A stretch of DNA of 32,000 nucleotides from Candidatus Helarchaeota ASGARD archaeon Hel_GB_B (GTDB lineage: Archaea > Asgardarchaeota > Lokiarchaeia > Helarchaeales > HEL-GB-B). The notes beneath the pieces were generated by a model that had not been told where the DNA came from, did not search any database, and worked only from the letters and a program-made list of their open reading frames with translations. The DNA lies in NCBI GenBank assembly GCA_005191425.1, contig SUPR01000029.1, positions 1-32,000 of the forward strand, written 5' to 3'. Positions 1-32,000 of this stretch are shown here, one piece after another (within the stretch, counting starts at the first letter, position 1; every line of letters begins with the position of its first letter). Position numbers and translations under genes: made by a program.

Positions 1-234
1 AAATCTTTTGTCCACTTGTTCAAATCTTTTGTCCACTTGTTCAAATCTTTTGTCCACTTGTTCAAATCTTTTGTCCACTTGTTCAAATCTTTTGTCCATC
101 TGTGCTTGCATCTGTTCAAATCTTTTGTCCATCTGTGCTTGCATCTGTTCAAATCTTTTGTCCATCTGTTCAAATCTTTTGTCCATCTGTGCTTGCATCT
201 GTTCAAATCTTTTGTCCATCTGTTCAAATCTTTT
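1..234. repeat. In-frame coding tandem repeat of 21-bp and 33-bp units
   Basis: On the + strand: 4x aaatcttttgtccacttgttc (1-84), 33-mer aaatcttttgtccatctgtgcttgcatctgttc (85-117, 118-150), 21-mer aaatcttttgtccatctgttc (151-171), 33-mer (172-204), 21-mer (205-225), then a partial unit to 234. No spacers. Confidence 0.97.
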
Positions 235-381
235 AGTATTAAATTCTATTAGATTTTTTATGTCCTCTTTTGTCGCTACAACCCCTGATAAAATGCGTAT
301 TAATACTCCTTTTATCTCATCATTCTCATTTATTAATTTTGGTAATACTTTTTTTAATTCTTCAATATCTATTGGAGTCAT
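1..381 (-). CDS. Coiled-coil heptad/hendecad-repeat protein (DUF3782/DUF1640-like), 5' part only; runs off the window edge
   Basis: Not in the ORF track because it has no stop codon in the window. My translation from ATG at 381 (GTGA RBS-like just upstream) is MTPIDIEELKKVLPKLINENDEIKGVLIRILSGVVATKEDIKNLIEFNTKRFEQMDKRFEQMQAQMDKRFEQMDKRFEQMQAQMDKRFEQMQAQMDKRFEQVDKRFEQVDKRFEQVDKRFEQVDKRF, 127 open codons. ATKEDI followed by FEQxDKR repeats is typical of these archaeal coiled-coil proteins. Confidence 0.85.
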   Translation of the reverse strand, partial: MTPIDIEELKKVLPKLINENDEIKGVLIRILSGVVATKEDIKNLIEFNTKRFEQMDKRFEQMQAQMDKRFEQMDKRFEQMQAQMDKRFEQMQAQMDKRFEQVDKRFEQVDKRFEQVDKRFEQVDKRF

Positions 382-940
382 TAATTTCACTGTTTATAGT
401 ATCTTTATTTTTTTCTTATTTATTTTATTGGAATCGTAATTTTTAAAGATTATTTTCTTTCATTTCTTTATTTTCAAAATAGACACAGAAATTTATTAAA
501 AAAGCCTTATGGATAATTAAAATACAATTATTCATTTTTTTAAAAAACAGAATACAAGGAATATTTTATTAAATTAATAATATTATTTCTATTTTTATGA
601 AAATATAAAAATATTAAAATATAATGAAATTATTCAAAATAAATTTCAGATAAAAATTTTTTATTTCTTAAAAGGATAGATATAAATAATATTTCTACAT
701 ATTAATTTAAGAAATAAAATTAACTAAATCAATTTTAAAATTCTATTTACTGAAGTAAAATTACTCTATTTTGATAAGATTATTATAATTTTTATTTTAA
801 AAATGTTAATAAAATAATAAATTGTTTATGAACCAACTTTCTTTTAATTAGAAAATAAGAATATTTGGTATTATCAAATTAAATAGTTTATTATTTATGA
901 CCAATTTCTTATTAAGCATTCTAATTTTTATGATGAAATT

Positions 941-962
941 TTTTGCAATGAGTGAACAAAAT
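941..962 (+). promoter_or_regulatory. Putative transcription-factor site TTTTGCAATGAGTG-aaca-AAAT, copy 1
   Basis: The 14-mer at 941-954 is identical to the copies at 11150-11163 and 24599-24612 (both - strand). TTTATAAA follows at 1023-1030, 68 nt downstream, upstream of ORF 1154. Confidence 0.6.
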
Positions 963-1153
963 TTTGTTAAAAAAGTTTAATTTAAATGGCAAAATGATTG
1001 ATTTTTAGAAGGTTTTGATTCCTTTATAAAGTAGTCTTATCATTATACTAATTTTGAATATAAATAATTTCTTTATAGAAAATTTAATTTTTAAAGCGAT
1101 GAAACTATTTGATTCAAATTTATAAAAGAAAATAATTTATAGAATGATTTAAT

Positions 1154-2410
1154 ATGTGTTTGATAGAGAAAAGCAATAAAAAAGCAGGTAAAAAGAGTAA
1201 ATTTAATAAAAATATTATAAAAAAGTATTTATTGTTAATTATAATATTTTATATACTTAACGGGTATATTTACTTAATTAATAATGTGAATGCATTTGAT
1301 AAATTTAGCTATGAACTTGAAAATAATTATACGGAATTAGACAAACCTGATTTTGCTATAACAAATGATTACATAGTTGCTTTAAACAGTTATATTTATC
1401 AAAACTATTCCTTTTATGTTATTAACAAAATTACAAGGAAATTAGAGAGGGTTGACACTTTAGAAGTTTTTGGGGAGCAATTTCAACCTTTGTTAGTAGC
1501 AGGTAATAATGATTTAAATTATACACAAAATTTAGTTGTAATGGTAAATGAGTGGGGTGATTTACTATTAGTTGATTTGAATCTTAATAAGATAATTAAA
1601 TCAACAAATTCGATATATTCAAATATTGATTATGAAATTAAGGGTTTAAAATATTACAAGCAATATATCATTTTAATCGCAAAAATTCCGAGTTCTAGCA
1701 GTTATTTTCTTGCAATTCTTAATGATGATTTGAGTTTGATTTATAATTTCTATTTAGAGGATAGTAGTAAGTATTTATTACAAAATTTGAAAATTTGTGA
1801 AAATTTTTTATTGACGATTTTTACACCAAAAGGTAATGAAAATATAGAGGATGAATTGTTCATATATAATCTGACGCAATTAGATGTACCACCCACAAAA
1901 ATAGTATTGGGAATAAATATATATGATTCTGCCATTTCAAAATATTATAATTTAATTTATATTGGAACTAAGGGTTCAATTATTTTTTTAGATTTAAAGG
2001 CATATTCAGTGGTAGATAGTTATAACCTCTCAATTATTCAATCATTGACTAATATTGGAAATTTAAAAGTTTATAACAATCAAATTGTTCTTTCATTTGT
2101 ATTTGATTCAAAAATTTACTTTTTCAACATTATTAATAGGACGAGTATTAATTATAAAGGATATATTTCAGGCCTAGAATTAGCAAATCAATTAGAGTTC
2201 GAATTTTTAGAACAATTAAGCAATAAATCTACTAGAATGGTAATAAATACATATACAAGTCTTCTTATAATCAAATTTAACCAAGATATTATGGATCCAT
2301 CCGTCTATGAAAAATATGGTATTAATATTCAAGAGTCTATGCCTATTATTTTACTTATTTTAGGCATTTCAGTAGTAGTACTATTTGTTCAACATAAAAA
2401 ACAAAAGTGA
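1154..2410 (+). CDS. Surface/membrane-anchored protein, possibly a beta-propeller
   Basis: Basic N-terminus with a hydrophobic stretch (YLLLIIIFYILNGYIYLI), a beta-strand-rich repetitive body, and a C-terminal TM helix with basic tail (PIILLILGISVVVLFVQHKKQK). Confidence 0.75.
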   Translation: MCLIEKSNKKAGKKSKFNKNIIKKYLLLIIIFYILNGYIYLINNVNAFDKFSYELENNYTELDKPDFAITNDYIVALNSYIYQNYSFYVINKITRKLERVDTLEVFGEQFQPLLVAGNNDLNYTQNLVVMVNEWGDLLLVDLNLNKIIKSTNSIYSNIDYEIKGLKYYKQYIILIAKIPSSSSYFLAILNDDLSLIYNFYLEDSSKYLLQNLKICENFLLTIFTPKGNENIEDELFIYNLTQLDVPPTKIVLGINIYDSAISKYYNLIYIGTKGSIIFLDLKAYSVVDSYNLSIIQSLTNIGNLKVYNNQIVLSFVFDSKIYFFNIINRTSINYKGYISGLELANQLEFEFLEQLSNKSTRMVINTYTSLLIIKFNQDIMDPSVYEKYGINIQESMPIILLILGISVVVLFVQHKKQK

Positions 2411-2416
2411 ATTACC

Positions 2417-4894
2417 GTGAAATATAAATTAGATAAATATAATGATTATGAATACGAAAAAAGGATAGCAAACTTTCTATGGAAGAGTAGAGAAAATAAA
2501 ACACAATATTATAATTTAAAAGACATTATTATGACTATCTTACTAATAACTATTAGTATTTTTATAGCAGAAGCTATGACCTTATGGGTTAATATGTTTT
2601 GGACTTTAGCATTTTTAACAATAATGATGTTTTTCTCGGCATTTTTAATAAAATATTCTAGATTTTATAGATTACTACCGCTTCATTCTTCAATAATAGA
2701 AGAAATACAGCTACCAAATTCTATTAAATATTTCTTTTTGTTAGATAAAAATAATAGACCTAATTATGATGTTTTGTTTATTGATAATGGTGATAAAACA
2801 ACAGGATTAACATTATTTAAAATTAAAGCTCCCTCAAAGAAATTGTTTTATAGTTTTAATGAGTTTGTTAGAGGATTATATGAGAAAAAGGATGTCCCAC
2901 TTTTTTGGTATCAAGTCCAAGAACCTGTTGAATATAAAGATTTTATTGAACTAGATTGCATAACAGAAAAAGCAAAAAATAAACTTCTAATGTATCCAAG
3001 AGATTCTCGTGAATCATTACTTGTAGTTCCAGGTGGAATCTGGCGGACCACTATAATTTTTGGTACAAAAGGATTTACCGTACCAAATGCTCCATTGAAC
3101 GAATTAAAATTATTGTTAAAAAAGCTTGAAGTCTTGCGAATTAAGTTATTGACTAATTTTAAAGGGGTATCTTCTGGAATACCGATTAGTCCATTGACTA
3201 AAAAAGAATTATTTTCACTGGTCAATTCATTAATGATTAACCAAGATTGTGAGCAGTCAGTTTTTTACCAAACAGGTATTGAAAATGTGAATCATTTTCT
3301 AAATTTTCCAAAAATGGCAATTAAAAGTTTGAAATCAAAATATCCAGCGGAATTTACAGTACCTACCGATCTACCATATGATATTGGCCCACTTGGATAT
3401 TCTATAGAACCAGAATTTCAATCTACAGAACGGAGCATTGGATTATATTCTAAAGAATTAGGGCATGGATTATTAAGTGTAGGGGCTATCCAAGATGAAT
3501 TATTTAAAATTAATACCTTAGTTTTATACGAAGCTGTCATTCAGGAATATTCGTTTATAATTATTACCAGTAATAAAAAATATAGAAAAATGCTACAATA
3601 TATAGATAACCTGACTATTTTTCCATATAAAAAATATGGTATAGATATTTTTAATGATGAAGGATTTGAGCGTGAAAAATATATCTCAGAATTAGAGAAA
3701 ATCTTCAAAATATCATTATCATTAGACCAAGATGCTCCGCTTTATTCGATTTTAATTGAAATATATAATGAAGGAAATAGAAGTATCGATGGCTTAATTA
3801 GGCTTATTGAAGACAAAATAAAAAATGAAGGAACTGATATGAATTATAGAGATAGACAGGCCATTAATACTCTTAAAGAAACTCTCGAATTACTATTAAA
3901 AAGTGAAACTGCTAAATTTTTTGAGCTAAAGAATTTACCAATAGATAATAGATTACATAATTCAATTTTTGAAATAGATATTAGACAAAGAAAAGTAAAA
4001 AAGATTGTAATTTTTCTATTACTTTTAAAATTCGCTATAAAATCAATAGTTGATCAAAATTTCGGAAAAAATTTAATAATATTAATTGATGATGCAGATT
4101 TTATTTTTCATGACGAACGGCCCTACTCGCATGGAAATTTAACAGAACGGGAATTAACGACAATTGAATTCCTTAAATTCTTAAAGAGGTCTGGTGTTAT
4201 TCCATTTTTATCAATTTCAAATCCTAAAGATATAATCCCAGATATTATTAATGAATTAGGGAATGCTTTTGTTTCAAATATGAAAATTTTCGATAATATT
4301 ATGGCTATAAGGCAAGTATTAAATTTAAATTTAAACCGTGGCCAAAAAACAGAGGAACATAAACCTACTTTTTATTCAGAATTACGTAAATATGGATATC
4401 AATTTGAATATTTAAGTGATATGGCACCTAATGAATTCTTATTGAAAAGACCTGGTGTTAGGACATGTTTTCCGATATCTATTAGGCCATTAGAATTTAA
4501 TAACATAAATTATTCTGATGACCAAATTTTAAACCGAACTTATACTCAGATCCCTGAACTTAGAAAAACATTCTCAATTCCTGATTATGAAACAGTCCTT
4601 GAAAAAGACTTTAAGGGCGATCAAGATGATATCAATTCAGTTTTAGAAATTCTAGAAATTTTAATGGAATATCCAAGGATCTCTTTAAGCGCAATCATTT
4701 CTGCAACTTCATTAAATCAGAAAGAAGTTGATTATTTTATTAAATCACTTAAAAAATGCAAGTATATTAGGGCAGAGCAAGTGAGAAGTGGAGCATTTAA
4801 CAGATATGAAATCATAATAACAGATAAGGGTAGGTCTGTATATAGAGAATATATTCATTTAAAAAAAAGATTGACAGATGATGAAAATGAATAA
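2417..4894 (+). CDS. Membrane-anchored VirB4/HerA(DUF87)-like protein with degenerate Walker A and a C-terminal winged helix
   Basis: Two N-terminal TM helices. ELGHGLLSVGAIQDELF...FIIITSNKKYRKM aligns by eye with the family pattern H-x-l-I-x-G-x-TGSGKT...viiiDpxGEY but lacks GKT. Walker B-like IILIDDADF; LSDMAPNEFLL is typical of the family C-terminus. A MarR-like wHTH follows (ISLSAIISATSLNQKEVDYFIKSLKKCKYI...ITDKG). GTG start 6 nt after the previous stop. Confidence 0.7.
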   Translation: MKYKLDKYNDYEYEKRIANFLWKSRENKTQYYNLKDIIMTILLITISIFIAEAMTLWVNMFWTLAFLTIMMFFSAFLIKYSRFYRLLPLHSSIIEEIQLPNSIKYFFLLDKNNRPNYDVLFIDNGDKTTGLTLFKIKAPSKKLFYSFNEFVRGLYEKKDVPLFWYQVQEPVEYKDFIELDCITEKAKNKLLMYPRDSRESLLVVPGGIWRTTIIFGTKGFTVPNAPLNELKLLLKKLEVLRIKLLTNFKGVSSGIPISPLTKKELFSLVNSLMINQDCEQSVFYQTGIENVNHFLNFPKMAIKSLKSKYPAEFTVPTDLPYDIGPLGYSIEPEFQSTERSIGLYSKELGHGLLSVGAIQDELFKINTLVLYEAVIQEYSFIIITSNKKYRKMLQYIDNLTIFPYKKYGIDIFNDEGFEREKYISELEKIFKISLSLDQDAPLYSILIEIYNEGNRSIDGLIRLIEDKIKNEGTDMNYRDRQAINTLKETLELLLKSETAKFFELKNLPIDNRLHNSIFEIDIRQRKVKKIVIFLLLLKFAIKSIVDQNFGKNLIILIDDADFIFHDERPYSHGNLTERELTTIEFLKFLKRSGVIPFLSISNPKDIIPDIINELGNAFVSNMKIFDNIMAIRQVLNLNLNRGQKTEEHKPTFYSELRKYGYQFEYLSDMAPNEFLLKRPGVRTCFPISIRPLEFNNINYSDDQILNRTYTQIPELRKTFSIPDYETVLEKDFKGDQDDINSVLEILEILMEYPRISLSAIISATSLNQKEVDYFIKSLKKCKYIRAEQVRSGAFNRYEIIITDKGRSVYREYIHLKKRLTDDENE

Positions 4895-5795
4895 ACTAAA
4901 GTTCATTTCTAATTTCATTATTATATTTTTTATGATTAATTTTATAATAGTAGGTTTAATCCCAAATATTTTTGGTATTTCTAATGCTACTCAGACATCA
5001 AATAATTTATATTTTTTATCGGTCGGAGAAGCGTATTATGAGTCAAAATCTAATGAACTTATACCAAATGAAGGACCAGCAATTTGGCATATTAAAACAA
5101 ATTTTGATAATGAATGCATATATATCTTATTTGATATTATGGACACAACAAATCCTGATAACAAAAATTTAGATCATTTGACATTTTATATTGATTTCAG
5201 CAATAATAATTATTTATCTGATAAATCGTCTTTTGGATTCTATATACAACGCAATTTATTAATTAAATATTACAGATACAATACAAATCAAGGAAATTTC
5301 GTTGAGGTATGTCCTCCCGATGACGGATCTATGGGTACTATACATATTTTACCTTCCTGGAAAGTTTATTATGTTTTTAATTATTCTCAATTTGGATATC
5401 CGAAATATCCCGAAAATCAGACGATAAAATTAATGGCAATTTATACAGACCATATTATTGGGTCTATTATATTAGATTATAAATATCCCAGTCTATGTAA
5501 CAGCTTATTAAAGAGTTCTTGGGCTACAGGGTATTTTATTGAAGGGTATTCAAATAATGATGCTTTTGTTATTACAATTTGGATATTAATTTTTATTATA
5601 ATTGCTGGATTTGCACTTATTTCATATAAACAATATAAAAGTTCATCAGAATTTCAAAAATTCAATAATAATAGACCTAAAAACAAAACAAATAGTTTAT
5701 TGAATTTTTCTATTCCAAGATTAAATGAAGAAGATTCTGGTGATGATGATATAAATTATGAAATTGATTCATTTGAAGGTTATGAACCATGGTAA
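4878..5795 (+). CDS. Single-pass surface protein with a DOMON/CBM9-like domain and acidic cytoplasmic tail
   Basis: N-terminal signal/TM; WHIKTNFDNECIYILFDIMD...DHLTFYIDF resembles the DOMON/CBM9-like pattern; C-terminal TM (VITIWILIFIIIAGFALISY) then EEDSGDDDINYEIDSFEGYEPW. Overlaps the upstream gene by 17 nt. Confidence 0.65.
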   Translation: MMKMNKLKFISNFIIIFFMINFIIVGLIPNIFGISNATQTSNNLYFLSVGEAYYESKSNELIPNEGPAIWHIKTNFDNECIYILFDIMDTTNPDNKNLDHLTFYIDFSNNNYLSDKSSFGFYIQRNLLIKYYRYNTNQGNFVEVCPPDDGSMGTIHILPSWKVYYVFNYSQFGYPKYPENQTIKLMAIYTDHIIGSIILDYKYPSLCNSLLKSSWATGYFIEGYSNNDAFVITIWILIFIIIAGFALISYKQYKSSSEFQKFNNNRPKNKTNSLLNFSIPRLNEEDSGDDDINYEIDSFEGYEPW

Positions 5796-6018
5796 ATTCT
5801 GAAATATTATTTGAGAAATCTCTTGTGTTAAAATTTTTAGAAATTTTTAAAATGAAAAAAATCAAATTGCTAAAAAAATGGGTTGATTATACAGCCCGAA
5901 TCATCTTTACCTTAAAAAATAACTGTAAAATACATTTGATATTATCAAAACTTAAAAAGAATTACATGTTTTATCATATAAAAACTTATATTCCAAATAT
6001 TAAATCTATATTAAGGAT

Positions 6019-8496
6019 GTGTGCAAAATGAAAAAGAAGTCAACATTAATTATTGTTATTTTCATAATAACTGCACTGGTACTCATAATTAATTTAAAAT
6101 ATATGAACCAAAATAATATTTTGACTAAAAAAGACCTAAAAACTAATATACAACATTCTCAAGCCGAACCTTACTTCTATACTGTATATTCATCAAACTA
6201 TTATACAAGCTCAAATTACTCTATATTTGGCGGTCTTGCTGATTTAAAAACAGAAGTTCCAGGATTCATGAGTATTTCAAAATCATTTCATGGAATAGAG
6301 GGCTTAATATATATTGAATATGAATTTGATATGAGAAATATATATACAGATATAATGGACACTTTCATAATAGATTTACTTGCAAACGGAGGAATGAACT
6401 TAACTGGAACGACTAATCTAACCTTATACGTCTATAATTATACTACAGACAATTATATATCGATCTATAAAATAAATGGAGACACTGAAAATATTTTTAG
6501 AAAAAATGGATACATTGAAGTAGAACTTTCAAAAATATTTGGTATTAATAATATAAAATATAATTTAATCTCGCAATATAAAATGAAATTCAAAATTGTA
6601 TTACATAATAAATTGGTTAATACAATACCTCAAGATTTTGAGCAGAAATTATACATTTATTATATCCAATTATTAATTGGAAAAGATATTGAAATTAGAA
6701 ATTTAGAAGCTTCAAGGTTGGTCGACCTCACAAATGGATATTTTCATGTAATAGGAAATTTGACTAATATGTTTGAATTAGATAATAAAACAATTCAGTT
6801 TGGAATTTCTAATGTATTTCAATATCAAACGGTAATAGCGAATTTTTATATTGAATATGACCTTGGGTATTTCGTAAAAGAGGAAATCCTAGGCATTTTG
6901 TTCCATCATTTAGACTGGATATATAGTTCTGGCGCTAGCTTTTATTGCGAAGATCCGTATATTTCAATTTTTAATTTCAATACCAATTCTACTATATCCA
7001 TTCAGTCAATTAAAGAAGATCCACAAAGCTCACTAGAGAATGTTGATCCAATAAGGTGGGATAGTCGAATCAGTGTGAATAAAACCGGCGTTATTAATGG
7101 TTCGGTTATTAGGGTCTATTATCATGCAAAAATTACAAATTTAGATCCAGCGCCTGCTTATTTTAGTATTACTATAGACCTGGGTACAATACAATTTGTA
7201 AGATCGCTAAGTCCTTTTGTAGCTAATGTAAATGTAATTGACAATTATGAATATTGGGGAAATAATGCTTGGATAAATGGGACTGTCTACAAGGGAAAAT
7301 ATGATTTGGCTAACATTACTATTGAATCCTCAGGTGATGTTATTTCTACTGTTCCAGGTTATTTTGAATACCCAATAGTTATAAATTCTGAGGGACAATA
7401 TGAATTTTATGTAAAAGCAACAGACATATATGGCTATTCTAGTATTTCCGGCCCTTATTATATACAATTCAATAGCCACCCAGTCCAAATTAACTTATTA
7501 CTCGAAGAATTCCCATATCCAACCCCTCCAGATTTACCTAAAATAGATGTAAATATCTTAATTAAAGATGCTATTTTTAATATACCTTTGTCCAATACTT
7601 TTTTTGATCTATTTGTCGAACGAAATAATACCATAATAACAACTTATCGTAATTTATTAACAGGAGAAGATGGGACTTATCAACTTTATTACGATGTAGA
7701 ACGCGATAAATATCTTGATATAGAATATAAATTTACAGTTGAAGTCCATCAAATGATGAATTATCAATATGCTTCAGCATCATCATATATAATGCCTACA
7801 CTTGCACCTTGTTATATCACAATAATTAATTATACAATATCTAACAATGCTTTTGCAGGGGATCATTTTAGTTTACAAATTGAATATTATTCTCTTGCCA
7901 ATTTTACAAATGCTTGGTTATTATTAAATAATTCAATAATTAGTGATTTAAATCTCCATGAAGGAAATAATACAATAAATATTATTAATGATAGAGCTGG
8001 GTTATGCAATTATCAAATTCGAGTTATTAATGACCACGGCTATTCTAATATTTCAAAACCATTATACCTATATTTTAAACCCAATCCTATTATTTGTGAA
8101 GTTAAACATGTAATTAATTATTTAAATAAATACTTATTCATTAACATTTCAATTTTGGATAAAAGGACTAATCAGACACTACCTAATATCCCTATTGATA
8201 TCACTATTTATGATAATAATTTAATATTCTGGAAAACAACACTTCCTTCTACTTTACCATACACTCCAATATATATTCAATTCGATTTATCTTCTCATAA
8301 TTTCTCAATATTTGTAAATATCAATAATACTTCGTTATATAAGGGCCAAAGTATTAAAATTTTAAACATAGCCTTTAAATATAAACCATATCCATATTCT
8401 GAAACAATTCTTATGGTCGTATTATCTGGTGTGGGCATATCTGTCTTTTTTATTCAAAATAAGAAAAACAATATACACATAAAAAAGGAGGATTAA
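6019..8496 (+). CDS. Large cell-surface glycoprotein-like protein with Ig-like segments and a C-terminal anchor
   Basis: KKKSTLIIVIFIITALVLII signal/TM (the real start may be ATG 6028). Many N-x-S/T sequons, Ig-like stretches (DVNILIKDAIFNIPLSN...TGEDGTYQL), and a C-terminal TM with FIQNKK. Confidence 0.75.
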   Translation: MCKMKKKSTLIIVIFIITALVLIINLKYMNQNNILTKKDLKTNIQHSQAEPYFYTVYSSNYYTSSNYSIFGGLADLKTEVPGFMSISKSFHGIEGLIYIEYEFDMRNIYTDIMDTFIIDLLANGGMNLTGTTNLTLYVYNYTTDNYISIYKINGDTENIFRKNGYIEVELSKIFGINNIKYNLISQYKMKFKIVLHNKLVNTIPQDFEQKLYIYYIQLLIGKDIEIRNLEASRLVDLTNGYFHVIGNLTNMFELDNKTIQFGISNVFQYQTVIANFYIEYDLGYFVKEEILGILFHHLDWIYSSGASFYCEDPYISIFNFNTNSTISIQSIKEDPQSSLENVDPIRWDSRISVNKTGVINGSVIRVYYHAKITNLDPAPAYFSITIDLGTIQFVRSLSPFVANVNVIDNYEYWGNNAWINGTVYKGKYDLANITIESSGDVISTVPGYFEYPIVINSEGQYEFYVKATDIYGYSSISGPYYIQFNSHPVQINLLLEEFPYPTPPDLPKIDVNILIKDAIFNIPLSNTFFDLFVERNNTIITTYRNLLTGEDGTYQLYYDVERDKYLDIEYKFTVEVHQMMNYQYASASSYIMPTLAPCYITIINYTISNNAFAGDHFSLQIEYYSLANFTNAWLLLNNSIISDLNLHEGNNTINIINDRAGLCNYQIRVINDHGYSNISKPLYLYFKPNPIICEVKHVINYLNKYLFINISILDKRTNQTLPNIPIDITIYDNNLIFWKTTLPSTLPYTPIYIQFDLSSHNFSIFVNINNTSLYKGQSIKILNIAFKYKPYPYSETILMVVLSGVGISVFFIQNKKNNIHIKKED

Positions 8497-8500
8497 TATT

Positions 8501-8779
8501 TTGCACTATCTATTTAATTTTAATGATTTTGTAATTATTGTTAATGATCTTTTTGGCAATATTTTTCAATTTTTAATAATATGTGCTACATTATTATTAA
8601 TTGTAAACCTTCTTCTTTACTTTTTCACAAATCAGAAAGATTTAAAACCTATATTAACCTGCATAGCTACAGTAGGAATTTGTACTCTTCTAAATTATTT
8701 GATTTTTGGCCGATTCCCTTCCTTACCTCCATTTTTACAATTTATTGAGGTATGGATCAAACAACTATTGGGACTATAA
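8501..8779 (+). CDS. Small two-TM hairpin membrane protein (VirB2/CedA1 pilin-sized)
   Basis: TTG start 4 nt after the upstream stop, with GGAGG RBS at 8487-8491. Two hydrophobic helices separated by the charged loop TNQKDLKP. The pilin assignment is inference only. Confidence 0.6.
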   Translation: MHYLFNFNDFVIIVNDLFGNIFQFLIICATLLLIVNLLLYFFTNQKDLKPILTCIATVGICTLLNYLIFGRFPSLPPFLQFIEVWIKQLLGL

Positions 8780-8902
8780 TTTAAAACAATACTAAAAATG
8801 AAAGAAATAAAAATATTGATCCATATATAAAAAATAGTTGCTAAAATTAGTGCCCAATAAATAAAATATTTATCAATAAGTTTCAAATTTATTGATTTAA
8901 AT

Positions 8903-9283
8903 TTATATATTCCAAAAATCATAATAAAGTGATCCAGGGTCTATATTATCAGTATCTACATATATAGTCTCTAATTTTTCAATTAAACTTTTGGTTTCAT
9001 TATAGAATTCGATGGCGTCTTCCTTTTTTCCAAAATTTTTAATGAATTGAATTTCATTATTATCATAATTAAAAAAAATGTGGTCAAAATTAAGCCTAAA
9101 GTTGATCAATTTTAACATTTCTAAAAAGGTTTCAAATTGGGATAATTTAATCGTGCTAAAGAAATTATTAGAGAATAACTTTTTGAACCCTGATGAAATT
9201 AATAAAAGTACTTCATACTTATCTGATTTTTGTAAAATTTCGAGAAACCCGATTCTATTGTCATAATTTTTAAATTCGTTCAC
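8903..9283 (-). CDS. Hypothetical protein, 126 aa
   Basis: Protein-like composition; last gene of the apparent 11023-8903 operon (18-nt gap to the upstream gene). Confidence 0.6.
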   Translation of the reverse strand: MNEFKNYDNRIGFLEILQKSDKYEVLLLISSGFKKLFSNNFFSTIKLSQFETFLEMLKLINFRLNFDHIFFNYDNNEIQFIKNFGKKEDAIEFYNETKSLIEKLETIYVDTDNIDPGSLYYDFWNI

Positions 9284-9301
9284 TTTAATTCCTCTAATTT
9301 C

Positions 9302-9694
9302 TTAAAGTTCTGGGCCGAGTTTTTCAAATATGATTACAATTAAATAAAACAATTTTAACACAATTTTTTGGGTATTCATAGAATATTCTAGATTTTTGCT
9401 ATAGAACGAGAATTCATTATGGTCAATTAGAATGGAATCAATATTATATTTGGAAAGACATCTTGAAAAAATAATACATAATTCAATATATTTTCCAAAT
9501 TCTTCTTTATTTAAGCTTATTCTTTTAAAATTTATAGTTATAAAAAATTTGATGCCTTTTAATTCATTTGATAAAATTACATATTTAATTATCCCTTTAT
9601 CATATAAAATACACTCTTTATTTTTTTCAAAGATTTTTTCCCAATTGATATTATTTTCATTCATTAAAAAATCAATATTTAGCATTTTGTGCAC
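9302..9694 (-). CDS. Hypothetical protein, about 130 aa
   Basis: GTG start directly abuts the TAG of the LAGLIDADG-TFE gene. An alternative ATG at 9685 has an AGGTG RBS. Confidence 0.6.
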   Translation of the reverse strand: MHKMLNIDFLMNENNINWEKIFEKNKECILYDKGIIKYVILSNELKGIKFFITINFKRISLNKEEFGKYIELCIIFSRCLSKYNIDSILIDHNEFSFYSKNLEYSMNTQKIVLKLFYLIVIIFEKLGPEL

Positions 9695-11023
9695 CTAATA
9701 AGCTATTTTTATTGTATTAAAATTTTCATAACCAATCAATTTAGCATTAGATTTTAGTACAGAATTAATAAATTTAGTTAAAATCCGTAATTCTTGAGAT
9801 GGACGGGTCTCAGGGATTATTGTCATATTCATCAGGGTATTACATTCAGGACATTTGAAATCATCATTTTCAAAATATAATAAATAATTGAATGTTTTTA
9901 GGCAATTTGGACATTCCAAAATAATTGAATCGCCATTATTTTTTAGTTTATTATATTTGGATTCGAGCGATTTTTTAGTTAAATTAATAACTCGCATTGA
10001 ATTACTTATGAATTCTTTTCTCCCTCTTGCAAAATATTCGAGTATCCCCAATTCACTTAATTTGTATAGTGTGCGCCGAATTTCATTACTACCTACTTTA
10101 AATACTTGTTCTAATAAGGTATATGGAATTTTATCGTTATTATTATGATAAATACAATGCAATGAATACCCCCAAATTGTCAAATCAAATTCTTCAAGAG
10201 GATATAGGTTAATAATAGTCGTATAATATTTTTCTATCGAGCGTAATTCAAGTATTGTAGCCATGGCTAATGACTTGACTTTATCTGGCTTAAAATGCTT
10301 AAATAATAGCGTCAAATTACTTTTACCGCAGATTAAAAGTCCTTCATGATGGTCTGAGGATTTTATTCCAAGTTGAAATAAAATATCCTTGATTTGGTTT
10401 AGAAATGATTTTAAAAATTTTTTTTTGATATTAGAATGGATTTTTGAATTTAATAATCTTAAAATTAGAAATTCTCGAATTCCCCCCTGTCTGTTATTAA
10501 AAACATAATGAGCTTTTTTCGAACTAAAAAGTCCAGAAAGTATTCCCATTTTCACTTCATTAGAGAGTCCTTGAAGGATTTGTGGGCTCTGGATATTAAG
10601 TCCGATACATTTTAAATATTTTTTAAAAGAATTTGGAAACTTAACAATGAATTTTTGATAATATTTGTAAAATTTTTTTCTGTAGGTCTTACGTTTCTTT
10701 TCTTGCTTTTTGAGTTCTATTTTTACTCCAATTTTTTCACTAAATTTTTTAATAAAAGGAATTTGAGTGGGTTCTATGACCAAAATAAATTGTTTATTAG
10801 AAGAATAACTTGAACCAACGGCAATACCATAGAAATATCCATAATCATAATCTGGATTTTGTAATTTAAATTTTTGATTATTTATTAAAATATCGCAATT
10901 ATCAGTTAAATTCTTTAAAAATGGTGTTATTCGTACCCATTTATCATTATTAATATCATAATATTTAGCTTTTTCTTTACTTAGTCTATTAATTAGTAGT
11001 CTGTTGTTCAATATTCTAACCAC
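9695..11023 (-). CDS. Fusion of an inactive two-motif LAGLIDADG domain with a TFE-alpha/TFIIE-alpha-like wHTH and Zn ribbon
   Basis: LAGLIDADG-like helices GYFYGIAVGSS (aa 62-72) and GILSGLFSSKK (aa 160-170), both lacking the acidic catalytic residue; FLNQIKDILFQLGIKS is typical of intein-type LAGLIDADG domains. Then EIRRTLYKLSELGILEY (TFE-like wHTH), CPNC-x16-FKCPEC (TFE-like Zn ribbon) and a terminal helix ELRILTKFINSV. Confidence 0.75.
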   Translation of the reverse strand: MVRILNNRLLINRLSKEKAKYYDINNDKWVRITPFLKNLTDNCDILINNQKFKLQNPDYDYGYFYGIAVGSSYSSNKQFILVIEPTQIPFIKKFSEKIGVKIELKKQEKKRKTYRKKFYKYYQKFIVKFPNSFKKYLKCIGLNIQSPQILQGLSNEVKMGILSGLFSSKKAHYVFNNRQGGIREFLILRLLNSKIHSNIKKKFLKSFLNQIKDILFQLGIKSSDHHEGLLICGKSNLTLLFKHFKPDKVKSLAMATILELRSIEKYYTTIINLYPLEEFDLTIWGYSLHCIYHNNNDKIPYTLLEQVFKVGSNEIRRTLYKLSELGILEYFARGRKEFISNSMRVINLTKKSLESKYNKLKNNGDSIILECPNCLKTFNYLLYFENDDFKCPECNTLMNMTIIPETRPSQELRILTKFINSVLKSNAKLIGYENFNTIKIAY

Positions 11024-11141
11024 CGAATTTTTATCAAATTATAAATCTTTGTCTTATAGTTACTGACAAAAACTATATATTAGTAAAAAAAATGGGGTTT
11101 TGAAGATAGTTTTGCCGTTTTTTTTGAGTTATAATTTGTTC

Positions 11142-11163
11142 ATTTTATGCACTCATTGCAAAA
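11142..11163 (-). promoter_or_regulatory. Putative transcription-factor site TTTTGCAATGAGTG-cata-AAAT, copy 2
   Basis: Upstream of the LAGLIDADG-TFE gene; shares 16 identical bp with copy 1 (939-954 vs 11150-11165). TAATATATA at 11082-11074 lies 67 nt downstream on the - strand and is a weaker TATA match. Confidence 0.55.
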
Positions 11164-11263
11164 AATACAGTTATATACTAAAAAACAAAAAATTAAAAAA
11201 CGAAAAGAAAATTAAAAATTGGATAAAATTAATGGAGTTTAATATGGAACAAACCAATTCTTT

Positions 11264-12244
11264 TTATGAATTAAAAATGTAATGATCAATCCGCTTTTGC
11301 TTTATTTTTAAATCTTTGAATCCTTTATTTAACCTGGCTAAACCTCTTCGCACTCTATTTATAGAAAAATTCTTCTCTAATAAATATTCCTTAATAGCCA
11401 AAATATTTGGATATTGAAAATAAACATCAAATTTTGAGGTTATTGGTTTCAAGAATAGGTTTCTAATTTTATTAGCATCAAATTCGTTAAATTCGTAGTC
11501 CTTTCTCATGGTCTCAATATTACCATATTTCTTTATCATTTTTAATGATGTTTTAGGGCCAAATCCTTCGAATCCTGGATGATAATCATTTCCCATTAAG
11601 ATAATGATATCAATCAATTGGTTAAAAGAAATATCTAATTTTGTAAGTACTTTATTCAAAGAGATTTGCTGTAAAGTATTAGTCTTAAAGTTCAATTTTC
11701 TATAAATCTTTGGACATCCAAATATTAAGCAATCATAATCTTCAGAAATAACTCCATATGCCTGTTGCTCTTTAACAAGGCGCACCGCTTGAGCTTCTCC
11801 CTCACTTGGTGCTCTAAATACCGGAACTCCGAACATTCGTATAAATTTAATTAAATCTTCAATTATATATTTATATAGGAAGAATGAATCTTTAAAAACC
11901 TTTAACTTACTTCCATTTCCACCTAAACTATTATATTTTTTCCATGCATTTGACAACCTCTTAATTTTATAGTAATTATATGGTCTTTTTTCTCTTGGTG
12001 GAATTCCATCAAAGATAAAAATTGGTTTAATTTTTCGTTCGATTAAATTTATAATAAAATAAAAGAAACCATAGATATGAGAGACTGGATTTCCATGATA
12101 ATCATAAAAAATATCTTGAGAATTTTTTATTTTTGTTATATATTTAAATAATAAGTTAGTTGCGTCAATAACAATCGTCTTATGTGAAATATCACTAAAA
12201 TTTATTGTTTCTGAAATTACAAGTTCTTTTAATTTAAGACCCAA
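11264..12244 (-). CDS. fen: Flap endonuclease 1 (XPG/FEN1 family)
   Basis: MGLKLKEL start (TTG, AAGGTGG RBS); IDAT, FDGIPP, APSEGEAQA, SEDYDCLIFG, GNDY and GFGPKTSLKMIKKYG motifs; C-terminal PIP-like QKRIDHYIF. Confidence 0.93.
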   Translation of the reverse strand: MGLKLKELVISETINFSDISHKTIVIDATNLLFKYITKIKNSQDIFYDYHGNPVSHIYGFFYFIINLIERKIKPIFIFDGIPPREKRPYNYYKIKRLSNAWKKYNSLGGNGSKLKVFKDSFFLYKYIIEDLIKFIRMFGVPVFRAPSEGEAQAVRLVKEQQAYGVISEDYDCLIFGCPKIYRKLNFKTNTLQQISLNKVLTKLDISFNQLIDIIILMGNDYHPGFEGFGPKTSLKMIKKYGNIETMRKDYEFNEFDANKIRNLFLKPITSKFDVYFQYPNILAIKEYLLEKNFSINRVRRGLARLNKGFKDLKIKQKRIDHYIFNS

Positions 12245-12394
12245 ATTTTTTCCACCTTAAAGTATAAAATTCATTCCTATTTTTTAATTATTAATTTATT
12301 ATTTAGGTATATTATATACATATATTTTAGAATCTGGTTAATAATTAAGCATTTTATAAATACTATAATTCTAATATCTGAAAATTCAATTTCT

Positions 12395-13168
12395 TTAAAC
12401 ATGATATAATTCACTACATGCGGATATATTTCTTATAATTTTATATAAAACAAATGACGGTAATATTTCAAATTCAACATGGGCAAATGCATTGCTAAAT
12501 ATCGACTTCATTATTAAAAGGTTAGTATCAATAATATTGTAAACTTTTTGTATATTTTTTTCATTTAGATTACCTTTTAATTTATAAAAACACCCGTATA
12601 AAATTTCAGTTTTCCATTTTTCCATTCTCGAAGGGATATTATCATGAAAATTTAAGAATAATTCAGGAAAATCATCAGCCCATTGTAAATATCTGTCATT
12701 ATTATTGTTAATTTCATTAACTGAAACAAAAGAATAATCATAAATTCTAAAAAAACAGAGATTATTATCGGCCATAGACCGAATAAATTTTTTAAGATTA
12801 CTCTGTATACCTAATGGAATTGATGCAATCCTGAAAATAGCTAAAGCAGATAAAGTTTTCCCATTATCTAATAATATAATGTGGTCATTTTCAATATTAT
12901 TTTTTAGGCGATAGAGTTTAGGTAATCTTGTAGGATTAATTAGCAAAACCCTTTTGTTTTTAATGAATTTTTTATCAATCTTGAAAAAATAAATTAATAG
13001 AATTATCATTGCTATTGAGAAGCCAAAAATAACATATATTATTGCTAATATTGGTAAATTAATAGATGAGATAAATAAAAAATAAAATATTATAGATAAA
13101 TACATAATACCAGTAATTAAAAATTTATTTTTAAAAACAAATCCAGCTATTTTTTCGAGAAATTTCAA
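12395..13168 (-). CDS. Two-TM membrane protein, paralogue of the N-terminal domain of the VirB4-like ORF 2417
   Basis: HIILLDNGKTLSALAIFRIASIP vs DVLFIDNGDKTTGLTLFKIKAP; NLKKFIRSM vs SFNEFVRGL; EKWKTEILYG vs GIWRTTIIFG. TTG start with GGAGTGA RBS. Confidence 0.75.
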   Translation of the reverse strand: MKFLEKIAGFVFKNKFLITGIMYLSIIFYFLFISSINLPILAIIYVIFGFSIAMIILLIYFFKIDKKFIKNKRVLLINPTRLPKLYRLKNNIENDHIILLDNGKTLSALAIFRIASIPLGIQSNLKKFIRSMADNNLCFFRIYDYSFVSVNEINNNNDRYLQWADDFPELFLNFHDNIPSRMEKWKTEILYGCFYKLKGNLNEKNIQKVYNIIDTNLLIMKSIFSNAFAHVEFEILPSFVLYKIIRNISACSELYHV

Positions 13169-13186
13169 TCTTATTCACTCCTTTCT

Positions 13187-13699
13187 TTATTTGATTAAAA
13201 ATTCAATTAGCCCAATAATGATATAAAAAATATTCCAAGCGATAATTATACCGTCATTTTGAAAAACCATCGGGTAGAAGCACATTCTCACAATTAAAAA
13301 TGTCATAAATCCCACCCAAAAAATTATCCAGGCAAGAAATATCACTTGCTTTTTTGTTAAAGAAAATTTATCTGAAACAAATAAATTGTATTGAAAAGAA
13401 TTGACATTTTTTTTACTACCATCAATAGAAATTATATCCGGAAGTTCTTTTGAAAGTTCCAACAAGATATTAACATTATCTTCTAGTTCTTTTATTTCAT
13501 CTGAAGATAAATTATTGTTAAAAATTGTGTCAAAATTAAAATCAATTTCATTCATTATGGTCTTAAAAGATAAAGCATTTGAAATTATTTCATTTGTATT
13601 ATTTTTTCTTATCAATAAATCCCAAATCACTACAATTGAAATTATTACTCCAATAATAACCGGCCAAAACGAAATAAAAAAATTGATAATTAAATCCAT
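13187..13699 (-). CDS. Multi-pass membrane protein (one N-terminal and two C-terminal TM helices)
   Basis: Hydrophobic segments FWPVIIGVIISIVVIW, VIFLAWIIFWVGFMTFLIV and IIIAWNIFYIIIGLIEF; GGGTG RBS; operon gaps of 9 and 18 nt. Confidence 0.7.
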   Translation of the reverse strand: MDLIINFFISFWPVIIGVIISIVVIWDLLIRKNNTNEIISNALSFKTIMNEIDFNFDTIFNNNLSSDEIKELEDNVNILLELSKELPDIISIDGSKKNVNSFQYNLFVSDKFSLTKKQVIFLAWIIFWVGFMTFLIVRMCFYPMVFQNDGIIIAWNIFYIIIGLIEFLIK

Positions 13700-13708
13700 A
13701 ATAACACC

Positions 13709-14134
13709 CTAATTTTCAAAATCAAATAATTCAGATGAAAAGAAATCTTCTAAATCACAATTCACCAATTCAGATTCAATTTTTCTTCTAATAATTTTGG
13801 TAATTTCGGGATTTGGCCCAATAATATAAACACAAACAAGGTCATTATTTAAAATAACATTTTTCGAGTTAGAATCATTGACCGAAATTATAGCATTTTT
13901 GAAGTAGAAAGTATCATAAATTCTTTTTGCACCGATAAATTTACTTGGAATTATGTTATTTATTAATAATATTTTCTGATTTTTAGTTATATATAATAAT
14001 TCAGATTCTTTTCTTCTTGAATAATATTTAGATCTGGCTAATCTAACATCTTTAGGAAGAAAATTTATGAGTCTAAAGTATAAATAGAAAATTATTCCGA
14101 CAATTATAACTCCAATCAGTAAAATCTCAATCAT
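13709..14134 (-). CDS. N-terminally anchored small membrane protein
   Basis: MIEILLIGVIIVGIIFYLYF anchor; first gene of a three-gene operon divergent from the helicase. ATTTATAAAT TATA-like box at 14151-14160. Confidence 0.7.
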   Translation of the reverse strand: MIEILLIGVIIVGIIFYLYFRLINFLPKDVRLARSKYYSRRKESELLYITKNQKILLINNIIPSKFIGAKRIYDTFYFKNAIISVNDSNSKNVILNNDLVCVYIIGPNPEITKIIRRKIESELVNCDLEDFFSSELFDFEN

Positions 14135-14233
14135 AATTGACTACCAACAAATTTATAAATGAAATTTTTGACCTTTGCATTTTTGGTTTAAAATCTCCAG
14201 GTAAATTGAACTATTTAAAAATCTTTTGAATGA

Positions 14234-16897
14234 GTGAATAAATTGATCAAGTACGATAAGATCATTAAAGATATGTTAGAAAAAGTTGGTATCGAAAATT
14301 TACGGCCAATTCAGAAGCAGTCGGTGCCATTTATATTTGGGAAAAAGCCAAGAAACTTATTAATAGTGGCACCCAGTGCCAGTGGAAAAACTTTAATTGG
14401 GGAGCTTGCGTTAATGAATGCTGCATTAAACGGAATGAAAGGTTTTTATTTAGTCCCATTAAAATCTATAGCAAATGAAAAATTTATAGATTTCTTCAAA
14501 AAATATAGTGCTAATATTTCGATTGCAATCACTACGGGGGATTTTGATATCTCTATGGAAGAATTGGAAAAAAAACAAATAATAATAACAACATATGAGC
14601 GATTTGATTCAATTATTAGAAAAAAACCTTCTTGGTTTAAAAGGATTTTTGTAGTAGTTATTGATGAAATCCATAATATTGGCGATAGAACTCGTGGTAT
14701 AAAACTTGAGAGCCTTTTAACCCGACTTATGACTTATAATCAAATTCAAATTATTGGACTATCGGCTACAATTAAAAATCCAGAGGACTTAGCAAGCTGG
14801 TTAAATGCGGAATTAATAATAAACAAAGAAAGACCCGCAGAATTGCGATATAAAATTCTTATCTCAGAAAATAAATATGAAACCTTAAAAAATTTAATAC
14901 CAAAATTGGTCGAAAAAAAAGCACAAATACTAATTTTTACTAGAACTCGAAAAGAGTCAGAAAAATTAGCAAAAAATCTATCAAAAGTTGTCAAAAAATA
15001 CCTCACTTTTGATGAATTTCAGGAATTGGATTCATTTTCTAAAAATATTATGGAGTCATCACTTGATTTTCAGACAATTACTGGCGGTGTTGGCTATCAC
15101 CATGCCGGCTTAGATCATAATTCAAGAATTTTAGTTGAAAAATTGTTTAATAATTCATTAATTAAAGTCATTTGTTGTACTACTACATTGTCTTCCGGGA
15201 TAAATACGCCTGCAAATATTGTAATAATAAAGGATTTTAAAATGTACAATAATATTTCAAACAGACCAGAACTTTTGGATAAAAATAAATTCCATCAAAT
15301 TTCTGGAAGAGCTGGAAGATTTGAAAAAAATATTGGTTTTGCAATTATTATGGTATCAAATGAAGAGGAAGCAAATAAAGTAAAGGAATATTATTTTAAA
15401 GAAATTAATTTAAATAATGATAAATATCATAAAAAAAGCGTTTTAAAAGCTAAATATGAAAATATTTTTAGTTCATTACCTGAAAATAGATATGCTTTAA
15501 TCGATCAAACATTGGTTTTTATTCATCACCATGCTGAAGGAATAACTAGAAATGATTTAATTAGATTTTTTAAAAAGACATTCTTTTATTTTCAATTAAA
15601 AAGCCATGGAAATGAAGATTATTTAATAGAACGACTTGCGTTTGATAAAAAGAATATAGAAGCTGTCTTAAGAGCTCATTTAGTTAACCCCAATAACATT
15701 ATACCTGCGGAAGTAAAGGCTATACATATATTAGAAGATAGATTTGAAGGTATTGTTATTACTAATCATGAAAAAATTGATAGAATTTGTAGTTTTTCTA
15801 ATAATTCCCGATACTGCACTTGCTCCACTTTTAAAAATACAGGTTTTTGTATTCATTTATATCATTTAGCTATTGCAGCATTGAAAAAATATCGGATTTC
15901 ATCGGAAGATATCATTTTAAGTTCATTTAATGAAAATTTTATTTTAGATTATCTTCTTAATAACAATCTAATTTATATCGAAAATGAGCGGTTTAAGTGT
16001 ACAGAATATGGAAATTTAATTGTGAATCTATTTATAGACTCGCGTATGTTTCTATTTATTAGAAATAGATTGAAATTTACTACTTGTACTTATGATTTTT
16101 TAGATTTGATTAAAAAATTAACGGAATTAAAGTTTGAAAAATCTCTGAGTTATCATTATCTTTCAGTATTAAATGAAATAATAAATACTGACGAAAATAT
16201 CGATATTAATAAATTTTTAAAAAAGATGAGTACATCTGAAATTGGAATTGGTGACCTTGAGAGTTTTATAGAGGCATGTAGATGGGTAACTAATGTGATA
16301 ATAAAAGTTGCAGAAAATACAATTGAAGGAAACGAAAAAATCATTAATATTGGAAAAATGGTCTTGGATAAAATAAATAGACCATTACCAGATGAAGAAA
16401 TGATGTATAAAATAGTCCAAAGCTCAATGGGTTCGAATATTGGCATTATAAAAAGTAACGATGAAGATATGAAACGAATATTCTGTAAAAAAGTCAAATA
16501 TTTTTTAGTATTACATAAAATAAGCGGAGTCCCAATTTATTCATATAATTTCTCTCTTAATGACCTTGACTCGTCATTAATATCTGGTTATTTGACAGCA
16601 ATTAGTAGTTTCGGGCTAGAAATATCTGGAGGAATTCAAACAAACGTGAAAAAAATGGAATATGATAAAATGAAAATTTTGATACAAGAAGGAGAAAACA
16701 TTCGAGCTACTATTATCTTGGAAGAAGGATATGATGAATGGGTTTTAGAGCGACTTAAAATTTTTATTGAAAATGTTGAGAATAAATTTACAAATTTACA
16801 GAACTGGAATGGAGATTTAAACATGTTTCGGAATATCGGAAAAATGTTTAATGAAGTATTTGGTTATAATCTAATTGAAGACCCGCCAAATATTTAA
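14234..16897 (+). CDS. Ski2/Hel308-like SF2 (DEAD/DEAH-box) helicase with a SWIM Zn finger and a C-terminal longin-like domain
   Basis: Helicase motifs APSASGKT, DEIH, LSAT, TTTLSSGINTPA and QISGRAGR; CTC-x8-CIH (SWIM-like, about 15812-15860); C-terminal YFLVLHKISGVPIY...DSSLISGYLTAISSF longin-like domain (about 16493-16897). Confidence 0.88.
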   Translation: MNKLIKYDKIIKDMLEKVGIENLRPIQKQSVPFIFGKKPRNLLIVAPSASGKTLIGELALMNAALNGMKGFYLVPLKSIANEKFIDFFKKYSANISIAITTGDFDISMEELEKKQIIITTYERFDSIIRKKPSWFKRIFVVVIDEIHNIGDRTRGIKLESLLTRLMTYNQIQIIGLSATIKNPEDLASWLNAELIINKERPAELRYKILISENKYETLKNLIPKLVEKKAQILIFTRTRKESEKLAKNLSKVVKKYLTFDEFQELDSFSKNIMESSLDFQTITGGVGYHHAGLDHNSRILVEKLFNNSLIKVICCTTTLSSGINTPANIVIIKDFKMYNNISNRPELLDKNKFHQISGRAGRFEKNIGFAIIMVSNEEEANKVKEYYFKEINLNNDKYHKKSVLKAKYENIFSSLPENRYALIDQTLVFIHHHAEGITRNDLIRFFKKTFFYFQLKSHGNEDYLIERLAFDKKNIEAVLRAHLVNPNNIIPAEVKAIHILEDRFEGIVITNHEKIDRICSFSNNSRYCTCSTFKNTGFCIHLYHLAIAALKKYRISSEDIILSSFNENFILDYLLNNNLIYIENERFKCTEYGNLIVNLFIDSRMFLFIRNRLKFTTCTYDFLDLIKKLTELKFEKSLSYHYLSVLNEIINTDENIDINKFLKKMSTSEIGIGDLESFIEACRWVTNVIIKVAENTIEGNEKIINIGKMVLDKINRPLPDEEMMYKIVQSSMGSNIGIIKSNDEDMKRIFCKKVKYFLVLHKISGVPIYSYNFSLNDLDSSLISGYLTAISSFGLEISGGIQTNVKKMEYDKMKILIQEGENIRATIILEEGYDEWVLERLKIFIENVENKFTNLQNWNGDLNMFRNIGKMFNEVFGYNLIEDPPNI

Positions 16898-16900
16898 TAT

Positions 16901-18859
16901 TTACAAATTAATTTTGTTATAAAACATTTTTACAATTCTTCCAACAAGTCCCTCATATTTTTCGATTTTTATAATCCTGTCTTGTATCCAATTACTTAAT
17001 AATTTAAAATATTTTTTATAAAAAAATCTTTCATCTAAAAATATTATTATTCCTTTATCATCAAGTTTTCTGATAGGTCTTCCTGCTGATTGATTTGCTT
17101 TTCTTAAAGCAGGGATATAATACGCATATTCCAGTCCTCGTTCTTCACCAAATAAGTTTTGATAATATTTAATCAATTTTTTTATTGAATACGAAATTTT
17201 TGCAAAAGGTATGCCAACTATGACTACAGTACTCATTTCCTTACCTGGAAAATCTACACCCTCAGAGTTTCTACCACCAGATGCACCAATTAAAAACCCT
17301 CTCATACCCTTGTAAGGTAATTTCTTATATTCAGTGATCATAGCTTCGTTCTCTTTACTATTCATACTTTTAGATTCCATGAAAAATTTGATCCCCAATT
17401 CCTCTATTTTTTCTTTTAGCCCTTGTTCTAAAAGTCCATTAATTACTGAATAAGATGCACAGAAAACCCCTGTATTATATTTTGTGTTTTTAGCTGCTTC
17501 AACACAACAATTCATGATAAACCTATAATTCTCTTCAGTTCGGTCTTCAAATTTTAGAGTGATATCTTGTACTCCTATTATTGAAACATTTTCAAATGGG
17601 AATGGCGATGGTAGTATTCGTTCTTTAGTATTATCAAGGGTCATCCCGCAAATTTCTCGGAATGCTCGTATCGGCGCTAAAGTACCAGAAATTATCACCA
17701 AATTTCTTGCATTAAATAAATCATTTAAAATGGGTCTAACATCAAGTGTTTTAATCACAAACTCAACATTTATTTTATTTTTAACTTTAGATACTCTTAA
17801 AATATGAATATAGTCTGGTCTTAAATAATTTTGATAGATAAATTGTAAAAAATGTGCTGTTTTATATAGGCTAGACCTAGGAAGTTTATTATTTTTAAGC
17901 ATTAATTCTCGAACTTGTACCCCTTTTTCTATTAAATTATTGAAAAAATTCTCAATATTGTCTGTTTTTATTTGAGAGAAAATATTTTTTAATGTACTTT
18001 TTCTAACAGCTATTTCGATAGTTTCACCCTCTTTTGGGTCGTATGCCATCCCAGTAGTTTCAATAAATGATTTAATGTCCTTAAGAAATTGTATTGATGG
18101 GACATCATCGTCTAATAGTAATCCAATTAATTCATCTAAAGCTCTTTTAACTGATCTGGGTGTGATTTGTTGAGTCCCTGCTTCTAATGCCACATCAATT
18201 ATATTATGCCCTTCATCAAATACAATTATGCAATCAGAAATTAATTTATCGATATCTTTGAAAAAAATTTGCCTGATAAATGGGTGAATTAGATAATTGA
18301 ATGTCGTAATAATTACATCAGTCTCTTTCAATAGTCTTTTTGCCAGATAATAAGGACATATATTATATCTTACGCCAATAGCAATTAATTCTTCACTTTT
18401 ACCTGTTTTTAAATTATATTCAAAATTTTGTAAATTGGTGAAATATTTACAACTTCCATTTTTTCGCAATTGGCTACAAAGATCTGTAATCTCCATTATT
18501 GTCCCTCTCCTGACTTCTTCATTAAGACACATCTCGGTTTTCCCTTTTAATGTTAAACCTCTAACCACATAACCTTGATCACTACCTTTTTTGTTTATTT
18601 CCTCTAATTCAGCAATAACCCTATCCATTTGGGTATGCGTCCGAGTAGCATATATCATAGTTAAATTGTTTTGCTTGATAATTGGTATAATAGCAGATAA
18701 AGTTGTTATTGTTTTACCAGAACCATTTGCAGCTTCTATGAGAATGAATTTATGTGGTAATTTTAAATGGTCATATATTTCATTCATTAATAGACCTTGT
18801 CCAGGCCTAAGTGAATTATAGGGAAAAAACTTTCTAATTGAAGAAGGAATTGATATCAT
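16901..18859 (-). CDS. xpd: XPD/Rad3/DinG-family Fe-S DNA helicase
   Basis: AANGSGKT; four Fe-S cysteines (KTEMCLN, DLCSQ, GSCKYF, ICPYY); DEGHN, SGTLAP, SEGVDF and NQSAGRPIR motifs. Confidence 0.92.
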   Translation of the reverse strand: MISIPSSIRKFFPYNSLRPGQGLLMNEIYDHLKLPHKFILIEAANGSGKTITTLSAIIPIIKQNNLTMIYATRTHTQMDRVIAELEEINKKGSDQGYVVRGLTLKGKTEMCLNEEVRRGTIMEITDLCSQLRKNGSCKYFTNLQNFEYNLKTGKSEELIAIGVRYNICPYYLAKRLLKETDVIITTFNYLIHPFIRQIFFKDIDKLISDCIIVFDEGHNIIDVALEAGTQQITPRSVKRALDELIGLLLDDDVPSIQFLKDIKSFIETTGMAYDPKEGETIEIAVRKSTLKNIFSQIKTDNIENFFNNLIEKGVQVRELMLKNNKLPRSSLYKTAHFLQFIYQNYLRPDYIHILRVSKVKNKINVEFVIKTLDVRPILNDLFNARNLVIISGTLAPIRAFREICGMTLDNTKERILPSPFPFENVSIIGVQDITLKFEDRTEENYRFIMNCCVEAAKNTKYNTGVFCASYSVINGLLEQGLKEKIEELGIKFFMESKSMNSKENEAMITEYKKLPYKGMRGFLIGASGGRNSEGVDFPGKEMSTVVIVGIPFAKISYSIKKLIKYYQNLFGEERGLEYAYYIPALRKANQSAGRPIRKLDDKGIIIFLDERFFYKKYFKLLSNWIQDRIIKIEKYEGLVGRIVKMFYNKINL

Positions 18860-19629
18860 TTATTATAAACCCCTTTTTTATAGTTATATAGAAGTTTTCC
18901 AGTTAATAGACTAACAAGTATACCAATTACAATTGAAATTATCATATAATTATAATTTATAAAAAATAAATTTATAAGATTAGAACGAGCAAATCCTGAA
19001 TAATTAGAATTGATTATTGTACAAGTTAATATCGGCTCAGATACTAGATTTTCTCTTATTGAAACTTCATATTTCAACAATATTTTAGAATTTATATCAT
19101 AATAATAGGAAATAATCAGTGCTTGAGTAAAAACTGTTATAATATGTGTATAGACTTGACATAAAATCAACCCGATTTTATTTCCGAAATCAATCACTTC
19201 TAACTGGGATTTCTGAAATAAAACTTCTGATGGGGAAAGATTTGTAGCCAATATTATTTGTGGTTGAAAATCCATTAATATCCACTGCTGATGGTCATTA
19301 TCTTGGTCTTTACCAGTTTCTGGATCTATATAATATGTGCTACTTTTTATATATTCGAAAAAATTTAATCTATAGTTTTCAGTATATGTGACAATTATAA
19401 CCTGACTAGAAATATTAAATTGAACTTCGATATTCGATTGATATTGACCTTTTAAATAGAAGGAATCAGGACTAATCTCTATCAAATTTCCATTAACTAT
19501 ATATGATACATTAAAATTGCCTAAAGTTGCTGAATAAGTTATTTTTGAATAGAAAATTAACATATTAAATAAACCAAAAATAGATAAAAGAATAATAAAA
19601 AAAATACTAGCCCTATTTTTAAAATTCAT
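18856..19629 (-). CDS. Surface protein with N-terminal signal/TM and C-terminal TM, inside the radA-xpd operon
   Basis: Hydrophobic termini (ASIFFIILLSIFGLFNMLIFY; YMIISIVIGILVSLLTGKLLY). Its stop overlaps the xpd ATG by 4 nt; it starts 24 nt after radA. Confidence 0.75.
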   Translation of the reverse strand: MNFKNRASIFFIILLSIFGLFNMLIFYSKITYSATLGNFNVSYIVNGNLIEISPDSFYLKGQYQSNIEVQFNISSQVIIVTYTENYRLNFFEYIKSSTYYIDPETGKDQDNDHQQWILMDFQPQIILATNLSPSEVLFQKSQLEVIDFGNKIGLILCQVYTHIITVFTQALIISYYYDINSKILLKYEVSIRENLVSEPILTCTIINSNYSGFARSNLINLFFINYNYMIISIVIGILVSLLTGKLLYNYKKGVYNK

Positions 19630-19653
19630 CTGCTCTCACAATAATGAAATTTT

Positions 19654-20751
19654 TTACGAGCGTTTTCTTCGTACTATCTTTTTAGTTTGTGGGACTTCTT
19701 TTTCAACTGTATTAATTTGCCTTTCTGTTGATGGATTTTTATTCATTTTGGTATCGGATTGTTTTATTGTATTTATTTTAACAGGTTTTACACCTAAATC
19801 ATAATATCCAGTATCTCGTAATACAAGTACAACTTCACTTTTTGGTAAATCTACGGCTTTTTCAACTTTAAATTTACGTTCTCCTTTTGCTGAACTTTTG
19901 ATTGTAACTTGGATTCTGATTTCCGATTCATGTCCAATTACATTTCCCATTGAATGTTTAATTCCAGCGCCATAGCCCGAAGGGTCGCCTGTTGCTTGAT
20001 TTGTAATTACAGCAACAATGTTATATAATTTAGCAAATTTTTTAATTTCATGAAGTATTTGATTGGCTTTTTGTTGTCGCTCGGGTATTAATTGCCTTTG
20101 TGCACCATATTCTGACCTAAAATGCGTAGCAATTGAGTCAAGTACTACTAATTTAGCACCCGTTAATTCTATTTGCGTTCCTAATTGTTGAGAACACATA
20201 TATCGTAATGCATCAGAATTAGCTGGAACTGCCCGAGAAATTCCTTTAATAACTGCATTACCATCTAGACCAAACCTGGGCGCTATCTCTCTAATTCTTT
20301 TTAATGATAAAGAATTTTCTGCATCAATAAATACAGTACCCCCACCAAGTCCTCCTTTTGATTTTGGCAAAGCAGCAGTACATATCAATTGATGTAGCAT
20401 ATTTGATTTTCCGGTACCCTCAGGACCCCAAAATTCATACAATCTTTGAGTAGACAAACCCCCACCTAATATTTCATCAAAAGTTTTACAGCCGGTCGTT
20501 AATATTTCTCTTTTATTATATTCTTCTAATAATTCGTCTCCTGTCTTAAATTTAAGACCAAGTACCCCATCTGACTGTTCAGCCGCAGATCTAATAATTT
20601 TTTTTGCAACAGCTTCTGTAATTCCATCAATTGCAGCTAATTCACTAGGCCTCGCAGTTGCTATTGATTCTATAGTTCTAAAACCATTATCAATTAGTTT
20701 CTGGGCAGTAGTAGCTCCAATTCCATCCAATCTTTCTAAATCTGAACTCAA
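19654..20751 (-). CDS. radA: RadA/Rad51-family recombinase (divergent, with C-terminal extension)
   Basis: N-terminal HhH domain (LERLDGIGATTAQKL, GFRTIESIATA), TGCKTFDEILGGG, Walker A GPEGTGKS, LP-x-x-x-GGL, IDAE, LDS, FRSEY, ERQQK and TNQ motifs. TTG start with AGGTGA RBS. Confidence 0.9.
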   Translation of the reverse strand: MSSDLERLDGIGATTAQKLIDNGFRTIESIATARPSELAAIDGITEAVAKKIIRSAAEQSDGVLGLKFKTGDELLEEYNKREILTTGCKTFDEILGGGLSTQRLYEFWGPEGTGKSNMLHQLICTAALPKSKGGLGGGTVFIDAENSLSLKRIREIAPRFGLDGNAVIKGISRAVPANSDALRYMCSQQLGTQIELTGAKLVVLDSIATHFRSEYGAQRQLIPERQQKANQILHEIKKFAKLYNIVAVITNQATGDPSGYGAGIKHSMGNVIGHESEIRIQVTIKSSAKGERKFKVEKAVDLPKSEVVLVLRDTGYYDLGVKPVKINTIKQSDTKMNKNPSTERQINTVEKEVPQTKKIVRRKRS

Positions 20752-20803
20752 TTATAAAATCACCTATTTCCTTTGATTAATTTTAAGCGGGTAAAAAAAT
20801 TTG

Positions 20804-20818
20804 TTTTTAAATGTTTCG
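20804..20818 (-). promoter_or_regulatory. BRE-TATA promoter of radA
   Basis: The - strand reads CGAAACA-TTTAAAAA about 55-65 nt upstream of the TTG, a canonical archaeal BRE+TATA arrangement. Confidence 0.55.
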
Positions 20819-21279
20819 ATTAAGTGTTAAACTATATTTACAGACTTGGATAATATTTTCTAATTGAAAAAAGCGAAAAATAAAACTATTTTAAATAGAA
20901 ATCTTCTAAAATTTAATTATAAATTTATATTGCTTTTTTTATATATATTATTCAATAAAATTCTTAAAAAATTCTGAAATCTAAGATACATTAGATCTAT
21001 TTTTTTAAAAAAGTTATAGATTAATTATAAAACTAATTATTTTCTACAAATCTAAAAATTTTTTACAATTAGCCCAAATCTTCTTATCTTATATCCTCTC
21101 ATAATTGATTTTTTTATAAAAGTAAGGTGTGCCTATAAATTTATAACCAAAATTTAATCGGAATTAAATAATCTTTTTAATATTTTATTTGTAGATCAAA
21201 ACTTTTTTCTCAAATTAAATTTTTTATTTCAGAGGTTTTTGGCAAAACTTTATAATATTTCAAATTTAATTTTCAAAAA

Positions 21280-22704
21280 ATGACCTCAAAAACACATGTT
21301 TGTCTAATTCAATGCGATTATCCTAAAGACCATAGTTTTATTATTAAAGATATTATTTTTCCACCATTAGGATTAGAGTATTTAGCTGCAAATATTGGGG
21401 ATTTAGCTGAAATTAAGATTTTTGATAATAGATTTCCCGAATATAACTTAAAAAATCTTAAAAAAGAATTTGAAAATTTTCACCCAGATATTGTAGGGAT
21501 AAGTGTAAATTTCTCCAATCAAATTTATCATGCAAATGCTATAGCTAAAATTGCAAAAGATTTTGGAGCTAAAGTATTAATGGGTGGTTGGCATGCCACT
21601 GCAGTACCTGAGGACACGTTATCATTTCCATGGACTGACCTTGTTATTCGTGGTGAAGGAGAATCTGCTCTGAGAAACCTGATTATAAAAGGTAGTCCTT
21701 CTGACATAAAAGGGATTTCTTATAAAAAAAATGGAAAAATAATTCACAATCCTGACCAAGAATTGTTAGATTTAAATTCATCTAATCCTCCTGCCCGAAA
21801 TTATAGGCCTAAATTCGCTAAAAAATATTATAACTTTTTTGGTGTTCCGGTTGATTCGATGGAAACGAGCAGAGGATGTCCATATAGATGTAAATTTTGT
21901 AATATACATAATTTTTATCACCATAAATATAGAACACGCTCAATTCGTCAAATCATCCAGGATTTAAATCAAATTAATGAATCAGTTAAATTAGTATATA
22001 TTATTGATGACAATTTTACTGCATATAGAAGTCATGTAATCGAAGTATGTAATGCAATAATTAAAAGAAATATAAAAAAAGCATTTATGAGTACTTCACG
22101 CCTAGATCAAGTTGTAAAATACCCGGAAATTTACGAATTAATGGCAAAAGCTGGGTTTATTTTTACTTTTGTAGGAATTGAAAGCTTTTCCAATAAAACC
22201 TTAAAAAGTTTAAACAAACAGCTTGAATTGAAACAAATTAGAAAAGGTATAAAAATTCTGCATGATTTAGGGTTTATTATTGAAGGAAATATTATATTGG
22301 GAGCAAATTATAACGATACAAAAAAGGATTTAGAATCAACATTGGAAATAGCTAAAAGTCTAGACATCGATATACCGACCTTCTCTTTACTTACACCTTA
22401 TCCTATGACAGACCTCTGGGATGAAGTCAATGAAAAAGGGCTTCTTTTATCGGGGATTGACTGGCACAAATTCAACTGGAATAACCCAATTATAAAATAT
22501 CCTCATTTGTCTCCTGAAGATTTGAAATATTATCTAAATAAAGCATATTTCGAGGTCAGACGATTTAAAAATCCATTAAATAAATTTGTTAATATTCTCA
22601 GAGCTAGAGGGCTGTCTTTCTTTATTTCTACTTTTCTAACTCAAGGTGGAATCAAATCTCTAATACATTTTATTAAAAGAATATATCCTGACTTTTTGAA
22701 ATGA
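21280..22704 (+). CDS. Cobalamin-binding radical SAM protein (BchE-like / class B methyltransferase-like)
   Basis: PPLGLEYLAA, PDIVGIS, GGWHAT and RGEGE (B12-binding domain); SRGCPYRCKFC (CxxxCxxC); DDNF, GIES and TPYPMT motifs. Confidence 0.92.
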   Translation: MTSKTHVCLIQCDYPKDHSFIIKDIIFPPLGLEYLAANIGDLAEIKIFDNRFPEYNLKNLKKEFENFHPDIVGISVNFSNQIYHANAIAKIAKDFGAKVLMGGWHATAVPEDTLSFPWTDLVIRGEGESALRNLIIKGSPSDIKGISYKKNGKIIHNPDQELLDLNSSNPPARNYRPKFAKKYYNFFGVPVDSMETSRGCPYRCKFCNIHNFYHHKYRTRSIRQIIQDLNQINESVKLVYIIDDNFTAYRSHVIEVCNAIIKRNIKKAFMSTSRLDQVVKYPEIYELMAKAGFIFTFVGIESFSNKTLKSLNKQLELKQIRKGIKILHDLGFIIEGNIILGANYNDTKKDLESTLEIAKSLDIDIPTFSLLTPYPMTDLWDEVNEKGLLLSGIDWHKFNWNNPIIKYPHLSPEDLKYYLNKAYFEVRRFKNPLNKFVNILRARGLSFFISTFLTQGGIKSLIHFIKRIYPDFLK

Positions 22705-22948
22705 AATTTTATTGTTGTCGAGATTATTTTCTTTTTTCTAAATTATTTTTATGAGCGTATCCGCATAGTAATTAATAAAATTTCTTCTAAATCTTACTAA
22801 TTATTCCATTTTAATTATAATTAAAATTTCTGATCTTCTACTCATGATTTTTTTACATTCCATTATATTTTTAAATGGAATTTTTCACCTTTTAAAATTA
22901 TTATTTAATCATAAATGAAAATATTATCCAAGAAGGACTTGTAAAAAT

Positions 22949-23659
22949 ATGAATGATAATAAAAGAAGGGCATCTTTAAATTTCTTGACACTAAAAAGCG
23001 GACTGGATGGATTGGATAGGCAACTAAGAAATGGTTTTAGCCCAGGAATAATTCACATTTATGGCCCCCCTAATACTGGCAAATCTAATTTTGCAATGCA
23101 ACTTGTATTAAATGCGATTACTACTTATGATTCTGAACCAATTTGGATTGATACAAATAATAATTTTGAATTTAGAAGACTTATCCAAATGACTGGAAAT
23201 AATATAAGAATATTGAGAAATTTCAAATATTTAAATCCTATAAATTACGATGAATTTAAAATTTTGATCGAAAATATCCCAAAAATTATAGATAATAAAA
23301 CAATGGTGCTTGTAATTGATCCCATTACTTATTTCTATAGATTAAATGTGAATTTAAATAATTGGTTCGGCTTAAAACGAGATTTAATTAAAATTCTTGG
23401 AAAATTTATTGGTATCTCTGTTAAAAATCATTTAATAATTATATTAGTCAATCAAATAAAAGGTCATGAAATGAAATTAGAAGCAGTGTGTCAGGATATT
23501 CTAGAATTATATTCAAAATATTCATTACTTTTTGAGAATAAAAATGGCTTAACTATTACTCTTCGTAAATTACGTAATATAAAACTCAATAAGAAATTTA
23601 AGTTTAAAATATCAAACAATGGACTTTCGGATTTTAGCACAAAAATAGGAATTGATTAA
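22949..23659 (+). CDS. radB: RadB-like RecA-family paralogue
   Basis: SGLDGLDRQL, YGPPNTGKSN, WIDTNNNF, VIDPIT and VNQI motifs; no N-terminal HhH domain; 236 aa. The basic patch LRKLR sits where RadB has KHR. Confidence 0.78.
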   Translation: MNDNKRRASLNFLTLKSGLDGLDRQLRNGFSPGIIHIYGPPNTGKSNFAMQLVLNAITTYDSEPIWIDTNNNFEFRRLIQMTGNNIRILRNFKYLNPINYDEFKILIENIPKIIDNKTMVLVIDPITYFYRLNVNLNNWFGLKRDLIKILGKFIGISVKNHLIIILVNQIKGHEMKLEAVCQDILELYSKYSLLFENKNGLTITLRKLRNIKLNKKFKFKISNNGLSDFSTKIGID

Positions 23660-24000
23660 TTTTAGAAAAATAACTATAAAAAACTATAGAATTCTTATTC
23701 TTATTATTAATTTTACATCACTTATTAAGTCAAAAAAGGAAAGTGATTTTTCAATTTTAGATATACAATTAACCATCAAAAAACGAAAATTTTTATTTAG
23801 AAAAATTGAAGCATTATTCCATTATTTAATAGGCTTATTACAATATATGCATTTAAAAGCAATATCATATTCTAATAAAAAGTTCTTTATAACTTAGTTC
23901 CAAATGATTTTATATAAAATTCCTTAATTTCAATCCCCTATCTTAAAAATTAAATAATATTTTTATGATAAAATAGAAAATTCAAATTTTATTATCAATT

Positions 24001-24480
24001 TTAGTAAATATATGGACCTAGATTTACAAAAAGCATTAATCCGGTGTTAATATACAGCCAAAATACAATAACAATAATACCAATCAGATTACTAACTACA
24101 AATATTAGGCGCGGTTTTATATTTTTTCTATTAATATTAAATGCGTATAATGTTATAATTAAAATTAAATAAACGAAAAGCAAAACCGTAATAAAAGAAA
24201 TCAGTACTTGGAGTGTTTGTATTATTATATTATTATATATCGCAATATTTACTATTAAATAAATTCCAAAAGTAGTTTTAATAAAATATACTCCTAATAA
24301 ACTGAGAACTATAAAAACTATAGTAATTAAAAGCCCTTTTTTATTCGAATTTATTTTCGTAGTATACAAGGACAGTTGAATTATCAGTAAAACAATTAAT
24401 CCTACAAAAAAATATGTCGTAAATATATAAATCCACTGAAAAATAATTTCACTAAACCACAATCTATTCACTTTTTTCAA
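24001..24480 (-). CDS. Four-TM integral membrane protein
   Basis: Four long hydrophobic segments with short basic loops; TTG start. Confidence 0.65.
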   Translation of the reverse strand: MKKVNRLWFSEIIFQWIYIFTTYFFVGLIVLLIIQLSLYTTKINSNKKGLLITIVFIVLSLLGVYFIKTTFGIYLIVNIAIYNNIIIQTLQVLISFITVLLFVYLILIITLYAFNINRKNIKPRLIFVVSNLIGIIVIVFWLYINTGLMLFVNLGPYIY

Positions 24481-24590
24481 ATTTTATTATTTATTATCAA
24501 ATTCATTATTCAGTAAGAATTTCTTTATAAATGTTAAAAAACCCATATTTAAGGTCAAAACTTTCAATTAAATGGACTTTTATATCACCC

Positions 24591-24612
24591 ATTTGAATCA
24601 CTCATTGCAAAA
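24591..24612 (-). promoter_or_regulatory. Putative transcription-factor site TTTTGCAATGAGTG-attc-AAAT, copy 3
   Basis: Exact 14-mer at 24599-24612; TTTATAAA at 24531-24524 lies 67 nt downstream on the - strand, upstream of the four-TM gene. Confidence 0.6.
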
Positions 24613-25255
24613 TTTTTATATGTGACTTTAATTGATTAATTACTATGATTAGATTAAATTGGGTTAATTCTGAGAAAATAAGTTAAATAGACTATGAATA
24701 AAAGGTAAATTTCTCAGTTTGGAGATTTTAGACGGATGATATGAAATAATTTATGCATATCTTCAAAACATTGATGAAATACTGGCTGAATTTTACACGA
24801 ATACACGATATAAAATACTTTTAAATCCATTATCTGGAAATTTATTAATTTAGGTCATGATTAACCCAACTTAAATAAAAAATGAACTTAAATTATGAAG
24901 AATTAAGCATAGAAATTGATTAAATTTATATCTGTAAAAGAAATTTTAATGAAATCCAAATAAAAGGGACTGATACTAACCAAAAATAACTATTAGTTAA
25001 TATAATAGAACAAATCGGTTATAAAATACATTAATTTATTTTTTAATATAAAACATCATACATTATTTGGTTTTTAAGTGTTTATAGCCAATTTATTATT
25101 TCTTATTGGTGTTTAGTTCTAAATTATTAATTAAATAAAGTAATTATAAACAAAATTATCTGGGATAGTTTTTTAACCATTAATTATTTATTGTTTCTAA
25201 AAATTTATGACCATATAAACAAATTTAAATAAAAAATAACAATTTCTAAAATTTA

Positions 25256-26044
25256 ATGATAACTATTGGAATAGATGTTGGTTCATTAACTACTAAAGCA
25301 GTAGTATATGATGGTAAAATATTAGGAACATTTATCTCAAGATCGGGTCATCAATTTGAACGAGCTGGGATAGATGTTTTTAATAAGGTTTTGAATATTG
25401 CTGGAGTAAAAAAAGAAGATATTGACTATATATTAAGCACAGGATATGGAAGATATTCATTGCCCTTTACAAATGATAAAGTTACGGAGATTACGGCTCA
25501 TGCTAGGGGTGTTAACTTTTTTTATCCAAATGTACGGACAATAATTGATATTGGTGGGCAGGATAGTAAAGCAATGAGAGTACAAAATGGTCAAGTTAAA
25601 GACTTTATGATGAATGATAAATGTGCTGCTGGAACAGGACGTTTTATTGAAGTTATGGCTAAAGCACTTTCGGTAAACTCTCTAGATGAGATGGGAAAAC
25701 TATCATTACAATCAAAAAATCCGGCTCAAATCTCTTCTATGTGCACGGTTTTTGCCGAATCAGAAGTTATTTCATTATTTGCAGAAAAAAAATATTCTAA
25801 AGTCGATATAATTGCTGGTATTCACAACTCAATTGCTAAAAGAATAGGTGGATTAGTGCGAAGGCTGGGAAAAATTGAAGAAGATGTTGCATTTGTTGGT
25901 GGAGTTGCAAAAAATATTGGCGTTAAAAAAGCATTAGAAAATGAATTAAAAGTAAAAATAGTCTCTCCGGAAGGAGATTACCCCCAATTAACTGGTGCAT
26001 TAGGGGCAGCAATTATTGCTTACGAACGAGCTAACAAAAAATAA
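25256..26044 (+). CDS. Acyl-CoA dehydratase activase (HgdC/BadF/BcrA-D family, ASKHA ATPase with [4Fe-4S])
   Basis: GIDVGSLTTK, TGYGR, EITAHARG, DIGGQDSK, MNDKCAAGTGRF, SSMCTVFAESEVISL, GGVAKN and GALGAA motifs. Confidence 0.95.
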   Translation: MITIGIDVGSLTTKAVVYDGKILGTFISRSGHQFERAGIDVFNKVLNIAGVKKEDIDYILSTGYGRYSLPFTNDKVTEITAHARGVNFFYPNVRTIIDIGGQDSKAMRVQNGQVKDFMMNDKCAAGTGRFIEVMAKALSVNSLDEMGKLSLQSKNPAQISSMCTVFAESEVISLFAEKKYSKVDIIAGIHNSIAKRIGGLVRRLGKIEEDVAFVGGVAKNIGVKKALENELKVKIVSPEGDYPQLTGALGAAIIAYERANKK

Positions 26045-26096
26045 AAACTGTCAGCAAAAAATTATAATTTATTAGATCAATTCAAGAAGACGTATT

Positions 26097-26471
26097 ATGA
26101 GTTATGATAATTCTAAAAAGGAATTGTTAAAGCTAATCTTAAAATTACAAGATAACTTTATAATTCATAAGAATACAGCAATTGAATTTTTAAAACGGAA
26201 TGGTTTCACTGATATTGATATTATATCCGAAAATTTATTGGGCTTAATTAAATATGATAATAAAATATATTATATCAGTAAGAATTTTGGCTTATTAAAC
26301 CATGACCTAATTAAACTCTGTAAAAAAATCTTAAAAACAAATAGAGACCTTGTTTTTCTATGGCCTAAAACAGAATTAGAATATCCTGAAAAGATCCCAA
26401 TTTTTGTAATGGCACAAAGAGACCTTGGCATATTAGTTTATTCAGAAAACAAGGCCCTAATAGAAAAATAG
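26097..26471 (+). CDS. Hypothetical protein, 124 aa
   Basis: ATG start, protein-like composition, followed by T-rich sequence. No recognisable family. Confidence 0.6.
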   Translation: MSYDNSKKELLKLILKLQDNFIIHKNTAIEFLKRNGFTDIDIISENLLGLIKYDNKIYYISKNFGLLNHDLIKLCKKILKTNRDLVFLWPKTELEYPEKIPIFVMAQRDLGILVYSENKALIEK

Positions 26472-26848
26472 TTGATATTCATTTTAATATTAATTTTTTT
26501 CTTTTCTACTTTTTAATTTTAGAATTAATATATTTGTAGTCATAGAATTTTAAGATCTAATCAAACCACAAATAAATGCTATTAATTTAATCTAATAGAA
26601 TATTATTAATTTTTAGTCTGAATTGTATATTATTTTCTTCTTGAAAACGAAAATGAATATAATTTCAATTATAAATCCGTTTCTTTAAATTAATTTTATC
26701 CTCAATATATGTTTTCTCTTCATTTATTAAGTATTTTTTAATTATTTGAAAATAAATTTACTAAATTATAAGACATTTATAGTAAAAATTCATTTATAAT
26801 ATTTAATGTAATAAATATTTTCAATTTTTTAATAGGTGTATTATTAAG

Positions 26849-29800
26849 ATGAGAATTTCAGTTAATAATCACAAGGTAAAATCTACGTTTTTAATATTAA
26901 TTTTGGCTTTTATGATATTTGTTAATTTGTTTGCTTTAAATTATATTATCCCATATTCTCGATATTCAAATAATAAATTAAACAGCAAAAAAAGCAATAA
27001 TTTCATTCAAAATAGTAATTCAGGATTTGTTGAAAGCCCAATTACTAATCCTAATTCATTATACGCTGAAAATAATACTAATGCTGTCTTAACCTGTAAT
27101 AAAACTCAAAGTTTTTTAGGTAGGACGCCGCACTTAATTAAAATAAATACTTATAACTGGAATTTTACGGCAACTAAATTAGGTTTTTTCGGTATCTCTC
27201 AAAATTATACATTAATAGTAGAAGATATTGCAGAAGACCATAATAACATTTTTCAGGAGGATGTTTATGATGAATGGGCACAAGGTTTCAGCTTAAATGC
27301 ACAATTCAGTAGGATAAATAAAATTGGACTTTATCTACAATATAGAGGAAAATATGATTTATGGGTAGAGGTGTATAATGCGACCGATACCGGAGATTTA
27401 TCTTTAGAACCGGATAAATTACTAATGAAATCTGAAACAGTTACTATTGAAAATCTATTCAATGCTAAAAGCGAGTTTATAATTTTTAATTTTCAAAGCA
27501 ATAAAATAATTAACAATTCAGAAACATGTGATAATACCTTTTTTATAATTCTAAATGGGACGAAAACCGGTGGTATATATGCATTTGTTGAATGGTGGTA
27601 TGCAGACGATGAAAAGGGAATAGACAACGGTGATGCATTGGAATATAAAAATAATAGATGGGAACTTAATTCGATTGATTATTATTCTATAATAAATTTA
27701 ACTCAACTGTTTTTCCCTGAAGATATTAATATGAAAATAAATGATTCAGCAACAACAACAATTGATGTATTAAATGGGGCTTCTCCTGGTCGGGGGCATG
27801 TTTCATTTTCTAAATTTATTCCAAACTCAAATGTTTCAATCTTAGTGACTTCGACTACTTTTGTTAATTTCATGGCAATTTCAAATACAAGATTGAGTAA
27901 TTCTTCACATGCATTAACTCAGTTTTATGCAGGTTCACAATTACCGACCGTAAATATAAACATAAGTCTTTATGCTCACTTTATCATTGATTCATTTGCA
28001 AAAAAATTGAATATAACATTACAAAAAAGCTGGAATGTTTCATTAATTAGTGCTAGCCAATTAATTCTTAGTAGTTCTGATTGGAAGCGTTCAGGGAATT
28101 ATTTATTAATAAATGCAAGCGATAATTTTTACGCAATAAAATGTATAGATCACAATTATATTGGTAATATTATACTAAATACCTATAAGGATTCTCTTTT
28201 TATAAATCATAATTTAACTGTTAATAATACATTTAGGATATATAATTCAATAACTCCCATTAATTTAACAATTTATAATTCGTCAGATAGACTAATCCAC
28301 ACTCAAAAGAAATTACCCAGTAATTATTACTGTTCATTTGACCCCTATAATATGACTTCAAATGGGATGTTTAAAATAATTTTAAAGTGGTTCAATGGCA
28401 CTTCAATAGGTTATAACTTTTCAAATATAGAGGTACAATACCACGCGGACTTTTATGAAATATCTGACAATATTAATCAATCAAAACCGTTTCAAGCTGG
28501 AGAATTGGTATTAGTAGACGCATTTTATAATAATACTGAATTAAACTGTGGTATATTAAATGCGTCCAGCGACATTTCTATTAATATGACAAGCAGAACT
28601 CAATACAATGTATCAGAATTTGGTGGTGGGTATTATAATATTACCATATATACAAACCAACTTACTTCAAAAAATTATACTTTAGTAATTTCTGCTCATA
28701 AAGTTGGATACGAGGAGTCAAATTTTTCGATAAGATTTCAGATCATTACTCATTTTAATGCTACAATGAATATCACAGGATATTATGGAAATGTATTTAG
28801 AAATGGGTCATGGTGGGTGCACCCAAATCCTTATTTTAGTGACAATACGCATAAAATTCAGATTATTTATAAGAACGGTACTGCGCCCTATGATGGAATT
28901 TATCCTGCAGCAATATATGCATATCCAAATTGGTCTTCAGATGTCTGGTATGGGAACCCTTTTGATACTTTTGGTCGATATGATATAACATTAGATACAA
29001 CAGGGCTCCACGAAGGCGATAAAGGTGAAATAACCATTATTGCAACATCAAATATGTTTGAAACAAAAGAGATAAGAATATTTTTCAAGATAGATGAAAT
29101 ACCCGAGAATTTATTATCATTTGATATAAATGGATTTGAGGAAATTACAGCTTATGAAGGTGAAACAATCCAAATTGCAGCAAGTTTTATTGACGATTTT
29201 CATGGGAAAGACATTGTGTTTGAAAATGATACAGAAGGTAATTTGACTTGGTACATACCCGGTACAACTGCAACGGGTCTAATGAGTAAAATAATCCACA
29301 CTTATATGGATTCAATTGAACTTCCTTCCTATAATATTACCGGAGGAGATTATAACATTACAATAAAAGCCCAAGCATTGCGAGATTATGCAACTAAGGA
29401 AGTTAATATATCACTTCATGTCTTGAATAAAGAGCCCACTAATATAAATATAACATATTATACTGAATCAGATGTCCGAATTGGGAAGCCATTATACATA
29501 TATTCTACTTTATCTTTTAGTAATGGGACCAGATTAAATTATAAAATGCTTGAATTTAACCTTACATATTTAAATAATACAATTATCATAGATTCAGTTA
29601 ACACAACGATATTAACAGATAGTAATGGTGTTGCTACTTATTTTATTTCTGAATTGCCTGACAATATAAATAAAATTCGGGTGAATTGCAGCTATTCAGG
29701 AACAGAAAAAATTGCAGAAACTAAAGGGTCTAGAATTATTAATGTACTGGACAAATATGTGACTTTTATTAATATTACTGCAGAATATTACAATGATATT

Positions 29801-31849
29801 AGAGTTGGAAGAAATATATCATTTCACGCTAACCTTACAAGCCTAGATTTCGGGCCTATGATAGGTACAAGCGTTATATTTAACATAACATATCTATTTT
29901 ATACAGGAAATAGCAGTTTACTTGTTTATAAATCATTTGGGACCAATGAAAATGGTACTGCCAGTTATAGCATTGAACATATTCCTGATGGTGTTAAGAA
30001 AATCTATATTTCAGTAAAATATTTAGGAACAAATACATATCATTCTTGCTCTGACTTTAAAAATTATTCCGTAAATAAGAAATTTAATACCTCTCTTGAA
30101 TTAATATCTGCACTCCCCCAAGAAGTTATGGTAGGTAATTATATCTTTTTAGAAGTTAAGTTGACTAACACTGAAAATGGCGTTCCAATCTCAAAAGCTA
30201 CCATTAATTTCAAAATTTTATTCGATAATGGCTATTCATTGACCCAAAAGTCCACCACATTAACTACGGGGATAGCAATATCAAACATTAAAATACCCAA
30301 TGAAGCGTCAAATGCACAATATTTTACTGTGTCTATTGATTATGAAGGTGATTATTCAATAGTAAATGCATCGTTTATTTCACATGCCCGGATAAATGTT
30401 TTAACACCAGTTCGATTATTTGTCCGTAATCTTCCATTTATTCTTACTGTAGTGGCAATTGGGGTAGCCTCAGTTCTTACTTATCAATTTACAATTAGAG
30501 CTCCTAGAATTAGACGAAAAATCCGTAGAATGAGAGAAGTTAATCAGAAATTTTCTGATATTTTGAATGTCCAACACCTGATGATTTTATATAAAGAAAC
30601 TGGAATAACAATCTATAACCATTCATTTCAAGAAAGAACTTTTGATCCCGACTTAATTTCTGGCTTTCTAACGGCTATTGCTTCATTTCAAACTGGCTCT
30701 CATATTAAAACAGGAAAAGATGCAATTACAAGCGGTTTTGAACTAACATATGCTAATTTTATTATTTTAGTTGAAGAAGGAAATTATACCAGAGTTGGAC
30801 TCATATTAGACCAAAAACCATCAAGTGAACTAAGACAGTCTTTAAGAAAATTTCTGAATTTATTTGAGAATAAATATGAAAAAGAATTAAAGCAGTTTTC
30901 TGGTTATATAAAGCCTTTTAAAAATTCTGGTAAACTAGTAGAACAAGTATTTGAAGCATCCTTGATTTGGCCACATAGAGTAAACCCAAATATTACAAGT
31001 GAAATGGAGAAAAATCTAACAAATTTCGAGAGCATGATTTTAACCTTAGCATTGACAATTCAAAAAGAAAAAAGCTTTTTTATGACCCCAGCATTGATTG
31101 AAGCAGTACTGGAAGTTAAAAAAACAAAAACTGAAGAAATTCTGGCAGCCTTCGATGACTTAAGAAAAAAGAATATCTTTATACCCTTTCCATTAGAGGA
31201 ATTGGCAAAAATTATTGAAGAAGATAAAGAAAAAAGTCAAATAGTTGATATTACAACAAAATTAGAGGATGATGAAGAAATAGTCCCCCCAATAAAAGGT
31301 GTCCCCAAAAAAGATATGGTATATTTAAATAAACATCTAAAATTAACGAATTATGTCTTCCAAAAATGGTTTTTAAATGAACTCTCAAAAACACCATTAC
31401 CTGAAATAACTAATTACATAAAGAAAATAATTAATAATTGGAAAAAGAATAAAGATGAAATTACATCATTAATGAATAAAGCAAAAAATTCCAAAGAAAA
31501 AGGCGACCTCGTTAGTGCAGTAGAAATATTCGACGAAGCTAAAAAATATGCCGAAGAAATTGGTCTTGAAGATAAAGCAACTGAAATTTCCAATAAAATC
31601 CATGAAACTCTTGAAATTATGAAAAATAATGTTCCATTAAAATATGAAAAATTAATTAATAAATTCCTAAACGAAATAAATGAAATTAATAAAAAAGCAG
31701 AAATTGAAGTCAATAATAAAAACTTCATCAATGTCTGTATTTTATATATCAAAGCAGCCCATTTATCGCTCCAAATTGGTGATAGCAAAACAGCCCAATT
31801 ATATCTTGATGAAATTGTAAAATATGAAAAAAATCTTGAAGACCTTTAA
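26849..31849 (+). CDS. Receptor-like single-pass surface glycoprotein: large Ig-like ectodomain, TM helix, cytoplasmic longin-like and helical domains
   Basis: N-terminal signal/TM; about 50 N-x-S/T sequons by manual count before the TM (LPFILTVVAIGVASVLTYQFTI); three ~108-aa repeats starting near 29471, 29795 and 30122; cytoplasmic VQHLMILYKETGITIY...DPDLISGFLTAIASF domain; helical TPR-like C-terminus. Confidence 0.85.
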   Translation: MRISVNNHKVKSTFLILILAFMIFVNLFALNYIIPYSRYSNNKLNSKKSNNFIQNSNSGFVESPITNPNSLYAENNTNAVLTCNKTQSFLGRTPHLIKINTYNWNFTATKLGFFGISQNYTLIVEDIAEDHNNIFQEDVYDEWAQGFSLNAQFSRINKIGLYLQYRGKYDLWVEVYNATDTGDLSLEPDKLLMKSETVTIENLFNAKSEFIIFNFQSNKIINNSETCDNTFFIILNGTKTGGIYAFVEWWYADDEKGIDNGDALEYKNNRWELNSIDYYSIINLTQLFFPEDINMKINDSATTTIDVLNGASPGRGHVSFSKFIPNSNVSILVTSTTFVNFMAISNTRLSNSSHALTQFYAGSQLPTVNINISLYAHFIIDSFAKKLNITLQKSWNVSLISASQLILSSSDWKRSGNYLLINASDNFYAIKCIDHNYIGNIILNTYKDSLFINHNLTVNNTFRIYNSITPINLTIYNSSDRLIHTQKKLPSNYYCSFDPYNMTSNGMFKIILKWFNGTSIGYNFSNIEVQYHADFYEISDNINQSKPFQAGELVLVDAFYNNTELNCGILNASSDISINMTSRTQYNVSEFGGGYYNITIYTNQLTSKNYTLVISAHKVGYEESNFSIRFQIITHFNATMNITGYYGNVFRNGSWWVHPNPYFSDNTHKIQIIYKNGTAPYDGIYPAAIYAYPNWSSDVWYGNPFDTFGRYDITLDTTGLHEGDKGEITIIATSNMFETKEIRIFFKIDEIPENLLSFDINGFEEITAYEGETIQIAASFIDDFHGKDIVFENDTEGNLTWYIPGTTATGLMSKIIHTYMDSIELPSYNITGGDYNITIKAQALRDYATKEVNISLHVLNKEPTNINITYYTESDVRIGKPLYIYSTLSFSNGTRLNYKMLEFNLTYLNNTIIIDSVNTTILTDSNGVATYFISELPDNINKIRVNCSYSGTEKIAETKGSRIINVLDKYVTFINITAEYYNDIRVGRNISFHANLTSLDFGPMIGTSVIFNITYLFYTGNSSLLVYKSFGTNENGTASYSIEHIPDGVKKIYISVKYLGTNTYHSCSDFKNYSVNKKFNTSLELISALPQEVMVGNYIFLEVKLTNTENGVPISKATINFKILFDNGYSLTQKSTTLTTGIAISNIKIPNEASNAQYFTVSIDYEGDYSIVNASFISHARINVLTPVRLFVRNLPFILTVVAIGVASVLTYQFTIRAPRIRRKIRRMREVNQKFSDILNVQHLMILYKETGITIYNHSFQERTFDPDLISGFLTAIASFQTGSHIKTGKDAITSGFELTYANFIILVEEGNYTRVGLILDQKPSSELRQSLRKFLNLFENKYEKELKQFSGYIKPFKNSGKLVEQVFEASLIWPHRVNPNITSEMEKNLTNFESMILTLALTIQKEKSFFMTPALIEAVLEVKKTKTEEILAAFDDLRKKNIFIPFPLEELAKIIEEDKEKSQIVDITTKLEDDEEIVPPIKGVPKKDMVYLNKHLKLTNYVFQKWFLNELSKTPLPEITNYIKKIINNWKKNKDEITSLMNKAKNSKEKGDLVSAVEIFDEAKKYAEEIGLEDKATEISNKIHETLEIMKNNVPLKYEKLINKFLNEINEINKKAEIEVNNKNFINVCILYIKAAHLSLQIGDSKTAQLYLDEIVKYEKNLEDL

Positions 31850-31870
31850 TTTTTTTTATTCTTTTTTTTG
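31850..31870 (+). terminator. Oligo-T archaeal terminator-like tract
   Basis: tttttttattctttttttttg-type T runs immediately after the stop of the 1666-aa ORF. Confidence 0.4.
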
Positions 31871-32000
31871 ATTCAATTTTCTAATGAAAATAACGATAAA
31901 TTTTCACATAAAAAATCATTATAAAATCTCAATAGTTTCTAATCATTTGAATAATTTAATTTATGTTTAAATTAAAATACTAACTTGTTTTGTTTAATTT

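Follow-up and report, generated by a model that had tools for sequence, protein, structure and literature searches.

A predicted 22-bp cis-regulatory element held in register with TATA at a small set of Helarchaeota promoters, and a LAGLIDADG-TFE protein as its candidate reader

Within the window, meaning the whole stretch of 32,000 nucleotides of Helarchaeota DNA that was analysed, the 14-mer TTTTGCAATGAGTG occurs at 941-954 (+), 11150-11163 (-) and 24599-24612 (-). The initial annotation had placed these three exact copies between genes, on the coding strand of the next gene, and their coordinates and strands were confirmed. It had also noted N4-AAAT after each 14-mer, seen indeed at 3/3 sites, and distances of 68, 67 and 67 nt to a TATA-like box, which were found again (TTTATAAA at 1023, TAATATATA at 11082 and TTTATAAA at 24531). 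The locus raises the question of whether this sequence is a regulatory site, and of which protein might read it. To our knowledge, almost nothing is known of gene-specific transcription control in Asgard archaea, a group that is not yet genetically tractable. The sites and their core promoters are as follows.

941..962, + strand: 22-bp element, site 1 (TTTTGCAATGAGTG-AACA-AAAT), in front of a six-gene surface / VirB4-like cluster
1023..1030, + strand: TATA-like box TTTATAAA, 68 nt after the site 1 14-mer, preceded by GGTTTTGATTCC
11142..11163, - strand: 22-bp element, site 2 (TTTTGCAATGAGTG-CATA-AAAT), in front of the LAGLIDADG-TFE operon
11074..11082, - strand: TATA-like box TAATATATA, 67 nt after the site 2 14-mer
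24591..24612, - strand: 22-bp element, site 3 (TTTTGCAATGAGTG-ATTC-AAAT), in front of a four-TM gene
24524..24531, - strand: TATA-like box TTTATAAA, 67 nt after the site 3 14-mer, preceded by GGGTTTTTTAACA

The element consists of box 1 (TTGCA), a 6-nt spacer and box 2 (G-N3/4-AAAT). An ungapped alignment of orthologous promoters covers TTGCA-ATGAGT-GnnnnAAAT, in agreement with the 22-bp extent first proposed. The term 'pseudo-palindromic' had to be abandoned, the element being asymmetric and bipartite with TTGCAA as its only palindromic part. As had been described, the stretch before these TATA boxes is T-rich and devoid of a BRE, in contrast to the radA promoter (CGAAA-TATA); in every promoter, 4-8 consecutive T precede TATA by about 5-12 nt. 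On balance, we consider this to be a cis-regulatory element of 22 bp, asymmetric and bipartite, with the 14-mer as its conserved core.

We then considered chance recurrence, or a decayed mobile repeat (MITE or duplicated promoter) without present function, as the origin of the copies. The genome is AT-rich, and about 135 nt can be aligned between two promoters of a related genome, G004, which could reflect promoter duplication. However, 0.04-0.07 copies of TTTTGCAATGAGTG are expected genome-wide (Markov orders 0-3), as compared to three exact copies and one with a single mismatch observed in the 3.54 Mb genome (G000, a 94%-complete MAG); all three exact copies lie on the contig of the window. 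None of 100 shuffled sequences gave three matches to TTTTGCAATGAGTG, even at two mismatches. Among the dispersed 14-mers of the window with four or more G/C, it alone reaches three copies, and 0/100 simulated windows contained any 14-mer of this kind. These counts exclude chance, the improbability of which had already been pointed out in the initial annotation.

The fourth copy, TTTTGCAACGAGTG, with one mismatch, is at G000:C14:807, upstream of a GNAT acetyltransferase gene, and shows an N4-AAA tail, a T-run and a TATA spacing as in the window copies. All four copies are intergenic and co-oriented with the next gene, so that placement across the genome is neither random nor coding. Other look-alikes in G000, differing by one mismatch or one indel, are in coding DNA and lack the N4-AAAT tail. 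The 22 bp are the sole part conserved among the four copies (82-91% identity), while identity in the flanks and spacer is 0.28-0.55 as compared to 0.34 expected. Because the flanks are unrelated, the copies are not remnants of MITEs or of longer repeats, an origin that had been raised at the outset. The element is over-represented with respect to chance and confined to promoter-proximal intergenic DNA. We also scanned G000 for a relaxed architecture (box 1-N6-G-N3/4-AAAW, a T-run, and TATA at +76 to +90). Ten matches were obtained, four of them the known sites; the other six were inside ORFs or had no downstream gene and were rejected, so that no extra regulon members were found in G000.

Comparison with relatives is decisive for the interpretation. 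Orthologous promoters of four other Helarchaeota species carry a diverged form of the element at the same position, the orthologues being 30-58% identical; the species with the element are G000, G001, L049, L050 and L057. In the ungapped alignment, TTGCA-ATGAGT-GnnnnAAAT maps onto GYGCA-N6-GCGAAAAAT, the form found at the corresponding position in L049 and L050. The 4 Mb of G001 contain just two exact matches to the 16-mer AAAAATCGCGAAAAAT, and these are in the promoters belonging to the orthologues of the 418-aa and 442-aa proteins described below; at the G001 orthologues of the four-TM and GNAT genes, the element reads TTTTCGCGAAAAAT and TTTTTGCGAAAAAAT. The proximal promoter of site 2 (ACGGCAAA ... 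T-run ... TATA ... TTTTGT.A.GTAACTATAA) can be aligned with that of its G001 orthologue. In L057, the first target cluster has been split through rearrangement, and all three resulting promoters carry AAAAT-S-GCGCAAAA. We had also considered a 10-bp insertion, with GCAA of G000 corresponding to the second box of the relatives; ungapped alignment from the TATA side places GCAA on box 1, and this possibility was discarded. Scanning 40 relatives for the exact 14-mer gave eight matches outside G000, mostly in coding DNA and without the layout. The exact 14-mer is therefore species-specific, and what the relatives carry in their orthologous promoters is the diverged element.

TATA follows box 1 at a distance of 79-80 nt in 9/9 promoters from four species, even though the spacers cannot be aligned; in L057, the distances are 71, 72 and 81 nt, values that differ by one helical turn. 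TATA assignment is ambiguous at the G001 four-TM and GNAT promoters. The genome-wide profile of TATA position with respect to ATG is broad, without a sharp peak, and is neutral with regard to these assignments. Orientation of the element is identical in 15/15 promoters examined. Overall, the sequence of the element diverges between species whereas its orientation, spacing and target genes are kept. The orthologous position and the 79-80 nt spacing therefore indicate a position-locked cis-regulatory site of a small conserved regulon, and the functional upstream site at fixed TATA spacing postulated in the initial annotation gains strong comparative support. An activating role at weak promoters, also suggested there, is a more conjectural part of that reading. 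With the element at the same genes in five species and a spacing constant within 1 nt, a chance or decayed-repeat origin becomes exceedingly improbable. We consider it highly probable that the element is a real cis-regulatory site bound by a protein. The data also favour the view that it marks a small regulon conserved within a genus-level group of Helarchaeota, comprising the VirB4/CedB-like surface cluster, the LAGLIDADG-TFE operon, the four-TM gene and the GNAT gene.

The conserved module might instead encode or control an RNA, either as a short transcript running from the distal box to the T-run, with the 14-mer as a conserved RNA 5′ end, or through interference from an upstream promoter. 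The T-run before every TATA resembles an archaeal oligo-T terminator. In addition, the family-f2 genomes G004 and G006 share a TATA-like palindrome, TTCTTTATAAAGAA, about 25 nt before the distal box. However, the distance from the motif to upstream TATA-like sequences varies in G000 (9-21 nt). Folding the box-to-TATA segment of nine promoters, on both strands, gave no stable structure (z -1.2 to +1.6), no Rfam match reached the gathering thresholds, and the interior of about 55 nt is unconserved even between copies of one genome. An RNA-based function is thus improbable, and we retained a protein-binding site as the working interpretation.

To consider which protein might bind, we examined the genes downstream of the sites.

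1154..8779, + strand: target cluster 1, six genes
8903..11023, - strand: target operon 2, comprising the 442-aa gene (9695-11023) and, downstream of it, genes for proteins of 130 aa and 126 aa
24001..24480, - strand: target gene 3, encoding a 159-aa protein with four predicted TM helices

Cluster 1 encodes a 418-aa protein with a signal peptide and a C-terminal TM helix; an 825-aa protein with two N-terminal TM helices, a HerA/VirB4/CedB-like (DUF87) domain with a degenerate P-loop (Walker A) and a C-terminal winged helix; a 305-aa membrane protein; an 80-aa protein; a second 825-aa protein, secreted and TM-anchored; and a 92-aa DUF4149 protein. Synteny of this cluster is kept in L049 and L057. 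The G001 orthologue of the 159-aa four-TM protein is 46% identical, and its gene carries the G001 form of the element.

The 442-aa protein of operon 2 is, according to a confident AF2 model (pLDDT 84, pTM 0.78), a double LAGLIDADG domain followed by a TFIIE-alpha/TFE-like winged helix and a Zn ribbon. Residues 55-270 match the folds of I-Tsp061I (Z 16.1; rmsd 3.4 over 175 residues), PI-PfuI (16.0), I-DmoI (14.6) and WhiA (14.4), using VIA-align. For the C-terminal part, Foldseek gave human TFIIE-alpha (5gpy_A; E 1.2e-4, probability 1.0) and yeast Tfa1 chains, and four cysteines are invariant (C371, C374, C391, C394). The TFE sequence match is weak (16.8-19.5 bits as compared to the TIGR00373 cut-off of 149.5). 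The genome also encodes stronger TFE-family matches on C112 (132.8 bits) and on C137 (90.8 bits), both below the curated cut-off. Since canonical TFE genes are present separately, the LAGLIDADG-TFE fusion represents an additional paralogue.

In 19/19 family members, the acidic residue is missing from both LAGLIDADG motifs, which read G-S and S-x-K instead; they are G-I-A-V-G-S-S and G-L-F-S-S-K-K in the 442-aa protein, with a family consensus of GLxxGS and GYLNSxK (19 sequences). The domain is thus predicted to be nuclease-dead, as judged from the loss of the catalytic acids. The gene is free-standing, in conserved synteny between FEN1 and the VirB4-like cluster, and no intron, intein or mobile cassette is associated with it. 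Its linkage to the VirB4-like cluster survives rearrangement, and it carries the element in its own promoter in 5/5 species. Searching with the family alignment gave a single locus in genome contigs, the G001-like one, and none in metagenome contigs. A literature search combining LAGLIDADG with TFE, Asgard or archaeal transcription factor returned no description of such a fusion, an absence that is no proof of novelty.

These features make the 442-aa protein a candidate for the binding factor, acting on its own gene, an assignment that we put forward tentatively. Single-chain LAGLIDADG scaffolds typically recognise long asymmetric sites of about 20-22 bp that have very few genomic copies. In the proposed mechanism, the LAGLIDADG part would dock on the 22-bp site, and the tethered TFE-like part would make contact at the core promoter, devoid of a BRE, either with RNA polymerase or with the TBP/TFB complex. 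The geometry would be set by the constant spacing together with the T-tract beside TATA, and the factor would control its own gene. The site is about 100 bp upstream of the expected start site, far from the usual seat of TFE on RNA polymerase, so that the model needs DNA bending or wrapping. If binding occurs, our guess leans towards activation as its effect; repression is also possible.

Further observations speak against this assignment. The element of the relatives resembles two direct GCG-A-run repeats 11 bp apart, an arrangement that sits somewhat awkwardly with the pseudo-two-fold symmetry expected for a LAGLIDADG domain. Moreover, the regulon encodes a second DNA-binding candidate, the C-terminal winged helix of the 825-aa pseudo-ATPase. 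The regulon could then stand unchanged with another reader, either this VirB4/CedB-like protein or an unlinked regulator, and the LAGLIDADG-TFE gene would merely be a target. The winged helix (HTH_34 / Sso10a-like, residues 742-814) is encoded within target cluster 1, and tandem winged-helix binding would suit the direct repeats, GCGCAAAAAT / CGCGAAAAAT, with their 11-bp period. In addition, WhiA reads DNA mainly via its HTH domain, and its LAGLIDADG domain may not bind DNA at all (PMC3384342). However, the winged-helix matches are below the Pfam and NCBIfam cut-offs (19 bits as compared to 27, and 20 as compared to 60), and two TM helices are present at the N-terminus of the 825-aa protein. 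Moreover, single-chain LAGLIDADG proteins typically target sites of this sort, asymmetric, 22 bp long and very rare in the genome, and the element is found at the LAGLIDADG-TFE gene in each of the five species. Overall, another reader appears rather unlikely, and we kept the LAGLIDADG-TFE protein as the candidate. G000-specific substitutions in this protein are mildly enriched in the LAGLIDADG part (25/227 as compared to 8/143), which is unconvincing as co-variation with the site.

Monomeric LAGLIDADG homing endonucleases such as I-DmoI, I-Tsp061I and PI-PfuI share the fold of the candidate (Z 14.6-16.1), and their asymmetric targets of about 20-22 bp match the element in length and asymmetry. 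In contrast, the 442-aa family lacks the catalytic acids (19/19), its gene is outside any intron or intein, and the sites are in promoters rather than in an intron-less allele. Archaeal upstream activating sites of the Ptr2/Lrp family in Methanocaldococcus, fixed in register upstream of BRE/TATA, could recruit the basal machinery to a weak core promoter. The present element is likewise a sequence-specific site in fixed register. However, the Ptr2/Lrp sites are palindromic, nearer to TATA and bound by Lrp-type dimers or octamers, whereas the element studied here, of 22 bp, is asymmetric and more distant (about 80 bp from TATA), and the candidate factor is unrelated.

In WhiA, a sigma-region-4-like HTH reads a short GACAC motif. 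The site associated with the 442-aa protein, in contrast, spans 22 bp and precedes TATA by about 80 bp. WhiA / DUF199 (PDB 3hyi, 8dy7) also combines a nuclease-dead single-chain LAGLIDADG scaffold with a C-terminal domain of an initiation-machinery type, and the folds match with a Z of 14.4 over about 170-180 residues. WhiA provides a precedent, namely a transcription factor with a dead LAGLIDADG domain and control over its own gene (PMC3384342), and it has been solved in an RNAP open complex (PDB 8dy7). However, WhiA is a protein of Gram-positive bacteria, whereas the 442-aa protein is from an Asgard archaeon and has a TFE-like winged helix and a Zn ribbon; beyond the fold there is no sequence homology (9-10% identity). 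The 442-aa protein is thus an analogue of WhiA and not a member of its family.

A second parallel is TFB3 of the Sulfolobales, a basal-factor paralogue that acts as a gene-specific regulator of the CedB DNA-transfer ATPase and of surface structures in a DNA-damage regulon (PMC6101594, PMC6101591). As with the Ups pili and Ced DNA-import genes of that regulon, a paralogue of a basal factor, here TFE, is linked to a CedB/VirB4-like cluster. The differences are that TFB is used there and TFE with a LAGLIDADG DNA-binding module here, in another phylum, and that the CedB-like protein has a degenerate Walker A. The parallel is only an analogy of logic, not homology.

It is conceivable, though we hold this with some reserve, that a homing-endonuclease scaffold was domesticated in Helarchaeota as the sequence-reading head of a promoter-specific TFE paralogue. 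Such a factor would bring its TFE-like module to RNA polymerase from the 22-bp site and would switch on its own operon and a VirB4/CedB-like apparatus, for DNA transfer or at the cell surface, that is set within an island of recombination genes. If true, the closest prokaryotic relatives of eukaryotes would have the first LAGLIDADG-based transcription factor of archaea as well as the first TFE with a gene-specific role. The LAGLIDADG fold would have been domesticated into a transcription factor a second, independent time, after bacterial WhiA, and the basal factor TFE would have turned promoter-specific, much as TFB3 did in Sulfolobales. The DNA specificity of the factor would have drifted between species while the regulon stayed unchanged. 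The analysis yields a testable pair, namely the 22-bp site with its natural species variants and the 442-aa candidate, both halves of which have well-studied relatives. Should the factor assignment fail, the element would still be a clean example of a conserved regulon with turnover of its cis-sequence.

PADLOC gave no defence-system match for any of the regulon proteins. The VirB4-like cluster adjoins RadA, XPD, Hel308 and FEN1 genes; a CedB/VirB4-like membrane machine beside these divergent genes gives a hint of an Asgard archaeal programme for DNA exchange or repair. A further sequence resembling the element is found in this neighbourhood.

14224..14243, + strand: possible degenerate fifth copy, TTTTGAATGAGTGAATAAAT, with one base deleted

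A TATA box (14213) precedes this possible copy, and the Hel308-like gene starts after it.

Scanning the window for the 14-mer TTTTGCAATGAGTG gave exact copies at 941-954 (+), 11150-11163 (-) and 24599-24612 (-), each directly followed 3′ by an N4-AAAT tail. All three are intergenic, run in the same sense as the ORF that follows, and lie 68, 67 and 67 nt from TATA-like boxes (TTTATAAA, TAATATATA and TTTATAAA for sites 1, 2 and 3, respectively). No further match was found in the window with up to two mismatches allowed, and three or more matches occurred in 0 of 100 dinucleotide shuffles. As a look-elsewhere control, we verified that TTTTGCAATGAGTG was the sole dispersed 14-mer of the window with at least four G/C and at least three copies; none of 100 simulated windows contained any such 14-mer. 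The whole MAG (3.54 Mb, 28% GC, 182 contigs, the window being its contig C106) holds three exact copies, all in the window, as compared to 0.04-0.07 expected (Markov orders 0-3). Close homologues bear the name Candidatus Helarchaeota. These data confirm the copies, strands, tails and TATA gaps described in the initial annotation. The three promoters and the main genes of the window are as follows.

1154-8779 (+), six-gene cluster 1, with motif-bearing promoter
2417-4894 (+), 825-aa protein: 2 TM, HerA/VirB4/CedB-like (DUF87) core, C-terminal winged helix
11023-8903 (-), LAGLIDADG-TFE operon, with motif-bearing promoter
24480-24001 (-), four-TM gene, with motif-bearing promoter
11264-12244, FEN1
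14234-16897, Hel308-type helicase
16901-18859, XPD
19654-20751, RadA

A radical-SAM gene and a KaiC/RadB-like gene are also present. Cluster 1 encodes secreted, TM-anchored proteins plus the 825-aa protein, whose nearest Atlas clusters (language-model features and structure) are all DUF87 / HerA / VirB4 and include 'DNA import protein CedB'; its P-loop (Walker A, GAIQDELFK) is degenerate and its Walker B (DDAD) intact. At positions 1-240 the DNA is tandemly repeated, with 21- and 33-nt periods (unit AAATCTTTTGTCCACTTGTTC, plus a longer variant), within open frames running off the contig piece. A 1666-aa ORF at 26849-31849 (+) has no Pfam match at E <= 0.01.

A fourth copy, TTTTGCAACGAGTG, was found on another contig (C14:807), upstream of a gene for a 381-aa GNAT acetyltransferase. 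It has an N4-AAA tail, a GGGGTTTTTAAC stretch beside TATA and the same spacing as the other three. Pairwise identity among the four copies is 82-91% over the 22 bp and 28-55% in flanks and spacers, as compared to 34% expected. Therefore, the copies are not fragments of a longer repeat. A related sequence, TTTTGAATGAGTGAATAAAT, which is the motif minus one base (C) with the N4-AAAT tail kept, occurs at 14224-14243 (+), after a TATA box (TATTTAAAAA, 14213) and ahead of where the Hel308-like gene probably starts. A third Helarchaeota species has a similar orthologous leader (TTTTTGATTTAGTGAAG), though the regulon motif of that species differs. About 6 one-edit look-alikes were expected genome-wide and 6 were seen. 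The sequence at 14224-14243 may be coincidental, or may represent a fifth site of an operator-like kind.

Because a scan of 40 relatives showed no conservation of the exact 14-mer (few matches, mostly coding), orthologous promoters were compared. In a second species of the same genus (G001), orthologues of the target genes are 31-54% identical. The promoters of its 442-aa (LAGLIDADG-TFE) and 418-aa (first gene of cluster 1) orthologues lack the 14-mer and share, at the equivalent place, the 16-mer AAAAATCGCGAAAAAT, whose only two occurrences in the 4 Mb genome are at these promoters. The GNAT and four-TM orthologue promoters carry TTTTTGCGAAAAAAT and TTTTCGCGAAAAAT, respectively. GYGCA-N6-GCGAAAAAT lies upstream of the same genes in the third species, represented by a 336-kb JGI contig with full synteny from RadA through the VirB4-like cluster, and in a fourth. 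In a fifth species (GCA_014729825.1), a rearrangement has split cluster 1, resulting in three promoters; all three, including that of the newly separated 815-aa gene, bear AAAAT-S-GCGCAAAA. Directly upstream of this rearranged cluster, positions 1-126 of the fifth species' locus carry a TnpB / Cas12f-like (PF07282) gene fragment, which may be linked to the rearrangement. Overall, the LAGLIDADG-TFE gene promoter bears the element in 5/5 species.

The proximal 45 nt of the 442-gene promoters of the window and of G001 can be aligned. Ungapped alignment from the TATA side sets TTGCA-ATGAGT-GnnnnAAAT against GCGCA-AAAATC-GCGAAAAAT, showing that the proposed 22-bp extent was right. The element is bipartite, and in the window's species the spacer has taken over the conservation that box 2 has lost.

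The first base of box 1 lies 79-80 nt from the TATA window in 9/9 promoters of four species; the distances in the fifth are 71, 72 and 81. The DNA between box 1 and TATA is not alignable across species. Spacing fixed within 1 nt in AT-rich intergenic DNA despite such divergence implies a stereospecific constraint. At the level of sequence comparison, a conserved, oriented and position-locked 22-bp element marks a conserved promoter set, supporting its reading as an upstream regulatory site whose spacing is fixed. Of the initial description as a pseudo-palindromic, activating site at near-fixed distance from TATA, the fixed spacing thus gains independent comparative evidence; neither the pseudo-palindromic character nor the activating role is established.

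The 442-aa protein has no Pfam match, and its family has 23 representatives among 1.8 billion. Alignment of 19 family members reveals a pair of LAGLIDADG-like motifs that lack the acidic residue (consensus GLxxGS and GYLNSxK), as well as four invariant cysteines. In a confident AF2 model (pLDDT 84.4, pTM 0.78), residues 55-270 match I-Tsp061I (Z 16.1, rmsd 3.4, 175 residues), PI-PfuI (Z 16.0), I-DmoI (Z 14.6) and WhiA (Z 14.4; 3hyi, and 8dy7, an RNAP open complex). For the C-terminal part, the matches are human TFIIE-alpha (5gpy_A, E 1.2e-4) and, from pre-initiation complexes, yeast Tfa1. Sequence matches to TFIIE/TFE chains are weak, as is that to the TFE model TIGR00373 (E 0.0036, far below cut-off). 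Elsewhere in the genome, the same model scores far higher, at 132.8 and 90.8 bits (cut-off 149.5), in what are taken to be the canonical TFE genes. The protein does not qualify as a homing endonuclease, since neither catalytic acids nor an intron or intein context was found. The model thus depicts a nuclease-dead single-chain LAGLIDADG scaffold, a four-helix linker and a TFE-like module, and the fold matches, with the acid-free motifs, show that the label LAGLIDADG-TFE of the initial annotation is correct.

The sites recognised by monomeric LAGLIDADG proteins are long (about 20-22 bp) and asymmetric. TFE, which contacts the clamp and stalk of RNA polymerase, stabilises the open complex. The LAGLIDADG half of the fusion protein might dock on the element and bring its TFE-like partner to polymerase at promoters that lack a BRE, the geometry being set by the fixed 80-bp spacing, the T-tract beside TATA and TBP-induced bending. 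Weaknesses are that the element is far from the expected start site, that it looks like a direct repeat in relatives, and that the winged helix of the 825-aa protein offers an alternative reader.

WhiA is a dead LAGLIDADG transcription factor regulating its own gene (PMC3384342). By analogy, the 442-aa protein would combine a domesticated endonuclease scaffold with an initiation-machinery domain and, as proposed here, autoregulation. However, C-terminal domain, domain of life and site architecture all differ, and it is not a member. In Sulfolobales, the basal-factor paralogue TFB3 responds to DNA damage by activating the Ced DNA importer and Ups pili (PMC6101594, PMC6101591). The likeness may hold at the regulon level, with a basal-factor paralogue as proposed regulator, but the basal factor differs and the protein is not a member here either. 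No description of the LAGLIDADG-TFE fusion or of the element was found in the searchable literature. What is new is a conserved regulon with turned-over cis-sequence, and a candidate factor that is specific, testable and of undescribed architecture.

In more distant families of the order (G004, G006 and G005), the 442 and GNAT orthologue promoters share a GTGTT-N6-GCAATTTTTT-type box at about -80 / -70. In G005, the two genes are adjacent in divergent orientation, with about 2.2 kb separating them (G005:C11:589957-594280; L043, L015), which supports a functional link between GNAT and LAGLIDADG-TFE, located on different contigs in the window's genome. In family f2 (G004, L016 and L042; G006, L018), both promoters have in common a ~135-nt module containing a perfect palindrome, TTCTTTATAAAGAA, ~95 nt before TATA; the module may add a further tier of regulation or stem from a recently duplicated promoter. 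A post-TATA block, AAGTAGTACTTGTGGATTCAAGT, is likewise common to both G004 promoters. The palindrome and the T-run before TATA would suit a promoter module yielding a small RNA, a reading weakened by the failure to find a stable or conserved fold or an Rfam match. Besides the upstream regulatory site, a second small box, (A)CGGCAAA, is conserved 36 nt before TATA in the 442-gene promoters of the window, G001 and G004 (L014, L016). Its positions in the window are as follows.

11099-11106 (-), second small box of the 442-gene promoter
992-999 (+), second small box TGGCAAAA of the 418-cluster promoter, at matching offset (+47 from motif start)

Follow-up and report, generated by a model that had tools for sequence, protein, structure and literature searches.

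The locus considered here lies in the window, a stretch of 32,000 nucleotides of Helarchaeota DNA, and it poses a simple question: what is the use of a protein that is built like a DNA-transfer motor but lacks the site at which such motors bind ATP? The open reading frame at 2417-4894 on the plus strand is uninterrupted, starts with GTG and encodes 825 aa. Its product, referred to below as the target protein, is a member of an undescribed protein family whose genes are kept next to recombination genes throughout the Asgard archaea.

Architecture and fold of the target protein

The single 825-aa sequence gives little away. It has no match to an ATPase family in Pfam and NCBIfam, including the Pfam family FtsK_SpoIIIE, and a phmmer search with it against the PDB returned nothing. 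Structure prediction was more informative. The model used here is an AF2 run on an alignment of 37 relatives (mean pLDDT 84.4), since the single-sequence run was unusable (pLDDT 35.7). Taken with the translation and with orthologues that cover the gene end to end, it divides the protein into a transmembrane (TM) hairpin, an N-terminal module (N-module), a dead VirB4/HerA-like domain and a winged helix, and so bears out the original prediction of two TM segments followed by a soluble domain, an ATPase-like fold and a winged helix-turn-helix.

The hairpin (aa 34-86; 2516..2674, plus strand) is made of model helices 34-53 and 59-86, matched by hydropathy segments at 33-51 and 60-78. Basic residues flank it on both sides, which by the positive-inside rule suggests an N-in/C-in topology, and all of the soluble domains would then be cytoplasmic. 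The N-module (aa 94-304; 2696..3328, plus strand) is a soluble alpha/beta domain in the model and is paralogous to stand-alone proteins. It possibly resembles the N-terminal domain of VirB4 (VirB4-NTD): full-length alignments to TrwK/VirB4 span model residues 100-712, over residues 100-300 with a high global rmsd, and weak language-model leads for a stand-alone N-module point to VirB4_TrbE_N, TraC_F_IV and DUF3875 (scores 0.79-0.80).

The ATPase-like domain with its helical insert (aa 308-706; 3338..4534, plus strand) aligns in VIA to DndH-C with a Z of 28.6, to VirB4 4ag5 with a Z of 28.5 (327 residues, rmsd 3.0), to HerA with 25.6 and to TrwB with 23.4, while FtsK/SpoIIIE is weaker at 14.3. 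The top Foldseek match is HerA 4d2i (E 1e-12), and the VirB4 C-terminal domain reaches a TM-score of 0.71. The RecA-like fold on which the original prediction hinged is thus predicted for this region and is supported, as a model, well beyond chance. At the level of fold the domain belongs to the FtsK-HerA superfamily: its RecA-like ASCE core shares strand order and helical insert with HerA, VirB4 and TrwB. Sequence homology to active members can also be detected by way of the family profile, which finds HerA 8xau at E 4e-8, and by hhalign, which aligns the target protein with an active ATPase encoded next to some family members (P0049) at a probability of 96%.

The C-terminal winged helix-turn-helix (aa 736-801) and the helix that ends the protein (803-824) occupy 4622..4888 on the plus strand. 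The H-beta-H-H-beta-beta topology of residues 736-801 in the model is accompanied by sub-threshold profile matches to Pfam HTH_34 (E 0.0015, 19.1 bits against a cut-off of 27), to HTH_24 and to Sso10a (E 4e-4), and the family profile finds PadR/MarR chains in the PDB at E 0.002-0.01. This likeness to PadR/MarR/Sso10a-type winged helices could be read as the mark of a membrane-tethered transcription regulator, with the winged helix sitting on promoters and the dead ATPase domain used for sensing or oligomerisation; archaeal regulators that combine an NTPase-like domain with a winged helix are common. A regulator of this kind is distinctly unlikely, since the conserved partners of the family are membrane proteins and DNA-repair enzymes without a regulon-like set, and since a VirB4-type N-module and a TM hairpin are typical of translocation machines. 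The winged helix may rather tether DNA; that the gene keeps company with RadA, XPD, Hel308-like and FEN1 genes across the phylum adds to the plausibility of this role.

Loss of the ATP site across the family

The remnant of the P-loop reads GAIQDELF (aa 356-363; 3482..3505, plus strand) and that of Walker B reads DDAD (aa 558-561; 4088..4099, plus strand), as the original prediction had it. Translation and alignments agree on both. In the family profile GAIQDELF aligns to GSTGSGKS of HerA 8xau, and in hhalign it stands opposite GIPKTGKS of P0049, with DDAD opposite EEAH of the same protein; judged by these alignments, the two remnants are the true Walker A and Walker B positions. Contigs of other public metagenome runs cover the gene patchily, but both motif regions recur in such low-depth contigs without differences, which rules out an assembly error as their origin.

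The Walker A consensus of active FtsK-HerA ATPases, GxxxxGK[ST], is absent from the target protein and from its family. Leu362 occupies the position of the Walker A Lys in the target protein, where about nine in ten members have Arg; the second Gly is replaced by an acidic or polar residue, and the Ser/Thr by an aromatic or other residue. GK[ST] occurs in 0 of the 51 members inspected. By this count the loss is not decay of the target copy but family-wide, and, together with the fold matches, it supports the description of the target protein as a pseudo-ATPase of the VirB4/HerA type that is anchored in the membrane and carries a winged helix at its C-terminus. Walker B has degraded as well, to DxxD or PNxD in relatives, and DDAD of the target protein departs from the hhhhDE pattern with its catalytic Glu.

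Two features of the family, a nearly invariant Arg in place of the Lys and a conserved acidic residue at Walker B +3, hint at some retained ligand site. A site that still bound a nucleotide or another phosphate ligand non-canonically, with Arg in place of Lys, would make the protein a switch. The frequency of the Arg and the conservation of the acidic residue speak for such a switch, but it is very unlikely: the target protein itself has Leu362, Leu, Val or Thr stands there in two other members, no member retains the Mg-holding Ser/Thr, and the Walker B aspartate is lost in the entire branch of 1250-1300 aa.

Less probable again, and already largely refuted, is the suggestion that the gene is decaying or is the relic of a conjugative element. 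One distant member does lie near tyrosine recombinase and restriction-modification genes, and the target protein lacks even the Arg of its family. Yet the 825-aa frame is intact, orthologues 35-51% identical keep both full length and synteny, the family is chromosomal and phylum-wide with a fixed neighbourhood, and the target sequence recurs in other samples, although none of the public runs listed as holding it is an RNA run.

The spread of the family came to light through an exhaustive search of representatives and through genome searches; a word-indexed search gave only four close relatives, to which a profile added none. Of the 151 genomes of the class, 121 have a homologue; for the phylum the count is 140 of 201, and among high-quality genomes it is 66 of 86, with intact ORFs. 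Those with names are Helarchaeota or Lokiarchaeota. No family in Pfam or NCBIfam describes the protein, and the family was not found described in the literature on Asgard archaea with VirB4, CedB, HerA or DNA import.

Predicted partners and gene neighbourhood

The best candidate for a partner is encoded 7.5 kb from the target gene. It is a stand-alone paralogue of the N-module (12395..13168, minus strand), a protein of 257 aa with two TM segments and a soluble domain, recognised by the family HMM (E 7e-20) and by BLAST links. In most of the class this paralogue is fused in tandem to the family protein, giving forms of 1235-1314 aa. A complex prediction for residues 1-300 of the target protein with the paralogue scored 0.75, compared with 0.00 for the best control; the mark applied is reached by 58 of 80 solved complexes and by 2 of 110 mismatched pairs. 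The runs agree in at least 89% of contacts, and the pLDDT of the partner is at least 66. These models support binding of the target N-module to the paralogue, which would itself be non-catalytic. Since the two N-modules are paralogues of each other, the predicted heterodimer might do no more than mirror the way in which such a module pairs with itself.

The paralogue gene belongs to a trio on the minus strand. Directly upstream of it (13187..13699) is a gene for a membrane protein of 170 aa with about three hydrophobic segments as read from its sequence (HMM of cluster c31, E 5e-13), which precedes the N-module gene in two other loci too. The first gene of the trio (13709..14134) translates into a protein of 141 aa with one N-terminal hydrophobic segment, and its position is what suggests that it is part of the same module.

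The target gene itself sits in a string of plus-strand genes. Six nucleotides upstream of it is the gene for a protein of 418 aa with hydrophobic segments at both ends (1154..2410), which is probably a surface protein and for which Pfam has no family. The start of a gene for a 305-aa membrane protein (4878..5795) overlaps the target stop. The string ends at 6019..8779 with a second 825-aa protein, rich in sequons, with a signal-like N-terminus and a C-terminal anchor, together with an ORF of 92 aa; for the sequon-rich protein no family was found, and an atlas search gave only low-score leads. In loci L002 and L003 the 418-aa and 305-aa neighbours hold the same places and the last pair is kept. 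Pfam has no family for the small TM and surface proteins that neighbour the family genes, and no VirB2, VirB3, VirB6 or VirB8 could be recognised beside the target gene.

Around the trio lies a conserved block of repair genes. FEN1 (11264..12244, minus strand; XPG_I/XPG_N) is followed beyond the trio by a Hel308-like helicase (14234..16897, plus strand; Pfam DEAD/Helicase_C, HMM of cluster c1 E 5e-131) and by XPD, a 257-aa protein without a Pfam family, and RadA (16901..20751, minus strand). The helicase is the orthologue of the one that flanks the family gene phylum-wide; in 18 of the 24 loci sampled it lies no more than 10 kb away. Family genes are usually placed within this RadA/XPD/Hel308-like/FEN1 block, and RadA, XPD and FEN1 recur near them in other classes. 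In the class's largest family, a gene for a helix-hairpin-helix membrane protein is part of the operon as well. Of course, this synteny could be inherited gene order without functional coupling, and the relatives are not independent samples. In its own order, moreover, the target gene has been displaced from the ancestral slot into the string of surface-protein genes, so its role there may differ from that in other lineages.

If the protein cannot use ATP, a live partner might do so for it. The original prediction proposed a hetero-oligomer with an active paralogue, which amounts to a dead subunit in a mixed ring, like motors in which catalytic and dead subunits take turns around the ring. In favour of this, an active DUF87/HerA_C ATPase with intact GIPKTGKS and EEAH is encoded directly downstream of the dead gene in L007, L019/L020 and L005. 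The target's own genome encodes a soluble DUF87 protein of 363 aa with GDVFSGKS, which scores highest among ATPase domains against the family HMM (E 1.5e-14); no orthologue of P0049 was found there with P0049 as query. Two ATPases of 1375 and 1440 aa in the same genome have about five TM segments and intact motifs. As stated, the proposal is nevertheless unsupported and a mixed ring is unlikely. With P0049 as query, the adjacent ATPase is found in only 5 of the 151 class genomes, and the common operons of the family encode no P-loop protein. The 363-aa protein lies among housekeeping genes and was rejected as a general partner because it is found in its own genus only (2 of 151 class genomes).

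A probable membrane platform and its relation to known machines

The target protein is probably, at roughly 60%, a platform without catalytic activity that keeps DNA, and enzymes that act on it, at the membrane. The TM hairpin would anchor it with the soluble parts probably all in the cytoplasm, the N-module would pair with its stand-alone paralogue, and the VirB4-like domain would keep its fold, and presumably its capacity to oligomerise, without the usual binding or hydrolysis of ATP. With the C-terminal winged helix as a DNA-binding surface, such a passive platform could bring DNA together with recombination or repair enzymes, the energy coming from partner helicases or, in a few lineages, from the adjacent active ATPase.

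A wider reading is doubtful as a whole. Together with its N-module partner and the small membrane proteins, the dead VirB4-like protein might form the cytoplasmic-face platform of an Asgard-wide chromosomal apparatus for DNA exchange or import, of the same stock as the machines of conjugation and the Ced system. Hel308-like recombination helicases that dock on a passive ring would have taken the place of the motor, and the flanking surface glycoproteins would be the cell-contact part in the target's own order.

The family is a concrete candidate, open to testing, for a step in recombination or DNA exchange that is linked to the membrane, given its phylum-wide conservation, its DNA-transfer-motor build without an ATP site and its position among RadA, XPD, Hel308 and FEN1. 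It is also a clean natural case of a ring-ATPase fold retained for a structural role, and it defines for annotation a family that is missing from Pfam and NCBIfam.

Among known systems, VirB4/TrwK, the inner-membrane ATPase of type IV secretion and conjugation (4ag5, 7o42, 8rtd), was named the best structural match of the ATPase-like domain, and a TM hairpin placed before the N-domain is reminiscent of fusions of VirB3 with VirB4. In contrast to VirB4/TrwK, the target protein lacks the Walker A Lys, the Ser/Thr and the catalytic Glu, has an extra winged helix and is encoded by a chromosomal core gene rather than a plasmid-borne one. The Pfam profile CagE_TrbE_VirB has no match in the target's own genome at E up to 10. 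By sequence profile the closest relative is HerA, the translocase of HerA-NurA end resection (4d2i, 8xau), which is likewise tied to recombination genes but is a soluble protein that has intact motifs and, as its N-domain, a HAS barrel. The neighbours of the target gene showed no NurA partner, and the genome also encodes HerA-like proteins with intact motifs (C139, 506 aa; C98, 544 aa).

FtsK/SpoIIIE has an N-terminal TM anchor, a linker, an FtsK-HerA-superfamily domain and a C-terminal winged helix (the FtsK gamma domain), the same order of parts as in the target protein, whose motifs are dead. In EssC/EccC of type VII secretion, degenerate FtsK-like domains are non-catalytic, structural parts of a membrane translocase. 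In those proteins dead and live domains are parts of a single chain, whereas the target protein has no live domain at all.

A further comparison is with the crenarchaeal Ced system of DNA import. CedD is described as a TM domain, a VirB4-NTD-like domain and an ATPase domain of HerA/VirB4 type; its paralogue is CedB, and the N-domains of the two have been proposed to be complementary. The system, whose genes are induced by DNA damage and in which CedD is essential for import, serves recombinational repair (PMC11868833). No CedA-like or pilin genes were identified. The Asgard protein differs in being catalytically dead and in having a winged helix, and the absence of ATPase motifs argues against equivalence to CedB/CedD. 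What it shares, compared with CedB and CedD by their description, is the layout of TM, putative VirB4-NTD-like and HerA/VirB4-like parts and the predicted pairing of N-module paralogues, and the Asgard family genes too lie among genes of recombination.

Fold and motifs of the target protein

The gene at 2417-4894 (+) begins with GTG and encodes 825 residues, and its product, a membrane protein of VirB4/HerA-like build, is conserved and non-catalytic. The window covers bases 1-32000 of contig C106. The assembly is archaeal and comprises 3.54 Mb in 182 contigs (~25% GC, 93.7% complete). Searched as a single sequence, the protein hits neither a PDB chain nor any Pfam or NCBIfam ATPase family, and in the same searches aa 742-814 give only sub-threshold winged-helix matches. 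An AF2 model built from an alignment with 37 relatives (pLDDT 84.4) bears out the VirB4/HerA-like fold and the C-terminal winged helix of the original prediction, the latter as a winged-helix topology. Foldseek matches the model to HerA (4d2i, E 1e-12) and also to TrwK/VirB4, with a TM of 0.71 to the VirB4 CTD (4ag6). VIA-align places 327 residues within model positions 315-695 on VirB4 4ag5 (Z 28.5, rmsd 3.0), with further matches to the DndH C-terminus (DndH-C, Z 28.6), HerA (Z 25.6), TrwB (Z 23.4), and FtsK (Z 14.3). The TrwK full-length alignments begin at model residue 100, suggesting a resemblance between the N-module, the soluble alpha/beta domain before the ATPase-like domain, and part of the VirB4 N-domain. 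Atlas leads for a VirB4-like N-module are weak, and nothing in the genome matches CagE_TrbE_VirB by sequence.

The translation agrees with the original reading of GAIQDELF in the P-loop place (aa 356-363) and DDAD at Walker B (aa 558-561), and both regions are identical in contigs from other public runs. Only 40 proteins (E up to 1e-3) came out of an exhaustive search through 1.84 billion representatives, and the named relatives are hypothetical proteins from Helarchaeota or Lokiarchaeota MAGs. The possibility that close orthologues keep an intact Walker A found no support, as GK[ST] occurs in 0 of 51 members in alignments of these relatives and genes from 24 further genomes.

The family consensus at the P-loop is G-[GD]-[ST]-x-x-[EDQ]-R-[FH]. 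The family profile puts the remnant on GSTGSGKS of HerA 8xau (E 4e-8), and hhalign puts it on GIPKTGKS of an active ATPase that neighbors some relatives (probability 96%); the family Arg therefore occupies the Walker A Lys position. The target has Leu362 there, and a same-genus relative has Arg. A distant 966-aa member from another class (L061:2990-5890 (-), genome G181) also carries Leu (QNQDELDL), an independent parallel to Leu362. Members of ~800 aa have hhhh[DE]xx[DE] at Walker B, and those of ~1270 aa have hhhhP[NH]x[DE] instead.

Distribution and forms of the family

The family profile has matches at E up to 1e-10 in 121 of the 151 genomes from the class Lokiarchaeia, including 35 of the 40 of high quality. 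Across the phylum, it matches 140/201 genomes at E up to 1e-6 (66/86 of high quality); the weakest of these matches may be other HerA-like proteins. There are three forms: a single chain of ~780-850 aa with an N-module, dead domain, and winged helix; a split form with an N-module of ~250-310 aa and a separate protein of ~520-535 aa; and a 1235-1314-aa chain with two N-modules in tandem, seen in the class's largest family. At G008:C11 and G010:C11 (L027 and L028), and in several phylum-level matches, one or two in-frame TAA/TGA stops lie near the N-module/ATPase-like junction. These stops fit the split two-gene form, but recoding or frameshifts may also account for them.

Active ATPases and a second N-module

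It was originally suggested that the target might form a hetero-oligomer with an active paralogue, and this is not supported as put. The family gene is directly followed in L007, L019/L020, and L005 by the gene for an ~800-870-aa ATPase whose GIPKTGKS and EEAH motifs are intact. With that ATPase as the query, such an ATPase was found in only 5 of 151 class genomes and not in the target's own. L004 and L005 carry the same 847-aa family gene from two sequencing runs; the active ATPase lies downstream in L005, whereas L004 has tyrosine-recombinase-like and restriction-modification genes, among others, which may reflect an insertion or an assembly difference.

Other DUF87 proteins are encoded in the genome. 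The top ATPase-domain match to the family HMM (E 1.5e-14) is a 363-aa soluble protein (C139:50011-51102 (-), equal to L024:7012-8103 (-)), with an intact Walker A (GDVFSGKS) and a DxxD-type Walker B as in the dead family. It was found in no genus but the target's own and is set among housekeeping genes, next to genes for a class II aminoacyl-tRNA synthetase and an RPA-like protein. Two paralogous ATPases of 1375 and 1440 aa (C135:17476-21603 (-) and C140:17765-22087 (-)) carry ~5 TM segments at the N-terminus, keep GLIGMGKT and EDAQ/EDSQ intact, and are candidates for active membrane motors within this superfamily. No link of any of the three to the target was found.

A different partner is suggested by stand-alone N-module genes, which lie upstream of the family gene in L004, L006, L007, L019, and L021. 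The window has one at 12395-13168 (-), encoding 257 aa (family HMM E 7e-20); a gene for a 170-aa membrane protein precedes it, a pairing repeated in L006 and L046. Since two N-modules are fused in tandem in the longest form, it can be argued that they act together. Complex prediction with target aa 1-300 and the 257-aa protein gave 0.75 (best of three controls, 0.00), with contact agreement between runs of at least 89% and partner pLDDT of at least 66, although a homodimer-like mode could score equally because both chains are paralogues. Of 80 solved complexes, 58 attain the 0.75 mark, as do 2 of 110 mismatched pairs. The predicted complex supports binding of the target to its N-module paralogue.

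Gene neighborhood and known systems

In this order, the target lies in a compact run of plus-strand genes that are spaced or overlap by a few bases. The run includes genes for three membrane/surface proteins (418, 305, and 825 aa) whose adjacency is kept in two related MAGs. The 80-aa ORF at 5789-6031 (+) overlaps both neighbors; no homologue of it was found in L002 or L003, and it may not be a real gene. Two proteins of no family, 126 and 130 aa (8903-9283 (-) and 9302-9694 (-)), are kept in related MAGs beside the 442-aa gene at 9695-11023.

Phylum-wide, the family gene sits within a block of RadA, XPD, Hel308-like, and FEN1 genes, with a Hel308-like gene at most 10 kb away at 18 of the 24 loci sampled. 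In another class, L058, L059, L064-L066, and L068 share the arrangement RadA, XPD, family gene, Hel308-like, FEN1, and L022 runs from Hel308-like through the family gene to FEN1. In the window, the ancestral FEN1/Hel308-like slot is filled by a minus-strand trio whose last gene is the N-module, and the large family gene is shifted ~7.5 kb from it. The operon of the class's largest family diverges from the Hel308-like gene and encodes an extra HHH membrane protein. This first operon gene (L038:4608-6725 (+), cluster c2; 534-796 aa) encodes an N-terminal helix-hairpin-helix domain (HHH_5 E 4e-14) and, towards the C-terminus, two TM helices, and its product would bind DNA while anchored in the membrane. 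Downstream of the 1270-aa form, the next gene (L038:12274-13200 (+); cluster c5, also in L037, L040, L041, and L044) encodes a soluble helical protein with an R-x4-H stretch (RNNAVH) recalling HEPN motifs.

The best-supported reading of the target is a platform on the cytoplasmic face of the membrane. It would pair with the N-module paralogue, probably oligomerise, present its winged helix to DNA, and cooperate with the recombination/repair enzymes encoded nearby. A literature search found no description of the family. What is new from the window is the further loss of the family Arg in this copy, the stand-alone N-module partner displaced from the target, the predicted N-module/N-module pairing, the order-specific association with surface-protein genes, and the rarity of an adjacent active ATPase. 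Among described systems, the closest are type IV secretion VirB4 and the crenarchaeal DNA-import proteins CedB/CedD. In the latter system, two paralogous VirB4-like proteins are proposed to complement each other (PMC11868833), and the likeness here is in the paralogous N-modules. The target lacks the catalytic features that define VirB4 and CedB/CedD and is thus not counted as a member of those families.

Follow-up and report, generated by a model that had tools for sequence, protein, structure and literature searches.

Gene and domain layout

The window, the whole stretch of 32,000 nucleotides analysed here, derives from the Helarchaeota-type Asgard archaeon Hel_GB_B. On its plus strand, at 14234..16897, it carries a gene whose product is probably a Hel308-family (Ski2-like) DNA helicase, with a SWIM-type finger and a C-terminal longin domain. 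The reading frame is open over 887 residues when started at the GTG at 14234; an alternative TTG start three codons further in, at 14243, gives the 884-residue form that constitutes the protein database entry. Contigs of four public runs span the helicase-longin junction without indels, ruling out an assembly chimera as the source of the fusion, and the same fusion is encoded in four further assemblies. Among the public runs, no RNA run was listed as containing the sequence. We therefore regard the layout of helicase, SWIM finger and longin as confirmed and not as an assembly artefact. The combination is so far unreported: no paper found in our literature search treated longin, Asgard and helicase together.

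The RecA1 and RecA2 motor domains occupy residues about 1-410 (14234..15463, plus strand). Motor membership was judged by SF2 motifs I, II (DExH), III, IVa, V and VI across the two RecA domains. All were found (GKT, DEIH, SAT, HHAGL, QxxGRAGR) and proved invariant in 57 homologues, confirming the intact SF2 core that a sequence-only reading of this DNA had described. Pfam recovered DEAD (2e-31) and Helicase_C (1e-11), and the closest solved relative by sequence was Pyrococcus Hjm/Hel308 (2zj2, E 7e-77). In the full-length predicted model (pLDDT 86.7), residues 1-717 superimposed on residues 3-644 of Hel308 2va8_A (Z 35.2, rmsd 2.5, 558 residues), and the full-length model matched Hjm 2zj2 with Z 35.1. 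The 2va8_A superposition places a winged-helix domain and a ratchet after the motor, and residues about 554-727 (15893..16414, plus strand), comprising the rest of the winged helix and the ratchet, correspond to Hel308 domains 3 and 4. A homologue, P0164, weakly matched Helicase_dom4_arc. Hel308 has a five-domain layout whose domain 5 is a helix-hairpin-helix (PMC13623763). A Pfam scan of the helicase-longin protein found no helix-hairpin-helix, and the superposition stops at model residue 717 (chain residue 644), after which comes the longin and no domain 5. Matches to the NCBIfam Hel308 equivalogs span the motor only and fall far under their cut-offs (PRK02362, 325 versus 887 bits; helicase_Hel308, 250 versus 1200). 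A separate hel308, for which the earlier reading had proposed a search, is present on contig C109 of the same genome, with the canonical domain set including HHH_5.

A SWIM-type module lies within the winged-helix domain at residues about 490-553 (15701..15892, plus strand). The CTC-x8-CIH finger noted earlier was located at C528-T-C530-x8-C539-I-H541, and its four putative zinc ligands, C528, C530, C539 and H541 (15815-15856, plus strand), are invariant in 63 aligned segments. The SWIM signature is CxCxnCxH with n typically 6-16 (PMC5727457); the spacer of eight falls inside this range, and the alignment supports a predicted finger of SWIM type in which zinc binding is putative. The module is modelled as four beta strands with helices after them. 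Pfam SWIM (PF04434) was the top family in 23/63 homologous segments (best E 2.2e-5), and the helicase-longin protein itself scored 10.7-14.8 bits, under the gathering score of 19.6. A profile of the segment matched no solved structure at E up to 10. The sequence-only reading had taken finger and longin as two add-ons absent from canonical Hel308. Characterised Hel308 indeed has neither, but the finger is no add-on here: present in 114 of 115 Asgard Hel308-like relatives, it is a shared trait of nearly all such helicases and not peculiar to this gene. In the Hel308 literature searched, we found no mention of a SWIM insertion in Asgard Hel308-like helicases; the one paper naming both SWIM and Hel308 treats, judging by its title and abstract, an unrelated subject.

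The longin tail and its family

A flexible linker, residues 728-744 (16415..16465, plus strand; the full-length model puts 728-741 at pLDDT <50), leads to the longin-fold domain at residues 745-887 (16466..16894, plus strand). The AF2 model of this tail reached pLDDT 91.3 and pTM 0.86. Longins are five-stranded sheets of beta-beta-alpha-beta-beta-beta-alpha-alpha order with two C-terminal helices (PMC10933270), and the modelled tail follows the same order (strands 10-17 and 23-28, helix 36-53, strands 63-66, 69-75 and 79-85, helices 90-107 and 118-132), with a short additional N-terminal helix at 2-9. The 14 best structural matches were all longins (Z 10.7-12.9, model residues 9-135); VIA-align returned Fuzzy (7q3d_C, Z 12.9), Bet5 (3cue_C, 11.8), AP-3 mu (11.5) and Sec22 (11.4), and the Mon1-Ccz1 longins were also among the best. 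Roadblock/MglB matches were weaker (Z 10.6 or less), ending near residue 110. A Pfam scan of the tail and 74 family representatives gave no significant match and no longin family, and the family profile reached PDB entries below threshold only (Bet5, E 0.15-0.21); in two related Atlas clusters, 22-35% of the members have PF19036 (Fuz_longin_1). The predicted fold thus supports the earlier proposal of a longin-like tail.

The similarity that had been noticed between this tail and a domain of a 1666-aa membrane protein (gene 26849-31849) was borne out by BLASTP and a genome search. Residues 745-887 align with about 1241-1375 of that protein (30566..30967, plus strand) with E 1e-20 and 34% of 133 aa identical, a likeness far above chance; the two domains are clear paralogues. 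In the 1666-aa protein the matching domain comes after a hydrophobic segment and a RAPRIRRKIRRMR stretch, so by the positive-inside rule it is plausibly cytoplasmic. This protein is one carrier among 26 longin-family copies in the Hel_GB_B genome, several of which sit in ORFs of 1500-1860 aa. The family counts 9,762 cluster representatives, 116-3025 aa long. Domains joined to its longins include wHTH/PCI, Ig-like, NHL, LRR and caspase, and about half of the 149 best representatives contain a strongly hydrophobic segment. The tail is thus part of a very extensive, shuffled Asgard family whose members also serve as cytoplasmic tails in giant surface proteins and as heads in winged-helix proteins. 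No arginine is invariant across the family, and an FLCN/NPRL2-type GAP finger is not evident.

Origin, gene neighbourhood and proposed role

The helicase-longin fusion occurs in five protein clusters (P0001, P0004-P0007) that form one clade. It is no one-off, given these clusters and the four other assemblies, yet the distribution survey that the sequence-only reading had proposed confined it, among reference genomes, to a single genus. The sister of the fused clade is the longin-less P0158 (725 aa, 49% identical). Like related helicases of ~720-740 aa, P0158 stops where the helicase part of the fusion stops and has no domain 5. Because the five fused forms are monophyletic with a longin-less sister, the longin was added once, in one genus-level lineage.

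Genes of DNA metabolism surround the helicase and are conserved in synteny. They comprise a FEN1 flap endonuclease (11264..12244, minus strand; Pfam XPG_I and XPG_N; NCBIfam fen_arch E 4e-74, under its cut-off), a convergent XPD/Rad3 helicase (16901..18859, minus strand; Pfam DEAD_2, HBB and Helicase_C_2; TIGR00604 over cut-off), a RadA recombinase (19654..20751, minus strand; Pfam Rad51 and HHH_5; NCBIfam RadA E 6e-74, 249 bits versus a cut-off of 259), and a RadB-like RadA paralogue (22949..23659, plus strand; Pfam KaiC/Rad51; NCBIfam recomb_radB E 8e-25, under its cut-off). This repair-gene context is retained at four orthologous loci and partly beside one 34%-identical relative; found mostly among close relatives, such synteny is weak evidence for functional coupling. 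The FEN1/XPD/RadA gene order recurs around P0158, where XPD lies right against the P0158 stop codon. None of the helicase's neighbours belongs to the longin family: hhalign detected no similarity between the longin profile and the conserved neighbours of 126, 130 and 141 aa, and Pfam returned nothing useful for conserved neighbours without an assigned function. Two upstream proteins of 825 aa were considered as paralogues of each other and rejected, as they share no similarity.

We consider it probable that the gene encodes a Hel308-family DNA helicase with a SWIM insert and a lineage-specific longin docking tail. The architecture itself is plain: Hel308 domains 1-4 (two RecA domains, winged helix, ratchet) with a SWIM-type finger inserted in the winged helix, and, tethered C-terminally by some 15 flexible linker residues, a longin. 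From the Hel308 family and the conserved FEN1, XPD, RadA and RadB-like genes, we infer that the enzyme would translocate 3'-5' on DNA in recombination or repair. By analogy with longin folds elsewhere, the tail may serve as a protein-docking module, pairing with another longin/roadblock domain or a small GTPase such that the helicase is recruited or regulated. In a more far-reaching version, which we hold to be unlikely, the tail would plug a recombination helicase into an Asgard network of longins, roadblocks and small GTPases, possibly including receptor tails, with a eukaryote-style GTPase platform switching or localising repair, and the SWIM finger of nearly all Asgard Hel308-like helicases would dock RadA paralogues as in Shu2/SWS1.

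Alternative readings differ in what the longin would bind. Binding of an Arf-, Rab- or Rag-like small GTPase, with helicase recruitment or activity tracking the nucleotide state, is rather unlikely. The best structural matches of the tail are GTPase platforms (Fuzzy-Inturned, Mon1-Ccz1, TRAPP, SRX, MglB), and small GTPases are numerous in Asgard genomes, a number of them joined to a longin or roadblock domain (PMC10933270; bioRxiv 10.1101/2020.10.19.343400). However, no conserved arginine finger is present and no GTPase gene was found among the conserved neighbours of the helicase. Recruitment to the membrane by pairing of the longin with longins in receptor tails, that of the 1666-aa protein for instance, was the proposal of the sequence-only reading and is unlikely. 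It would accord with the paralogy of the two domains, with the hydrophobic segments and 1500-1860-aa ORFs of the family, and with solved longin pairs among the structural matches (Mon1-Ccz1, TRAPP Bet5-Trs23, the Asgard homodimer 8yqg). Among the conserved neighbours of the helicase there are, moreover, several small membrane proteins, but these also adjoin the longin-less P0158 and are thus independent of the longin. The receptor is only one among the 26 paralogous carriers, with nothing marking it as the partner, and its gene is missing from the otherwise conserved neighbourhood, with no copy near the helicase at any of the orthologous loci. Complex predictions pairing the helicase and receptor longins, each with its alignment and run without controls, scored 0.26 and 0.28 against a mark of 0.32, which speaks neither for nor against such pairing.

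Two further readings concern the motor. Hel308 domain 5 acts as a brake and annealing element (PMC13623763), and the longin, which occupies the domain 5 position on a flexible tether, might replace it as an intramolecular regulator, bending back onto the motor or the ratchet to act as its brake or switch. This is quite unlikely: the ~720-740-aa relatives, including P0158, lack domain 5 and any substitute for it, and a longin found on many unrelated proteins better fits a portable intermolecular module. We regard as very unlikely an enzyme that acts on RNA in Ski2/Brr2/Slh1-like surveillance. Matches to the cassettes of the RNA helicases Slh1, ASCC3 and Brr2 in the PDB (E 1e-65 to 1e-70) come near that of Hjm, and the canonical-domain Hel308 on C109 is a separate gene. 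Against this, the model resembles Hel308 and Hjm most closely in structure, the gene lies among DNA repair genes, and an ASH-Ski2-type RNA helicase is already encoded on contig C15 (7ujb, E 7e-111).

Asgard longin domains are taken as signs of eukaryote-like membrane trafficking. Their presence on a DNA repair helicase, on surface receptors and on winged-helix proteins suggests a general-purpose adaptor use in Asgard cells, which should moderate trafficking-centred readings. As helicase activity is easy to assay, the fusion is convenient for finding binding partners of longin domains. The near-universal Asgard SWIM insertion may bear on how the ancestors of HELQ and POLQ communicated with RadA/Rad51 paralogues.

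Comparison with known systems

The promiscuity of the longin family has a counterpart in Asgard archaea, where longin domains abound and have been shuffled together with many kinds of signalling domain (Liu et al., bioRxiv 10.1101/2020.10.19.343400). The 'NPRL2-like' longin fusions catalogued there may correspond to the family analysed here; the text of that study makes no mention of a helicase. Fuzzy (CPLANE), TRAPP Bet5/Trs23, the AP mu/sigma N-termini, Sec22 and Mon1-Ccz1 share the fold and its sequence of strands and helices across about 120 residues (Z 11-13, rmsd 2.7-3.4). The tail differs from these GTPase- and coat-platform longins in its low identity (7-18%), the lack of a Pfam longin match and its attachment to a helicase. 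For the finger, the nearest analogy is Shu2/SWS1 of the Shu complex, which bears CxCxnCxH in a recombination setting. The SWIM domain of Shu2 contacts the Rad51 paralogue Shu1 (PMC5727457), and the conserved neighbours of the helicase-longin gene include RadA and a RadB-like paralogue. The likeness shown is limited to the motif; the segment profile matched no solved structure, and the analogy serves as a lead only.

The helicase body compares most directly with archaeal Hel308/Hjm (2va8, 2zj2, 2p6r), which share the motor, winged helix and ratchet (Z 35, 29-34% identity over residues 1-717). Relative to these, the protein adds the SWIM-type finger in the winged helix and the longin on a C-terminal linker, does without domain 5 (helix-hairpin-helix) and leaves the NCBIfam Hel308 cut-offs unreached. 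Hel308-like helicases from Asgard archaea that measure about 720-740 aa and bear the SWIM finger (for instance P0158 and P0164) have the same layout to residue ~725, finger included. They end after the ratchet, whereas the longin follows it solely in the clade of P0001 and P0004-P0007.

The helicase body and its SWIM finger

The helicase gene (14234-16897, +) is an open frame of 887 codons counted from a GTG; the protein database lists the 884-aa version that starts at a TTG three codons downstream (14243). In four public metagenome runs from hydrothermal vents and marine sediments, contigs match the gene at ≥90% identity and read across the helicase-longin junction with no insertion or deletion, which rules out an assembly artefact as the source of the fusion. 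Residues 1-460 constitute a Ski2/Hel308-type SF2 motor (Pfam DEAD, 2e-31; Helicase_C, 1e-11) whose closest solved relative in sequence is Pyrococcus Hjm (2zj2, E 7e-77). All helicase motifs are invariant in an alignment of 57 homologues, confirming the intact core noted by the sequence-only reading. In a full-length structure model built from an alignment of 57 homologues (pLDDT 86.7, pTM 0.78), residues 1-717 superpose on Sulfolobus solfataricus Hel308 (2va8_A, chain 3-644; Z 35.2, rmsd 2.5, 558 residues) and on Hjm (2zj2, Z 35.1); this stretch is equivalent to Hel308 domains 1-4. Beyond the ratchet, pLDDT falls below 50 at residues 728-741, and the longin tail follows.

Compared with Hel308, the model contains ~70 extra residues, a module at ~490-553 of four strands and two helices; within the winged helix, it follows the first helices and precedes the recognition helix and wing. 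This module holds the cysteine string previously read as a SWIM finger, C528-T-C530-x8-C539-I-H541 (window 15815-15856), with CxC predicted at the end of its last strand and CxH at the start of a helix. The spacer of 8 residues lies inside the typical SWIM range of 6-16 (PMC5727457). Of the 115 best homologues (P0158-P0272; all Asgard where named), 114 have the motif at this position. Its spacer measures 8-18 residues in proteins of ~720-785 aa and 21-22 in almost every one of the longer ~840-aa proteins, the majority of them carrying PF21280. Across 63 aligned segments, no column other than the four ligands is invariant, and Pfam SWIM is hit much more often than any other family (23/63, best E 2.2e-5); the longin-tailed helicase itself scores 14.8 bits, below the Pfam gathering score of 19.6. 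The finger is thus present with invariant ligands but is not peculiar to this gene, and the alignments indicate a family trait of nearly all Asgard Hel308-like helicases examined. No SWIM or zinc finger in Hel308 is mentioned in a phylogenomic analysis of Ski2-like helicases in archaea, with 75 Asgard genomes included (PMC10946056), or in a 2026 Hel308/HELQ review (PMC13623763).

The genome does encode a separate Hel308 with the canonical domain set (contig C109:26778-29411, +; 878 aa), comprising DEAD, Helicase_C, Helicase_dom4_arc and a terminal HHH_5, and lacking the SWIM motif. An ASH-Ski2-type helicase with N-terminal CxxC pairs (contig C15:2-2065, -; match to 7ujb, E 7e-111) is cut by the contig end.

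The longin tail and its family

The last ~140 residues align with residues ~1241-1375 of the 1666-aa membrane protein (34% identity over 133 residues, E 1e-20), bearing out the resemblance noted in the sequence-only reading. AlphaFold2, run on an alignment of the tail with its orthologues and with 18 paralogues encoded in this genome, predicted the tail with high confidence (pLDDT 91.3, pTM 0.86) as a short helix followed by beta-beta-alpha-beta-beta-beta-alpha-alpha. A structural search by a method other than Foldseek, run against ~48,000 representative solved chains, returned longins as the best matches: Fuzzy of CPLANE (7q3d_C, Z 12.9, rmsd 2.8 Å, 123 residues aligned), TRAPP Bet5 (3cue_C, Z 11.8, 2.7 Å, 119 residues), AP-3 mu (9c58_M, Z 11.5, 3.1 Å, 118 residues), Sec22 (3egd_C, Z 11.4, 2.9 Å, 119 residues) and Mon1-Ccz1 (5ldd_E, Z 11.3, 3.4 Å, 129 residues). 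These matches, together with VAMP7, span model residues ~9-135; roadblock and MglB chains reach Z values of at most 10.6, their alignments ending near residue 110. The Foldseek result was consistent with this longin-first picture. At the sequence level, curated libraries hardly recognise the family: the longin region had no significant Pfam match in the tail or in 74 family representatives, and the family profile reached Bet5 among PDB sequences only at E 0.15-0.21. The ESM Atlas shows this shape again in Promethearchaeota proteins 730-760 aa long and beside HTH_47, V4R and DUF11, and 35% of the members of one cluster (129-aa proteins) carry PF19036 (Fuz_longin_1). The proposed longin-like character of the tail is therefore supported at the level of predicted fold.

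Within this genome (3.54 Mb, 93.7% complete), the tail has 26 matches in open frames of 137-1863 aa. Searched against 1.84 billion cluster representatives, a profile matched 9,762 proteins at E ≤1e-3 (2,917 at ≤1e-10), 116-3025 aa long and with the domain anywhere along the chain. Pfam partners in 74 of the best representatives include winged helices (HTH_HVO_0163_N, PCI, HTH_24, DDRGK), Ig-like, NHL, LRR and TPR domains and one caspase; no helicase is among the best 149, roughly half of which contain a strongly hydrophobic segment. Such a large, promiscuous family agrees with reports that longin domains are abundant and shuffled in Asgard archaea (bioRxiv 10.1101/2020.10.19.343400; PMC10933270). 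The word "helicase" is absent from the main text of both papers. In the sister species, a 940-aa frame has a longin (G303 contig C214:2407-2808) that is 44% identical to the helicase tail, nearer than the best paralogue of this genome (36%), and may be related to the donor.

Distribution, origin and neighbourhood of the fusion

The architecture of helicase, SWIM finger and longin recurs in four other protein clusters (52-59% identity over the full length, 55-61% over residues 1-745), two of them from MAGs named Helarchaeota or Promethearchaeota, and is not a one-off. In a tree of the helicase part, the five fused forms make up one clade, showing a single origin; their sister is the longin-less P0158 (725 aa, 49% identical). 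Because P0158 lies in the same gene order, its stop codon abutted by XPD, the longin was acquired, or else lost, at the 3' end of a gene already in place. All 161 reference genomes of the class were covered, and a match spanning ratchet and longin came only from this genome and from the genus's other species; the order's five other genomes (82-94% complete) gave none, and a sample of 301 phylum genomes yielded longin-less relatives only. The fusion is conserved but narrow.

Near the helicase lie FEN1, three small membrane proteins, a convergent XPD gene (whose end is 3 nt from the helicase stop codon), another membrane protein, RadA and a RadB-like paralogue, in an order shared by three orthologous loci and the P0158 locus. 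In a relative at 34% identity, RadA, a RadB-like gene and FEN1 remain within 8 kb. The genes of the three small putative membrane proteins (257, 170 and 141 aa; 12395-14134, -) run divergently to the helicase gene, and their products have no Pfam match; genes of similar size occupy their positions in the P0004, P0007 and P0158 loci, and none was called there in the P0006 locus. Between XPD and RadA, a further protein (257 aa; 18856-19629, -), which has a hydrophobic segment at either terminus and lacks a Pfam match, is kept in three fused-form loci, with no gene called there in the P0158 locus. NCBIfam equivalog scores fall below their cut-offs for RadA (19654-20751, -; 249 vs 259), FEN1 (11264-12244, -; 250 vs 352) and the RadB-like gene (22949-23659, +), suggesting that these repair genes are somewhat divergent.

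A gene block at 1154-11023, wholly or partly kept in orthologous loci, encodes proteins of 418, 825, 305, 825, 126, 130 and 442 aa without a significant Pfam family. The first 825-aa protein has weak, sub-threshold C-terminal winged-helix matches and shows no similarity to the second; the 442-aa protein has weak zinc-ribbon matches, also sub-threshold, near its C-terminus. A B12-binding radical SAM enzyme (21280-22704, +) and a BcrAD/BadFG-type ATPase (25256-26044, +) separate the repair cluster from the receptor gene.

A putative docking module

HELQ reportedly binds RAD51 and its paralogues, and a Hel308-RadA interaction has been suggested (PMC13623763). Taken with the FEN1, XPD, RadA and RadB-like context, this makes recombination or repair the best inference for the helicase's role, though the synteny comes mostly from close kin. 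We hypothesize that the motor would act on DNA in these processes, while the tethered longin would serve as a portable docking module, binding another longin, a roadblock domain or a small GTPase and thereby recruiting or regulating the helicase. As less probable readings, we considered that the enzyme acts on RNA, that it is under small-GTPase control, and that the tail is an intramolecular brake.

The sequence-only reading suggested that the helicase may be brought to membrane receptors by longin-longin pairing. In the 1666-aa protein (26849-31849, +), a hydrophobic segment at the N-terminus is followed by a long stretch with many NxS/T sequons, a single membrane-spanning segment close to residue 1200, the longin and a ~290-residue helical tail without Pfam matches. 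Its longin lies behind a hydrophobic segment and an Arg/Lys run and is therefore probably cytoplasmic. In the orthologous loci, the 10 kb flanking the helicase gene on each side contain no relative of this receptor; it is a possible partner, with paralogy alone in its favour.

The main interest of the fusion is as a handle on what Asgard longin domains bind; the SWIM finger of nearly all the Asgard Hel308-like helicases examined is of interest as well. Hel308 ends in a domain 5 of the helix-hairpin-helix kind, described as a brake and annealing element (PMC13623763), whereas the longin-tailed helicase is without it. Helicase-longin is a genuine, unreported domain combination, in which the enzyme family and the Asgard module are both of known kinds.
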